Part shown: one piece after another, positions 1 through 53,773 of the stretch
How positions within the stretch are numbered: position 1 is the stretch's first letter
Layout of the letters: each line of letters opens with the position of its first letter
Source of the DNA: a virus
Taxonomy: Duplodnaviria; Caudoviricetes
Direction: 5' to 3' (one strand)
Length of the DNA stretch: 53,773 bases
Virus record (IMG/VR): IMGVR_UViG_3300020596_000028
Location: 1 to 53,773 of that record
Notes under the pieces: model-generated
Told to the model about the DNA's origin: nothing
Seen by the model: the letters and a program-made list of their open reading frames with translations, nothing else
Database searches by the model: none
Program-made: the position numbers and the translations under genes

Positions 1-117
1 GAGAAATTCGTTAAAGCTCAAGAACGTTTAGAGCGTTTTAAAATCAATCCTTCAGAACAATGGCTTGGGTTTTCTGAAGAGATTGAAGACATTTCTATCC
101 CTGGCTATTTGTTTTAA
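1..117 (+). CDS. 3' end of a probable RecE/exonuclease VIII-like PD-(D/E)XK nuclease (partial)
   Basis: Frame 1 reads EKFVKAQERLERFKINPSEQWLGFSEEIEDISIPGYLF*. The WxG(F/Y)SxEIxxIxxPxY tail is typical of phage ExoVIII-like proteins, and it precedes an annealing-type gene. Confidence 0.55.
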   Translation, partial: EKFVKAQERLERFKINPSEQWLGFSEEIEDISIPGYLF

Positions 118-138
118 ACAACGAAGGAAACTAAAAAT

Positions 139-1017
139 ATGAATAACGAAACTAAAGAAGTCATCACTATAAATCCAACTGCCATTCAAAGAGCAGCTCC
201 AAGTGCAACTTCAGCTGTTGAACTTTCAAGAGCTGTTCAAGAAGTTCAAGGCGCTTTGATGATTGCACGCATGAACCCACGCGATGAAATCAGAGCACGC
301 GATCGCATTATGAAATCCTGCCAACGCGAAGCCCTAGCTAAAGATGCATTGTATGCATTTCCGAGAGGGGGCGAGATGGTCACAGGTCCAAGCATTAGGC
401 TGGCTGAGGTGTTGGCTCAAAACTGGGGCAACGTGGATTGCGGTATTCGTGAGCTTTCACAAAACGAAAAAGAATCTGAAATGATGGCTCACTGTTGGGA
501 CTTAGAAACCAACTACCGCCAGACGAAAGTCTTCACCGTGCCTCACAAACGATTCACCAAACGCGGTGAAACGGTCTTAAAAGACCCACGCGACATTTAT
601 GAGAACAATACGAACAATGGATCTCGTCGTTTAAGAGCGTGCATCTTAGCTGTGATTCCGCCTGATGTAATTGAAGAGGCGGTTGAACAATGCCGAAAAA
701 CCCTGGAAAAGGGTGGCTCTGAACCGATCGTAGATCGTATTCGAAAGATGGTGGGAGCTTTTTTTGAGATCGGAATCACTCGTGAGTTGCTTGAAAAGCG
801 TTTAGGAAAAACGATTGATCAAACCACACCTCCCGAACTCGTTGAACTCACGAGCATCTTTAAAACTATTCGTGATGGCATGTCTAAGAAAGAAGACTTC
901 TTTGACTTGCCAAGTTCACAAGTAGGTGGAGCTGCTGATTTAAATGCTAAATTTGCAGTGAAAAACTCACATAAGGTTGAAGCAACTCAGGCTGAATCAA
1001 CCGTAGTGAAGTCTTAA
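139..1017 (+). CDS. Phage recombination-module protein, putative single-strand annealing protein
   Basis: 292 aa with motifs PRDE..A, YxFPRGG.vtGPSIRLAE.LAQxWGN, WDLETN and RRLRACILxVIP, a family usually found between exonuclease and ssb genes. RBS AAGGA upstream. Confidence 0.6.
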   Translation: MNNETKEVITINPTAIQRAAPSATSAVELSRAVQEVQGALMIARMNPRDEIRARDRIMKSCQREALAKDALYAFPRGGEMVTGPSIRLAEVLAQNWGNVDCGIRELSQNEKESEMMAHCWDLETNYRQTKVFTVPHKRFTKRGETVLKDPRDIYENNTNNGSRRLRACILAVIPPDVIEEAVEQCRKTLEKGGSEPIVDRIRKMVGAFFEIGITRELLEKRLGKTIDQTTPPELVELTSIFKTIRDGMSKKEDFFDLPSSQVGGAADLNAKFAVKNSHKVEATQAESTVVKS

Positions 1018-1024
1018 TTTTCCA

Positions 1025-1069
1025 TTTAAGCCAAGCAGCTTGGTAATATGAATAGCTGCTTGGCTTAAA
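1025..1069. terminator. Perfect 16-bp inverted repeat (hairpin; terminator or RNA-processing site)
   Basis: TTTAAGCCAAGCAGCT (1025-1040) and AGCTGCTTGGCTTAAA (1054-1069) with a 13-nt loop, intergenic. Confidence 0.55.
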
Positions 1070-1087
1070 ATCAGTGGGGGAAACTTT

Positions 1088-1306
1088 ATGACAAATGCAC
1101 TTGATAGAATTGCCGCAAACCAGGAGAACTTTGTTGAACAGGAATGCGATGCTTTGAGATTTTTAGCGCAAGGTCAGAAACAAACTTTGGAAAGCGCAAC
1201 AGAAGCTCTAAAACTGATCTCACTCCTAGACGACTCAGACCCGAAACAAGCTCTCAATAAAGCTAAAAAGATTGCAAGGACATGGATAAAACTAACAAAT
1301 CTCTAG
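1088..1306 (+). CDS. Hypothetical protein (72 aa)
   Basis: ORF with GGGGG RBS, in operon orientation. Confidence 0.6.
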   Translation: MTNALDRIAANQENFVEQECDALRFLAQGQKQTLESATEALKLISLLDDSDPKQALNKAKKIARTWIKLTNL

Positions 1307-1674
1307 AGAAAAAAGTGTCTTCAACGATTGTGTATTTTATTCTGTGCGCGTCTCTTTTTACAGTTTCAAAAGTATTTGAAATTGATTTTAATTCTCTCGC
1401 ATCACTCACAACTCTCGCTATTTCATGCAGCGTTTTATATATGATGGATAAAAAGAAAAGCGTTCGCAGGTCCACGAGTGACGGAGGACATGTTTCTATT
1501 CCAGTCAATCGAGTGAGTGAGGATCACTATGTGCTGCCGATGGGAGAAGTAAAAAGACTTGCTCCAGAGAATCAATGGATTGCAGTTCCCTGTATTCAGG
1601 GCTGCGAAAATCTTGGGCCATTTCCGTCCAAGGAAGAAGCTTGGAACGCTTTAGTCCAGGCAACGATTGAATAA
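1282..1674 (+). CDS. Hypothetical membrane protein (two N-terminal TM segments)
   Basis: Two hydrophobic stretches followed by a basic KKKS patch; AAGGA RBS. Confidence 0.6.
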   Translation: MDKTNKSLEKKVSSTIVYFILCASLFTVSKVFEIDFNSLASLTTLAISCSVLYMMDKKKSVRRSTSDGGHVSIPVNRVSEDHYVLPMGEVKRLAPENQWIAVPCIQGCENLGPFPSKEEAWNALVQATIE

Positions 1675-1705
1675 ATAACGGAATGACAAATAGGAGAAAA
1701 TCCAG

Positions 1706-2185
1706 ATGAGCGTAAATAAAGTTCAGTTAATTGGAAACCTCGGACAAGAACCCGAGATTAAATACACAGGCCAAGGAACGGCAGTTGCAACTTTGTCTGT
1801 TGCGACGAGTGAAAAATACACGTCTAAGGATGGACAGAAGCAGGAAAAAACCGAATGGAACCGAGTTGTGGCGTGGGGAAAGCTAGCTGAGATCGTATTC
1901 CAACTATGTAAAAAAGGCAGTAAGGTCTACGTGGAAGGCAAACTTCAAACCCGAAAATGGCAGGATCAAACCGGAGCAGATCGATTCACAACTGAGATTA
2001 ACGCTGCAACGGTTCAGCTTCTCGCTAACGGAAAGAATCGCCCAGCTGAAGAAATGCCATCCACTCATCATCAATCAGCTCCATCCAATCAATCGGGCTC
2101 GAGCACGTATCGGGACGCCTCCTCTTCTTCTCCAGGGGATCCGAATCAACAACAAGCTTTCACTGACGACGACATTCCGTTTTAA
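1706..2185 (+). CDS. ssb: Single-stranded DNA-binding protein
   Basis: SVNKVQLIGNLG...TEWNRVVAWGKLAE...KGSKVYVEGKLQTRKW, and acidic C-terminal DDDIPF. Confidence 0.98.
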   Translation: MSVNKVQLIGNLGQEPEIKYTGQGTAVATLSVATSEKYTSKDGQKQEKTEWNRVVAWGKLAEIVFQLCKKGSKVYVEGKLQTRKWQDQTGADRFTTEINAATVQLLANGKNRPAEEMPSTHHQSAPSNQSGSSTYRDASSSSPGDPNQQQAFTDDDIPF

Positions 2186-2203
2186 GTGACTGAATGAAGA
2201 CCG

Positions 2204-2238
2204 GGCAGAAATCTCTCCCGTGGGGTTGCTGCCTTTTT
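2204..2238 (+). terminator. Rho-independent terminator after ssb
   Basis: Imperfect GGCAG...CTGCC stem followed by TTTTT. Confidence 0.6.
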
Positions 2239-2241
2239 CAT

Positions 2242-2257
2242 TGTTCTACGTGGAACA
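2242..2257. promoter_or_regulatory. parS-like palindrome
   Basis: TGTTCTACGTGGAACA is 15/16 identical to the bacterial parS palindrome TGTTCCACGTGGAACA; intergenic. Confidence 0.6.
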
Positions 2258-2273
2258 TTTTTAAAAGGATTAG

Positions 2274-2804
2274 ATGAATATGGAACGCCTTCTTATTGAA
2301 AAAATCATTCACCTTTCAGTCTGCCGACGAAGCGGAAGAACCACAGCCCTCTCGTTAGCGACAAAATCGATTCGTGGAACTTTGATTTGCGCTAATAAAG
2401 TTCACGCCAATATGGTTTCAAAACAGTTTGAAGTCGATACTGTTTCAGTGGATCAGGAGTTGATCGGAGTTACCAGGACTCTGATTTATGATCATTTCAC
2501 GGTTGAAAAAGCGGCTTATGAGGCTTGGGCTGAAATCCAGAGCTTAAAAAAGGAACTTAAACTCACTCGTGAGACCGTCAAAAAAGCTTATCGCCTTGGA
2601 CAGATCGCGATGCAATGTGATGCCGCAGTTATTTGTATGGCACCTGTAAAATTAAAGATTAAGGCAGCTGATAAAAACTATGCTTTAGGAAAAAAACATG
2701 CTGCCCATAATGTGATGGCTTTAGATGCAAGCCTCGCCACAGAAGCTCAGGTGGATATAATGGTGAACGAAACCAAGAATGAAATTTATTTAAATCAAAC
2801 ATGA
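2274..2804 (+). CDS. Hypothetical protein with degenerate P-loop-like N-terminus and coiled coil
   Basis: RRSGRTT (Walker A-like) and LIYDH (Walker B-like), but short and degenerate. Confidence 0.55.
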   Translation: MNMERLLIEKIIHLSVCRRSGRTTALSLATKSIRGTLICANKVHANMVSKQFEVDTVSVDQELIGVTRTLIYDHFTVEKAAYEAWAEIQSLKKELKLTRETVKKAYRLGQIAMQCDAAVICMAPVKLKIKAADKNYALGKKHAAHNVMALDASLATEAQVDIMVNETKNEIYLNQT

Positions 2805-2903
2805 ATATACTTCCAAAGTGTAATTGGTTTTTATTTTAATAAATCTCGTCAGGTGAAATTATTCCTATTGACTCCGTGTATAGTTAGCTAAAATAGAAGC
2901 ACA

Positions 2904-4109
2904 GTGACGAAAACTAAACGCAAGGAAGCGGATAGGAATCAAGAGCCAGTCGAAAAGAAACTCTCCGAGCGAGAGCTGGCCCTCCTGTCTGAAAAAAATA
3001 AGAAATTTAACCAAGATGCAACAGCGAATGATTGCGTTGCTGACCTTAGAGCTTTGCAAGAGGAGTTCCCTCTTAAGTTCATTGGTCGCAATTTCTATCG
3101 TTGTAATGGCACCTTTTCAGATTCAACTTGGAATCAGTTCTACGGCACATTTGCCGAGTTCAGACGCCAAGCCAAGTTAGAACTGACTCGTGAACAGCAC
3201 GAGCTAGAACGAAGGATCGCAAAGCACGCGGCTTTAGATCATTACCGAAACTTCTATAATAAAGAAGTGCTCCCATACCATAAAAAGTATGTGCGTACGA
3301 AAGAGCAAAGGTCCCGGTTTCGGGATATCGCGGTCTGCTCAGACTTGCACGACGAAGAATTAGATCCTTTTGTTTTCGGCGTGTTCTTAGATGCTTGCCA
3401 ACAAAAACAACCCAACGTGATTGTTTTGAATGGCGACATTTTTGATAATCCAGAATTCTCTAAATACAATATCGATCCAAGAAGCTTCGGAGTGAAGCGA
3501 CGGTTTGATTTTGTGAAAGAAAATATCTTTGCCCCACTCAGAAAAGCCTGCCCAAAGTCTCAGATTGATTTCGTGATTGGCAATCATGACTGGCGAATTA
3601 TTAAACTCATGGCAGATAAAACGCCTAATTTACGCGTTCTTTTATCTGATGTCATGGGCCTTTCATTGTCTGATGTGTTTGGTCTTAAGGACTTTCAGAT
3701 TAACTTAGTGGCTAAAATTGATCTCGCTGCTTTTCAGCACAGTGATGTGAAAGATGAGTTGAGAGAAAACTACGAAGTTTATTATGATCGCTTTGCTTGC
3801 TCACACTTTAAGAATCTAAATTTAGGCATTGCAGGCACTAGTGGTCACACGCATCGCCCAACTCAAATCACCTTTGCGAGTGTTCCAATGGGGAAAATGA
3901 CCTGGACTGAAACAGGTTGCATGTCACGGACTCGAGCAGAGTACACAGACGGCATGGATAACGCTCTTAACTCATTCTTATTTGCGACCGTTGACACTAG
4001 TAAAATTAGAGATGCTGTGCAGACTCAGCATTACATTATTACTGGAGATCACGCAGTCGTTGAAGGACAGTTGTATGAAAGAAAGCAGTTTGAAGATGAA
4101 GAAAAATGA
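2904..4109 (+). CDS. Calcineurin-like metallophosphoesterase with N-terminal helical domain
   Basis: Ordered motifs DLH, GDIFD, GNHD, SH and GHTH. Confidence 0.88.
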   Translation: MTKTKRKEADRNQEPVEKKLSERELALLSEKNKKFNQDATANDCVADLRALQEEFPLKFIGRNFYRCNGTFSDSTWNQFYGTFAEFRRQAKLELTREQHELERRIAKHAALDHYRNFYNKEVLPYHKKYVRTKEQRSRFRDIAVCSDLHDEELDPFVFGVFLDACQQKQPNVIVLNGDIFDNPEFSKYNIDPRSFGVKRRFDFVKENIFAPLRKACPKSQIDFVIGNHDWRIIKLMADKTPNLRVLLSDVMGLSLSDVFGLKDFQINLVAKIDLAAFQHSDVKDELRENYEVYYDRFACSHFKNLNLGIAGTSGHTHRPTQITFASVPMGKMTWTETGCMSRTRAEYTDGMDNALNSFLFATVDTSKIRDAVQTQHYIITGDHAVVEGQLYERKQFEDEEK

Positions 4110-4293
4110 ACGTTGGCACATTGCTGTTGATTTAAATCACGACGCTGAAACTGAAGAAGTCTTGATGTCGTTTATTCAAAACGGACGTGAACTTAAAAAA
4201 GTGATTGGACCTCATTCATCTGAATACGCTTTACTTACAAATGAGATCATTAAAATCATCCGAGAACTCAATTCAAAAGCTGTTACTAACTAA
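4096..4293 (+). CDS. Hypothetical protein (65 aa; likely start MKKNERW)
   Basis: ATG at 4096 overlaps the end of the upstream gene; last gene of the + strand block. Confidence 0.5.
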   Translation: MKKNERWHIAVDLNHDAETEEVLMSFIQNGRELKKVIGPHSSEYALLTNEIIKIIRELNSKAVTN

Positions 4294-4510
4294 CAGGCTT
4301 ATCTAAGAGAAACTTTCTAAACGCGTTCTTCGCTGCTTTAAAAGTTGCGTGTTCGCTATTGACAGGGCCTGGAGTAATTTCAAGCTTATATGGGTTTGGC
4401 TTCACATCAAGTGTGATCGTTCCCGTGTAACCGCGTCTTGGTCCTTTGGTCTGACATTCGGTGTCTGAAGTTTTGTTCCAAGTAATTTTATCTGAGTTTC
4501 CGAACGCCAT
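4286..4510 (-). CDS. Hypothetical protein (74 aa)
   Basis: ORF with AGG RBS, convergent with the + strand block. Confidence 0.55.
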   Translation of the reverse strand: MAFGNSDKITWNKTSDTECQTKGPRRGYTGTITLDVKPNPYKLEITPGPVNSEHATFKAAKNAFRKFLLDKPVS

Positions 4511-4697
4511 CTGATTTGTCGCCTTTCTTTGAATGAATCATTTCTGTGAGTCTCACTAGGATCACGGTTGGCTTTTCTTCTATTTCTACTTTCACGAGGA
4601 AAGTCGATCCATACGCAACACTCACAATCTCACCAGGCCCCGTATATCCTTGCTTCGAGCGCCTGACCTCCACCTTGTCTCCATCCTGGAACAGCAT
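4488..4697 (-). CDS. Small SH3/KOW-like beta-barrel protein
   Basis: FQDGDKVEV...YTGPGEIVSV...FLVKV pattern. TATAAATA lies 7 nt upstream of the ATG, so it is possibly leaderless. Confidence 0.55.
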   Translation of the reverse strand: MLFQDGDKVEVRRSKQGYTGPGEIVSVAYGSTFLVKVEIEEKPTVILVRLTEMIHSKKGDKSDGVRKLR

Positions 4698-4762
4698 CGT
4701 ATACTATTTATATGTCGTGATACCATGAATGAAAGAAAGAAACACTAATCGAGAGGTCAAGG

Positions 4763-4945
4763 ATGATCTGTCCAAAATGTTCCAGTTGTCTACTCCAACC
4801 CCATCCAGAGCAACCGCAGTTTCATGCTTGGCTGAAATGCAACCTGTGTGGCTACTCCATCGATGTGGATGAAATAAAAAAACAGCATGGAGAGCTGTCT
4901 AGAGCAGAGATTCTAGAGCGGCAACGAACGAAGGTCAGGCCGTAG
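4763..4945 (+). CDS. Zinc-ribbon protein
   Basis: MICPKC...WLKCNLCGYS; GAGG RBS. Confidence 0.7.
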   Translation: MICPKCSSCLLQPHPEQPQFHAWLKCNLCGYSIDVDEIKKQHGELSRAEILERQRTKVRP

Positions 4946-4954
4946 ATCTAAGAT

Positions 4955-5206
4955 CTATTCTGACCGCTCTATTCGTTCCGCCAGCTGCCTTCGGTATTGC
5001 TGGGTGATCATATTGACGAGTTCGCTGATCTGTTGGCCTGTGGCTTGACAGAAGCGTTTCACGTAGCGAGCTGGGAAGGTCGCAACTCCGCGCTCGATGT
5101 TCGCAATCTGCTGAGGCTTTTTCATCCCCAGTTTTTCAGCGAGTTCACGTTGAGTTATTTTATTTTGGGTCCTCACTTGCTTGACCCATTCTCCCAGTTC
5201 GTTCAT
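4955..5206 (-). CDS. XRE/Cro-family HTH transcriptional regulator
   Basis: LGEWVKQVRTQNKITQRELAEKLG...QIANIERG. Confidence 0.9.
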   Translation of the reverse strand: MNELGEWVKQVRTQNKITQRELAEKLGMKKPQQIANIERGVATFPARYVKRFCQATGQQISELVNMITQQYRRQLAERIERSE

Positions 5207-5457
5207 ACCTGTGTCTCGTTCAACTCTTTCTCAACAGCTAATAAGAAATAAAGATCACTCTTCAATGCGATCCTAGACTTTTCAATCCCATCCAGTTCCT
5301 TTGCGTATTGAAGGGCTAGGTCAGGTTGTCCAATTGCCTTGGCACCTGAAATCTTTTCTTTCAAGTCCCGCATCTGTGGACGTGTCTTTTCAAGCTCTAC
5401 CTTGATTCGGTCAAGCTCCAGTTTCACTAATTCTTTTGTCGGTGGTTTAACAGCCAT
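5203..5457 (-). CDS. Hypothetical coiled-coil protein
   Basis: Strong AGGAGG RBS; ATGA coupling to the HTH gene. Confidence 0.7.
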   Translation of the reverse strand: MAVKPPTKELVKLELDRIKVELEKTRPQMRDLKEKISGAKAIGQPDLALQYAKELDGIEKSRIALKSDLYFLLAVEKELNETQV

Positions 5458-5483
5458 AATTCCTCCTGCTCTATTTTACCCGT

Positions 5484-6869
5484 TCAGTCCTCATCCATCA
5501 GTTCATCTAGTCGTGAGCGAGGTCTTTGGATCTCATTCATGAGGTCTAGGAACGATTCAACTTCTTCAACTTGAGTCTTTCCGCTGCTCTCCGTGCAATA
5601 CCAGTTCGCTAGAGCAACCGCAATTACCGTGTCGTCATGCTTGCCAGAGGGGGCTGAATAAGAAAGCTTTCCTGTTTTTGTGAGCGAGTAGGTGAATAAC
5701 TCAAACTCTTCTCGCATCGTGACAATGTTCGGAAGCTCTATTTCAGCGTATTCACAAGCGACAATCAGGCGATTAACGAGTTCTTTTTTAGTTTCATTGG
5801 TGAAGTTGTAGGGCATTGAGTGCAAGCTAGACGATAAAAAGTCACCTAATCCAGCTCCGACACCGGTTGAATCGTAGATAAGATCTGCTCCGTTATACGC
5901 TTTACTCACGCGCTTAATTCGTTCAAGAACAACTTTGTAATCTGTTTTGTTCATGCGCTCGTAATACACGCATTTACGCTGTTCAATGGACATCACTATG
6001 ATGACTGTGTAGTCGGCACTCTTAGCAAAGTCGACTGCGACCACGTAGTTATCTGAGTTAAACGATTCACTCGTGAGAGTCGCTTCCCATTTTTGAGGAA
6101 TATCGGGCAGCTGAATCGCTTGGCCTTTGAAAATTTTCGATAGGTTTTTAAACGCGCCTGAACCATCGGCAATGAATTGAGCCTCAAACTCCTGCTCTCT
6201 CATATGAGTAGGCATGTCCTTCATGAGACGTTTCAACACTTCGGGATAGTTCGGACGCTTCCACCAAGGTTGCATGAATGAAATGTATTCAGTGCGAGAA
6301 AGATCCTGGCCGGCTAAGTAGATCTCATAAAACCAATTGCGACCTCGAGGTGTGGAAATCAACATGATTTTACAGCCTGAACGTCGAGCCGTAGGCAAGA
6401 TGTGTTGCATGAATACGTCTCGATCAATGATTGCAGCTTCGTCGATAATGATGAGGTTATAGCCTTTAGCGACAATGGAATTTGGGCTATCAGCAGACCG
6501 AATATAAAGTCTGGACTCATTAAAGACATGGACTTCCATGTCTCCTTTTTTAAAATCCCAAAACTGAAACCCAGTTGCTTCATCAAACTGAGGCACGTAC
6601 CTTAAGCCAGTGTGCTCATCATAACCAAACCACACGTCATCAATCGGTGCTTTTCCGATCTTATAAGTCGGCGCTACCCACATGACTTGACAGCCAGGGA
6701 TGCTGAGGAGCTTAGGAATAACTAAATCGCACGTAGCGAATAGAGTTTTCCCCCAGCCTCGAGACGCATCTACGACGATGATATCGGCATCACTCTTTAG
6801 AATGCCCGTGAGCACTTCAAACTGACCGGGATGTCTCCGATAATTGATCTTGAATTGCTTCACACTCAT
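5484..6869 (-). CDS. terL: Terminase large subunit
   Basis: Walker A SRGWGKT, WVAPTY, Walker B LIIIDEAA, ISTPRGRNWFY; nuclease domain VDFAKSADYT and SAPSGKHDDTVIAVALA. Confidence 0.95.
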   Translation of the reverse strand: MSVKQFKINYRRHPGQFEVLTGILKSDADIIVVDASRGWGKTLFATCDLVIPKLLSIPGCQVMWVAPTYKIGKAPIDDVWFGYDEHTGLRYVPQFDEATGFQFWDFKKGDMEVHVFNESRLYIRSADSPNSIVAKGYNLIIIDEAAIIDRDVFMQHILPTARRSGCKIMLISTPRGRNWFYEIYLAGQDLSRTEYISFMQPWWKRPNYPEVLKRLMKDMPTHMREQEFEAQFIADGSGAFKNLSKIFKGQAIQLPDIPQKWEATLTSESFNSDNYVVAVDFAKSADYTVIIVMSIEQRKCVYYERMNKTDYKVVLERIKRVSKAYNGADLIYDSTGVGAGLGDFLSSSLHSMPYNFTNETKKELVNRLIVACEYAEIELPNIVTMREEFELFTYSLTKTGKLSYSAPSGKHDDTVIAVALANWYCTESSGKTQVEEVESFLDLMNEIQRPRSRLDELMDED

Positions 6870-6875
6870 GACAGT

Positions 6876-7259
6876 TTATTTCTTTTCAGTCTCGTTTAAA
6901 GCTTGATTTGAAGAGTAAAAGTCATTCAAAACTCCATCGATTGTTCTTTCACCTTCGATGAGTTTCGCTAAAGCTTGCTGAGCTTGCTTGACGGCTTCAA
7001 CGACTGAGTCCCGAAAGAGTTTAGGATCTACTGGAATCGCAAACTCATTATGAGTTGGAGTATTAGTATACGCCATCACGTATCGCTGCCAGCACATATG
7101 CGGACGAACTCCAGCAGATCTCACGATCCCTTTGTCGTCTACTTGCATTTGTTCCATGTACCTAACGACTTGAATTGCAGCTCCACTGTAATTATCTTTC
7201 GCAAGTACGATGGCGAATGAATCTTTTTTATAAAGGAAAATGTTATTTGGAATTTTCAT
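6876..7259 (-). CDS. Hypothetical protein (127 aa)
   Basis: Coupled ORF between the sigma factor gene and terL. Confidence 0.7.
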   Translation of the reverse strand: MKIPNNIFLYKKDSFAIVLAKDNYSGAAIQVVRYMEQMQVDDKGIVRSAGVRPHMCWQRYVMAYTNTPTHNEFAIPVDPKLFRDSVVEAVKQAQQALAKLIEGERTIDGVLNDFYSSNQALNETEKK

Positions 7260-7873
7260 ACCGTATCCTCTTCGTCTACAAGTTCTTGAATATTGAGTTT
7301 GATTTTAAGTTTCACTGATTTCAAAACGCTGATGACTACGTGGCGTTTGATTCCTAACTTTTCAACCATCGTGTTAATACTCACACCTTCAACTAAGTGA
7401 AGAGCGAGCACTTCTTTTTCTAGCTGATTGAGCTGATCTAAAACTCGAGTCACTGAACTAGAATAGGAGAGCCAATCATCCAAGCCTTCAACAAAAATTT
7501 CCTTGTCTTCATAAACTTCTTCAACGCACAAGAGTTTTGTTCTAGCGTTGCGTTTAGATCTGCATTTTTTTGATAAACTTTTAAAGTGATTCTCAATGAC
7601 TGCTGAAAGATAGGTCGTGAGCTTGACGTTTTGACTTGTGTCAAACGTCGCTAGTCCCTTCCACATGGCGATCCTAACTTGCTGTTCAAGATCGTCATAA
7701 GCCCAACCAAACGTCTCCTGAGCTCTGTACTGGTATTTAGAACACCAGCTTTTCACGACATATCTCATGTCGCTTTTCATCAGCACTTCAATTTGCGAAC
7801 TAATGTTCCGACGCTGCTCAGGAGACATCTCGTTTAAGATCGTTCTGATTTTTCCAGGGGCGTTATTTTTCAT
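7256..7873 (-). CDS. Sigma-70 family RNA polymerase sigma factor (regions 2 and 4)
   Basis: YDDLEQQVRIAMWKGLATFDTSQNVKLTTYL (region 2); LNQLEKEVL...EGVSINTMVEKLGI (region 4 HTH). Confidence 0.85.
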   Translation of the reverse strand: MKNNAPGKIRTILNEMSPEQRRNISSQIEVLMKSDMRYVVKSWCSKYQYRAQETFGWAYDDLEQQVRIAMWKGLATFDTSQNVKLTTYLSAVIENHFKSLSKKCRSKRNARTKLLCVEEVYEDKEIFVEGLDDWLSYSSSVTRVLDQLNQLEKEVLALHLVEGVSINTMVEKLGIKRHVVISVLKSVKLKIKLNIQELVDEEDTV

Positions 7874-8195
7874 TGTAAAAGAGTATTTTGAATACGACGT
7901 TGCTTTTTGAAGCCACGACTTGCATCGGCATTTTCAAGTCAACATCTTCATCACTCAAGAATTTGTTTTCAAGATCTTGAAGCATTTGAGAGCTCACATC
8001 GCGAAACACTTTGCACTTAGTTTTAGCCGGAGCATCTTTTTGATAATAAATACTCACGTACAAGCGACCTGATTGGCTTTCGTTAATCTGTGCTGATTTA
8101 AAAGCACCTTTAGCTAAAATCAAGTTCAGTTCTTCTTCTAGTATTCTCGGGCTTTTTTCAGATCTTGTAAAATCAGTCACAGAAACTTGAATCAT
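7863..8195 (-). CDS. Hypothetical protein (110 aa)
   Basis: Coupled ORF in the operon. Confidence 0.65.
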   Translation of the reverse strand: MIQVSVTDFTRSEKSPRILEEELNLILAKGAFKSAQINESQSGRLYVSIYYQKDAPAKTKCKVFRDVSSQMLQDLENKFLSDEDVDLKMPMQVVASKSNVVFKILFYNEK

Positions 8196-8518
8196 ACTTT
8201 ACTCTCCTCAGTGGTTTCATCAGGTTCAATTTCAAACCTGTCGAAAATGAATTGAACTTCAACCCCTGCTCTGATGTTTCTCTTTGAAAGAGTTTGGTTT
8301 AAGTTATCAACCAAACGTTTTAAAGCAGGATTAAAAGCTTGATCGATCACTAACTTTGCGTAGGCAATGTCATTATCGGTCGCAGTCAAATAGCGTTTCA
8401 TCATCTTATCGTTATGTTGCGTCGATGGAGCTGGTAAGAGGTTGTGCTTCGTCTGTTCCTGAAGTTTGAGTTGATTCAGTTGATCCTGCGACTGGTTCTT
8501 TTTGTTCCACGGCCACAT
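8192..8518 (-). CDS. Hypothetical protein (start uncertain; overlaps upstream gene by 107 nt)
   Basis: Fills the operon gap; an alternative start MMKRYL near 8403 removes the overlap. Confidence 0.6.
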   Translation of the reverse strand: MWPWNKKNQSQDQLNQLKLQEQTKHNLLPAPSTQHNDKMMKRYLTATDNDIAYAKLVIDQAFNPALKRLVDNLNQTLSKRNIRAGVEVQFIFDRFEIEPDETTEESKV

Positions 8519-9278
8519 CTTCTTTTGTCTCCGGTGCTACAGCAGGTTCATCTTGCTTCACTGCTTCAGATTGTTTCGCAAGTTGTTCTTCTTGAGCCTT
8601 CTTTGAAACTTCTGTCGCAACTTCATCCGCACGTTTATAAACGATATTTTCAAATTCCCTTTGGAAGTCAGCCATTGAAATTTTAGATTCATCAAATCCA
8701 GCAACTGATTCTGAATGCTCTACTCGAAGCGACTTAATCATTTCAGCAGTGAGAGGGCTCATGTTTTGATTCTTCGTCATCTCATTTAAGATCGCTTCAA
8801 TTGTGTTGATGCGATGACTTAGATTCATGTTGAAAGTTTTTTGATTCTCATTCAACTGATAAATCCATTGAGCGACTTCTTCCATCAACGCTTTCATCGT
8901 GATATCCACGGTGAAAACTTTGCGCTCAAGGTTGAAAAACACCTGACGAAGCAGCATGGAATAACGTTTTTTACTTTCAAGATCGAGCTTTGCTAGAGCT
9001 TCATCCATTTTTTTAAATGTATTTTGAAGACGATTTTCAAGAACGTTGGCGACTTGAAACGTGTAGGCTTCAAATATTTTCTTCTGCTCGTCTTTGAAGG
9101 TTCTGAAAAGCTTTTTTACAACACCTCGAATAGCGAGCTTGCTTTCAGCTGCCTTAGATTCTAAGTCAGTCACTTCGCACATCGAATCGGTATCAGGAGT
9201 TTCAGGCATCGTGATGGTATCCCCGAAGCTTGTCTCTTGAATTTTTTCGTCTTTCTGCTCTACGTTCGTCTCGTTCAT
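8412..9278 (-). CDS. Hypothetical coiled-coil protein (288 aa)
   Basis: Long helical ORF with ATGA coupling. Confidence 0.75.
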   Translation of the reverse strand: MNETNVEQKDEKIQETSFGDTITMPETPDTDSMCEVTDLESKAAESKLAIRGVVKKLFRTFKDEQKKIFEAYTFQVANVLENRLQNTFKKMDEALAKLDLESKKRYSMLLRQVFFNLERKVFTVDITMKALMEEVAQWIYQLNENQKTFNMNLSHRINTIEAILNEMTKNQNMSPLTAEMIKSLRVEHSESVAGFDESKISMADFQREFENIVYKRADEVATEVSKKAQEEQLAKQSEAVKQDEPAVAPETKEDVAVEQKEPVAGSTESTQTSGTDEAQPLTSSIDAT

Positions 9279-9994
9279 TGATTCATCTCCTTTGATTTAT
9301 AGTACCCATAGCCAATCAAAATCGCGTCTGCGATGTCGTTTTGGTTTTGGAGTAGATCGATTCCAAAAAGTTCTTTGACTTTTTTTACTGATAAATGCTT
9401 ATTGGTAATCTTACCTTTAACGTTTTCGCCTCGAATGGATCGCATCCGTTTGGTGATTAAAGATTTGATTTCATTTTTACGAGCTTTTTCAAGTTCACCT
9501 TTGAATGCTCGAGAGCCATGCCGCATTTGATAGTTATATGTGACTTCAGAAATTGCCTTGGCCGTGATCTCGTTTTTTAAACGCATTCGTTCGAGTTTGA
9601 TTTCCTTATTAGCTGCTCGTTGGTCTTTCGACATCTTCATTCCCGAATGCTTGTGCCATTGACTCGTGTCCATGTAGATGGGAGTTCTTCCGAGTGAAAA
9701 TAAAACCACGGCCACTGAGTAGTGAATAAACTCGAGAACTTTTTGAGCATCCCGATTTCTGCCTAGACCGGATTGATTGGTTTGCTCAATCACGATGGCG
9801 TCCACATAGCCCTTTTCAACTAGAACTTGCTTCACTTGATTGCCAATTTGCACTGACAGTTGGATTAAATTCATCGGATATGGCAGTGAAAAGTCTTTAA
9901 TATTGTAACTAATTTGACCGTAATGAGCAGCTCTCCCGTCTTCAGTAATTGCCCAACCCGTCTTCGTTGAGAGATCAAGTGCTAGAATTCGCAT
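9275..9994 (-). CDS. RuvC-like Holliday junction resolvase with a basic insertion
   Basis: MRILALDLSTKTGWA, IVIEQ and NDIADAILIG give the D-E-D-D catalytic pattern. Confidence 0.85.
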   Translation of the reverse strand: MRILALDLSTKTGWAITEDGRAAHYGQISYNIKDFSLPYPMNLIQLSVQIGNQVKQVLVEKGYVDAIVIEQTNQSGLGRNRDAQKVLEFIHYSVAVVLFSLGRTPIYMDTSQWHKHSGMKMSKDQRAANKEIKLERMRLKNEITAKAISEVTYNYQMRHGSRAFKGELEKARKNEIKSLITKRMRSIRGENVKGKITNKHLSVKKVKELFGIDLLQNQNDIADAILIGYGYYKSKEMNQ

Positions 9995-10295
9995 TGTTTT
10001 TCTTCCTTAGTTCTTCTGCTTTTTTTCGAATCGCTTCTTCAGCGGACTCAGAATCCTTGCTCACCTTTTCATTCTCACCGACGACATCACGATCCGACTG
10101 ATCCCGGTTTCGTTCGCTTTGCTCATGTGAAACTCGGTCTTGAAGGTTCTTAAACCAGTTGATAAATAAAATACTCAATCCACCCACACCTAGAAACCCA
10201 ATCAAACCCACAAGCCAGCCCCAAGGGCTCCCAGAAATTAGGCCCGTGAGAAACGTCATGCCTTGAGTAAAAGTAAATTTAACCACGTCATCCAT
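9975..10295 (-). CDS. Membrane protein with charged C-terminal coiled coil (i-spanin-like topology)
   Basis: TM segment WGWLVGLIGFLGVGGLSILFI followed by a polar helical tail. Confidence 0.6.
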   Translation of the reverse strand: MDDVVKFTFTQGMTFLTGLISGSPWGWLVGLIGFLGVGGLSILFINWFKNLQDRVSHEQSERNRDQSDRDVVGENEKVSKDSESAEEAIRKKAEELRKKNNANSST

Positions 10296-10308
10296 ATCAA
10301 ACCCCCTA

Positions 10309-11259
10309 TTAGTTCAGCCAAGTCCAGCCCTGTTCGGGACGATAGACACCAATCATTGATCGACCTGTCACGGTGAGAAGTCTCAGCACATGAGGAATCG
10401 AACGATCGAATTTAAACTTGGAATCAAAATCTAAATCAAACTGGTCATCTAATGAAATCGCTGTGACTGAATCTTGCCCAATCACTTGAATTTTCTTTCC
10501 CTTGTACTTAACGAGTGGAACAGACAGTGGAATGAATTCTTTTGAGTACATCCAAACCATCCAAGAAAAGAATTTGATGTCATTTCCATCTACAAAAACA
10601 CCCTGAAAAATACAGCTTTCAGGTTGAAAAGGTTGAATGAGTTGACTGAGTTTCAGCTTTGCGTTGCCTGCTTTAACTGGTAACGGTCCTTCAAATTGAG
10701 CTCCACATCCTTGAACAGCGGCATACACTGAGCCTAATGAGTTCACTGGAAGGTCTAAAACTGCATCAACATCAAACCTTGTTTTAGTCGTGTAACCATT
10801 CCAATGTTCTCCAGGGCGGCTCACTCGGATGAACGCGTGACCTTCAAAGGGATGAATTTGAATAGATTGATTTTTTTCTTTTGGGAACTCAGGTTGAAGC
10901 GACACGCTAATCAGGCAAGACTTTACGGCCGGGCCTGAGAGTTCATAAGTGAGCACTTGATTTTTTTCATAACGTTCACGTTGTTCGATCTGACAATCTT
11001 TGGATCGAATCGTAATCTTTCCGCTGTAATAACCTTGTACTGAAAATGAAACTGAATCTAGAGGATCGCCTTGCTGCATCTCAAGAATAATCAGTCCTTG
11101 CGCAGTCACTCCATTCACTTTGAATTCAACGGTGGGGTAATTGGATTGAGCCGCAGGCACCGAACTATCAGGCCGAATTCGCTTGACGCAAGAAACTAAA
11201 AAGCAAACGGCTACAAGGAGAGCTAACATTCGCGCGAGTTTCATTTTCTCTGACTCCAT
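10309..11259 (-). CDS. Lipoprotein, beta-rich (316 aa)
   Basis: Signal peptide with lipobox LVSC. Confidence 0.75.
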   Translation of the reverse strand: MESEKMKLARMLALLVAVCFLVSCVKRIRPDSSVPAAQSNYPTVEFKVNGVTAQGLIILEMQQGDPLDSVSFSVQGYYSGKITIRSKDCQIEQRERYEKNQVLTYELSGPAVKSCLISVSLQPEFPKEKNQSIQIHPFEGHAFIRVSRPGEHWNGYTTKTRFDVDAVLDLPVNSLGSVYAAVQGCGAQFEGPLPVKAGNAKLKLSQLIQPFQPESCIFQGVFVDGNDIKFFSWMVWMYSKEFIPLSVPLVKYKGKKIQVIGQDSVTAISLDDQFDLDFDSKFKFDRSIPHVLRLLTVTGRSMIGVYRPEQGWTWLN

Positions 11260-11280
11260 TTTTTAAAGATCAGCAGACAT

Positions 11281-11322
11281 AAAAAAAGCCCCTGTGCATT
11301 TTTATTCAAAAGACAGGGGCTT
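11281..11322 (-). terminator. Rho-independent terminator
   Basis: AAGCCCCTGT/ACAGGGGCTT stem followed by a T7 tract on the - strand. Confidence 0.8.
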
Positions 11323-11340
11323 AGATCAAAACTGAATCAA

Positions 11341-11766
11341 TTAGCTAGCCGCAACAGCAGGCTTAGCTTCATCTTTCTTTTCAATGAACTGTTTATAGAT
11401 CTGATGGATCAGAACTTGGAGTCCAGCGATCGTCGATGAATGAAGAAGTGCAGCAGGAGCGCTCACACCTGAAGCCACCATTGCGAGCACGCCAGTAATC
11501 AAACTGAGCACCACAACGATGAGCAATCGGTACTTGCCAGCCATATTAGCAATCGGAGTTTGAAACGCTTTCATCATCAACTGAGTCACGATGACTGCGA
11601 TTACAAGTCCGCTAGCTCCTTTAATTTCGCCCACTGATTTCAAAAGCATTTGAACGAATTCATCCATCCCTACGACTACGACAGTTGGGTCTTCCACTGC
11701 GAAGGCAACCGCGCTCATTACCAAAGTCATCAACATCAAAGACAGAAACATGAAAGCTTTTTTCAT
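11341..11766 (-). CDS. Multi-pass membrane protein, holin-like
   Basis: Signal-like N-terminus, about 3 hydrophobic segments and a charged C-tail; AGGAG RBS; near the endolysin. Confidence 0.55.
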   Translation of the reverse strand: MKKAFMFLSLMLMTLVMSAVAFAVEDPTVVVVGMDEFVQMLLKSVGEIKGASGLVIAVIVTQLMMKAFQTPIANMAGKYRLLIVVVLSLITGVLAMVASGVSAPAALLHSSTIAGLQVLIHQIYKQFIEKKDEAKPAVAAS

Positions 11767-11789
11767 TTCATTTCTCCTAGGTTTTTAAT

Positions 11790-12362
11790 TTACTTCACTA
11801 AGTAAAACGGACCGTACAGGATTGAATCAAACATCAACCCTTCCAATACGGTCGCGTTCATCACGTGAACGGCTTCCAGAATATCATCAGCAAATTTACT
11901 TGGCAGCAACCAAGTCAAATCTCCAGCTTTAGCTGAAGGTCTTACTTTGGTTCTTACTTCAATGAAATGCTCAGGCTTTGAGCCTTCACCGATGATAAAA
12001 CAATAGTCTGGAAAAGCAGTTGCATACACTGGCAGATGTTCACGGCATGGAACGATGTGGCTTCCGTAGTAATCGGACCAGCTTTCACTTGCTTGTTCGC
12101 CAATGAAAAACGTAAGAGTTTTAGTCTCTTCGTTGTAATCGAAGTCCATGAAATGAACTAAGGTTGATCTTTTTGTTCGCCATTCAAACCGAGACTTCAT
12201 CAGATGTGCGCATTGATCTTTTGAGCAATCAACGTCCACTTGAACACCGACAATCGGTCTTTCATGCTCCAAGGGTTGATCAATTGGGAGCTGGTTCACT
12301 TTTAAGGCTTCGAGATAATCTTTTAGTTCCTGTGAAATTTTCGGAAATTCGTTAGTGTTCAT
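11790..12362 (-). CDS. Hypothetical protein (190 aa)
   Basis: Coupled (ATGA) to the sigma factor gene. Confidence 0.7.
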   Translation of the reverse strand: MNTNEFPKISQELKDYLEALKVNQLPIDQPLEHERPIVGVQVDVDCSKDQCAHLMKSRFEWRTKRSTLVHFMDFDYNEETKTLTFFIGEQASESWSDYYGSHIVPCREHLPVYATAFPDYCFIIGEGSKPEHFIEVRTKVRPSAKAGDLTWLLPSKFADDILEAVHVMNATVLEGLMFDSILYGPFYLVK

Positions 12363-13033
12363 CTTAAGAATTCTTTCCTTTGCATTTCTTTTTCAAGATT
12401 CTCAATCAGAAATTTAATTCTATTATACCCGATGTCGGGATGCTTCTCGTGAATCTCTGTCTTGTTGAGTCCGTTCATGAAGAACTCGATGAAGACTTTT
12501 CTCTTATGTCCGAATATAGATTTCACGTATTCCTTGGCATCGATATAATCAGCAATGCTTCCTTCGGTGTCAGCGATCTCTCTTGTGAGCGACTGAAAGT
12601 GAATCAATACACGGTCTTGATCTCCTGAACCTTCAGGGCAACTTTGAAGCTCAAGCGTGGCCATATTGACGGTACCTTTTTTATTAGCCGTCTCAATCCG
12701 TCTTGCTTCATTGATAAACTTGCACTTTAGGACTTTAATCACCCAAGTTGAAAGCCGCATTCCCTTATCTGGTTTGTACATTTGGATTGCTTTGTGAACA
12801 ATATAGCGTCCAAATTCAAGTAAATCGTCGCGATCTAAACAGACATCGCTTGAAATGTAGTTGCCCATAAGACCTGAATTGATCATCCGATGGATGTATC
12901 TGTCGAACTGAGTAATGGTTTCTCTCTCCGTTTGAGAGACCACGAGCTGTTGTTGATTGGAAAAATAGCCCTGGAGTTCTTGTTTTAAGCCAAGCTGAAC
13001 TCGATCCGTGAATTCAAACCCTAGTTGGTTCAT
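12359..13033 (-). CDS. Second sigma-70-like sigma factor
   Basis: DRDDLLEFGRYIVHKAIQMYKPDKGMRLSTWV (region 2); C-terminal HTH-like KRKVFIEFFMNGLNKTEI. Confidence 0.78.
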   Translation of the reverse strand: MNQLGFEFTDRVQLGLKQELQGYFSNQQQLVVSQTERETITQFDRYIHRMINSGLMGNYISSDVCLDRDDLLEFGRYIVHKAIQMYKPDKGMRLSTWVIKVLKCKFINEARRIETANKKGTVNMATLELQSCPEGSGDQDRVLIHFQSLTREIADTEGSIADYIDAKEYVKSIFGHKRKVFIEFFMNGLNKTEIHEKHPDIGYNRIKFLIENLEKEMQRKEFLR

Positions 13034-13139
13034 CTAAATATGCCCCCCGACATGAGATATGTGTAATAATATTTGTTACCGTTAATGCGGGGTGTGTAAA
13101 GAAAAAAGTTACTAACGTGTCAAATTGTTTTCGTTTGTT

Positions 13140-13691
13140 TTACAATTTTGGATCCCAAACTTGTAGAAACCCTTTCACACGCATGGATCCATTCGGAGTT
13201 AGAACGCGACGAGTCTTAATATAAACTCCATCCCCTTCACGCTCAACAGCAGTGCCTTGGCCGGTGTTGCCTTCGATGGTTTCAATAGAATGAGCATCGA
13301 TCAATCGTTTAATAATGCCTACGTGTCCAGAGGCTGTCGCTTTTCCGTCTTTATAGTACTGCCATAAGATCAGAGCTCCTGGATGCAGCAGAGACTGAAT
13401 GCGAGCGTTTTCAAGCATGTGATTCCAAAGGGTCATGCAGTGTTCGGTTTGGTAAAGCCAGGAAGCAGGATTTGGTCCGCCGTTTTTGGTCTCGTAAAGA
13501 ACGTCAGTTCGTTTCACACAATACTGAACAAAGGCTAAACACCAAGACTCACGTTGAGCTTTTCCGTCCACGGCCTTTTGAAATAACTCCACTTCAGGAC
13601 CACAATTATCCCCGCCTTTTTCGGTTTTTCCGACAAAGCTTAAAGCCGTTTCAATCAGGAGTGCGCATTTTTTAGTATAAAGTTCAGTCAT
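13140..13691 (-). CDS. CHAP-domain endolysin/amidase
   Basis: SWCLAFVQYC (catalytic Cys), GHVGII (His) and TIEGNT. Confidence 0.88.
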   Translation of the reverse strand: MTELYTKKCALLIETALSFVGKTEKGGDNCGPEVELFQKAVDGKAQRESWCLAFVQYCVKRTDVLYETKNGGPNPASWLYQTEHCMTLWNHMLENARIQSLLHPGALILWQYYKDGKATASGHVGIIKRLIDAHSIETIEGNTGQGTAVEREGDGVYIKTRRVLTPNGSMRVKGFLQVWDPKL

Positions 13692-14218
13692 AAAATTTTC
13701 ATAAAAGCACCGACTCCGTAGTATGCCGGGAAGTCGATCACTACTTCACCTAAGTTCTCTTCAATGGAGTGAGTATGCTCAACACGAATCCTACGGTCTC
13801 CGTCTTCTTCTAAAGCAAGCGGACCGCTAGGAGTATCCGGTCCAGTCTCAGCGCCGTGGTCATGGGTGAAGTCAAACTCTTGAGATCCGCCGGTGCCGTT
13901 TGAAGTTTTACTGGAAGAAAAGCGAAGGTACTTTTCAGTCATGTTCGGAGTGAACCTAGCGAATACTCCGATCGTTCGAAGCGGCGATAACGGATGCGTG
14001 ATCTCTGTTCCGTCGCAACGCTGATACACGTCCTGACTTAATAGGCCCACTCCAATTTGATTTTCCTGCCAGATCAAAATCTTTCCAATTGGAACCAGAT
14101 CATTCAGGTAATTCATATTGAGTGCAAGTTTTTTCAGAGCTTCTTCTTGCATGGAAGCAAGCGCCCTAATCTCTTCCGTGTGATGGCCAGTAAAAAGAGC
14201 AGGCGTAGGAAGAGACAT
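13688..14218 (-). CDS. Tail collar-domain/short fibre protein, paralog 3
   Basis: VPIGKIL...CDGTEI..PLSPL...TPNMTEKYLR...GG...HDHG...HTH. Confidence 0.75.
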   Translation of the reverse strand: MSLPTPALFTGHHTEEIRALASMQEEALKKLALNMNYLNDLVPIGKILIWQENQIGVGLLSQDVYQRCDGTEITHPLSPLRTIGVFARFTPNMTEKYLRFSSSKTSNGTGGSQEFDFTHDHGAETGPDTPSGPLALEEDGDRRIRVEHTHSIEENLGEVVIDFPAYYGVGAFMKIL

Positions 14219-14219
14219 T

Positions 14220-14735
14220 TTAGTTAATCCTCATGTAAAATTTCAGCGTGTAAAAGGGAGGCTCCATGTTGAGTGAAAAATCTAAGTCGATTTCGATCGT
14301 ATGATCATGCTGGAAGGCGACGTTAAAAGTTCCATTAGAAGGATCTGCATCGGACGTAGTTGTATGCACTCCCGTTTTTCCACCATGGTCATGCTCTAAG
14401 TCTGAGTAAAAGTTAGAGCCGCCTGCTAGTCCGACCTGTCCTGCTCCGGCTGGAACTTTCAAATAGCGACTCGTGAGGTTAGGTGTAAATCGACGTTGAC
14501 CCGGTGTGCTCCGAATAAGTGAATTCTCATCTAAAATTTCTGTCCCATTACACTCTAAAAAGAACTTGGGATCAGGCGAGGGGACGCCTGGAATGTTCAC
14601 CATGATCGGAACAATCTCGCCTACCGGCACTGACTCAGACAGATGTTTTAAGTTCTGTCTCATGTTCACGCCGAGCTCAGTTGAGCCTACGGCACCAAAC
14701 TGAATCATGTCTTCTTCAATTTGAGTGAACGGCAT
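14220..14735 (-). CDS. Tail collar-domain/short fibre protein, paralog 2
   Basis: VPVGEIV...CNGTEI...TPNLTSRYLK...GG...HDHG...HDH...PPFY. Confidence 0.75.
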   Translation of the reverse strand: MPFTQIEEDMIQFGAVGSTELGVNMRQNLKHLSESVPVGEIVPIMVNIPGVPSPDPKFFLECNGTEILDENSLIRSTPGQRRFTPNLTSRYLKVPAGAGQVGLAGGSNFYSDLEHDHGGKTGVHTTTSDADPSNGTFNVAFQHDHTIEIDLDFSLNMEPPFYTLKFYMRIN

Positions 14736-15256
14736 TAGCGAATCCTCATATACGGTTGAACGTCAATGTATGGAGGAATCGTTGAAATCTCTCCTAAGGC
14801 GGGCTCGATCGGATGGGCATGGAGATTAGGTCCTGCGACATCGTTATTATTATCCGTCGTTTTTAAGTTCTCACGGTCAAATGTTTCACCAGTAAAACCC
14901 GAGTGATCATGTTCAAGGTCAATCGTTTCTTGACCGCCTGTGCTTCCGATATTTGAAAACGCCTTAGCAAACTTGCTTCTTAAATCCGGAAGCGTCACTC
15001 CATTTAGAGGCGACAAGGGGTCACTCACGGCTGTTCCATCCATGTACTTCCAGTTCGCATTAGGCTGAGGGATCTGAGATCCATTTGCAAACGTTTGCGA
15101 TTGATAAAAGTACATCACAAACCCAATTGGAACCGCAGCATTTATCCAGTTCAACTGCTGATGAATCCTGATCCAAATCCCTGCCGCAATGGAACTTGCA
15201 AAGTCAGTTTCCATTTTCTTAAGAAGAAGCGGTCTTGAGTTTGGAATGATGATCAT
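14735..15256 (-). CDS. Tail collar-domain/short fibre protein, paralog 1
   Basis: VPIGFVM...MDGTAV.DPLSPL...LPDLRSKF...GG...HDH...HAH...PPY. Confidence 0.75.
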   Translation of the reverse strand: MIIIPNSRPLLLKKMETDFASSIAAGIWIRIHQQLNWINAAVPIGFVMYFYQSQTFANGSQIPQPNANWKYMDGTAVSDPLSPLNGVTLPDLRSKFAKAFSNIGSTGGQETIDLEHDHSGFTGETFDRENLKTTDNNNDVAGPNLHAHPIEPALGEISTIPPYIDVQPYMRIR

Positions 15257-15277
15257 AGTTTCCTCAATTATACCCTT

Positions 15278-18200
15278 CTACACACTCGGAACGAAGTCTT
15301 TTGGATGCAGAATATAAGGCGGACGATTGTCGCTGAAGTGATGAGTTCCGGATCGTTGCTCCTCAATTTCATTTGAAGTTGTGGACGGATAACCGACAAC
15401 AGGAGGGCCGTAAGAAGCAAAGTATTTTCTCTGAGCCACTGAAGTTGAATCGTAATCCGCATACCTCAAGTAATGCCCGCTTTCGATCACGCCTGAAATG
15501 TTCCTCACGGTCGGACTTAAGACTGTCGTCAAAGCGTCTTCGAACTGAATCACTTGACCAGACACGCTTTCAATAGTCGCTTCTTCCAAAACTTCGTGAG
15601 TCGTAGCATCGACAATGGCGATCTTAAAGCCTACCTGCCAAGCCTTGCCACAAATCGGAGCTTCACGGACCTCAGCAGTCTCGCCGTTCACGTCTTCAAT
15701 TGTGGCCGTATCTGCGGTGGCTGAAGTAATGGCACCCACTGGGGCAATGTACCCAATCGTTCCAAGTGTCGTTAGAACGATCAAATCATTTTGGCCGCCT
15801 GCTACTAAACCCTCAGGAATGTAGTTTCCGAATGCTGTTGTTCCTAATGACCAGACTTTTAGCCCTAAAGTCATCGTATCTAAGTCATACCGAATCTGTC
15901 TCACAAAGCATGGAACGTTGTTAAAGCGTCGTCCACCTAACTTAGTTCCATCAATCGGACTGATCGGCGTATCAAAAGCGATCCTAAAAAAGTCCATCGG
16001 CTGAGTAAAAAGCATTCTCCAAGTCACTGTCATGTTCACAAACTCAGGTTCAGCAGCAGCCAGACGAACAAAAAGAGGCATTAATTTATCGACGTCTTGA
16101 CGGCGATACACGGAAGGCATGAGAAGTTTTTTATCAATCTGCCTACCTGAAAGTGTAATGCCTGAAGGAGAAAGATAAGTGTCCGACGTCTTTTGTTTTC
16201 CGCTTGCTGGAAACTGTTTGTAATCACAAGAAGCAGAATTGAAATACTGATTCCATTCTTTAGCTGGATTAAAAGTTGCGTCTTTTAAATCCCCTTCACG
16301 AATTAATCCGCCATCGTTTCTGAATTTTTCAAACGTGATTTGATAGGCAGCATACTTTCCAAACCGTAAATAATAAGCCGTATTATATTGCTGAAGAAGT
16401 TTTGAAACCGTGGAAGTGAGTTCAGCAAATTCACCAATGTAAATCCGAGCACGGTATTGAGACAACTGTTCACGAGAGGTTTGATTCCAAACTAAGTCAA
16501 AGTCTCCACTGGTTTTTCCGGCATATGATTGAAGCAAGTCGCGTGCAATAAATCCAGGGTTCGTATAAGCGTTTTCAATCTCGTTAAAGTTATAAAGTGT
16601 GACAGTATTTCGATTTAAAACAAAAACAGTTCCATCTTGAGCACTCGAAATACCAACTGGATAGTTGATGTCTTCGCCTACTTCTGAAAAAAGAATTGCA
16701 CTATCTGCGATCAATGCACCTGTGGTGCGATTGATGCGATAAAATTTTCCTGTATAACGATCTGCCACGAGCAAGTTTTGTTGATTCACGTCAGCTGATA
16801 AATCCGTGATCTCAACCGCACTAGCTTCAAATGCAGATCGATTCCAGCTTGTCACAAGGAGTGGATTAATAGCATTGAAAGGATTGATTTTATAAAACGT
16901 GCCTGTTGAATTATCCACAATGTAAAGCACGTTTCCTTCATCAATCGTTAGCCCTCGCCCATCGACTAAAGTGGAACTCAGTCCGATCACATTCAGCGTT
17001 GAAAACTTAAGTCCTAATGCTTCTTGCTCAAGCATGTACCTATAAACCGTGCTCGTTGGATGATCGTAAATCCAAATGCTTTCGTCTTGCTGCCAAGTAA
17101 TTCCCGTGATTTTCGTGATATTTGAATCAACGTCGTCGTAGCTAATTTCTTTAATCACGTTTCGTTTGAAGTCTAAACAGAAAATCTTTCTCGCTGAATC
17201 GTCGGCATACCAGAAGTTATTATCGAAATCTAAAGTAAGGCCGTAAGGTTCATTGTCCGTTATACCGTAATCCGGTATACGATTCTTTGACATGCGTCGA
17301 GTGTTTTTACCTTTGCACTTGATCGTGATCTTATCGCCTTGAATGAAACGGTAGTTCAACGTGGTGACTGCATACTCATCCCCTTCGTTAAAGATCGTTC
17401 CTTCAATGACACCTAGTTGAGCATTCGCGACGTTGTTAATTGTAGAGCTTTCAGACGTAGAAAGCTTAATCACGTTATCGCCAACGCTCACATGTTTTTC
17501 AATGTAGTTGACGTTTGCCTCTGCGGTAATAAAACTCTGTCCAGATCCAATGCCTGCTTTTCCTTTTTCTAGAATCGTTGAAGCTTCGAAAAGAACAGGC
17601 GTGAACACGGGAATATAAAACTCACCTTTATCTAAATCGACTGTAATGAGATCCACATCAATTCGGATCGGGCCTTCAGGCTTGTCTTCGCCTCGGTTGC
17701 CTCGGTGTAAATAAATTTCATCAATACTCTGAAGCCCATTGTCGCTCACTTTAAATGTGAACGAGGTTGGGTCTTCTTGATTGGCATTCGTGCAGTAGGC
17801 AGGGATCGCTCCATATTTAGGAACGTCTTCAGTCCAGTCTCCGTAGACAATCGGGATTGCTTTTCCTTCAGCTTCTTCTTGAACTTCTGGATTAGAAATC
17901 GTGCTGAAAACTTGTGAAGGAATCTGGCGATTGTCTTGGTCAAATTGATCGTAACACTTAATGGTGACATCGTTTTCAGTTGTCGTTACGCCTTGCTTCT
18001 GAGTGATGTAACCATTGAAAAGAGTGAAATAGTTTTCAAATTTAATTCCGAAACCAACTTTGATTTCAACCTTGGCACTGATCCACTGCTGATATTGTTT
18101 TCCGTGAGGCAAGTATTTGTTGAAAAAACCATCTCGATTATTGAGCGTTAAACTCATGTCGCCTACTTGGAACTGAGGATTCAGCCATTCGCCAAGTGTG

Positions 18201-18574
18201 ACGTTGATCTGAGGAGCTTTAGAAACTCGGGCTTCATAATATCGCGGAGACCCGTCTTCGTCTTGAACGTATAAGTTTTTATCAGATACTCGGATCGTGA
18301 CACCGTTTCTTAAGTGAAGGTCAGCGATCCAATTGAGTTCCATGAACGGATAAGCAGCGTTCAGAAGCTCTTGAGAGAGATTAGCGAGTTGATTTTTCCA
18401 AGGTTCGCGTGAAGTGGGAGGAGGAAAAAAAACTGGGACGAGCGTTCCTGCCGAGAGTCCAGAACCAGCTGGACCACCGCCAAGGAAATTTAAGTCCCCA
18501 CAGAAATTCAAATAGCCAACTTGGTTGCCTGTGTAAAACCACCGAGTTGAACCACCTCCTCCACAGTCACTCAT
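15278..18574 (-). CDS. Tail tip/baseplate hub-like protein with an inserted beta-propeller (1098 aa)
   Basis: Hub-like motifs (LNNRDGFF, GKAIPIVYGDW) and a central NHL-like repeat region (PYGLT..D, GRGLTID, PVGISS); lies downstream of the TMP. Confidence 0.7.
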   Translation of the reverse strand: MSDCGGGGSTRWFYTGNQVGYLNFCGDLNFLGGGPAGSGLSAGTLVPVFFPPPTSREPWKNQLANLSQELLNAAYPFMELNWIADLHLRNGVTIRVSDKNLYVQDEDGSPRYYEARVSKAPQINVTLGEWLNPQFQVGDMSLTLNNRDGFFNKYLPHGKQYQQWISAKVEIKVGFGIKFENYFTLFNGYITQKQGVTTTENDVTIKCYDQFDQDNRQIPSQVFSTISNPEVQEEAEGKAIPIVYGDWTEDVPKYGAIPAYCTNANQEDPTSFTFKVSDNGLQSIDEIYLHRGNRGEDKPEGPIRIDVDLITVDLDKGEFYIPVFTPVLFEASTILEKGKAGIGSGQSFITAEANVNYIEKHVSVGDNVIKLSTSESSTINNVANAQLGVIEGTIFNEGDEYAVTTLNYRFIQGDKITIKCKGKNTRRMSKNRIPDYGITDNEPYGLTLDFDNNFWYADDSARKIFCLDFKRNVIKEISYDDVDSNITKITGITWQQDESIWIYDHPTSTVYRYMLEQEALGLKFSTLNVIGLSSTLVDGRGLTIDEGNVLYIVDNSTGTFYKINPFNAINPLLVTSWNRSAFEASAVEITDLSADVNQQNLLVADRYTGKFYRINRTTGALIADSAILFSEVGEDINYPVGISSAQDGTVFVLNRNTVTLYNFNEIENAYTNPGFIARDLLQSYAGKTSGDFDLVWNQTSREQLSQYRARIYIGEFAELTSTVSKLLQQYNTAYYLRFGKYAAYQITFEKFRNDGGLIREGDLKDATFNPAKEWNQYFNSASCDYKQFPASGKQKTSDTYLSPSGITLSGRQIDKKLLMPSVYRRQDVDKLMPLFVRLAAAEPEFVNMTVTWRMLFTQPMDFFRIAFDTPISPIDGTKLGGRRFNNVPCFVRQIRYDLDTMTLGLKVWSLGTTAFGNYIPEGLVAGGQNDLIVLTTLGTIGYIAPVGAITSATADTATIEDVNGETAEVREAPICGKAWQVGFKIAIVDATTHEVLEEATIESVSGQVIQFEDALTTVLSPTVRNISGVIESGHYLRYADYDSTSVAQRKYFASYGPPVVGYPSTTSNEIEEQRSGTHHFSDNRPPYILHPKDFVPSV

Positions 18575-18705
18575 TATACATCCTTACATCGAAAGTAGGG
18601 ACCATTTTCCTGTTCACAGTCTTCTTTTAAGTTATGAATATGAGTGCCAGCACAGCCTGACAGAAGCACTCCAAGGATTAAAAATAAGGTCATTACTAGT
18701 TTCAT
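18574..18705 (-). CDS. Small lipoprotein (43 aa), not in the ORF track
   Basis: MKLVMTLFLILGVLLSGCAGTHIHNLKEDCEQENGPYFRCKDV*. Lipobox LSGC, GGGAG RBS, TAATG overlap with the next gene. Confidence 0.8.
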   Translation of the reverse strand: MKLVMTLFLILGVLLSGCAGTHIHNLKEDCEQENGPYFRCKDV

Positions 18706-18722
18706 TGTATCTCCCTTTCTAT

Positions 18723-19442
18723 TTATACCCAATATTTCACGAGCGGATGATTTGGTCCAACTTCATTAGCCAAAACGACTTTCATCCCTCCTGGAAACTG
18801 TCTCAGCATCTGAGCAGTCCACAACTCACGAACAGCTAAAATGAGCTCACTCTTGTCCTTAGCAGCCTCAAGCATAATGAACTGGGTCAGAACTTGGAGC
18901 GGATCTTGCTTTAGTACGAGCATCAAATAAAAAGCTTGGCAGATTTCCCGGAAAAGATGTGGCTCAATGACAATTCCTTTGACGTTTGAACACCATTGCA
19001 TATGACAAACTACATGAGGCCATTTCCCAAACCATGACTTAAATGTTTTTTTATCTAACAATTTGAATTCGTCAGCCTTGACGTTTTTGAAAAACCATTT
19101 AAAAAATAAAAACCTTCTCACGTTTCCAGCATTCAAAATCATCCAAGACATTTTTGAATTCATTAATTGAGCAGCGTGAAATACTGCAATGTAGGTTTCT
19201 TTACTAGTATGACATAGATTTGAACCTGGTTTAGTGTTCAAAATTCCAGTTTTTTCAAAGCAACGAGAAACGATCTTTTCAAATTCTTCGAGGTCAGAAA
19301 CTTTAACTTCACCTCGTCTTACTAAAAGAATCACATACAAACTATAATAAAATAATCTGCGTTCAGTTGAGTGATAACGTTGAACTGGAAATACGAGCCC
19401 TTGTGCGTCTCTGAATTTCTCAATGTCATCTTTAAGTCTCAT
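18723..19442 (-). CDS. Helical protein, divergent paralog of 50610..51407
   Basis: Colinear similarity with the 265-aa ORF (DxxGL, RGE..SD, GxxN..P, W.G..P, PGG.K, HPL.KY); AT-rich. Confidence 0.75.
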   Translation of the reverse strand: MRLKDDIEKFRDAQGLVFPVQRYHSTERRLFYYSLYVILLVRRGEVKVSDLEEFEKIVSRCFEKTGILNTKPGSNLCHTSKETYIAVFHAAQLMNSKMSWMILNAGNVRRFLFFKWFFKNVKADEFKLLDKKTFKSWFGKWPHVVCHMQWCSNVKGIVIEPHLFREICQAFYLMLVLKQDPLQVLTQFIMLEAAKDKSELILAVRELWTAQMLRQFPGGMKVVLANEVGPNHPLVKYWV

Positions 19443-19509
19443 TTTTCTCCCGATACAAAAGTGAGCAAGTCAGGGGAATGAATTCAAATCATTCACTCCC
19501 CCGATCAAA

Positions 19510-22500
19510 CTAAATAGTTGATTTTGGAAAGACCGTATTCATCCCTTTCACATAAGATGGATCAAACGAGCTAGCGCGATCAAGCGTCAGCTTCAAACTC
19601 ATGTTGCTTCCATGAACGCCTGCAATCGTATGGTCCCACATGAATAAAAGATCATTGGAATCTACCACTGAAGTTGCCGTCTTGTTGCTTGAGGTTCCAA
19701 TTTGATCGAAGTTCGTTTGACTGGAAGGAGCCAGAATCGAGTTCTGACCCACTCTGTGCTCAGCCTTAATGCCGTTTCCAAAGTTAAACAAACTAATCAA
19801 CGGAGCTTGAGGGGCATAGTTTGCATTCACAAAAGTGGAAGCATCCCGAGCGATTCTGACGTAACCCAATTTTCCAATCCACTGAGTATCAATAGCTCGA
19901 GAATTACCATACGATCCTAATCCAACTCCAAGTGCAGGTCCGTTAGATGAAACAGCAATCGTATAACCTGCCGTCGTTTGAGAACTATAGGCACACTCGA
20001 CTCCATCCACGTAAAGACGAATCGTCGTTCCATCTCCAGTGACTTTCACTTTATACTTAGTCGCTAAAGAGAGAGTTAAGTTACTCGCTAAAGTGACCGT
20101 CGTCCCGTGAGCCCACCTGAGTTTTCCAGTGCCATCGGTTCCAAAGGTCCATCCGCTCGTTGTATCTGAACTGTGCTTATAACCCACAAAAATCGGCTGA
20201 GTGCTAAGAGTTGCAATCTTCACTTCACACTCAATCGCAAACTTTCTATTGACGCCAGACAAGCTCACAGGTTCGCCTGAGAGAAGAATTCCACCGTTGA
20301 TGAATTCAGTCGTACTGCTACCTGCAAAGTTCAGGGCTTTTCCTTCTTGGAAATCGACATCACTGACGAAGTTCGATGAACTGATTCCGCCTTGATAAGT
20401 GGAAGGCAACACCCAACCAGAACGATCTTCCGCTTTCGCAGCTGCGGTCACAGCTCCGGTAACCGTATCGAGTCTTGCACAATCGTCTGTCCCTAGGCCA
20501 ACATTGAACACTAGGTTGTCATCAAACACGTCGTAACCTTTTTGTTCAATGGCTCCGATCGTTGACATGGCTCCTGCATTGAATGTGAGAAGCCGAGTGT
20601 AGATGTGTCCAGTGGTTGGGAATGCATTCGCAGCAGTAGCAGCGCCAGGATTTTTTATTTTTCTCCAAGCTACTTGGGCTGTTCCTGTATCACCAAGAGC
20701 GACTGTACATTCAAAGTTATGACGATCTCTGCTTTCGAAATTTGCACTTGCTGGAGTTGCATTACCGCAATCATAAACATAGTCACCGTCAATTGCGAAA
20801 CAGTAATCAAGCGTAGCGTGACCGACCCACAGAGTAGAAATGCTGTCATAACGAACACGCTCTCCTGAACCATAAGAGTTACTGTTGCTACAAATTGCCT
20901 GTAGTAAGTTGACTCCATCGATTGGAAACGTAGGCTTCATCACGACAGCGTAGACCGTGCCGTTTGTGAGAGCAGTGGATGGAAAATTCCACATCAACCA
21001 TTGACCATTTGCACTCGTAGTGATCTTAGATGGATCGTACTGGTTGATTGCGGTAGCCAACACGGTCCCATTTGGAAGACCCCCTGTCGTCGCTTGAAGC
21101 TCCGCGGTGATTGTGTATCCAGCAGGAATAGCGCCTTGCTGATAAACTCGAAACATCGCTGTTCTAATTCGAGTCAAACCAGCCGTTGCAGTAAACGTTT
21201 GACCGTGCCAAGAATCACTCGTATGTGATCGGATCGCGTTCGTATTATTGTTGGTGTACTGAGTGATCTGAGGCCCTACAAAGTTTGAGGCATCTAAGAT
21301 TTCAAACAATGTTGCTCTTTCACATCCGTCTGGATGCTGAATTTCAGTGATCATTAAAGCATGAAGTTCATTATTTGGATCAATAACAATACGATTCCTG
21401 ATTTGCTTGTAGTAGTTTTCATGATTCGTTGAAGTAGAAGTGTAGTTACCTTGATAATTAGATGGAGTTAAACCGCTTCCACCTATAGAGCTGATCAGAG
21501 TCTTGATAGAACCGAAGGTGGTCGCTGAAATTAAGTCTTGATGGAACTCTAAAGCATCAGTGGTGAGATTTCTTTCAAAGTGATACTTGCGAGTTGATCC
21601 AGCTTTAAGACCTAGCGTCCTGAAGTTATTGGTCGAGAGAGTAGCTCCATCGGTAGAAGCAGGGCTAGTCGTTCCTTGGTTATAAACGTGGTATGAGTTC
21701 GCTGATCCAGTGTTGATCATCAAGTGCGTTTTATGTGTAGTGCTTGATCCAGTAACTTGAAGATCGTAAGGTTGTTGGTAAGTAGTTCCAGATATGGAAG
21801 ATGATAGGGCACTATGAGTAGCTCCACCGGCAGTATACCAACGGATATACATCTCATTTCCAGTTGATTTACCGCTAACTGCTACAAAACTAAGATCGGT
21901 TAAATCACCATGGACTTGGCCAAACCATGAATTACCTGGGGAAGTATTCTGAAAGATGAATGCAGCACTGGCACCTTCGGAATTTGCAGCATCAACTCCG
22001 GTGGCCACAGAAGCGCTCAACGTAGGACTTCCTACCGAAAGATCGCTGTATTTACCTTTAACTTTGTATCCACCGGCTCCTGTGAGTGGACTCCAAATGG
22101 AAAAACATTTCCCGTTGTCCGCAACGATGGAGGAGGCTGGATTATTAAAGTACTGAGGCAAGAAAAGATTGAGCTCGTCATCTCCGCCAAGCCCCATTAA
22201 CTCTTGAACGCCAAAATCAGTCCAATTTGATCCTCTGTTTTTCGTGTACAACCAACGAAACCCTACATCGCTACTGATCTTAGTCGCTACAAGGAGGAGT
22301 CCATAAGTTCCGTTCGGGGAGAAAAAAATGTTTGATTTAAAGATCGTTCCCGCAACAGATCCAGATACTTGAAATCCACTGACTCCCAAAGATCCCAATA
22401 AGCTGATCGTTTCAAGTCCCTGAGCATCTGTGATTTTAACTTGCTCATAGGATCCTGAAGTTTTTGATTTCACTTCACACTTATGGTTAAAAGGCATCAC

Positions 22501-23226
22501 TCGCAAGTTCGTAAAATAAGAGCTCGATGAAAGATCCATATCGAGATCTAAAGAATTTGGATTCAATAAAACTAGAGTAGTCTCATCCGCTACTGAATCG
22601 TAACTCACTGAATCGATTTCGAGTTGAGCGACATTATTATCTACGTTCACTAGAAATAAATGAACATCACTTCCGTCGCTCGTGGTTTTTGTAGCGATGA
22701 TGACGTTCTTTCCTACACTAAAATAGCCTGTCACATCTCCGTTAAAGATAATCGTATTTGAAGAGATGGCAGTATTCTTAGGCGCTAAAGCTTGAAGCGC
22801 CATGATCATAATGCCTTTTGATCCGCTGAGTCTCACTGAAACAGTTTTCAATCTCTCGTAAGATCCATTAAGGCTGGATCCAGAAAACTTAAGAGCACTT
22901 AGATCTTGAATGAGGTTGGTTTTCGTTCCCTTTTCAGTGTCGTCAAAGTCATCGATCAGCTGATTAATAATAGGGGAATTCAATAGATCCAGTTCATCTA
23001 ATCTGAGTTCGTCATACAATTGATTGGTGTCGGTTCCACTTCTTGAGCTACTTCCGCCACCGCTGCCTGTGTTCGTATCCAAATCAGACCATGCATTTGC
23101 CTCGTATTTTCTGAATTTATTTAACGGACCATCGTAGTAGATGGCTCCGTTAACAGGATCTGAAGGAGGTCCTGCTTGAGAGGTGAACACAATACCGCGA
23201 TCAATTTTATAAAACTTCTTACTCAT
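19510..23226 (-). CDS. Large tail fibre/receptor-binding protein with C-terminal LamG-like domain
   Basis: Ser/Thr/Gly-rich, 1238 aa; LamG-like segment FAIECEVK...IRLYVDGV...WIGKLGYVRI; N-terminal anchor shared with 23322..24491. Confidence 0.75.
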   Translation of the reverse strand: MSKKFYKIDRGIVFTSQAGPPSDPVNGAIYYDGPLNKFRKYEANAWSDLDTNTGSGGGSSSRSGTDTNQLYDELRLDELDLLNSPIINQLIDDFDDTEKGTKTNLIQDLSALKFSGSSLNGSYERLKTVSVRLSGSKGIMIMALQALAPKNTAISSNTIIFNGDVTGYFSVGKNVIIATKTTSDGSDVHLFLVNVDNNVAQLEIDSVSYDSVADETTLVLLNPNSLDLDMDLSSSSYFTNLRVMPFNHKCEVKSKTSGSYEQVKITDAQGLETISLLGSLGVSGFQVSGSVAGTIFKSNIFFSPNGTYGLLLVATKISSDVGFRWLYTKNRGSNWTDFGVQELMGLGGDDELNLFLPQYFNNPASSIVADNGKCFSIWSPLTGAGGYKVKGKYSDLSVGSPTLSASVATGVDAANSEGASAAFIFQNTSPGNSWFGQVHGDLTDLSFVAVSGKSTGNEMYIRWYTAGGATHSALSSSISGTTYQQPYDLQVTGSSTTHKTHLMINTGSANSYHVYNQGTTSPASTDGATLSTNNFRTLGLKAGSTRKYHFERNLTTDALEFHQDLISATTFGSIKTLISSIGGSGLTPSNYQGNYTSTSTNHENYYKQIRNRIVIDPNNELHALMITEIQHPDGCERATLFEILDASNFVGPQITQYTNNNTNAIRSHTSDSWHGQTFTATAGLTRIRTAMFRVYQQGAIPAGYTITAELQATTGGLPNGTVLATAINQYDPSKITTSANGQWLMWNFPSTALTNGTVYAVVMKPTFPIDGVNLLQAICSNSNSYGSGERVRYDSISTLWVGHATLDYCFAIDGDYVYDCGNATPASANFESRDRHNFECTVALGDTGTAQVAWRKIKNPGAATAANAFPTTGHIYTRLLTFNAGAMSTIGAIEQKGYDVFDDNLVFNVGLGTDDCARLDTVTGAVTAAAKAEDRSGWVLPSTYQGGISSSNFVSDVDFQEGKALNFAGSSTTEFINGGILLSGEPVSLSGVNRKFAIECEVKIATLSTQPIFVGYKHSSDTTSGWTFGTDGTGKLRWAHGTTVTLASNLTLSLATKYKVKVTGDGTTIRLYVDGVECAYSSQTTAGYTIAVSSNGPALGVGLGSYGNSRAIDTQWIGKLGYVRIARDASTFVNANYAPQAPLISLFNFGNGIKAEHRVGQNSILAPSSQTNFDQIGTSSNKTATSVVDSNDLLFMWDHTIAGVHGSNMSLKLTLDRASSFDPSYVKGMNTVFPKSTI

Positions 23227-23321
23227 TTTAGATCACTTTCCCTAAAATTAGTTTTTTCAAACTTCAATTTTAAATTAGGGTGGAGTGAATTTCGAGTTCA
23301 CCACACCCAGTTCATACTACC

Positions 23322-24491
23322 TTAAGCAATGGCTTTGAATCGTTTCACGTCTGCACGCATGGTCTTTGCGCCAGCTCCCGTGGTGTATTTCACTTCCACG
23401 TTCGCTCCGTTGATCGCAGCATCCCAAGACACGCCAACGTCGCCAGTCTCACCGTGACGATCGTTGATCGAGATATCGGTTCCATTGGTTCCGATTTCTA
23501 ACGTTCCTTTTCGGACTCGACCTGTCGTTGCGTCTTTAATCAAGTAACCAATCTCAACGCCTTCGAATGAAGCGTGAGCAAAGGTGAAGCCTGCTAGCAC
23601 GGTGTCTGTCTGACTGGCTAGCAAGGAGAGCGAGTGCATGTACTCTTGCTCAAGAAAGTCCGTTGGAGAAGCGACAGCTCCACGTTTAAAAGTTCCAAGA
23701 ACAGCTTGGCCGTTTAAATCGAGGTTGCCACCTAGCTGAGGTGTCGTGTCTTCAACGACGTTCGCAAGCTTAAGTGCAATAGCATCGAACACAGCATTCT
23801 GAGAAGGTGCTACGTCTGTGACTCCGTTTGTGATGGAATCAGCCACCGTGGCAGCTTTAGCAGCAGCAGCGGTGAAGTACAGATTCGTACCTTCAGCAAT
23901 GTTTGTGGTCGTAAGAGAAACGGTTCCAGTCTGACCGTTGACTGAAATGACCGCACCTGCGGCCGTGAGTTCAAGCCATGCAGATCCGTCGTAGATAAAT
24001 GTTTTCCCAGTACCGGTAACAATCGCAACGTCGCCTTCTTGAACTGTGAGAGCATCGCGAGCCGTGTTATCTGCTACGACGTTCACATCCACTAATGAGA
24101 TCGGAGGAATCTGAGCCGATGGAATTTTTGAGTCTGCACCTAAAGTTGCTACACCGTTTGCGGCACCTTTTTCAGTGGACTGAATCGCAGAAGCAACGAG
24201 ACCTAAGTCCACGTTAGTGTCAGGCATCGTTACCGTGCGGGTGGTACCCGTAGCGATTGAAGCTGCACTGAACGCGATCTTTTTAGTTTGGTCAGTCGCA
24301 TCTAAGATGCGGAAAATCGTTGCGAGAACTTCACTTGAAGCAACTTCAGAAACCGCGCCGGCTTCGTACTTCTTAAATTTTCCATCCGTAGAATTGTACC
24401 AGATCAAACCATTAGAAGGAGATGCTGGATCAGCAGCAACACTTCCGATTTTAATTGGACCACCAAAGTTCTGAATCTTATTATTTGCCAT
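23322..24491 (-). CDS. Tail fibre-like structural protein (389 aa)
   Basis: Fibre motifs KGAANGVATL, VISVNGQTGTVSL, EGTNLYFT and DTTPQLGGNLDLNG. Confidence 0.75.
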   Translation of the reverse strand: MANNKIQNFGGPIKIGSVAADPASPSNGLIWYNSTDGKFKKYEAGAVSEVASSEVLATIFRILDATDQTKKIAFSAASIATGTTRTVTMPDTNVDLGLVASAIQSTEKGAANGVATLGADSKIPSAQIPPISLVDVNVVADNTARDALTVQEGDVAIVTGTGKTFIYDGSAWLELTAAGAVISVNGQTGTVSLTTTNIAEGTNLYFTAAAAKAATVADSITNGVTDVAPSQNAVFDAIALKLANVVEDTTPQLGGNLDLNGQAVLGTFKRGAVASPTDFLEQEYMHSLSLLASQTDTVLAGFTFAHASFEGVEIGYLIKDATTGRVRKGTLEIGTNGTDISINDRHGETGDVGVSWDAAINGANVEVKYTTGAGAKTMRADVKRFKAIA

Positions 24492-24509
24492 GACTTTCTC
24501 CTATAAAAG

Positions 24510-24520
24510 TATATACACCG
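24510..24520 (-). promoter_or_regulatory. Candidate late promoter CGGTGTATATA
   Basis: Matches the motif upstream of the protease, capsid and portal operons. Confidence 0.5.
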
Positions 24521-24526
24521 AATTAT

Positions 24527-27500
24527 TTAAGCCCATCGTTGGAGCCAGTATTTAAACTGTGCATTGAATCCCGTCGAAGTGCTCGAATAAGTAACCACCA
24601 CATTCCCACCTGAGATCGATGCATCAAACGTGATGCCTAAATCTATCAATTGATCCGCCTTAAAGAAGGCTACCGAACAGTTCACATTCACGCCGTCGTT
24701 CACGAGATTCATCACCCCTTGTTCACGCTTCCCATCTCGCACTAAGGAGAAGTGAATGATGATATGAGGGTACTGAGTTGCGTTTAAAACTAAGAGTGAA
24801 ACATCGGTTGAGTTGTCGATCAGCACAAAGGCGCTAGAAAGTCCCTTGAATTCAAGACCATTCAACGTCAAAACTTTTGAAACTGAATCCCAAGTGAACG
24901 AAGAATCTGTAGATAAAAGATCACTGGAATTAAATTGAATTTCGCCGTTCGATCCAGCTGCCTGAAGTGATCCACTCGATCCGGTTGAGTAGCTGGGGAT
25001 TCCGCCAGGACCTCCTGCTGCATCACTCCATCGAGAAACGAAATACTTCATCGTTCCTGAAGTCCCTGTGGACTCAGATTCGTACTCAAGAACTAAGTCA
25101 TCTCCGTCTAAGTACGCATCGAAAGTAACTTGAATGTCCGTGATCACTGCACCGGCACGAACTAAAGTCACATCTGATCCGTTAGTTGAGATCAGGAGTT
25201 GCATGATTTCTTTCGCAGTACCTCGCAGTACAGAAAGATTGACAATCATGTTTTCACTGCCTGAAGAAGTCACTCGGAACACTTCGCCGGTTGAGTTGTC
25301 CGTGATGTCGCAGGTTTTTAGGGAACTCATTTCCCAGTAATCGCCTACGTTAAAGTATCTCACCGTATCGTTGATTTTAAATTCAGTTCCATCAAACACG
25401 GCAAGCTGGCCTGCGAATGCAATTCCTTTTTCTATGCGAACCGAATCCCCAATCCCGGGATCGGTTCCGTCTGGATAGTCAGCGACCTCAGTCCAGATAA
25501 TACTTGAGCCTACGCCACTAGATTCATAGATGCGGTTATTGAACGCAAATAAAACTCGGTCTTCGTTCGCCACTGCAACGCCATCAAACGTCGCAGCTGA
25601 ACCTGTCGGAATCACGGTTGCAAAGGGATCGTAAAAGGTGACTTGAATCGTGCCACCGTCGCCGCCGCCTTCACCAATTCGAGCTGCCTTATTATTTCTG
25701 ACTAACGTGTTGTCAAAAAAGATCAGTGAATCGCCGATACGAGTTGCAATTCGAAACGCATTCACCGTGCTAGGAACGAGTGAAGCCACGACTGGAATTA
25801 AGTTCACGTTGGCTTGCTGATTGAGTAAAACGTAAATACTATCGCCATCGGCAACTGGACCGATGGGAGAATTTGCAGCCGTTACCGTATTCACGATGCC
25901 GGTGTCGTTGAAACGAATCTTGATGTCCGTCGTGAACGAAAGACTTGTAGCTTGCCAGAACACTTTTTTATCGTCCACAGTGGCAACCGTGATGCGTCCA
26001 TCAGCAATTAAATAATTGATGTACTGCTGAACGTTCGCAACCGGAGAGCCTGAAAGGTTCGTATCGGCATTTAAATCATCCAGTGAAAGAATGCCGCCCA
26101 CTTCAGAGTTGCCTCTTAAGTACGCACCACTCAAGGCCACCAAACGATCCAGGAGAAGCTTGCCTGATCCTTCAAAAAAGTTATCTGCATCTGTCAACTC
26201 TTCAACGTTCAGTCCGTAGTGAAGAGCGCCGATGCCTGAATTTAAATAGCGCCGAGAGGTTGGGCAGCTTTGAGGTTCAGTCGAGAGTCCGACAATGGAC
26301 ACCGTGACTAAATCCGTCACCGCACTCACCGCAACTAACGCATCGTATAAGTCTTGAGCCGTGCTGAGACCGGATTGGAAACCCACTTTGATATGCCGTC
26401 CGGTAACAGTAACGATTTCTGATCCCGGAGCTCCGACTGAATCCTGGCCGCCTGTGAGAAACGTTTGGGCATACGGAGCACTTTGAGGAGCTGAACCTGT
26501 GCCGGTGATCGTGGTGTTAATTAAAGCCGCTGCTCCCACGTGAGCATCTAAAGCCGCTTTCACTTGAGTGGCAGTTGAGACTCCGCCTTCTAGCGTTACG
26601 CTAATGGCATTTCCTACAACGCTCACCACTTCGTTTCCAGCGTCGCCGATAGCTTCAGCTCCACCAGACAAGGTCACAGGCCCTGCTGGAGCCGTCTGGG
26701 TGCCTGTGCCGGCATCTAACGAGTAGGCATTGATGAGAGCTGAAGCTCCAACGTGCGCATTGATGGCAGTCTTAATTTGGTTGGCCGTTGTGACGCCGCT
26801 TTGTATCTGAACGCTGATCGCTGTGCCGATCACACTCACCACAGGAGTTGAGGTCGGAGCGCCGGTCGTGAACGCCACCGTGATGCCGTTTCCAGCAATC
26901 CCAATCGTATCGGCAATGAACCCTAAGTCTTGAAGTGTCGCTGAAGCGTATACGCCTGGAGTCCAATCCAGGTATTGCAAACTAATTAAGTTGCCTGCTA
27001 CGCCAGCCGTATCCGCTTGGAACGTGAGGTTTTGAATCAGGGATGAAGCTTTAATAGGAACAGCCGTGTCTTCGTACTGAACCGAAATTGTGTTGCCGTC
27101 TTCTTCAGTCAGCACGCTCACAAACTCGAGCTCTTGAACGGTGAGCCGAGCTAGACGAGCAGTTGAAGTGAACCGAAAATTATGATCTCCTGCGACCGTT
27201 CCCGCAACGCCTGCTCCGAAGTTTTTCTGCGGCTGTTCGTCGTAAGAGTCAATGTTCGTTTGATTAACATCCGTGCCTTGAGCGACTTCAAATTCAAACG
27301 TATCACCGATCTCAAAAGCCGTGGGGCCTTGATTGAGGGTGATAAATATTTTTTGGTCTTCGTCTATGTACTGTTGACCGACAATCGCAACCCCAATCGG
27401 TCCATCTAAAGCTCCGATGACTTGGAAGGTTGTAAAGGGTGCAACTGAGACACAGATCACCGTATAGAGTTGATTGATCGTGAAGTGGGTGAGTCGATTG

Positions 27501-27586
27501 ACCGTGAGAGTTCCATCGCCAACCGCTCCACTGAGAAGCACGGGAGCACTTAAGACGTATGGATCTTTAAAAACAGATTGGCTCAT
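24527..27586 (-). CDS. Virion structural/fibre protein (1019 aa) with three nested insertion domains
   Basis: Nested repeat domain at 26234..27160; duplicated C-terminal beta domain; fibre motif AAGSNGEIQFN. Confidence 0.75.
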   Translation of the reverse strand: MSQSVFKDPYVLSAPVLLSGAVGDGTLTVNRLTHFTINQLYTVICVSVAPFTTFQVIGALDGPIGVAIVGQQYIDEDQKIFITLNQGPTAFEIGDTFEFEVAQGTDVNQTNIDSYDEQPQKNFGAGVAGTVAGDHNFRFTSTARLARLTVQELEFVSVLTEEDGNTISVQYEDTAVPIKASSLIQNLTFQADTAGVAGNLISLQYLDWTPGVYASATLQDLGFIADTIGIAGNGITVAFTTGAPTSTPVVSVIGTAISVQIQSGVTTANQIKTAINAHVGASALINAYSLDAGTGTQTAPAGPVTLSGGAEAIGDAGNEVVSVVGNAISVTLEGGVSTATQVKAALDAHVGAAALINTTITGTGSAPQSAPYAQTFLTGGQDSVGAPGSEIVTVTGRHIKVGFQSGLSTAQDLYDALVAVSAVTDLVTVSIVGLSTEPQSCPTSRRYLNSGIGALHYGLNVEELTDADNFFEGSGKLLLDRLVALSGAYLRGNSEVGGILSLDDLNADTNLSGSPVANVQQYINYLIADGRITVATVDDKKVFWQATSLSFTTDIKIRFNDTGIVNTVTAANSPIGPVADGDSIYVLLNQQANVNLIPVVASLVPSTVNAFRIATRIGDSLIFFDNTLVRNNKAARIGEGGGDGGTIQVTFYDPFATVIPTGSAATFDGVAVANEDRVLFAFNNRIYESSGVGSSIIWTEVADYPDGTDPGIGDSVRIEKGIAFAGQLAVFDGTEFKINDTVRYFNVGDYWEMSSLKTCDITDNSTGEVFRVTSSGSENMIVNLSVLRGTAKEIMQLLISTNGSDVTLVRAGAVITDIQVTFDAYLDGDDLVLEYESESTGTSGTMKYFVSRWSDAAGGPGGIPSYSTGSSGSLQAAGSNGEIQFNSSDLLSTDSSFTWDSVSKVLTLNGLEFKGLSSAFVLIDNSTDVSLLVLNATQYPHIIIHFSLVRDGKREQGVMNLVNDGVNVNCSVAFFKADQLIDLGITFDASISGGNVVVTYSSTSTGFNAQFKYWLQRWA

Positions 27587-27624
27587 AGTTTAGTTCTCTC
27601 AGCTCTCTATGTGTTTTTACTTCG

Positions 27625-28440
27625 TTAGAACATCTCTGTGATGCTTAAGCTCATAGTGACGTAACGATTGAGGGTGAACTGTTCATCTGGAACGTCATCG
27701 AACTGACCCCAGAGACTACAAAATGATGGATCATAACGGTCAATAATTACTAAGAACGGTCTCGAAGATCCCACATGATCAAACATCTCTCGAAGTGCCA
27801 CGAAGTTTTCAACTCCATCCGCTTCAGCCACAGACGTTCTTAACTTCTGGAACTTCGCTTTCAGGGTTCTCACTTTTACTTTTTCAGTCGCAACTCGAAA
27901 GAAGCCTTCCGTCTTCACCAGCTCAGCCATGTCTTTATTGGCGATCACAAAGTCATCAGTGATGTCTTCGTTGGCAGTTAAGGTGACAGCTCGGCCTCCT
28001 ACTATTCTACCAATCTGAACGTAACCACACGGATTAGCTGTGTCTAAAATTCTCAATCGATAATGCGAATACGTGCTTCCAAACGTTTGCGTAAGAACCA
28101 TGTTTCCCTTCGACCAAGGAATCGTGAGACTCACCGGAGGAGCTAGCCAGTTGTCTGAAATATTTGCTTGAATTTTCACGACCGCAGTCGGTGAAAAATT
28201 GTGTCCTAAGATCGCAAACGTATCAATGTTTGAAGCTTGATCGGCTTCAATCACAATGTCCTGAGAAGCTAAAACGTTTGCACTTCTCCATACATGCCGA
28301 ATGGATTCAGTGGTGAGGTTGGATTTATCAAAGTCTCCGTCAGCAGTTGAAGTGACTGATAAAATCTTAGAGCCAGGCATAAGGTAATCACGATTGCCAA
28401 GATCGAAGTAATGGAGAAAACTAATTCCTTCAGCACTCAT
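27625..28440 (-). CDS. Distal tail-like protein
   Basis: Immediately downstream of the TMP; AILGHNF...YRLRILD..NP.GYVQIGRI pattern. Confidence 0.65.
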   Translation of the reverse strand: MSAEGISFLHYFDLGNRDYLMPGSKILSVTSTADGDFDKSNLTTESIRHVWRSANVLASQDIVIEADQASNIDTFAILGHNFSPTAVVKIQANISDNWLAPPVSLTIPWSKGNMVLTQTFGSTYSHYRLRILDTANPCGYVQIGRIVGGRAVTLTANEDITDDFVIANKDMAELVKTEGFFRVATEKVKVRTLKAKFQKLRTSVAEADGVENFVALREMFDHVGSSRPFLVIIDRYDPSFCSLWGQFDDVPDEQFTLNRYVTMSLSITEMF

Positions 28441-31400
28441 CCGTTCACCACGCCTCTCTGATTCACAACTGCTTCACCGCGTTCACTGGCTTCACGAATT
28501 GAATTAATCACGAGATCTTGAAGGTCACGCTTGGCACTTTCGCTCATTTCATTTCCAACGTTGAACGTGTTGCTGAAGTTTTGTTCAGCCATCCCGCCGC
28601 CTTGATTAATTTTCTTAGCCGCGTTTCGTAAATCTTTATTTGCTTCAGGTTGAAGAACTGCTTCTCCCCCGTTCAAAATAAATGATCGACCCGACATGCT
28701 TTGTGGCACTTCGTCTAAGCCTTCATGGGCTTGACCGCCAAGCTTCTGGTTTCTGATGTTGTTTACTTGCATCATCCCTGCGGCAGCAATCGCAGCAGCG
28801 GCAGCCGTAGCGAGAGCAGGACCGACGATTGGGATGCTCGACAACGCGGCAAAGGCTCCCGTAGCAGCCATGAAAGTATTCACGGAAGCTTGAGCAATCG
28901 CTGCCCCTTTTCCGATATTAAACATGGTTTCATTTTTAGATTGCATGAGAGAAGCAGCAGCCGTTAAGCCTTGGTTCATCGCCTGATACTGGGACGACTG
29001 TTGAATGCCGACCAACATCCCCATGAACTGTCCATGCTTCTCTTGTTGAAGCCGGATATTCGCAAGCGTTTCACCCCAAGAGTCCCGCAGCTTCTGTTGA
29101 CGAGTCACCTCGGCTTGAAGCTGAGTCTCACGAATCTGATTCATGTTAGCTTGATGATTTTGTTCCGCTTGCTCAATTGCAATCTTTCGTTCGCCTTCAG
29201 TGAGATCCTGATTCATTCGGATCTCAGCTTGGCTCGCTTCAAATTCCATTTGGCTTGCAGCTAACAATTCACGCGTCGCCATTTCATCGTTCATCAGGAG
29301 CTGAGCTTTTTCTTGATGAATCGCTAACTCTTCAGCGTTCCTAGCTTGCAGTTCTTGAAGACGAGAAGCGGACATCGCTCGCTCATAATCCTGGCGATTC
29401 ATTTCTCCCGTTTGCATTGCAAGCGTGAGTTGCTGTTGACGGGCTTGTTCTTGAGCAACTTTAACATCAGCTCCGCCTGAAGCTTCTGATGCTCCACCTA
29501 AACCTTGAGTCATCTGAGCTCTGGCTTGAGCGAGTGCGATTTGTTTTTCAGTTTCAGAGCTCACCGCAAGTCGCATCTGAGCATCGAGATGTTCTTTATA
29601 AGAAGCCATCTCAAGATCGCGTGCAGCAAGACGCGCTTGAGTCATTACTTCAACACCGTGACGGTCAATGTTTTGTTCTTCGATCATGCGCTGAGTAGCC
29701 ATCTCGACATGATGACTTCTCACTTCTTCAGCGAGAGCAATGCGTTTCGTTTTGATCTCATCAGCGACAGTGAACGTTTTATTTCGCTCACGAGAGATCG
29801 CAAGATCAACTTCTTTCATGCGAGCTTCACGTACTTCCATTTCGGATTTAATTTTTAAACCCTTCAATGCAAGTTGAGCTTTCGTTTCTTCTTCTTTCGC
29901 TTTTTCTAGAAGTTGTTTTTGAGCGTCATCCAAAGGAGCAATCTGAGTTGTGAGCTTGATGATGACTTCTTTTGAACGAGACTGAAGATCTTTAAGTGAG
30001 CCTTCAAATTGTTTTTTATTCTCTTCCCAGTCCATCAAAGCAAGTTGAGGAGAGACATCTTTCATTTTATCAATTGCAGATTTCGCAGCTTCTGAAGCCT
30101 TAATGAAGCCTGTTTCAAGCTTAATCATTGCTTGATTGCTAGCTGAAGCTTGAGATTCTAAACCTTTCAACGCATCGTTTTGTTCGCCTACAGCAACCGC
30201 TGTCTCTTCAGCTCTACGTGCAACTTCAACTTGAGCTTTTCCATTTGCCCAAAGTTGGTCAGAAAATCCTTCCATGCTCTGACGAATTCCTGCCACCGAT
30301 TTCGCCATATCGGAATCGACGAGAGAAACGATCGCTTCAATTCCTTTGAGAAGAAGTCTGATTTGAAAAGTGACGACATCAAATGCAGCTGCTAAACCTT
30401 GTTTCGCAAAACCAGCGCACTTATCGAAGTTGTCAATCAAGTACCCAATGCCAAGCGTGAGTCCAGCAACGGCAGCAATCGCAATGCCGACAGGCGATAA
30501 AGCCATTGTACTATTGAGAGCGATCTGAGCAATTTTCCATGCAACCGTTGCAACCCGTGCAGCGTTGGTGACGGCGATGTATCCACCGACTACTCCGACC
30601 GCGATGCCTAATGCCATGCCATAGTTTTTTAAACTATCAGAATTTTCATTTAACCACTGAGCTCCACTTGCGATCGATTCAGCCATGCTCGTGAACATGA
30701 CCGCTGATTTAGAAAGAGCAGAAATGACGGCAGGATTTTTCGTAATTAAAAATCCAATTTGCTTGAGCACGTCTCCCCAAGCTTCTTTTGATTTCTTTAA
30801 AGCGCCTTCATAAGTCTGAGAAGAGTTAGCAGCAAAGTCCCTGTACTTAGCCGCGATCAAATCAATCGCAGCCCCGCTTCTTAACTGTTCTTGAGTGAGT
30901 CCTTTTAGGGCCGTAACCTGAACGCCTAATTTACCAGTCGTTCCAGTCATCGTAATCGCGAGCTGTTTCATGGCAGCATTCGCATCGATGTTCAGAGCAG
31001 CGCCTAAGTTGACGGCAGCTTCAGTTGCTTTCGCAGCTTGTTCGGCACTCATTCCTAAGTTCATGCCGTAAGAAGCGAGGTCTTTTACGGCATCATCTGA
31101 GATCCCGATTTGCGCTTGCATCGCGCCTGAGAGTTTTTGGATCGCTTGATAAGCCTTCTCCGTGTAGTTCCCAGTCTGAACCATGGAGGCAGCAAGCTTG
31201 CGGTCTGAGGCTTCAGCTCCCGAAGCCGCATCGATCGTGGCACTGATGGCAGCGTTGACGCGACCAAACACAGCACCCATCACTTCACCAGCGCCTTTGA
31301 GAGCTAAGAAGGCAGTTGAAGCAGCAGTAACGGATTGGCCAAGACCCGTTTCACCTAAAGCGGCAGCGACCTTTTTTATGGCCGAACTGATATTGTCTTC

Positions 31401-31442
31401 CGCGGTGAGTTTGAGTTTTAACTCTCGATCATTATTACTCAC
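28437..31442 (-). CDS. Tape measure protein
   Basis: 1001 aa, Ala-rich and helical; N-terminal LKLTAEDNIS; hydrophobic patches; follows the tail chaperones. Confidence 0.92.
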   Translation of the reverse strand: MSNNDRELKLKLTAEDNISSAIKKVAAALGETGLGQSVTAASTAFLALKGAGEVMGAVFGRVNAAISATIDAASGAEASDRKLAASMVQTGNYTEKAYQAIQKLSGAMQAQIGISDDAVKDLASYGMNLGMSAEQAAKATEAAVNLGAALNIDANAAMKQLAITMTGTTGKLGVQVTALKGLTQEQLRSGAAIDLIAAKYRDFAANSSQTYEGALKKSKEAWGDVLKQIGFLITKNPAVISALSKSAVMFTSMAESIASGAQWLNENSDSLKNYGMALGIAVGVVGGYIAVTNAARVATVAWKIAQIALNSTMALSPVGIAIAAVAGLTLGIGYLIDNFDKCAGFAKQGLAAAFDVVTFQIRLLLKGIEAIVSLVDSDMAKSVAGIRQSMEGFSDQLWANGKAQVEVARRAEETAVAVGEQNDALKGLESQASASNQAMIKLETGFIKASEAAKSAIDKMKDVSPQLALMDWEENKKQFEGSLKDLQSRSKEVIIKLTTQIAPLDDAQKQLLEKAKEEETKAQLALKGLKIKSEMEVREARMKEVDLAISRERNKTFTVADEIKTKRIALAEEVRSHHVEMATQRMIEEQNIDRHGVEVMTQARLAARDLEMASYKEHLDAQMRLAVSSETEKQIALAQARAQMTQGLGGASEASGGADVKVAQEQARQQQLTLAMQTGEMNRQDYERAMSASRLQELQARNAEELAIHQEKAQLLMNDEMATRELLAASQMEFEASQAEIRMNQDLTEGERKIAIEQAEQNHQANMNQIRETQLQAEVTRQQKLRDSWGETLANIRLQQEKHGQFMGMLVGIQQSSQYQAMNQGLTAAASLMQSKNETMFNIGKGAAIAQASVNTFMAATGAFAALSSIPIVGPALATAAAAAIAAAGMMQVNNIRNQKLGGQAHEGLDEVPQSMSGRSFILNGGEAVLQPEANKDLRNAAKKINQGGGMAEQNFSNTFNVGNEMSESAKRDLQDLVINSIREASERGEAVVNQRGVVNG

Positions 31443-31822
31443 TTCGTTCTCCCACCCGCGTTTCTTTTATTTTGAATCTCGGCGAACTGTTTCTTTTCAA
31501 CGTCTTGTGCCTTCTTGGCCTCCCTAGAAATATACTCCGAAGAGAGGTCATCAAGATATTTGAACAGCTCAATAGTGTAAGCAGTTTGGTCAACCATACT
31601 GCCCGGATGAGGATAGATTTTTGAGTCCCGGCAATCAAAATAAAGATCGACCAAGAACTCGTCCTGCCGGCTCTGCATGTAAAGTCCCTTAGGACATTCG
31701 TCATACAGATGACCGGCAAGCAGGTTCTTAGCAGGCTTAAACAGATTGCAGCAGTTTCGAAGGCGTTGCAGACCTCGGTCGCACTTGGTGCAATTAAACG
31801 ATGGACCCTTCTTGCGATCCAT
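31439..31822 (-). CDS. Tail assembly chaperone, frameshift (gpT-like) portion; Cys-rich
   Basis: In the -1 frame of the upstream ORF and open back to the slippery site; HPGSMVDQ motif. Confidence 0.75.
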   Translation of the reverse strand: MDRKKGPSFNCTKCDRGLQRLRNCCNLFKPAKNLLAGHLYDECPKGLYMQSRQDEFLVDLYFDCRDSKIYPHPGSMVDQTAYTIELFKYLDDLSSEYISREAKKAQDVEKKQFAEIQNKRNAGGRTK

Positions 31823-31842
31823 CTTGAGATGAATAACCGCCT

Positions 31843-32289
31843 TTAAGACTTTTTTTGGTCATCTCCTAGGTTCGATCGAGTCATCACATAGGAACCAATC
31901 TCTTGAATAATCGGACCTGGAATCTCAGCAATCACGAAGTCTCTAGCGACTCCATTTTCTTCGATTTGCTTCACACCTTCGGTAAAGTATTTCACCATCA
32001 TGGATCCACGGCTCACGACATCCACTTGAGGGGGCAAAGGTTTGCCTGTCGTTTTGTCGTTTCCAACGGGAGTGAACTGATAGTGAACCTCGTTGATTTC
32101 AGCTTGAGTAATGGGGTTGATATTTTTCGTTAAGAAAAAAGTCGGCGTCATTCCTTCTAGGAACTTGATGTGCTTGAGATTCAACGTATTTCCATACGCT
32201 TTGACATCGCTATTTTCTAAGTCAACGGCTTCGTCTTGGATGCTAATCAGCCTTACGACTGCATTCGGATCAATCAGTTTAATCGCCAT
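31843..32289 (-). CDS. Tail assembly chaperone (gpG-like)
   Basis: Between tube and TMP; ends CAA AAA AAG TCT TAA. Confidence 0.8.
   Translation of the reverse strand: MAIKLIDPNAVVRLISIQDEAVDLENSDVKAYGNTLNLKHIKFLEGMTPTFFLTKNINPITQAEINEVHYQFTPVGNDKTTGKPLPPQVDVVSRGSMMVKYFTEGVKQIEENGVARDFVIAEIPGPIIQEIGSYVMTRSNLGDDQKKS
31849..31855 (-). other. -1 programmed ribosomal frameshift heptamer A AAA AAG
   Basis: A -1 slip gives ...QKKVLKAVIHLKMDRKK, in frame with 31439..31822. Confidence 0.85.
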
Positions 32290-32317
32290 GGGAAAATTTT
32301 CTCCTGTTTAAGAAATG

Positions 32318-32363
32318 AAAAAAGCAAGGGCCAGTAAGGTAGTTGAACCTCACTAGCCCTTGT
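32318..32363 (-). terminator. Rho-independent terminator after the tail tube gene
   Basis: ACAAGGGCTAGTGAGGT/ACCTTACTGGCCCTTGC stem followed by TTTTTT. Confidence 0.8.
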
Positions 32364-32393
32364 TCTAGGACCGACCTACCACCTACGGTTATA

Positions 32394-33953
32394 TTACCGG
32401 ATGGTCAGCGTGATCTCGGTATCGAGTGCGTTCTTGCTTGTCGCCATACAAGTTCCTTCAAGAGCCAAACTCACGTAGCTATCGCCAGGCTGTTCAATCT
32501 CAGGAATATTGAACTCCACTTTAGGCATTTTCCACTCAAAGGTTCTTCCAACGCCGCTCGTATAGGACGGAGCTGGAATGTCTTGAGGCTCAAGAGTGAG
32601 GGTGACGTCTTCAGCAATGAACTGTTTGCTTCTCATGAAATGAACGAAGTTATCTTTATTCAAGAGCACTTCACATTTTAAAGTCACAGTTCGGCGCTTG
32701 TCTGGAAGGTAACCCTTGTTCTTTGAAGTGCCGTACAAGAAGTCCTTCTTCGTGAAGTTGTTGGCAATCGCAACTTCAGCACTAATGGCTTCTGCTTGTC
32801 CACCGCTTGCAAAGCTCACTGAACCTTTCAGTCCAAGGAGAGCGTTGCTGGAATCAATCGGATCATAACTCACCGGAGCATGACCGATCACAATGTCGTT
32901 CACGTCAGCAGCTGCAAATGCAACTGAGACCCGAACGATATCCGCGTTGACTCCGGTGCCGATTGCGACGACTTTTTTAGCCGAGCTCTTCACCGTGTTG
33001 CCATCGTCTTTATCGATCACATCGATATAGCCGTCAGCTTCAAACATCTGGCCTTGGCCCGATCCAACTTTAGCTTCCGTATCCAGTAATCCGCCAGCTA
33101 AGTTCACTGCTGCTGCCACAACCTGAGCATTACCGCCCACGCCTGACACGGCAACACTGACCAAAGCAGAAGCGCCTACGTGAGCGTCAACTGCGGTTTT
33201 GATTTGAGAAGCAGTGGTGACTGCCGTTTCAATCTGAACGGAGATCGCAGTTCCTGTGAGGGAAACGACTTCAGCACCGGCCGTTGCTCCACCTGTGTAG
33301 GTAATCGTGATCAAGTTCCCGTTTGAACCTACAGCGTCAGCTGTATAGGTCAGGTCTTGAACGATCTTACTTGCCGCTACAGATGCACTTGTGAGGGCTT
33401 GAGCAAGAACGGATTGTCCAGCAAAGAAGGCGTCTTGTCCGAAGCCTTCCATCGAGACCATCGACTTGCCATCACCTGGCAATTGGAAGGTCATGGAATC
33501 CGCTACGCAACCAATGGCAAGCTTCGTGAAGTGCGAGGTTTCTTCCAGCATCCGGAAGCTGTTGTTATTTAAGCTCGTGAGCTTATAAACAATCTCAGCC
33601 GGATCAGTGAGATCCACGCTTCCGAACACGCTTAAGAACATCGCGTGCAAAGGGGGTAGCGTTGGGTTTCCAGATCCGTCTGGAGTGCCTGGAATCACAT
33701 AGCCTTCGTAACTGATTTCAACTTCTTTTTTCCCTGAGTGACGAGTCACCACAGATCGGCCAGATCGTGCTTCACTGTCAGACCGTGGAATATCGAACTT
33801 GATATTTCCGTTAATATGCTCAACCGCGTCAGATCCAATCGGAAGTAATCCGCTGGTTGCGTCTTCGCCGTATCCGCCTGATTCGATCGAAAGCCAAAAC
33901 TTCTGATCCAGGCCTAGGGCTTCATGACTTCTGCTTAAAAGATTTCTGCTCAT
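32394..33953 (-). CDS. Major tail tube protein with inserted domains
   Basis: Upstream of the chaperones; tube-like N- and C-termini (IESGGYG, GCVADSMTF, FEWKMPKVEF, EITLTIR); followed by a terminator. Confidence 0.85.
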   Translation of the reverse strand: MSRNLLSRSHEALGLDQKFWLSIESGGYGEDATSGLLPIGSDAVEHINGNIKFDIPRSDSEARSGRSVVTRHSGKKEVEISYEGYVIPGTPDGSGNPTLPPLHAMFLSVFGSVDLTDPAEIVYKLTSLNNNSFRMLEETSHFTKLAIGCVADSMTFQLPGDGKSMVSMEGFGQDAFFAGQSVLAQALTSASVAASKIVQDLTYTADAVGSNGNLITITYTGGATAGAEVVSLTGTAISVQIETAVTTASQIKTAVDAHVGASALVSVAVSGVGGNAQVVAAAVNLAGGLLDTEAKVGSGQGQMFEADGYIDVIDKDDGNTVKSSAKKVVAIGTGVNADIVRVSVAFAAADVNDIVIGHAPVSYDPIDSSNALLGLKGSVSFASGGQAEAISAEVAIANNFTKKDFLYGTSKNKGYLPDKRRTVTLKCEVLLNKDNFVHFMRSKQFIAEDVTLTLEPQDIPAPSYTSGVGRTFEWKMPKVEFNIPEIEQPGDSYVSLALEGTCMATSKNALDTEITLTIR

Positions 33954-33970
33954 TTTTTATCTCCTATTCC

Positions 33971-34585
33971 TTAGGCTGCTGGGTTAGCAGATCCATTGAG
34001 AATGATTTTGTACTTCTTCGTTCTCAAGCGTTTAATTTCAATAATGTCTGCTTTGTCGAAAGTGGAAGTATTGGATCCACCTAAAAGAGCTGTGCTCACT
34101 TGGGTAGTCAATACACTCACGCCTGAACCCGCAACGGAAACCAAAGCTGAAGATGGAGCTGAAGCAATGATTGCAGCTTTCACTGTGTTCGCAGTGGAAG
34201 TAATTGCAATTCCGTCGTGAGCTAAGTTGACCGTAATTGCGTTTCCAACTACGCCGACTGAAAGAGGAGCAGAAACACCTGGATCAACATAAGTGATCGT
34301 GATTGAGTTTCCGCCAGTTCCTAGAGCGACTGCTGTATAAGTCAGCCCTTGAATCACCTTGCTAGCTGCGATCACGCCAGCTGCACTTGCGATGATGAGA
34401 CAACCCGTACTGAGAGTTTCATCAATGGTGAATGAGGAAAGCTCGTTACCTCGGTAAAGAGTTTTTCCTTTGAGAATTTGAAGTCGACTTGCTTTAACAG
34501 CTGAGGCGAGACGGATCTTTTCTAGGAGCTTCGTCTTTTTAGCAGCAGTCAAGCCAGTCCCATATTTTGATTTGAGTAATGGCAT
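33971..34585 (-). CDS. Virion-associated protein carrying the shared insertion domain
   Basis: Small basic host protein interrupted by the ~100-aa domain (34076..34375). Confidence 0.7.
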   Translation of the reverse strand: MPLLKSKYGTGLTAAKKTKLLEKIRLASAVKASRLQILKGKTLYRGNELSSFTIDETLSTGCLIIASAAGVIAASKVIQGLTYTAVALGTGGNSITITYVDPGVSAPLSVGVVGNAITVNLAHDGIAITSTANTVKAAIIASAPSSALVSVAGSGVSVLTTQVSTALLGGSNTSTFDKADIIEIKRLRTKKYKIILNGSANPAA

Positions 34586-34653
34586 CGTATGTTCCTTCCT
34601 AACCGGAATAAGGTTAATCTGGGTGGTTAAGGTCTACGATGTATCTATACGTC

Positions 34654-35160
34654 TTACTTGGCGTTGCGTGCGTTCCGCGTGTACTCAATATCAATGTCCA
34701 TGCTGAAAAGCCTCACTCCACTATTGTCCAGCTCACTGAAGAGTTGATTATCGGTCGGAATGGAGAGCACTTCCATTTTGTTAATCTGACCAAACAGCGT
34801 GTTGTTATCGTCTAAGCACTGTTCCACATCCGCTAGGAACTCCTCAAACTCAATGAATTCCATCTCGCGGCAAGTCCCAAAGATCTCTAATCGCCACACG
34901 TATTCGCGCACAGTGCCGGCATGGCGTTTAATATTATTGACCGAATCAATAATGTACATCACCGGAGTTTCAGCTTTCGCTTTATCCCGCCAGCCCTTCA
35001 CGTTGAAGGTCACGTCGGCCATGTTCTGAGTATAACCTCGGTCCTTGGTGACGGTCTTTAAGAGCATCTGAAGGGCAACCAGGATACGAGCTCGCTTAGA
35101 TTTTAAGGGCTCAATGATGGCCTGAATTTCTTGAACTTCAATGGTCGTTAACTGTGCCAT
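34654..35160 (-). CDS. Tail terminator-like protein
   Basis: Position before the tube gene; SKRARIL...GY...P...E.FLADVEQCL pattern. Confidence 0.65.
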   Translation of the reverse strand: MAQLTTIEVQEIQAIIEPLKSKRARILVALQMLLKTVTKDRGYTQNMADVTFNVKGWRDKAKAETPVMYIIDSVNNIKRHAGTVREYVWRLEIFGTCREMEFIEFEEFLADVEQCLDDNNTLFGQINKMEVLSIPTDNQLFSELDNSGVRLFSMDIDIEYTRNARNAK

Positions 35161-35166
35161 AACGGA

Positions 35167-35754
35167 TTACTCCAGTCCAAATGTTTCATCTAAAAACAGT
35201 CCAAACTTCTCAGCTATTTCTTCCCGCTTGGCTTCTAGAGCAGGACGAATATAAGGCCGTGCTGGAACCTTGACGCTTTTTTTCATCAGGAACAGAGGCA
35301 CCATTTCGCCTCCTTCGGCTCGCATCGCTAGGATGAGATTACCGGCTCGACTCTTAATAAAGAAGGATCGGCCAGCAAAGTCCATCGGTTTCGCTCTAGC
35401 GATCCCGTCCGGGCCTTTCACTTCGTCTAAAGGAATGGCTAGGTACTTAGCGTTCTTCGGAGTGATCTCGCCGCCGAACTCATGGATCGAAGCATACGGC
35501 ACGCCTTCAGGTCCGACCTCCCCTTTGATCACGCCATTTTCTTCACTCACTCTAGAGCCTTGAGGAATGGAGTTTAGAAGCATTCCTGAACCCACGCGGA
35601 AGTTCTTTTGAACGTTTGCCATCATCTCTGCTTGCAGTGCCGTGATCGCACGCCACATGATTTTCTTCAGTCCACGGCGATAGTCTAAGCCTTCTTTTTC
35701 TAAAAGCTCAGCTAACCTTTTCGCCTCTTCACTGCCGTGGATATTTAATTTCAT
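35167..35754 (-). CDS. Tail completion/neck protein (HK97 gp10-like)
   Basis: SGMLLNSI...VG...PYASIHEFGG...VPARPYIRPAL. Confidence 0.85.
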   Translation of the reverse strand: MKLNIHGSEEAKRLAELLEKEGLDYRRGLKKIMWRAITALQAEMMANVQKNFRVGSGMLLNSIPQGSRVSEENGVIKGEVGPEGVPYASIHEFGGEITPKNAKYLAIPLDEVKGPDGIARAKPMDFAGRSFFIKSRAGNLILAMRAEGGEMVPLFLMKKSVKVPARPYIRPALEAKREEIAEKFGLFLDETFGLE

Positions 35755-36773
35755 ATCTGGTTCTGGTTCCGTTGTGGAACTGGACGAGTGCCAAGAGACA
35801 CGTCTTGATAAGGCTCAAGCATTTCGTAGATCTGAGAAGGGATTCCATCGACTAGCTTCGTATAGCTCTCACCTTTGATTCCCTTAGAGCCTACGCCTAG
35901 GTCACGGTTCTCGCGTTGCATGTACCAGAACTCCATCAACTGCTTGCCTGCGAGAGCAATATCTTGAGGCAAGTCATCGACCGTTTCACCCCAGCCTGCT
36001 TTGTACTTGAGCTTGATCGCACCCAAAATGGAACCACTAAAGATCGTGCCGAGAACAAACTTCTCGTTATCATCCCGTAGTACAATGTCGTTGCCAACAA
36101 TTCTAAGCTCGGTATCGCTCGTTTTCTGTCTTCGATCTGAGCCTCCGCGTTTGAAATAATTTGCGGTCGGCATGATTGACGTATCCCCAAACCCACGATT
36201 GTAATCGATTCGGATTTCAACGATCTCAGTCACAGGCCATTGATGAGGCTTGATGACGTTTGAGTTACTGCCGTCATGCTCTTCAGTGAACGTGCGATTC
36301 AAAACTGGCGTCGATAGGATGCTCTCCACTCGATCACTAGCGGCTTGTCTGAGCTCATCGATAATGTCTTTTACGCCTTGATCATAGCGCGTGTCGTTCG
36401 TTCCAGCGGATAGTGAACCGACTGCTGCAATCACCTGAGCATCGCCTGAGTTACCCACCAAGCTCACGTCAACCAAGTCTTGAGTGCTGGCTAAAACTTT
36501 CGTCATCACTTGGAGAGCAGTACTCACCGTGTCTTCAATTTGAATGGTGATCAAGTTTCCCACCTGAGTGACGACTTCAGCCCCAGCCGTAGCGCCTCCG
36601 GTGTACTCAATTTGAATCAAAGTGCTGTCAGGTCCAGGTAGTTTTGAAGTGTATTTTAAGTCCTGGATAGTTAAGAAACCTTTAGTTCCGCCTAACAAAC
36701 CCACAACTTCTTTTTTCACCTTCAGCCAAAATGCAGCCTTCTCCAGCGTGATGAAACAATTATCTTTGACCAT
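35751..36773 (-). CDS. Head-tail connector (gp6-like) with the shared insertion domain
   Basis: ITLEKAAFWLKV...IIDELRQAASDRVE...YKAGWG...LPQDIALA...LMEFWY..RE...LEPY. Confidence 0.85.
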   Translation of the reverse strand: MVKDNCFITLEKAAFWLKVKKEVVGLLGGTKGFLTIQDLKYTSKLPGPDSTLIQIEYTGGATAGAEVVTQVGNLITIQIEDTVSTALQVMTKVLASTQDLVDVSLVGNSGDAQVIAAVGSLSAGTNDTRYDQGVKDIIDELRQAASDRVESILSTPVLNRTFTEEHDGSNSNVIKPHQWPVTEIVEIRIDYNRGFGDTSIMPTANYFKRGGSDRRQKTSDTELRIVGNDIVLRDDNEKFVLGTIFSGSILGAIKLKYKAGWGETVDDLPQDIALAGKQLMEFWYMQRENRDLGVGSKGIKGESYTKLVDGIPSQIYEMLEPYQDVSLGTRPVPQRNQNQI

Positions 36774-37572
36774 ACGTCACCCATTTTTCTTCGCCGTGAG
36801 CAATGCCAGCGGCTATTTTTTTAGGATCAAAATCTAACGTGCTCATTAGGATGCGTCCTGGAGCGAAAACTTTTAGGTTAATTTTCTTCTTACCCTTTTC
36901 ATTATTATACCGTGTGCACTTGCGAACATCGTTCACGAACACCTCGTGCTCCATCACATCAAGGGCTCGCATCCCCGCTGAAAGGAAATGAGGCCAAGAA
37001 GTCTTCCACTTGTTAAGCGGGTTTTGAACCATCGGGTTGCACAGGATGATAATGATTTCATCGGCTCCGTCTTTGATCGCTTGAGCGAGCGGTGCCTGTT
37101 CTCTCACGCCACCGTCGACATACTTCCCGAGCGGCATCTCCATAAAAAAAGGAATGCACGCTGAGGCTTCCGTCATCAGAGCAAATGCATCGTGACTCAT
37201 CTGACGGCGATAATAATAATTCAACGAGCCATCGACGAGGTTAGTGACGACGACACAAGCGTCTCCTACATACTCAAGTGCTTCCACTTTGAGTCCGGCT
37301 TGAAGCTTCTCACGTAAAGGCTTCATCGAGTACACGCTGTCAGACCAAAGCATATTCAACTTTAAAGAAAGAATGTCTGAACGGCCTTGAATGGAGCGCC
37401 ACATTTTTTCAGTGCCTTCCATTCCCATGAACGAAAGTCCAAAGGCGTTCAAAGCTCCGACTGAAGTTCCATACACGCAATCAGGCATCCACTCTTTCAG
37501 GAGGTGCTTCATCACACCGACCTGGAAACAACCTTTCGCTCCACCACCGCTCAGGACCAATGCTCGTTTCAT
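36760..37572 (-). CDS. Patatin-like phospholipase
   Basis: Oxyanion loop LSGGGAKG, nucleophile GTSVG and catalytic DGG are all intact. Confidence 0.95.
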   Translation of the reverse strand: MKRALVLSGGGAKGCFQVGVMKHLLKEWMPDCVYGTSVGALNAFGLSFMGMEGTEKMWRSIQGRSDILSLKLNMLWSDSVYSMKPLREKLQAGLKVEALEYVGDACVVVTNLVDGSLNYYYRRQMSHDAFALMTEASACIPFFMEMPLGKYVDGGVREQAPLAQAIKDGADEIIIILCNPMVQNPLNKWKTSWPHFLSAGMRALDVMEHEVFVNDVRKCTRYNNEKGKKKINLKVFAPGRILMSTLDFDPKKIAAGIAHGEEKWVTYGQR

Positions 37573-37578
37573 CGTTCG

Positions 37579-38223
37579 TTATCCGATCTCGTAGGCAAAG
37601 AGGTTAAACTGTACATGTGCTGCTTCAGTTGCGTTGGCATGTGAGTGGTATTGAATGCGCATGAAGAGTCCTGCCATTATCGGATTACTCACATCTACAT
37701 CAGCAATCTCATTGCCGATGCCTTTATAAATCTGTAAATGAGGAACGTACTCGACAAGAAAAGTTGGGTCTTCAGGAGTTCCTCCGTAGCCAAGGACATT
37801 ATTTTTATCGATCAAAAACACTTTTACAAAATCTCCAGGACAAGAATTGATCGAAAAAATATTACCACCTCGAAGAGCAAGTTGCTGATCAAATTCAAAA
37901 TCATAATCAGTAATCGCATTCATCGCAGCTACAAAATAACCGCCTCGCATTCGAAGTGAATAATCGGAAGCCGAGTTTCCTACAGTCTGAAGGACTCTCT
38001 TTGGGATGTCGTTTTTTAGAAAATCAATTTGATTATTGAGTCCATTGAGATCATTGTTCCCGTCGTTGACTACGAGTTCACCGGCTGAAATCGCAAGTAA
38101 GATCGAGTCATCACTCGCCCATCTTGCTTCATCCGTACTTGGAATTGTGTAATAAGAACCAGATTCAATGTCTTGACCTAGATAGTTTGCGACTTCAATC
38201 AGTGTATTTTTAACTCGTTTCAT
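37579..38223 (-). CDS. Putative head-decoration protein (shared N-terminal domain)
   Basis: N-terminus KNT...G..I..G.YY.I...W.....VVNDG shared with the next two ORFs. Confidence 0.65.
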   Translation of the reverse strand: MKRVKNTLIEVANYLGQDIESGSYYTIPSTDEARWASDDSILLAISAGELVVNDGNNDLNGLNNQIDFLKNDIPKRVLQTVGNSASDYSLRMRGGYFVAAMNAITDYDFEFDQQLALRGGNIFSINSCPGDFVKVFLIDKNNVLGYGGTPEDPTFLVEYVPHLQIYKGIGNEIADVDVSNPIMAGLFMRIQYHSHANATEAAHVQFNLFAYEIG

Positions 38224-38942
38224 TAGCCCTCCACCTGAGCGTTTCCAGTTCCTAAAAGGTAAATTCTAAATGCGATTCCGACTTGTGTCGGCAACGTGAG
38301 AATATTTGTTCCTTTGTCTCTCATAAACACGCGGAGTGTATCGCCGACCTCAAAGTTTAAAGGAAGAAGATAGTTTGTCTTATTTGCTTTTCTCTTATTA
38401 CGAATCGCCCATGTGAATATTTTCATCGCAGGTCCGTTTCCGTTTTTGTAACATTCAACGTCCATATCGATATCAATGTTTGTACTCATGGTGATTGCAA
38501 GTGCTCGACAACGAACAGGGATCACCATCGGAATTAAGTTTGAAGAGAGAGCATTCGATCCGTTTCCAAGCCATTTATTTGACGTGACTCCATCTGAAAT
38601 GAAATCAATTACTCCCATTTTTCCAACTGTTGAGTTTAAAATAATCTCTTCTATGAATGAATCCATGTTTCTAGAAACAACGTCAGGGTTAGAAGACTTG
38701 TACCAAACTTGGTCAGCAAGAGTATCGCATTGAAGAAACTTTAAACCGTCTGCGACGTTCGTAATGTCATCAGTGCCGTCATTCATCACAGCAATCTGAT
38801 TATTGACGTGAGCAGATACGATCGGATTATTCGACCAGATCTGGTATTCATTCGGAGGAATAACATAATACTCTCCAGGCATGACCAGAGTTCCGCACCA
38901 AGTCTGATTCACTAGAGTTGCATTCTTAATTTTTTTAATCAT
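38223..38942 (-). CDS. Putative head-decoration/fibre protein (paralog)
   Basis: Shares its N-domain with 37579 and 38939, and its C-domain with 38939 and 39667. Confidence 0.65.
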   Translation of the reverse strand: MIKKIKNATLVNQTWCGTLVMPGEYYVIPPNEYQIWSNNPIVSAHVNNQIAVMNDGTDDITNVADGLKFLQCDTLADQVWYKSSNPDVVSRNMDSFIEEIILNSTVGKMGVIDFISDGVTSNKWLGNGSNALSSNLIPMVIPVRCRALAITMSTNIDIDMDVECYKNGNGPAMKIFTWAIRNKRKANKTNYLLPLNFEVGDTLRVFMRDKGTNILTLPTQVGIAFRIYLLGTGNAQVEG

Positions 38943-39664
38943 GTGACAGATCCTCCTACTCCTGCGGTTTCAGAGGTCACGTAGAAAAACGCTGTGATCA
39001 TAGACTTACTAGGATTAATCAAAGAAGTGCGGCGACCAAAGATTCCAAACTGATCCCCTGGAGAAAACTGAAGAGCAGGAGTCGTATTGACTAAATTCAT
39101 ATCAAATAAGTAGGCGTGTTTCTTGAGTGACACAGGCCAGGTGTAAACTAAATTTCCAGATTCTTTTCCGTTCTTATAAAGTTCAACGTTGATTGAAGAA
39201 CTTGATGCGTCGTTCACAAATGTGAGACCAATAAGTTTAGCTGCAAACGGAAGAATGAGCGGAGCGACATCCATGGTGAGCGCGTTCTCATGCCGCCGCA
39301 TCCACTGATTAGAGAGTGAAGAGGTTCGCATGCTCTCCACCATGATAATTCGTCCTGACACCATGACTGAAACCGCTTCATTAATTGCGGATCGAATATC
39401 GTTGGAAAGAAAGTTGGTTCCCGTTTTTAAAAATCGCCCCTCACTCGCATCGAGCTTCAGGACTAAAGCTGCGTCAGCGGCTGAAAGATTGGTGGCTCCA
39501 TCATTCACTACGGCACTTAGACCTGTCAGATCCGTGAGAAATAAAGTGTCTGACAAGAGTCTCAGTCGATCGACTTCTTGAATGGCGTACTGAGAAGCGG
39601 CTTCAATTTGAATCCCCCCCCACACCTTAACTGATCCTGTCGTATTTTTTAAAATGAGTGACAT
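38939..39664 (-). CDS. Putative head-decoration/fibre protein (paralog)
   Basis: Same modular sharing; SNDIRSAINEA coiled motif. Confidence 0.65.
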   Translation of the reverse strand: MSLILKNTTGSVKVWGGIQIEAASQYAIQEVDRLRLLSDTLFLTDLTGLSAVVNDGATNLSAADAALVLKLDASEGRFLKTGTNFLSNDIRSAINEAVSVMVSGRIIMVESMRTSSLSNQWMRRHENALTMDVAPLILPFAAKLIGLTFVNDASSSSINVELYKNGKESGNLVYTWPVSLKKHAYLFDMNLVNTTPALQFSPGDQFGIFGRRTSLINPSKSMITAFFYVTSETAGVGGSVT

Positions 39665-39666
39665 GG

Positions 39667-40122
39667 TTAAACCGTCCTAATGCAGATTGCTAGTGTCGGT
39701 CGATTGATCGTTCCTGAAGTGACTTTAAGCGAAATCTCATCTAAATCAATATAAGCAATCGAAAGCCCTTTCACTCTCGCTTTGCGATTGCCAGAAAGAG
39801 AAATCGTTGTCGATTCAACCCCATTATTAAACAACGTGACTGTTCCAGTTGAGTTCGTCGAAGCACTCAGTGAAAGAGAAATGAGTTCTGAAGGCTCAGG
39901 AATAATGAGCGGGTTGAGGTTAGAAGGATTGTTTGTGAAGAATTCAAGCCATCTCCCCACCCCTGCCGATCCGTCAAACCCGCACATTACCGCACCTCGC
40001 GAAACTAGCTTCGCGAGTGCTAACGCTTCTTCAATTGCTGCTTGAACTTCAGTCGAGGTGAACCCGTTGGCCCGATCAGGCGGAGATTTAAACTCAATGC
40101 TGTCCGCGTTTAGTCTTCCCAT
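39667..40122 (-). CDS. Putative head fibre protein (151 aa)
   Basis: GFTSTEVQAAIEEA motif; C-domain shared with the downstream paralogs. Confidence 0.65.
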   Translation of the reverse strand: MGRLNADSIEFKSPPDRANGFTSTEVQAAIEEALALAKLVSRGAVMCGFDGSAGVGRWLEFFTNNPSNLNPLIIPEPSELISLSLSASTNSTGTVTLFNNGVESTTISLSGNRKARVKGLSIAYIDLDEISLKVTSGTINRPTLAICIRTV

Positions 40123-40155
40123 GGATTCACCTCAACCCTAAGTTTCAAAAATCGA

Positions 40156-41433
40156 TTACATGTCTACGTTATCAGTTGCTTTTCTGTAATCGATATCGAG
40201 CTCTTCATCCTGCTGAGGAGCTTTATTCATTCGGTTGCGTTCGTTGGTTTTGATGTGGAAACTGACCCACTTGTATCCAGTCGAAGCAATGTTATTGAGG
40301 TACACTTGCTCAAGCTCAGCATAGTCTCCTGTGCCGTCATCGAGTCCACCTGTCAAAGCAGAAGGACCAAACGTTGCGACTACTCCTGATCCGTTTCCGC
40401 CGTATTTGGCTTGGACAATCCTTTGAGCTGTAGAATCAGAGTTAATAGCTCCAGCGATATCAGCAGCAGTAGCAAGACCACCATTGTTATTGACCTTTAC
40501 CAAATACCCGGCCGATGAACTTCCGGTGATGAGCACAGTGAGGCCTGCCCCGGTTTGAACTTGGATGTCGGTCTCATTGCCGAGTAGTCCTAAGATCATC
40601 GAAGTGAGAATCAACTGAGCATTGCCAGCTCCTTGAGTAAGGGAGGCACGAGTTCCTGCGGTACCGCGACGTTTTCTCACCCCATCAATCAACACCTTGC
40701 TCGAGTTCTGAACGAACAGCAATTGACTCATGAAAGCCAAGTGAGATCCGTTTGCAGCGGCAAGCTGTTCGCCTTCAACGGGACGATCAATCTCGTCAAT
40801 GCGAGACTCAGTTCGCTCCACCATTTGCTGAAGCGTGATGCTTGTGGCTTCTAGGAATGGATTAGTTGCGCTTGAGGTATCAATCAGAGCGTTGATGACT
40901 ACTGTGGAACGATTGTTCACAGCATCCGCATTCGGGTTCACGGACTCAATGACTTGAGCCGAAGACACAATGCCTTCATCAGCTAGAACGTCTACCGTAT
41001 CGCCTGCTCGAAAAGAGCGAACGTTAGCGACGTAGAAGGTCGTCTTTCCAGCCGAAGGCGTGTTCATCGCAGAAGTGATGATCGTTTCTTTTCGGGTGAA
41101 CTTGACGTTGCCCTTGAGTACTCGGCGATAGAGTCGGTCCATGGCAGATTGACCATCGTCAATTTGCTGGACTTGGATCATCGGAGTTCCGACAGCTCCA
41201 GTTGTATCTACGGCGCTTGAAAGCACTACAGCGACGTTGTCATCAATCGCAGAGATGGTCAGGTTGTCGGCCAAAACGGAAAGGATATTTCCGTTTGCAT
41301 CGACATCCACCACATCGACGATATCGCCGAATTCAAAGTAGCCAGTAAAGTCAACTGCCTGCCTGTCATCATTGATCGGGCTGGTACAGGTAACCCGCGC
41401 CTCGAATAAAGTCCTAATCAGATTGCCTTGCAT
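40156..41433 (-). CDS. Virion structural protein (425 aa) with the shared insertion domain
   Basis: C-domain homologous to 41472..41924 (DY.E...R.N.APQQ.E.L..Y.K), interrupted at 40345..40656. Confidence 0.7.
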   Translation of the reverse strand: MQGNLIRTLFEARVTCTSPINDDRQAVDFTGYFEFGDIVDVVDVDANGNILSVLADNLTISAIDDNVAVVLSSAVDTTGAVGTPMIQVQQIDDGQSAMDRLYRRVLKGNVKFTRKETIITSAMNTPSAGKTTFYVANVRSFRAGDTVDVLADEGIVSSAQVIESVNPNADAVNNRSTVVINALIDTSSATNPFLEATSITLQQMVERTESRIDEIDRPVEGEQLAAANGSHLAFMSQLLFVQNSSKVLIDGVRKRRGTAGTRASLTQGAGNAQLILTSMILGLLGNETDIQVQTGAGLTVLITGSSSAGYLVKVNNNGGLATAADIAGAINSDSTAQRIVQAKYGGNGSGVVATFGPSALTGGLDDGTGDYAELEQVYLNNIASTGYKWVSFHIKTNERNRMNKAPQQDEELDIDYRKATDNVDM

Positions 41434-41471
41434 ATGAAATCCTCCACGGTTTCAAGTTGCGAGTCACTGGT

Positions 41472-41924
41472 TCAACTTCCGCCCTTGGTATTGAATGTGA
41501 TTCGTTTATTATAATTTACTTCCAAACCTTCGCCCTGTTGCGGAGCTCTGTTTAGTCTATAGCGGTCTTGCGGATCTACTAAAACTGTAAAGCCTTGAAA
41601 GTCTAAGTGTTCAATGTAATCCACTGCCGGAATTAATTTCATTCCTGACAGAAAAACTTCGAGTGAATCTGGGATGAATTCGAACTCAGTTTCGTACTCA
41701 AGATTAACATTGTTTTTAGTTCCAACTGGCACTTCACTTTTAATTGGAATGCCAAGTTGACTGAAGTAACTCTCGAGCGCTGACTGAACGTTCTTCTGAT
41801 CGATGTCAGTGATCGTCGCAGGCAGGACGCCATTCGTATACGCGATCTGGAACTGAATATCCCTTGCCGGGTGAATCAGCTCCGCGTGTAAGGTATGGAT
41901 TTCAGACTCGCACCCACATGCCAT
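41472..41924 (-). CDS. Virion structural protein (150 aa)
   Basis: NVQSALE motif plus EVPVG.KN.VN..Y.T...F...SLEVFL.G domain. Confidence 0.7.
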   Translation of the reverse strand: MACGCESEIHTLHAELIHPARDIQFQIAYTNGVLPATITDIDQKNVQSALESYFSQLGIPIKSEVPVGTKNNVNLEYETEFEFIPDSLEVFLSGMKLIPAVDYIEHLDFQGFTVLVDPQDRYRLNRAPQQGEGLEVNYNKRITFNTKGGS

Positions 41925-42523
41925 TAACTCACCAGAGTATCCTGCACTTCATCCAAAGTGAATGGATCGACTGCTAAATAAGAAAACGTTCTAACCAATT
42001 TCAAAGTGAGTCCTGAGTCTGCATTCACGGATTCAGAAGTGAACTCGATCATCACAATTCTCTGAACACCGTCAATTTCTGACCACGTGAACTTCTTTAG
42101 AACGTCATCCGAGCATTCGATATCCTCTTTGAGAGTGCTTGTTTGGCCATCTCCACCACCGCCGCCCCCACCACTGAGAGCATTGTCGGCACACGTAACC
42201 CCTAATGAAATCTCTGCTGATCCGTTCTGAACTTCGATCTCAACTTCAAACTGATTATGAAAATCAGACAGGGCTCGCATCGTATAGCCGAGTGATTCAG
42301 TTGTGATGGTGATCCGATTATTATAGGGAAGGCTTTGATCAAAGGTATTCCGAATATGAACGATGACCGTCGCACCTGGATCAATGGACTTCACGTAGAG
42401 TGAGAACACTAACCTAGAGCCTTCAGCTACGGCAAAGTAACTTAAGTTCGTGCCTGTGAGTACGCCTCTGAAAAGATTAATCGTCGCGTAAAGTTTGAGA
42501 AATGGCTTGGTGGCAGCACTCAT
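41924..42523 (-). CDS. Hypothetical structural protein (199 aa, Gly linker)
   Basis: Coupled ORF in the head operon; two domains joined by SGGGGGGDG. Confidence 0.65.
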   Translation of the reverse strand: MSAATKPFLKLYATINLFRGVLTGTNLSYFAVAEGSRLVFSLYVKSIDPGATVIVHIRNTFDQSLPYNNRITITTESLGYTMRALSDFHNQFEVEIEVQNGSAEISLGVTCADNALSGGGGGGGDGQTSTLKEDIECSDDVLKKFTWSEIDGVQRIVMIEFTSESVNADSGLTLKLVRTFSYLAVDPFTLDEVQDTLVS

Positions 42524-42802
42524 TTATTTACGTTTCGTTTTCGTGGTGGTTTTAAGTAACTTGTTCTCTTTAGGTTTATACGCCGGATAGTCCTCGACGA
42601 ACTCAAGGGTCCCTTCATACTGTTTCATGAACCCTTCGATGAGAGAAGCGGGAGACTCGATATTGATGATCTGCCCATTTTTAAAAGCCTTTTTTGATCT
42701 AAGTACCTGAGCTGCGAGCCTACCGTTTCCAACGACTTTGATCTTGTATTGCATAAGGTCCATACTCCGAATGTAAAAAGGGGCAGGGTGGATCAGTTCC
42801 AC
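42524..42802 (-). CDS. Small post-capsid protein (true start probably downstream, e.g. MDLMQYK)
   Basis: Follows the MCP gene; basic tail KPKENKLLK...KRK. Confidence 0.6.
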   Translation of the reverse strand: MELIHPAPFYIRSMDLMQYKIKVVGNGRLAAQVLRSKKAFKNGQIINIESPASLIEGFMKQYEGTLEFVEDYPAYKPKENKLLKTTTKTKRK

Positions 42803-42846
42803 CCCACCCCCTATATTACACTCTTTGAAGCTTCAACCTCGATCTA

Positions 42847-44238
42847 TTACAGACCGATGTTGATGATCATTGCAGCTGAAGACTCAGTTGCATAGTTGCT
42901 TCCATCAGACTTAAGAACTGCTTGGAAAGCTTTACGTTGAAAGCTAACCATGTCGAGAACGTCGTACTGAGTACGATTCTTTTCAACAAGCAATTGGATC
43001 GGGCGACGAGCACCGACGAACCAACGCTTACGGTTCACAAGCATCAAGCTGCCTTGAGTGTTGTTACCAGCAGTGGAAGTATTCTTTCCAGTGCTAGCAG
43101 TGTCTTCACGAAGGTACTCGGACACGATAACTGGTGCGCCTTCGTACTTTGCCAACTCTCCGGAAAGGACAGTTGCGGCTGGTCCGTATTGTTCGATCGT
43201 ACGAACATCGTCCAGGTTTAACATTTGGAAGTACACTTTCGGAGAAGAGATCCAAGCCAATTGACTTGGGTCTACGCCGAATTTGCCCATCTTAGCGCGG
43301 CACTGAGAAGTCTCAGTTTCGCTCACAGCGTTGTCGCCAGCATCAACAACTGACGAAAGAGCAGTCAGTGCATGAGCAGCCAAAACGCGTTTGCGGATAC
43401 CGTCGAAGAAGTATTCAGGGCTATCAGTTACACCGCTCACCAACGTGCCACCAGCAACGTCAGGAAGTTGTGAGAAGTGATGCAATGAACCAGCAGTGTC
43501 GCCTTCAAGGATCGCAATTTCCATTGCTTTTTCTTGACCTTCAACGAGCTCGCCGCGGATGGCTTTCACCATATCGACAGCAGAGTCTTCGTTAAGTTCT
43601 TCAGGAAGAGCATATTGATTAGTCATTTTCACAGATTCAAAAAGGATCGTTTTGTCCGTTTTGAAAACTTGTGGAGTGGAAAGAGCTGAAACTTCGCCAA
43701 CTTTACGAGCGATCGCGCCGTTGGTGAGTACAGGCCAGCGATAAGGATCGCTAGGCATTTTCACTTCCATGAACAATCCAGAAACTTTGCGCTCCAAATT
43801 GAACTCGTCAATGTATGAGCTGGAAACCATTTCAGGAATCCATTCAAAGCCGTTGTCGCCAGAATCAATACCGAAAGCTTTCAAATGAAAATCAAATTCT
43901 TCATTGAAGTATTTCAATTCTTTGATTGGTTTTTTGAAGATCATCGAAGAAAGAACGCATACGTCGATGGCTTCTTTTAGGCTCTTAACCTTTTCTTTGT
44001 CTTCGCGAGTTAGGTACGAATACTTGCGATCAGCAGTGTTGACGTCAGCAAGTTGTGCGAAAGATTTCACACCCCAGTTGCGGAGCAACTTCTTAGCAGA
44101 CTCAGGCATCACGCCTTTGGTCTGAGAAGGAAGTGGGGTTTTTCCACCTTGATTAACAGCCTGAAGGCGTTTAGCTTCTTGTGCCTTCAAGCGTTCACGA
44201 GCGAGCTTGAGTAATTCCTTGGTTTCCATTGATTTCAT
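42847..44238 (-). CDS. Major capsid protein, HK97 fold
   Basis: WIPEMVS..YI...P....A..VGE...EELNEDS...E.AILEGD...FDGI...G.P V; AAGGAG RBS; follows the protease. Confidence 0.93.
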   Translation of the reverse strand: MKSMETKELLKLARERLKAQEAKRLQAVNQGGKTPLPSQTKGVMPESAKKLLRNWGVKSFAQLADVNTADRKYSYLTREDKEKVKSLKEAIDVCVLSSMIFKKPIKELKYFNEEFDFHLKAFGIDSGDNGFEWIPEMVSSSYIDEFNLERKVSGLFMEVKMPSDPYRWPVLTNGAIARKVGEVSALSTPQVFKTDKTILFESVKMTNQYALPEELNEDSAVDMVKAIRGELVEGQEKAMEIAILEGDTAGSLHHFSQLPDVAGGTLVSGVTDSPEYFFDGIRKRVLAAHALTALSSVVDAGDNAVSETETSQCRAKMGKFGVDPSQLAWISSPKVYFQMLNLDDVRTIEQYGPAATVLSGELAKYEGAPVIVSEYLREDTASTGKNTSTAGNNTQGSLMLVNRKRWFVGARRPIQLLVEKNRTQYDVLDMVSFQRKAFQAVLKSDGSNYATESSAAMIINIGL

Positions 44239-44285
44239 TCTCCTTGTTTACGTTTGAAGTGTAACCAAACACCTTCCACGTTTTA

Positions 44286-44296
44286 TATTTACGCCG
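44286..44296 (-). promoter_or_regulatory. Candidate late promoter CGGCGTAAATA
   Basis: Intergenic, upstream of the MCP gene. Confidence 0.6.
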
Positions 44297-44302
44297 AAAG
44301 GT

Positions 44303-45352
44303 TTAGACCTGTTCAGCAGCTTCCAACTGTTCAGTGATTGCCAAAAGTTCAGCTTCTGCTTCGTCTTCAGACAATTCAGCAACATCTTTTTCACCATCGG
44401 ATTCGCCAGCTTTAGCAGGATCTTCAGATGATTCCATTTCCAACGCTTTGCAGATCTTGGAGCAATTCTCTTCGATCGATTTGAGGGAGGTGCTCATTGC
44501 TTCGAGCTTTTCCATCATCTTAGCGTACTTGTCTTCGCCTTCAGCTTGAGCAGCAGCAGGAGCAGCTGGATCAGCGGCAGGAGTGGTTGGAGCTCCTTCT
44601 TGTTTAGCAGCATCTACTACGGCAGCTGCGGGAGCAGCATTCTTGGTCACAGTTGTTTGGACTTTCATTTCGTCGCTTCCTTTCATGGTCTTGAGTTCTG
44701 CCACCAGAGCACCGATGCCTGACATGGCTTCTGTAAATTGAGCCATAACCGTTTTGAGGTCAGCGACGCTATGGCCCTTGCCGTCTCCGCCTTCAGCACT
44801 TGCTTCACTCTCGTTCTCATCCGCAACCGGAAGAGCTTCTGGAGCTGATTCACCGCTCACGCCGAATAGGGCTTGAGCATTGGCTGGAATTGTAACGACA
44901 GAGATCTCAAGTAACTCGAGTTCTTTGATGACTTTGATTTCTTTTTGGCTGTCGAACTCAGATAAAAGTTCGTTGTAACCAATTGAAAAAGTCTTCAAGA
45001 TGCCTTCAGAAATCTTAGTACGATAGTCTTCGCAGTCTTTCGCATTAGAGATCTGAGCTTTCACCCAAAGACCTTTGTTGGTAATCTTAGCTTCGATCAC
45101 TTTACCCATCGGCTTATCCCAATCATGCATGTACAGAAGCATGGCATTCTGCATGAACATGGGGAGATTTTTTTCGAAAGCCGAAGGCAACACGCTCTCC
45201 ATTACTCGATCCACGCTAACAGTGTTAGCGTAACCTTCGATGAACAAACTTCCGTCTGCTGCTTTCGTAATAGTCTTTTTGTCGAAGGCGATTGAGCAAC
45301 TCAGCGTCTTCATCCGAGTTCGATCCGGACGCTTATAAGCTTTGATTTTCAT
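44303..45352 (-). CDS. HK97-family prohead protease with C-terminal scaffold-like extension
   Basis: IEGYAN...DR..E.V...AF...LLYMHD...G...GLWV...FSIGY...LLEISVVTIPAN. Confidence 0.95.
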   Translation of the reverse strand: MKIKAYKRPDRTRMKTLSCSIAFDKKTITKAADGSLFIEGYANTVSVDRVMESVLPSAFEKNLPMFMQNAMLLYMHDWDKPMGKVIEAKITNKGLWVKAQISNAKDCEDYRTKISEGILKTFSIGYNELLSEFDSQKEIKVIKELELLEISVVTIPANAQALFGVSGESAPEALPVADENESEASAEGGDGKGHSVADLKTVMAQFTEAMSGIGALVAELKTMKGSDEMKVQTTVTKNAAPAAAVVDAAKQEGAPTTPAADPAAPAAAQAEGEDKYAKMMEKLEAMSTSLKSIEENCSKICKALEMESSEDPAKAGESDGEKDVAELSEDEAEAELLAITEQLEAAEQV

Positions 45353-45372
45353 GTTCGTGTAACCTCATTGAG

Positions 45373-45383
45373 TATTTACTCCG
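45373..45383 (-). promoter_or_regulatory. Candidate late promoter CGGAGTAAATA
   Basis: Intergenic, upstream of the protease gene. Confidence 0.6.
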
Positions 45384-45468
45384 TTACTAGAAGTGTGGTT
45401 TATAACTGGCCCTCCATGGCCATGTGTACGGGACCCGCCACAGTGAGCCTCCATGCTCCCGATCCGGT

Positions 45469-48294
45469 CTATTCCTTAGCGTCTTGCTCAACCTCTTCAG
45501 CTGCGTCTGCGATGTCTGCAGCAGCTTCAGAGAAGCTATCCACCACTGAGTCTTCGTCCTCAGGAAGGAAACTCATCCAAGCGCATCGGCAATTAATCTT
45601 TTGTCCAGCCTCAGCTCTAGGTTCACGAGGAAACATGAGACCGTTACTAAATGGTTCATCGACGTCTACGACTTCCATGTTGAGCTTGTGGTCATCTCTC
45701 ACTCGATCGTCTTGAGCATCGATCCAGATTTTTTTGAGCTCTTTAGCTTCTTTTGGGAACTCTTTTTTGAAGTCCTCGTCCTTCTTGCTTTGCCCAAGGG
45801 ACACGGCAGACAATGTTTCAGTTCTAACAATCGTTTGAACTCGAGCCGCACTTTGCGTGCCTTCAAAGTAATCCCGTAAATCAGCACTGATTTCTGCAAT
45901 CGGTTTATTCTCGTCAAGTGCGTCTGCGATCATTTGACTGACGTCAGCCTTCGTTGTTTCAGTTACATACGTGATGTTGTCGGCACCAAACTCAAGTGAC
46001 ATCTGAGCTGCAATTTCGTTTGGAAGGTTCAGTTCCCTCACGCCAAAGAGCTGCTGATCGTAACCATGCTTCATGGCGTTTTCGATCGCTTTACTGGGTT
46101 TCTTTTTTTCCTGCTTGATGAAGTCCTTTAAGATACCTTCATCAACAACATCGTCTGAATCCTTAGCCTTCATATGAAGACCAAACTGACGAACCTTTTT
46201 CTCCCAGCCCTTCATGAACACTTGGCCCATGCGCTTAAACAGGTCCTTCACTTCGTCTTCACGTTCACGCATCAGGTCCACAATCTGACCTTCAGTCAAA
46301 GCTTTGAGTGCGGTCTGAACTTGCTCAAGAGAAAGTTTGTTGACCTTTAAACGGTCTAGAGCTTGTTCGTTGGCAGCAAACTGAATCACATTTTCAGCTG
46401 CTGCTTCAGACTCCCCCAACTTCCCAGCGTCCTCCGTCGGATCATTAATCAGCTGTTGAGTCGGTACATGGCCTTCTAGGGTAGCTCTTTCAATTGCCAT
46501 TCGGATCGCATCGGCCATCGAGTGACCTTCACCGAGAGCAACCTCAACGAGTTGAGCTACACGTTGCTCAAATGTAATGCCGTCCGTTTCAACAATCGTT
46601 GAACCAATGTTCGCCATATCGGGTTGAGCATTAGGCTCAGAGTTCTTTCCTTCTTCCACTGGAGTTTCAACTACTGGAGGATGAGGAGGGAGTGGAGGAA
46701 AACCCACCATCGAACGCGCCACGTTTCGATCCATCGCGAACATCGAAACGAGAACTTCGACTGCTGCACCCGGCGTGAGCTTGTCGGTTTGAACTCGTCT
46801 AATGACGTTCATGACTGCGGTGACGGCCGGGCCTTCGACAGGCATTCCAGCAGGCATCGCGACTGGGTTTCCGTTTTGATCTTTCGCCTCACCCGCTTCA
46901 GCTCCTGCGAAAATAGGAGATGGGTTTTTAGCTTGCTCAAGCACTGGAGAAACATCGCCGCCTTTGAGAGGTGCTTTTTTCCAAATGTCCTGACGGACTT
47001 CATTCACCGTGCATCCGGTGTCGAGCATGGATTTAGCGACAAGCCCTTTGGATTCAACGTTCTCTCTTAGAGCTTCCACGTTGCTGAAGTCATATCGAAT
47101 GCGAAGGCTGCGTTCAGGCTTGAGAAGTTTCTTATGCTTGTTGAGAGACTCTTCAATCTTTTTAGCAATCGGCTTTAAGCAGTCTTCGTAGTAACCCTTG
47201 TGCTGAACCAAAGCGTTAGAATAAGAAGCGTCTTCAAGGAGACCTGCTTTGACTGGCGGAACTTTGTAGGCTGAAAAGATCGGCTCACGATTCGCTTTCG
47301 TGAATTCGATCATGGAACTTTCCAGCATGTTCGATTCAATCGTGTCGTACTCCATGCCTTCAGGAAGAATGAGCGTCTTATGATGGTTCAATTTCCCGGT
47401 ATAATCCTGGTCGAAACTACGTTGCAACCGAGTCAGTTGATCCTTCGTCAGCTTGCGAGTCGTCTTAATGACACCGCCTAGACGTGCTCCTTGCTTATAG
47501 AATCGGATCATGTGCTCATGCGTATGGCGATCAAGCAGGACGTTTTTCATCACCGGAACAATCGGAGCTAATCCAATGAACGGATCAACGGGATTAGGCA
47601 TCTTGATATGAATGATTTCGTCTTCTTCAAATCGGAACGTGCCTTGAGGACAACGGTAAATGTAGCCGCCGATATGACTGCCTTGAGTTCCAGCAATGGG
47701 TTCAATCATGGCAGAGTTGATTCGGTACATTTCTAAAACAGCTTTTCGAGTTTCATCTAAGCGAGTGTGGATGTACCCGTTCCCAGTGGATAAGAGATCC
47801 ACAATCAGAAGCTCGTAAAACTCTGAAGCTGTATGGGTATCGCTCGGGTACTTAAATAAGTACGCTTCAGGTTCACCGCTTGCGTCTTCCCAAGTGTCTT
47901 TTTTAATAGTACGAGAGTTGGGGTCTTCTGGATTGAGTCGTTCGGTGACAGTGATTTTCTTTTCAAGCAAGAGAGGCAAAGCACAAAGTGATTGCGCAAT
48001 CGTGGACACGCAAACGTAGAACCAACCTTCAGTGACGAACAATCGATGAAGGGTAGCGAGGTCGATGTCCTGCTGGATCGATCCAAAGTAATTTAAATTG
48101 TTTCCGCCACTAAAAGAATCCAGAGACTTCTCATCTCCAGCGCCATAGGCCTGAATTGCATAGTTCAAATCGTCTTCAGTGGATACGTCATGAAGCTGTT
48201 GCTTGACGGTATTTAATTCTTCTTCAAGTCTTTGAAGAGCTTGGGCTTGTTGAGGGTTTGCTTTCCTGGTTAAAAGGTTTTCTAGAATGCTCAC
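45469..48294 (-). CDS. HK97-family portal protein fused to a Mu gpF/SPP1 gp7-like minor head domain
   Basis: Portal motifs (LL.TGNGY, IIHIK, GLAPI, ILPEGMEY, AYKVPP, TVNEVR); C-terminal IVRTET...KIW....DDRVR.DH...PREP...INCRC. Confidence 0.93.
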   Translation of the reverse strand: MSILENLLTRKANPQQAQALQRLEEELNTVKQQLHDVSTEDDLNYAIQAYGAGDEKSLDSFSGGNNLNYFGSIQQDIDLATLHRLFVTEGWFYVCVSTIAQSLCALPLLLEKKITVTERLNPEDPNSRTIKKDTWEDASGEPEAYLFKYPSDTHTASEFYELLIVDLLSTGNGYIHTRLDETRKAVLEMYRINSAMIEPIAGTQGSHIGGYIYRCPQGTFRFEEDEIIHIKMPNPVDPFIGLAPIVPVMKNVLLDRHTHEHMIRFYKQGARLGGVIKTTRKLTKDQLTRLQRSFDQDYTGKLNHHKTLILPEGMEYDTIESNMLESSMIEFTKANREPIFSAYKVPPVKAGLLEDASYSNALVQHKGYYEDCLKPIAKKIEESLNKHKKLLKPERSLRIRYDFSNVEALRENVESKGLVAKSMLDTGCTVNEVRQDIWKKAPLKGGDVSPVLEQAKNPSPIFAGAEAGEAKDQNGNPVAMPAGMPVEGPAVTAVMNVIRRVQTDKLTPGAAVEVLVSMFAMDRNVARSMVGFPPLPPHPPVVETPVEEGKNSEPNAQPDMANIGSTIVETDGITFEQRVAQLVEVALGEGHSMADAIRMAIERATLEGHVPTQQLINDPTEDAGKLGESEAAAENVIQFAANEQALDRLKVNKLSLEQVQTALKALTEGQIVDLMREREDEVKDLFKRMGQVFMKGWEKKVRQFGLHMKAKDSDDVVDEGILKDFIKQEKKKPSKAIENAMKHGYDQQLFGVRELNLPNEIAAQMSLEFGADNITYVTETTKADVSQMIADALDENKPIAEISADLRDYFEGTQSAARVQTIVRTETLSAVSLGQSKKDEDFKKEFPKEAKELKKIWIDAQDDRVRDDHKLNMEVVDVDEPFSNGLMFPREPRAEAGQKINCRCAWMSFLPEDEDSVVDSFSEAAADIADAAEEVEQDAKE

Positions 48295-48605
48295 TCATTG
48301 CTCCGATCTCTATTTTTTTTTCCAGCAAGCGCGGCTAAATAACCTTTGATCTCACTGAGATCGATTCTCATTGTGTTCAAGTATTTAGCGATCTCATTCA
48401 TGTCTGATTGCCGCGCAAATGTTTTAGTGTTCTCGAGTTGGATTGAATCAATCTTGGCATTCAGTTCAGACTTTGCGCTAAAAAAAGCGACCACGACAGC
48501 AACGATTGGGACCATAATTTGCAGCAAGGTCCTGATGTTTTCGTTGAACTGTGGCGACCCATCCTTGGGAACCGTTTGAGTTGTATGCATGTTAAATAGC
48601 CTCAA
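48291..48605 (-). CDS. Small membrane protein with coiled coil
   Basis: TM segment LLQIMVPIVAVVVAFF, then a heptad-rich tail. Confidence 0.65.
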   Translation of the reverse strand: MRLFNMHTTQTVPKDGSPQFNENIRTLLQIMVPIVAVVVAFFSAKSELNAKIDSIQLENTKTFARQSDMNEIAKYLNTMRIDLSEIKGYLAALAGKKNRDRSNE

Positions 48606-48654
48606 GTCTTGTCGTCATTTAAAGAGCTAGGATGATTGAAGATCCTACGTTGAT

Positions 48655-48665
48655 TATTTACTCCC
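48655..48665 (-). promoter_or_regulatory. Candidate late promoter GGGAGTAAATA
   Basis: Intergenic, upstream of the portal operon. Confidence 0.55.
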
Positions 48666-48696
48666 TTTTCATCACCGCGTTGCGGATGTTGGGTGA

Positions 48697-49095
48697 CTAG
48701 TGGACCTCTTCATACGGTTGTCTTTCGTTAGAAATTTCCTTGCGCATGAAAAAATATCCGGGCTGAAGGTAGACTTTGCCTTGAGGAACGCCAGCATGAA
48801 TCGTTGGACGAATCGCCTCCCATGCTTCTTTCAAGTCCTTATCAACTAAATCAGTATGCTTTCGTTTCAAGTACGATCGATATTGTCTGAATAGTCCGAC
48901 TGCATCGTCAGGTGAAATAGTCACCTTTTTGATATCGATGTTCACGAGCCCTCCATGAATCACGTATAGCCGCAGGATGTCATGATAGAATTGATCCATC
49001 GGAGTGACGTTGCGCTTAGGCACTCCATTCATTTTGTCGAGCTTCGGAAGGTCACGCACTTCACACATGACTGTTCCCTTTTTGTTTTCACTCAT
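48697..49095 (-). CDS. Hypothetical protein (132 aa)
   Basis: ATGA-coupled to the upstream ORF. Confidence 0.65.
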   Translation of the reverse strand: MSENKKGTVMCEVRDLPKLDKMNGVPKRNVTPMDQFYHDILRLYVIHGGLVNIDIKKVTISPDDAVGLFRQYRSYLKRKHTDLVDKDLKEAWEAIRPTIHAGVPQGKVYLQPGYFFMRKEISNERQPYEEVH

Positions 49096-49805
49096 TCGAT
49101 TCCACCCATCACATTGTCATCGGCATCAATCACACTGACTCTTTGAGAGCTTGAGTCAGCCTTTGAGCTGTCGCCAGATGAAGGTTGTTCAGGAGAGGTC
49201 AGATCCTCTTCCATTAATTCATACGTCTGTTTTCTGCGGGGTGGTGGTAGGGCTTGCTGGTCGCTAGGGGGTTCAGTTGGAGCGTCGATCTGAATAATCG
49301 CATCGTCAGGGAGTCTGGTTTTCCCAATCACTGAAACGCCTTCCATGATCACATGAACTTCATGCTTCGGTTCATTGTGAATCTGTCGGCGTTGAAGTTC
49401 GAGCTCTAGTTCAAACTCAGCCTTCTTAATTTCAATCTCTTTTGAACCCTCAGCAAAGAACAGAGCTGCTTTCTGTGCAATGCGCTCATCCCCACTATCG
49501 ATCTGGTTCCTGAGTTTCCTAATCGCTGCGATCTTGGCATCTTGAATGAGTTCAAGTGCACTCTTCTGACTCTCATAGAGCAGCTTCTGATAGAGCGGGT
49601 TCGCGCGTTTCTTATAGATCGTGTGGCGGTCGCACGTGAGCTTTCCAACGGCTTTAATCTTATCGGCGCTGATTCCTGGGTTCGCCATCTCAATCGCTAG
49701 GATCCGTCTACTGAGAGGGTCTAGGGCTCCGACAGCTTCAGGGTCGAAGTAACCTAGGAACTTTTTTCTGTGAGGCGCGTTTTGGTTGTCATGTGCGTCA
49801 TTCAT
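49092..49805 (-). CDS. Putative terminase small subunit-like HTH protein
   Basis: HTH-like region (ADKI...DRHTIYKKRANP), AIRKL...SGDERIAQKAA helices and a disordered tail; near the portal gene. Confidence 0.5.
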   Translation of the reverse strand: MNDAHDNQNAPHRKKFLGYFDPEAVGALDPLSRRILAIEMANPGISADKIKAVGKLTCDRHTIYKKRANPLYQKLLYESQKSALELIQDAKIAAIRKLRNQIDSGDERIAQKAALFFAEGSKEIEIKKAEFELELELQRRQIHNEPKHEVHVIMEGVSVIGKTRLPDDAIIQIDAPTEPPSDQQALPPPRRKQTYELMEEDLTSPEQPSSGDSSKADSSSQRVSVIDADDNVMGGIE

Positions 49806-49854
49806 CGATCGTTCATAGTACCATCTAAACTCGTTTGGTCACGTATCAAAGCAG

Positions 49855-49940
49855 CCACAGGCTTGCCAGAGTCTTGACAATGCCTAGACAGTGCTCGGCA
49901 GGTGACTGGCAGGTGACTGGCAGGTGGCTAGACACTGGCC
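49855..49940. repeat. Array of ~11-bp repeats
   Basis: GGCAGGTGACT x2 plus GGCAGGTGGCT (49897-49929), flanked by degenerate units. Confidence 0.75.
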
Positions 49941-50006
49941 GTGTTTTATAGGGTCTGAATGCGGGAAATACGTGGGATGAACGCTTAAATGAGGGATGCT
50001 TAAGAA

Positions 50007-50273
50007 TTAGACAGTGGATTCAGAATTATAAAGCCGCAGACAAGAATACGAGATCACATGATCCATATTATAGAACGTGAACTGTTTTCTTTTCTGAGTT
50101 TGAAAGTCAACCAGAGCAACCATGAGGAGTCCGCTGTCTCTGTTAACATTAAAAAAAGATCCATCCGGAGCGACGTGGATGATTGGAAAATCTTTATTTG
50201 GACTTGAAGGATCTGAAACTTTCACCAACACTTCAACGCATTTGATCACAGCAGATTGAGAATAAACGTTCAT
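50007..50273 (-). CDS. Hypothetical protein, paralog of 50341..50604
   Basis: VYSQSAV...V.R..G..M...T...K...Y...HV.S pattern shared. Confidence 0.65.
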   Translation of the reverse strand: MNVYSQSAVIKCVEVLVKVSDPSSPNKDFPIIHVAPDGSFFNVNRDSGLLMVALVDFQTQKRKQFTFYNMDHVISYSCLRLYNSESTV

Positions 50274-50340
50274 AGATACAAACCTTTATCCAGGGTTACT
50301 AGGTGTTGGTCTAGGACTAAGTAGTGGTTCCGGTAAAAGT

Positions 50341-50604
50341 CTAAGCAGGGTTAAAGAGTTGCTCAGGCGAAAGAAGAAATAAATACTGCACCGACACCAC
50401 GTGAAGCGCCGTGTAGTGAAACGACTCTTTCAGCTCATGCGTATCCCAGCGATAGTAGTCCAGCATGACCACACCCTCACACCGCTCAACCCTCAAGTAA
50501 CAATCCTTGCTTGGGCCATGCGTCACATGAGGCAAGTTATAGGGCTGAAGCACATGCACGTTTTGAAGGGTCACGACTGCCTTCTGACAAAAGACGGGCT
50601 TCAT
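50341..50604 (-). CDS. Hypothetical protein, paralog of 50007..50273
   Basis: VFCQKAV...VERCEGVVM...HVVS. Confidence 0.65.
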   Translation of the reverse strand: MKPVFCQKAVVTLQNVHVLQPYNLPHVTHGPSKDCYLRVERCEGVVMLDYYRWDTHELKESFHYTALHVVSVQYLFLLSPEQLFNPA

Positions 50605-50609
50605 AGAAG

Positions 50610-51407
50610 TCAGTGTCTCGGCATCTGAAACGTGAAGGGCTTGTCTTCTACATACTTAGAAAGTGGATGCTCTGAGTTATTAAAGTACTTGGCTCTTAGT
50701 TCTTTAACACCCCCAGGCCAGTGCTTCTTGAATCGTCGCCACCAAACTTGTGCGGTGAGCTTCGTCATCCAGTTGTAGTTAGATCCGTAGTACAGGCAGA
50801 GGTAACTCAAGCGCCAGGAGTCTTGGTCTTGGGGTTTAAATAAGCCGCTTGTTGCGATGACCAAACACCAATAGATCAGTCTCCACGTAGAGAGCTTCTC
50901 TTGTGCCGCCATTTGCAATCCGCCAATGAGCTGAGGTTGGCGTCCCATCCAGCTGTTCTTACTCGCTGTGCCCGGCGTGACGTTGTTATAATTGTATTTG
51001 AGTTCACCATCTCCAACGAGAACGAGCAGAAGCATTTTAACCATGAGTGGAAGATTGGAGTCATGGATCATGTCGCTTGCTTTAGCGGGAATACTTCTTC
51101 CGTAGAACAAAACGCTTCTCGCGATTGCAGGATCAATCAGAGCTGAGGCACAAGCAATGCCCATGTAATCGTCTGGAGCTTGTTGGTCAGGGTGATCGGG
51201 ATGTCGATTGAAAAGCCCAATCCGTTTTTCGCAGCTCAAGATCACATCTCTAAAATGGTCCTCGTCTGACTTCGTGAGCTCTCCGCGTTGGTGAAGAAGG
51301 GCTAGGTACTCAGCCGTATAGAGTAATCCGTTGCCGCTTGGCTTTCCGTCTGGAGTAATTAAACCATACTGATCCGTAAATGCCTTAATGTCGATCCTGA
51401 TATCCAT
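50610..51407 (-). CDS. Helical (possibly alpha/alpha-toroid) protein, paralog of 18723..19442
   Basis: AGGAG RBS; motifs DQYGL, SGNGLLY, GLFNRHP, PDDY and HPLSKY. Confidence 0.8.
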   Translation of the reverse strand: MDIRIDIKAFTDQYGLITPDGKPSGNGLLYTAEYLALLHQRGELTKSDEDHFRDVILSCEKRIGLFNRHPDHPDQQAPDDYMGIACASALIDPAIARSVLFYGRSIPAKASDMIHDSNLPLMVKMLLLVLVGDGELKYNYNNVTPGTASKNSWMGRQPQLIGGLQMAAQEKLSTWRLIYWCLVIATSGLFKPQDQDSWRLSYLCLYYGSNYNWMTKLTAQVWWRRFKKHWPGGVKELRAKYFNNSEHPLSKYVEDKPFTFQMPRH

Positions 51408-51546
51408 TTACGACTCCTGCGATGCGGCTAATATGTTTTCGCTCAGCTAAGCTTCTTTTTTCGTGAAGACTGGCGAATGGCGACCGTAAGAATCAGTCCA
51501 TAGGTGATCACAGTGACCGAAGCGACAATCCTAATCAAAAGTTTAC

Positions 51547-51777
51547 TTATTCGAAGTCATTGGGATCGAGCGGATACTTTTGAACGATCGCACTATTGGC
51601 ACTCATCATGACAAATGAAAGCTGAGTGAAAGCGGTCTGCCGTTCATTCACATCAGGGCAGAGGAAATCAATCAACTCAGCTAGCTCTCTCACCTTCTTA
51701 CGGATCATGGTCATGTGAGCAATGCCTTGGGCATCGGGCTTATGGAAACCAAAACGGCTTTTAATTTCGTCTCTCAT
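51547..51777 (-). CDS. Acb2/Tad1-like helical-hairpin protein (putative cyclic-nucleotide sponge)
   Basis: RFGFHKP...IR...ELA..I...CP...ER..A.T.L...MM.AN.AI pattern. Confidence 0.6.
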   Translation of the reverse strand: MRDEIKSRFGFHKPDAQGIAHMTMIRKKVRELAELIDFLCPDVNERQTAFTQLSFVMMSANSAIVQKYPLDPNDFE

Positions 51778-51818
51778 TTGTCGTCACTTTCTGGGTTGAT
51801 ACAAAAACAGGCACTTTA

Positions 51819-52007
51819 CGAAGCGGACCGGACGCGAACCCGGCATCAGGCATTGAGAACTCCAGCCCTTAAGCATGTAGAGCATCCTGACCATCTTCTG
51901 TGCGTGTCTCTAGTGATCTGTTTACGGTCCAAAGGGTAATTAATCCCTCGTACTGGCTTTCACCGTAAAAGCCGTTCCGCTACCACAGCTTACCACGCCG
52001 CTGCCTC
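51819..52007 (-). ncRNA. tRNA-like structured RNA candidate with expanded arms
   Basis: Acceptor-like GAGGCAG/CCGCTTC, D-like GCGT/ACGC, T-like GCCGG-GTTCGCGT-CCGGT, plus several extra hairpins; located in a non-coding gap. Confidence 0.5.
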
Positions 52008-52029
52008 AAATCCATACTACCGATTAAAC

Positions 52030-52061
52030 AAAAAAACCCGACACTCACCATGAGCGCCGGG
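52030..52061 (-). terminator. Rho-independent terminator
   Basis: CCCGGCGCTCA-TGG-TGAGTGTCGGG followed by T7. Confidence 0.8.
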
Positions 52062-52295
52062 CTGTTTTTACCAACCAGAAGCAGGATATTAGAAGGCTTG
52101 AGTATTTACTAGGAGACCGATCGAGTCAATCTAAAATTGAGCAGGCTGAACGTTTTGGTGGGATCGCACTTATAATAAGCAACGAGTTTATCTGCATCAG
52201 GTAGTCTCTGATTTCTTCCCGCAGCGCCATTTTTATATCCCTCTCACCCGCCTTACTTGATTCATAAAACCAATTCGCCGGGCGTGATTTGCCTG

Positions 52296-52526
52296 TTAAG
52301 AACTCCTGCTCCTGCTCCTGCTCCAACTCCAACTCCCACTCCCACTCCCACTCCAACTCCCACTTCCACTTCCACCCCAACTCCCACTCCCACTCCCACT
52401 CCAACTCCTACTTAAGCTCCCACTCCAACTCCTACTCCAACTTCTAGTTCTGCTCCCTCTCCCACTCCCGCTCTCACTCCTGCTCCAACTCCCGCTCCCA
52501 TTCCCCAGAAGGCATGCCTGGTTCAT
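52296..52526 (-). CDS. Ser/Gly/Arg/Trp dipeptide-repeat mini-protein
   Basis: MNQACLLGNGSGSWSRS...RSS*; GGAG RBS 6 nt upstream; hexamer variation keeps Ser (AGY) in register. Confidence 0.6.
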   Translation of the reverse strand: MNQACLLGNGSGSWSRSESGSGRGSRTRSWSRSWSGSLSRSWSGSGSGSWGGSGSGSWSGSGSGSWSWSRSRSRSS

Positions 52527-52716
52527 TTTTGCTCCATAGGCAGTATGATTTGCCTGTTAAGAATTCCAACTCCTGCTCCCACTCAAGCTCCCGCTCCCGC
52601 TGCCACTTGGCCCCGGCGAGGAATATCTCCTCAACTTCAGACCACGACTTTGCGTACTCGAATTTACCATATGATTCCTGTGAGTACTCTTTCGCTCTCT
52701 TTTCACCTTCGGTCAT
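52474..52716 (-). CDS. Hypothetical protein whose C-terminus runs through the repeat
   Basis: MTEGEKRAKEY...EIFLAGAKWQ is typical of small phage ORFs; ATGA coupling. Confidence 0.55.
   Translation of the reverse strand: MTEGEKRAKEYSQESYGKFEYAKSWSEVEEIFLAGAKWQRERELEWEQELEFLTGKSYCLWSKNEPGMPSGEWERELEQE
52501..52580. repeat. 80-bp direct repeat, copy A
   Basis: 79/80 identical to 53652..53731; an 18-bp core also occurs at 52285..52302. Confidence 0.95.
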
Positions 52717-53639
52717 GTCTCGCTCCGGTTCTTCACTGAGCGAGCCATCTCGATGAGTAGGTCTCGGAACTCTTCTGGCGTTAAGAGCCTCTGGCGATGG
52801 GAGAGCCTCTGGCGAATACCTGTCCCGATTGCTCGTCGCCTCTCCTCTGCCGAATGGTATCCAAGGTCCAACCGCATCTTATTCTTCGCTGGCCCCCAGA
52901 TGAGCTCTGGGTATTCAATCCCCACCGCATAGAGCCAGGTCATCTTTCGAGCTGGATGACCGTAGTGACCCTGAGAAACACAGCATGAGCGCCCATCGAA
53001 GATGTCGGGCTCCGACCAGCCGCCCTTCCATGCCGGAAGGGGAAGCCCAAACTTCTTGAATGCATGTGACGCCTCCGGGTGTTCAAGCACTCCGCCGTAA
53101 GTCCGAACTGACTTCAGCGCTGATTCAAAGCAGCCATTATCGTCACCAAGTACTCGCCTCACTACCGCTGAAGGACCTCCAGACCAGTACCTGCCCCACC
53201 TCTGGCAGGGAGAGTGCGCGACAACCGGGTGTGGACCGGCGTACTTGCGAGCGTCCCTTTCTTCCGGCCAGGCGTCCACGTTCGGCAGGTTAGAGTAAGG
53301 TCCGTCTTTGACAACGAACAATGCGGCTATCACGTCTCCCTCGGTGCCGACGTCCTTTGTGGCTTGTTGTAAATTCCCTTTGCCTCGAAGCTCTTCCATC
53401 AGCGTGTACCAAGTATTACTTAGCTTATCCTGCATCGATTCGACCGAGACCAGCCCCCTGTGCGCAATTATTCTTGGGTCTAAGTTGAGATGGTTAAACT
53501 GGTCCACCCTTTCTTTTGTCGGGTGATCATAGTTTTTGTGCCAGTTCTCATCAGCATCAAAAACAGAGATTACTTTTTTGACTTCAACGAGTAAATCCTC
53601 GCATTCCCTGACAACCTTAAGAATTTCTACTGTAGTCAT
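52713..53639 (-). CDS. C5 cytosine methyltransferase-like protein with N-terminal extension (possible internal GTG start at 53333)
   Basis: VAHSPC (motif IV PC), VLEHP (motif VI-like) and Q..YGH..RK.TWL (motif VIII-like); motif I degenerate (AALFV). Confidence 0.6.
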   Translation of the reverse strand: MTTVEILKVVRECEDLLVEVKKVISVFDADENWHKNYDHPTKERVDQFNHLNLDPRIIAHRGLVSVESMQDKLSNTWYTLMEELRGKGNLQQATKDVGTEGDVIAALFVVKDGPYSNLPNVDAWPEERDARKYAGPHPVVAHSPCQRWGRYWSGGPSAVVRRVLGDDNGCFESALKSVRTYGGVLEHPEASHAFKKFGLPLPAWKGGWSEPDIFDGRSCCVSQGHYGHPARKMTWLYAVGIEYPELIWGPAKNKMRLDLGYHSAEERRRAIGTGIRQRLSHRQRLLTPEEFRDLLIEMARSVKNRSET

Positions 53640-53651
53640 TTGCTTTCTCCT

Positions 53652-53731
53652 TTCCCCAGAAGGCATGCCTGGTTCATTTTTGCTCCATAGGCAGTATGAT
53701 TTGCCTGTTAAGAATTCCAGCTCCTGCTCCC
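53652..53731. repeat. 80-bp direct repeat, copy B
   Basis: Matches 52501..52580 with one mismatch. Confidence 0.95.
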
Positions 53732-53773
53732 GCTCCTAGTCCCGCTCCCGCTCCCGCTCCTAGTCCCACTTCC
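53708..53773 (-). CDS. 3' end of another Ser/Gly/Arg-repeat mini-gene (partial)
   Basis: GSGTRSGSGSGTRSGSRSWNS*. Confidence 0.55.
   Translation of the reverse strand, partial: GSGTRSGSGSGTRSGSRSWNS

Follow-up and report, generated by a model that had tools for sequence, protein, structure and literature searches.

Accessory decoration of phage particles, for instance by Ig-like domains or carbohydrate-binding modules, is known to shape adsorption and surface retention, and Fraser et al. reportedly described Ig-like domains in structural proteins of phages in 2006. Among the closest known systems to the module that we describe here is the exposed insertion domain of contractile sheath proteins (PF17481), as found in DSY3957 (3HXL, residues 88-182), Lin1278 (3LML, residues 90-187) and phiCD508 (9GB1, residues 91-206). 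Lactococcal 936-group siphophages are decorated by carbohydrate-binding modules (PMC6669499). These modules and Ig-like domains resemble the present case in that one accessory brick recurs in a number of virion proteins (neck, major tail protein and distal tail protein), is variably present from one relative to the next and presumably helps in host binding. They differ from our module in fold and family and are mostly terminal extensions or insertions of CBM or Ig type; host binding has been shown experimentally for two of them, and the abstract of the lactococcal study does not mention self-nesting.

The window analysed here is the whole 53,773-nucleotide stretch of the Caudoviricetes record IMGVR_UViG_3300020596_000028. 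We found a module of ~100 residues in five of its particle proteins, namely the tail tube protein, the head-tail adaptor, a small basic protein, a 425-aa head-region protein and the tail-tip protein, all encoded on the minus strand. A sequence-only reading of the window had assigned one and the same module to five coordinate ranges, and all of these lie in frame on the minus strand and, when translated, yield the peptides it gave. For a profile comparison of the copies, which that reading had proposed, the seed was limited to the copies in the tube, the adaptor and the small protein, and the target consisted of every six-frame ORF of the window with 40 aa or more (549 in all). The seed copies scored E values of 1e-38 to 1e-45, and five stretches of the 1019-aa tail-tip protein, which was not part of the seed, were retrieved with i-E values of 0.021, 7e-4, 3e-18, 2.5e-11 and 4e-6; the comparison thus bore out the kinship of the copies, the three strongest non-seed units ranging from 3e-18 to 4e-6 while the top unrelated ORF reached 0.21. 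A translated search of the record with the tube copy hit seven places, at E values from 1e-51 (self) to 8e-4. The identical peptide that had been noticed in the tube and connector copies despite changes in the DNA is indeed there: 12 residues are the same in the tube protein (aa 219) and the adaptor (aa 57), 7 of the 36 underlying nucleotides differ, and the two modules share 54% DNA identity. The module belongs to a family of 3222 representative clusters (profile search, E≤1e-3; clusters at 50% identity) that none of the libraries used names. A tree of the modules is poorly resolved, with 16 of 26 inner branches left open, and does not show which way or how often the module passed from one host protein to another.

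Insert-free relatives exist for the probable tail tube protein (519 aa, 32394..33953), which carries one module and is encoded directly upstream of two chaperone genes and the gene of the tape measure. The protein itself has no Pfam match at E≤0.1, and its orthologs with 47-65% identity pass the 27-bit cut-off of PF18906 (Phage_tube_2; P0216, 39.8 bits; P0219, 41.1 bits; P0159, 32.7 bits; P0213, 29.2 bits), an assignment with which the gene order agrees. The tube module (aa 186-292, 33078..33398; HMM E 9e-44) is present in 64 of 111 tube orthologs, 62 of which measure 513-536 aa. It is absent from another 45, which are 402-424 aa long and align with a single clean gap, and the remaining two contain a divergent insert. 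On a tree of the tube core, calculated from 109 rows after removal of the insert columns, presence and absence of the module are interleaved; 11 presence/absence changes are needed and at least eight of them are forced by well-supported branches.

A comparable polymorphism was observed in two neighbouring genes. The head-tail adaptor (340 aa, 35751..36773) matches phrog_442 (head-tail adaptor) over residues 65-327 with an E value of 1.6e-14, and Pfam HCP only weakly (E 0.056). Its module (aa 29-124, 36402..36689; HMM E 5e-45) occurs in eight of 13 syntenic phages, and the five adaptors without it (L012, L013, L016, L018 and L019; 234-271 aa) have kept the N-terminal segment of ~22 aa. The small basic protein (204 aa, 33971..34585), encoded between the tail terminator and the tube, consists of a ~100-aa core and one module (aa 71-170, 34076..34375; HMM E 1e-38) and has no match in Pfam or PHROG. 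Two of its orthologs (L009 and L010) are 100 aa long, lack the module and match only residues 3-70 and 169-203, leaving a clean gap in its place, and three further ones (L008, L014 and L015) carry one module like the protein of the window. In the ortholog from L011, a single module is split by another inserted segment.

The fourth host, the 425-aa protein (40156..41433), is encoded in the head-to-neck gene block and has no match in Pfam or PHROG. Its module (aa 273-366, 40336..40617) is divergent: it was missed by the first profile, reached E 6e-4 after one iteration and was matched by profile-profile comparison with hhalign at E 1.9e-10 (probability 96.9%). We found 155 homologs of this protein, and the 120 that were listed are all 407-450 aa long; a B unit, the C-terminal part of the module, is detectable in 116 of these 120, and no insert-free ortholog was seen among them. 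The sequence-only reading had taken the adjacent 150-aa protein (41472..41924, minus strand) for a paralog displaying the empty site, a claim that did not survive closer comparison. Similarity between the two proteins is restricted to a C-terminal motif of ~40 aa, comprising the last 38-41 residues (BLASTP E 9e-6; hhalign E 2.7e-4), and none was detectable upstream of the module, so that the 150-aa protein is unusable as an internal control.

These distributions bear on the question of whether the segment might instead be ancestral and integral to each host protein, with the short forms being degenerate or mis-called and no mobile insertion having taken place. The near-constant presence of the module in the listed 425-aa homologs, and its presence in 24 of 24 homologs of the tail-tip protein, among which no insert-free ortholog was seen, would fit such a history, and for these two hosts we infer insertion from architecture only. 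However, the gaps in the 45 tube proteins, the five adaptors and the two small proteins are clean, with conserved flanks and intact frames, the interleaving on the tube-core tree requires repeated change, and members of the module family also reside in unrelated hosts, namely a sheath, a flagellin cluster, a hook protein and a Baseplate_J protein. We therefore regard an ancestral origin as extremely unlikely. The domain had previously been read as promiscuous and loop-inserted, in agreement with the orthologs without insert that we found for three of the five host proteins (tube, adaptor and small protein).

The arrangement in the tail-tip protein (1019 aa, 24527..27586) is more complex. The protein, whose gene follows that of the distal tail protein, has no family match in Pfam or PHROG, and 36 orthologs have its first 520-640 residues in common. 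Three copies of the module had been claimed for it, and three sets of units are indeed present, but they form a nest that is three deep and are not whole modules in tandem. Profile searches resolved N-terminal A units of ~30 aa and C-terminal B units of ~60-65 aa in the order A-A-A-B-B-B: A1 (aa 146-176, 27059..27151) and A2 (aa 178-207, 26966..27055) are followed by A3 and B1, the only contiguous pair, which make up the complete innermost module (aa 212-309, 26660..26953), and then by B2 (aa 314-380, 26447..26647) and B3 (aa 385-451, 26234..26434). This order makes the modules nested, with A2 and B2 as the probable halves of the middle module and A1 and B3 as those of the outermost one; the pairing draws on a predicted 545-residue model, in which A2 and B2 jointly align to one sheath domain, and on the alignment ranges. 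An alternative is that A-A-A and B-B-B are two tandem arrays, the three hairpins forming one sheet and the three B units independent small domains. The linear order by itself is compatible with this, and strings without such balance, for example AABBB, BABAB or A units alone, do exist (62 of 153 module-bearing representatives, against 91 of 153 with a balanced-bracket order), although many of them may be fragments or contain overlooked divergent units. On the other hand, every single-copy host has A and B directly next to each other and folded into one domain, and A2 and B2 align as one domain in the model. Moreover, exactly one A unit and one B unit are missing from the tail-tip protein of L013, each at a site of its own, and in the small protein of L011 the two units stand ~140 residues apart although they are adjacent in its orthologs. 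Taken together, these observations make two separate arrays unlikely. Consistent with nesting, AB, AABB and AAABBB were all seen among tail-tip homologs that were found via the N-terminal domain alone.

The AlphaFold2 model of the single module taken from the tube protein is confident (pLDDT 95.1, pTM 0.86) and comprises seven strands and three helices, two of them longer and one short. The only structural relatives of the module in the fold lists are exposed insertion domains of sheath proteins, and its fold is that of the domains of 3HXL and 3LML over the residues given above. The sequence-only reading had pointed to sheath outer domains, correctly so, and the structure check suggested there went its way in part: the model is confident and sheath domains come out on top, but in a Foldseek search of the PDB with the single module nothing was significant, the best rows being 3hxl (E 0.57) and 3lml (E 0.69). 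Likewise, the module profile had no match among the sequences of solved structures, where the best row was unrelated (E 0.51). The window copies lie wholly outside the Pfam model of the sheath domain, PF17481 (Phage_sheath_domII, cut-off 31.4 bits), which matched neither the five window proteins at E≤0.1 nor anything in the whole record at E≤10; sub-threshold matches were obtained for 14 of 55 and two of 54 module-bearing relatives (best E 1.9e-5).

It is also conceivable that the module belongs to a decoration family described before, be it an Ig-like one (Big_2, I-set or FN3), that of a carbohydrate-binding module or that of the flagellin IN motif, and that its likeness to sheath domains merely reflects a common beta-sandwich arrangement. 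The module contains a conserved 'AIN'-like helix, which brought the flagellin hook IN motif (PF07196) into consideration. However, PF07196 is listed for no window protein and does not appear in the tallies for 109 relatives, and the same holds for Ig-type Pfam families; the fold lists contain no Ig entry either, an absence that does not exclude a family. We consider membership in a described family very unlikely, in line with the earlier impression that the fold is not Ig-like, and favour the relationship to the sheath domain. This relationship gains weight from a metagenomic protein of the DUF3383/phrog_205 type, P0138, which is a bona fide tail sheath (phrog_205, E 5e-68; DUF3383, E 6e-39). 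It contains the same module family, nested as an A-A-B-B pair, scores E 4.8e-31 against the module profile and has 37% identity (E 5e-20) with the module region of the tube.

In P0138, being a genuine sheath, the module thus sits in its 'classical' host, unlike in the phage studied here, in which it is not an insertion within a sheath protein core and its hosts are tube, adaptor, small, head-region and tail-tip proteins. No sheath gene had been visible to the sequence-only reading, and none is detectable in the record (no match to PF04984 or PF17482), although a sheath gene elsewhere in the genome is formally possible, since the estimated completeness of the record is 64%. A further difference from the sheaths of one published study is that those nest different domains, whereas the tail tip nests one domain in itself. 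Outside virions, the module family occurs in bacterial filaments: a flagellin cluster (P0016/P0152, with Flagellin_C) has at least 12 module-family stretches, and another member lies in a hook protein that has the complete set of FlgE domains. DUF3383 is listed as one of the ten commonest domains of flagellin hypervariable regions (PMC5595980, Table 1).

Collectively, our data suggest that the module is probably an autonomously folding plug-in unit, related at a distance to the exposed insertion domain of sheaths as a branch of it, which has been inserted, and nested in itself, in proteins of a non-contractile phage. In this model, an alpha/beta unit of ~100 residues from a large, unannotated family would act as a cassette whose two ends enter and leave one host loop, which would permit gain and loss without disturbing the host fold. 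In this non-contractile lineage, its hosts are the tail tube, the head-tail adaptor, the tube-adjacent small protein, the head-region protein and the tail tip. The module's own A-B loop would in turn accept a further copy, giving rise to the nested A-A-A-B-B-B stalk of the tail tip. The modules may be solvent-exposed on the particle as accessory decoration. If the outer domains of sheaths and flagellins and the decorations that other siphophages carry (carbohydrate-binding or Ig-like) are a guide, they would most likely adhere weakly to host or environmental surfaces or, as the second likeliest role, stabilise the tail laterally. A bolder and rather unlikely proposal is that the module represents a horizontally mobile cassette for display on filament surfaces, common to phage tails (sheaths, tubes, necks and tips) and to flagellar filaments and hooks. 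Tube, neck, small-protein and tip copies would then jointly form an unbroken outer coat, in effect a pseudo-sheath of the non-contractile kind with units that dock on each other or on a common ligand, and the small protein, with its 100-aa core and its gene at the position of the myophage sheath gene, may be a minimal scaffold that solely adds copies to the tail surface.

Our findings add a large unnamed family to the accessory decoration domains of phage particles. They show that a domain of the sheath-outer type is not bound to sheaths and moves among tube, neck, tip, head and sheath proteins, being found in flagellin and hook proteins as well. They also point to an annotation gap, in that such insertions drop tube proteins below the Pfam threshold. 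Finally, the natural series of zero, one, two and three copies at one site and the repeated gains and losses in the tube family constitute a ready set of alleles for tests of function, and the self-nesting rule, insertion into the loop between A and B, is a simple design principle for protein stalks that run out and back.

The sequence-only reading had placed copies of one ~100-aa module in five virion proteins of this phage, the tube, a small protein, the head-tail adaptor, a 425-aa protein and the 1019-aa tail-tip protein, and its coordinates are in frame and translate to the peptides it reported. To recover copies by profile, we built a seed that was restricted to the copies of the tube, the small protein and the adaptor, and searched it against all 549 six-frame ORFs with a length of 40 aa or more. 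In the 1019-aa protein, this seed found five stretches (i-E values from 0.021 to 2.8e-18); the best unrelated ORF had an E value of 0.21. The 425-aa protein was reached after one profile iteration at E 6e-4 (next unrelated ORF, 0.71). When an alignment of 13 module copies was compared with one of 30 members of the 425-aa family, the two matched over residues 273-366 with a probability of 96.9% and an E value of 1.9e-10, and we therefore accept the 425-aa protein as a module host, its copy being real but divergent. On the other hand, the 150-aa protein that had been read as a paralog with an empty insertion site, and hence as an internal control, was rejected for this purpose, as its similarity to the 425-aa protein is confined to the last 38-41 residues. 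Within the module, we distinguish an N-terminal unit A (~30 aa) and a C-terminal unit B (~60-65 aa). At the A-to-B junction, the tube and adaptor copies share a 12-residue peptide that is identical despite synonymous changes, as had been seen from the DNA, with 7/36 nucleotides being different. As the tube and adaptor modules have, moreover, a DNA identity of only 54%, the shared peptide reflects selection at the protein level and not recent gene conversion.

In three hosts, the tube, the adaptor and the small protein, the module is an insertion, and it behaves as a discrete unit that is optional at a fixed loop. The proposal of a loop-inserting domain is borne out by insert-free orthologs of all three proteins. 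For the tube, we collected 111 orthologs, each with both core halves. The module was present in 64 of them (62 with a length of 513-536 aa and two truncated) and absent from 45 (402-424 aa), and the tube alignment shows it as one clean gap flanked by conserved sequence. The other two orthologs, P0219 and one further protein (538 and 545 aa), carry a module-length insert at the same site that was missed by the A and B profiles at E<=1e-3 and, by alignment, looks like a strongly diverged module. We also calculated an unrooted maximum-likelihood tree of the tube core from 109 rows, with the insert columns removed and two truncated rows dropped. On this tree, presence and absence of the module amount to 11 changes, at least 8 of which are forced by well-supported branches, compared with a mean of ~35 after shuffling. 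Because the tree is unrooted, gains and losses are indistinguishable, and recombination between alleles could contribute to the changes.

Similarly, the adaptor carries the module in eight of 13 syntenic phages (the window and 12 loci from related phages, L008-L019), and the five module-free adaptors (234-271 aa) retain the N-terminal ~22 residues, which run straight into the body of the protein. The small protein contains one module in the window, L008, L014 and L015. In L009 and L010 it is 100 aa long and matches residues 3-70 and 169-203 of the window protein, and in L011 (9329-10390, plus strand) it carries a split module, the A and B units, which are adjacent in its orthologs, lying ~140 residues apart. 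Combinations of modules vary by phage; for instance, the tube is a host and the adaptor is not in L013 and L016, and both proteins are module-free in L012, L018 and L019. Two further features of the small protein were noted. The ~140-residue segment of L011 resembles the variant module of the 425-aa type, below significance, and the 374-aa protein of L013 (3214-4335, plus strand) contains two other segments, family unassigned, at the same insertion site. A comparison of these extra segments with the 425-aa type did not show them to be copies of it: for L013, hhalign returned an E value of 0.0057 and a probability of 6%, and the canonical profile gave no match. For the 425-aa protein itself, no insert-free homolog was seen, the unit being detected in 116 of the 120 homologs listed, all of 407-450 aa.

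The module's own A|B loop also tolerates further insertion. The three whole copies previously counted in the tail-tip protein could not be upheld: the profile matches are instead ordered as three A units (aa 146-176, 178-207 and 212-243) followed by three B units (about aa 248-309, 314-380 and 385-451), and A3 and B1 form the only contiguous A/B pair. Our data support a truly nested array, A1(A2(A3B1)B2)B3, in which the strand pairing itself is inferred, and they do so through paired loss, variable depth and the split module of L011. Regarding paired loss, the tail-tip ortholog of L013 has the order A-A-B-B and, when compared with the window, is missing exactly one A and one B at two separate sites. 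Regarding depth, we searched for homologs using only the N-terminal 140 residues of the tail-tip protein as a query, which makes the search independent of the module. All 24 homologs contained the array and none was insert-free, with AAABBB found in 18, AAABB in two, and AB, AABB, AABBB and AAABABB in one each. Among 153 module-bearing representative proteins, 91 have units in a balanced-bracket order (AAABBB 28, AABB 22, ABABAB 21, ABAB 12, ABABABAB 4 and four others once each) and 62 do not; some of these 62 may be fragments or contain missed units.

A model of the single module, calculated for the tube copy from a 29-sequence alignment (pLDDT 95.1, pTM 0.86), predicts a fold of seven strands, two longer helices and one short helix. 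Foldseek with this model returned no match to the PDB at E<=0.001. Its top rows, which are non-significant, were the sheath proteins 3hxl and 3lml (TM 0.48-0.58, 20% identity), and further sheath entries among the structural matches were T4 gp18, phi-kp24, phiKZ, P1 and KP1. In the sheath proteins, the aligned part (residues ~88-206) corresponds to the exposed insertion domain modelled by Pfam PF17481 (Phage_sheath_domII). No window copy matched PF17481, which appeared below threshold in 14/55 and 2/54 module-bearing relatives, with a best E value of 1.9e-5. Furthermore, a true sheath protein is among the module-bearing representatives: P0138 (phrog_205, E 5e-68; DUF3383, E 6e-39) contains a nested pair of modules in the order A-A-B-B, with an identity of 37% to the tube module region. 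Based on the structural matches, the sub-threshold PF17481 matches and P0138, we conclude that the module does not represent a new fold but belongs to the sheath outer-domain family as a divergent branch, which agrees with the resemblance to outer sheath domains pointed out in the sequence-only reading. As far as these tests show, it is not Ig-like. A search of PDB sequences with the module profile found nothing, the best row being an unrelated fimbrial protein at E 0.51. Matches to FlgL and Wzc, obtained by Foldseek with a 545-residue model, were discarded as weak and as falling in the N-terminal domain and not in the module, and the flagellin IN motif was dropped because Pfam scans of window proteins and module-bearing relatives contained no match to this family. 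Sheath domains have been described as 'Russian doll' insertions, the outer domains of which are surface-exposed and make no contact with the tube (PMC6088184).

The structural gene layout of this phage is that of a non-contractile tail. As the sequence-only reading had remarked, no sheath gene is visible: the sheath core families PF04984 and PF17482 were not detectable across the linear IMG/VR record of 53,773 bases, which the window covers in full and the estimated completeness of which is 64%. The minus strand encodes all structural genes. They begin with a single 941-aa ORF (45469..48294, minus strand) that combines the portal (PF04860) with a Mu F-like domain at its end (PF04233, residues 785-906), followed by the prohead protease (44303..45352, minus strand) and the HK97-type major capsid protein (42847..44238, minus strand). 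A block of unnamed genes, among them those for the 150-aa and 425-aa proteins, comes next and precedes a patatin-like gene, the head-tail adaptor (phrog_442), a Neck1/tail completion protein, the tail terminator, the small module-bearing protein (204 aa) and the 519-aa tube protein. Two small ORFs at the chaperone position, the tape measure protein, a 271-aa distal tail protein, the tail-tip protein and a fibre-like protein complete the order. Except for the adaptor, Pfam and PHROGs assigned no family to the module-bearing window proteins. Two other genes of this region deserve mention. A patatin-like phospholipase of 270 aa (36760..37572, minus strand; PF01734, E 1.2e-20) is encoded within the head-neck structural block by a gene that overlaps the adaptor gene start and, among the 12 loci, has orthologs in L009 and L010 only. 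A 199-aa protein encoded just downstream of the capsid gene (41924..42523, minus strand) has only its first ~115 residues in common with orthologs of 278-444 aa in L008, L010-L013 and L015-L017 and is another head-region protein of variable length, possibly a modular one. Neither megablast with 20 kb of the window nor a search with the tube protein gave a match among 50,697 deposited phage genomes, and hence no cultured relative is available.

Beyond the syntenic phages, a profile built from nine window pieces and run against 1.84 billion representatives retrieved 3222 proteins at E<=1e-3, 1020 at E<=1e-10 and 140 at E<=1e-30, and 36 of the top 150 matches were tail-tip orthologs. Module carriers include one Baseplate_J protein, giant repeat proteins that contain as many as 25 stretches and a flagellin cluster (P0016, with 12 module stretches) whose member P0152 has Flagellin_C. 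A further carrier combines Flagellin_N with Flagellin_C, and another has the complete set of FlgE hook domains. Most carriers are without any Pfam family. BFVD yielded five matches at E<=1e-3, none of them informatively named, with three labelled 'Uncharacterized protein', one unnamed and one 'Fibronectin type III' only, and 28 of 30 neighbours in the ESM Atlas were unnamed clusters, with one DUF3383 cluster at a low score of 0.81. DUF3383 is listed among the domains tabulated for flagellin hypervariable regions (PMC5595980). A tree of modules from different hosts was intended to separate spread within genomes from inheritance by position. Host labels required 10 changes on it (minimum 3, shuffled mean 15.9), and with 16 of 26 inner branches open it is too poorly resolved to choose between the two.

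Decoration modules that occur promiscuously on phage particles are already known, as are nested sheath domains and the PF17481 fold. In the literature outside subscription journals, we found no report of a sheath-type domain on tubes, adaptors or tips of a sheath-less phage, of three-level self-nesting of this domain, or of the size of this family, which is unannotated, and its occurrence in flagellar proteins; likewise, the DUF3383 literature leaves the module undescribed and no papers on PF17481 were found. The window adds the 425-aa protein as a fifth host. The ends of the module are probably adjacent, and the module would project from the surface of its host protein. The tube would display one copy per subunit over the entire length of the tail, the adaptor copies would encircle the neck as a ring, and the tail-tip array would build a three-domain out-and-back stalk. 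Since close relatives do without it, the module is presumably accessory. Additional domains of sheaths are reported to be dispensable and possibly to serve adhesion or stability (PMC9230969), and in lactococcal siphophages, carbohydrate-binding modules are described that decorate proteins of the neck, the tail and the distal tail, with host-cell binding by two of these modules (PMC6669499). By analogy with the outer domains of sheaths and flagellins and with these lactococcal modules, weak adhesion would be the likeliest role of the module, a reading to which we give about an even chance, and lateral stabilisation of the tail may be considered the second likeliest.
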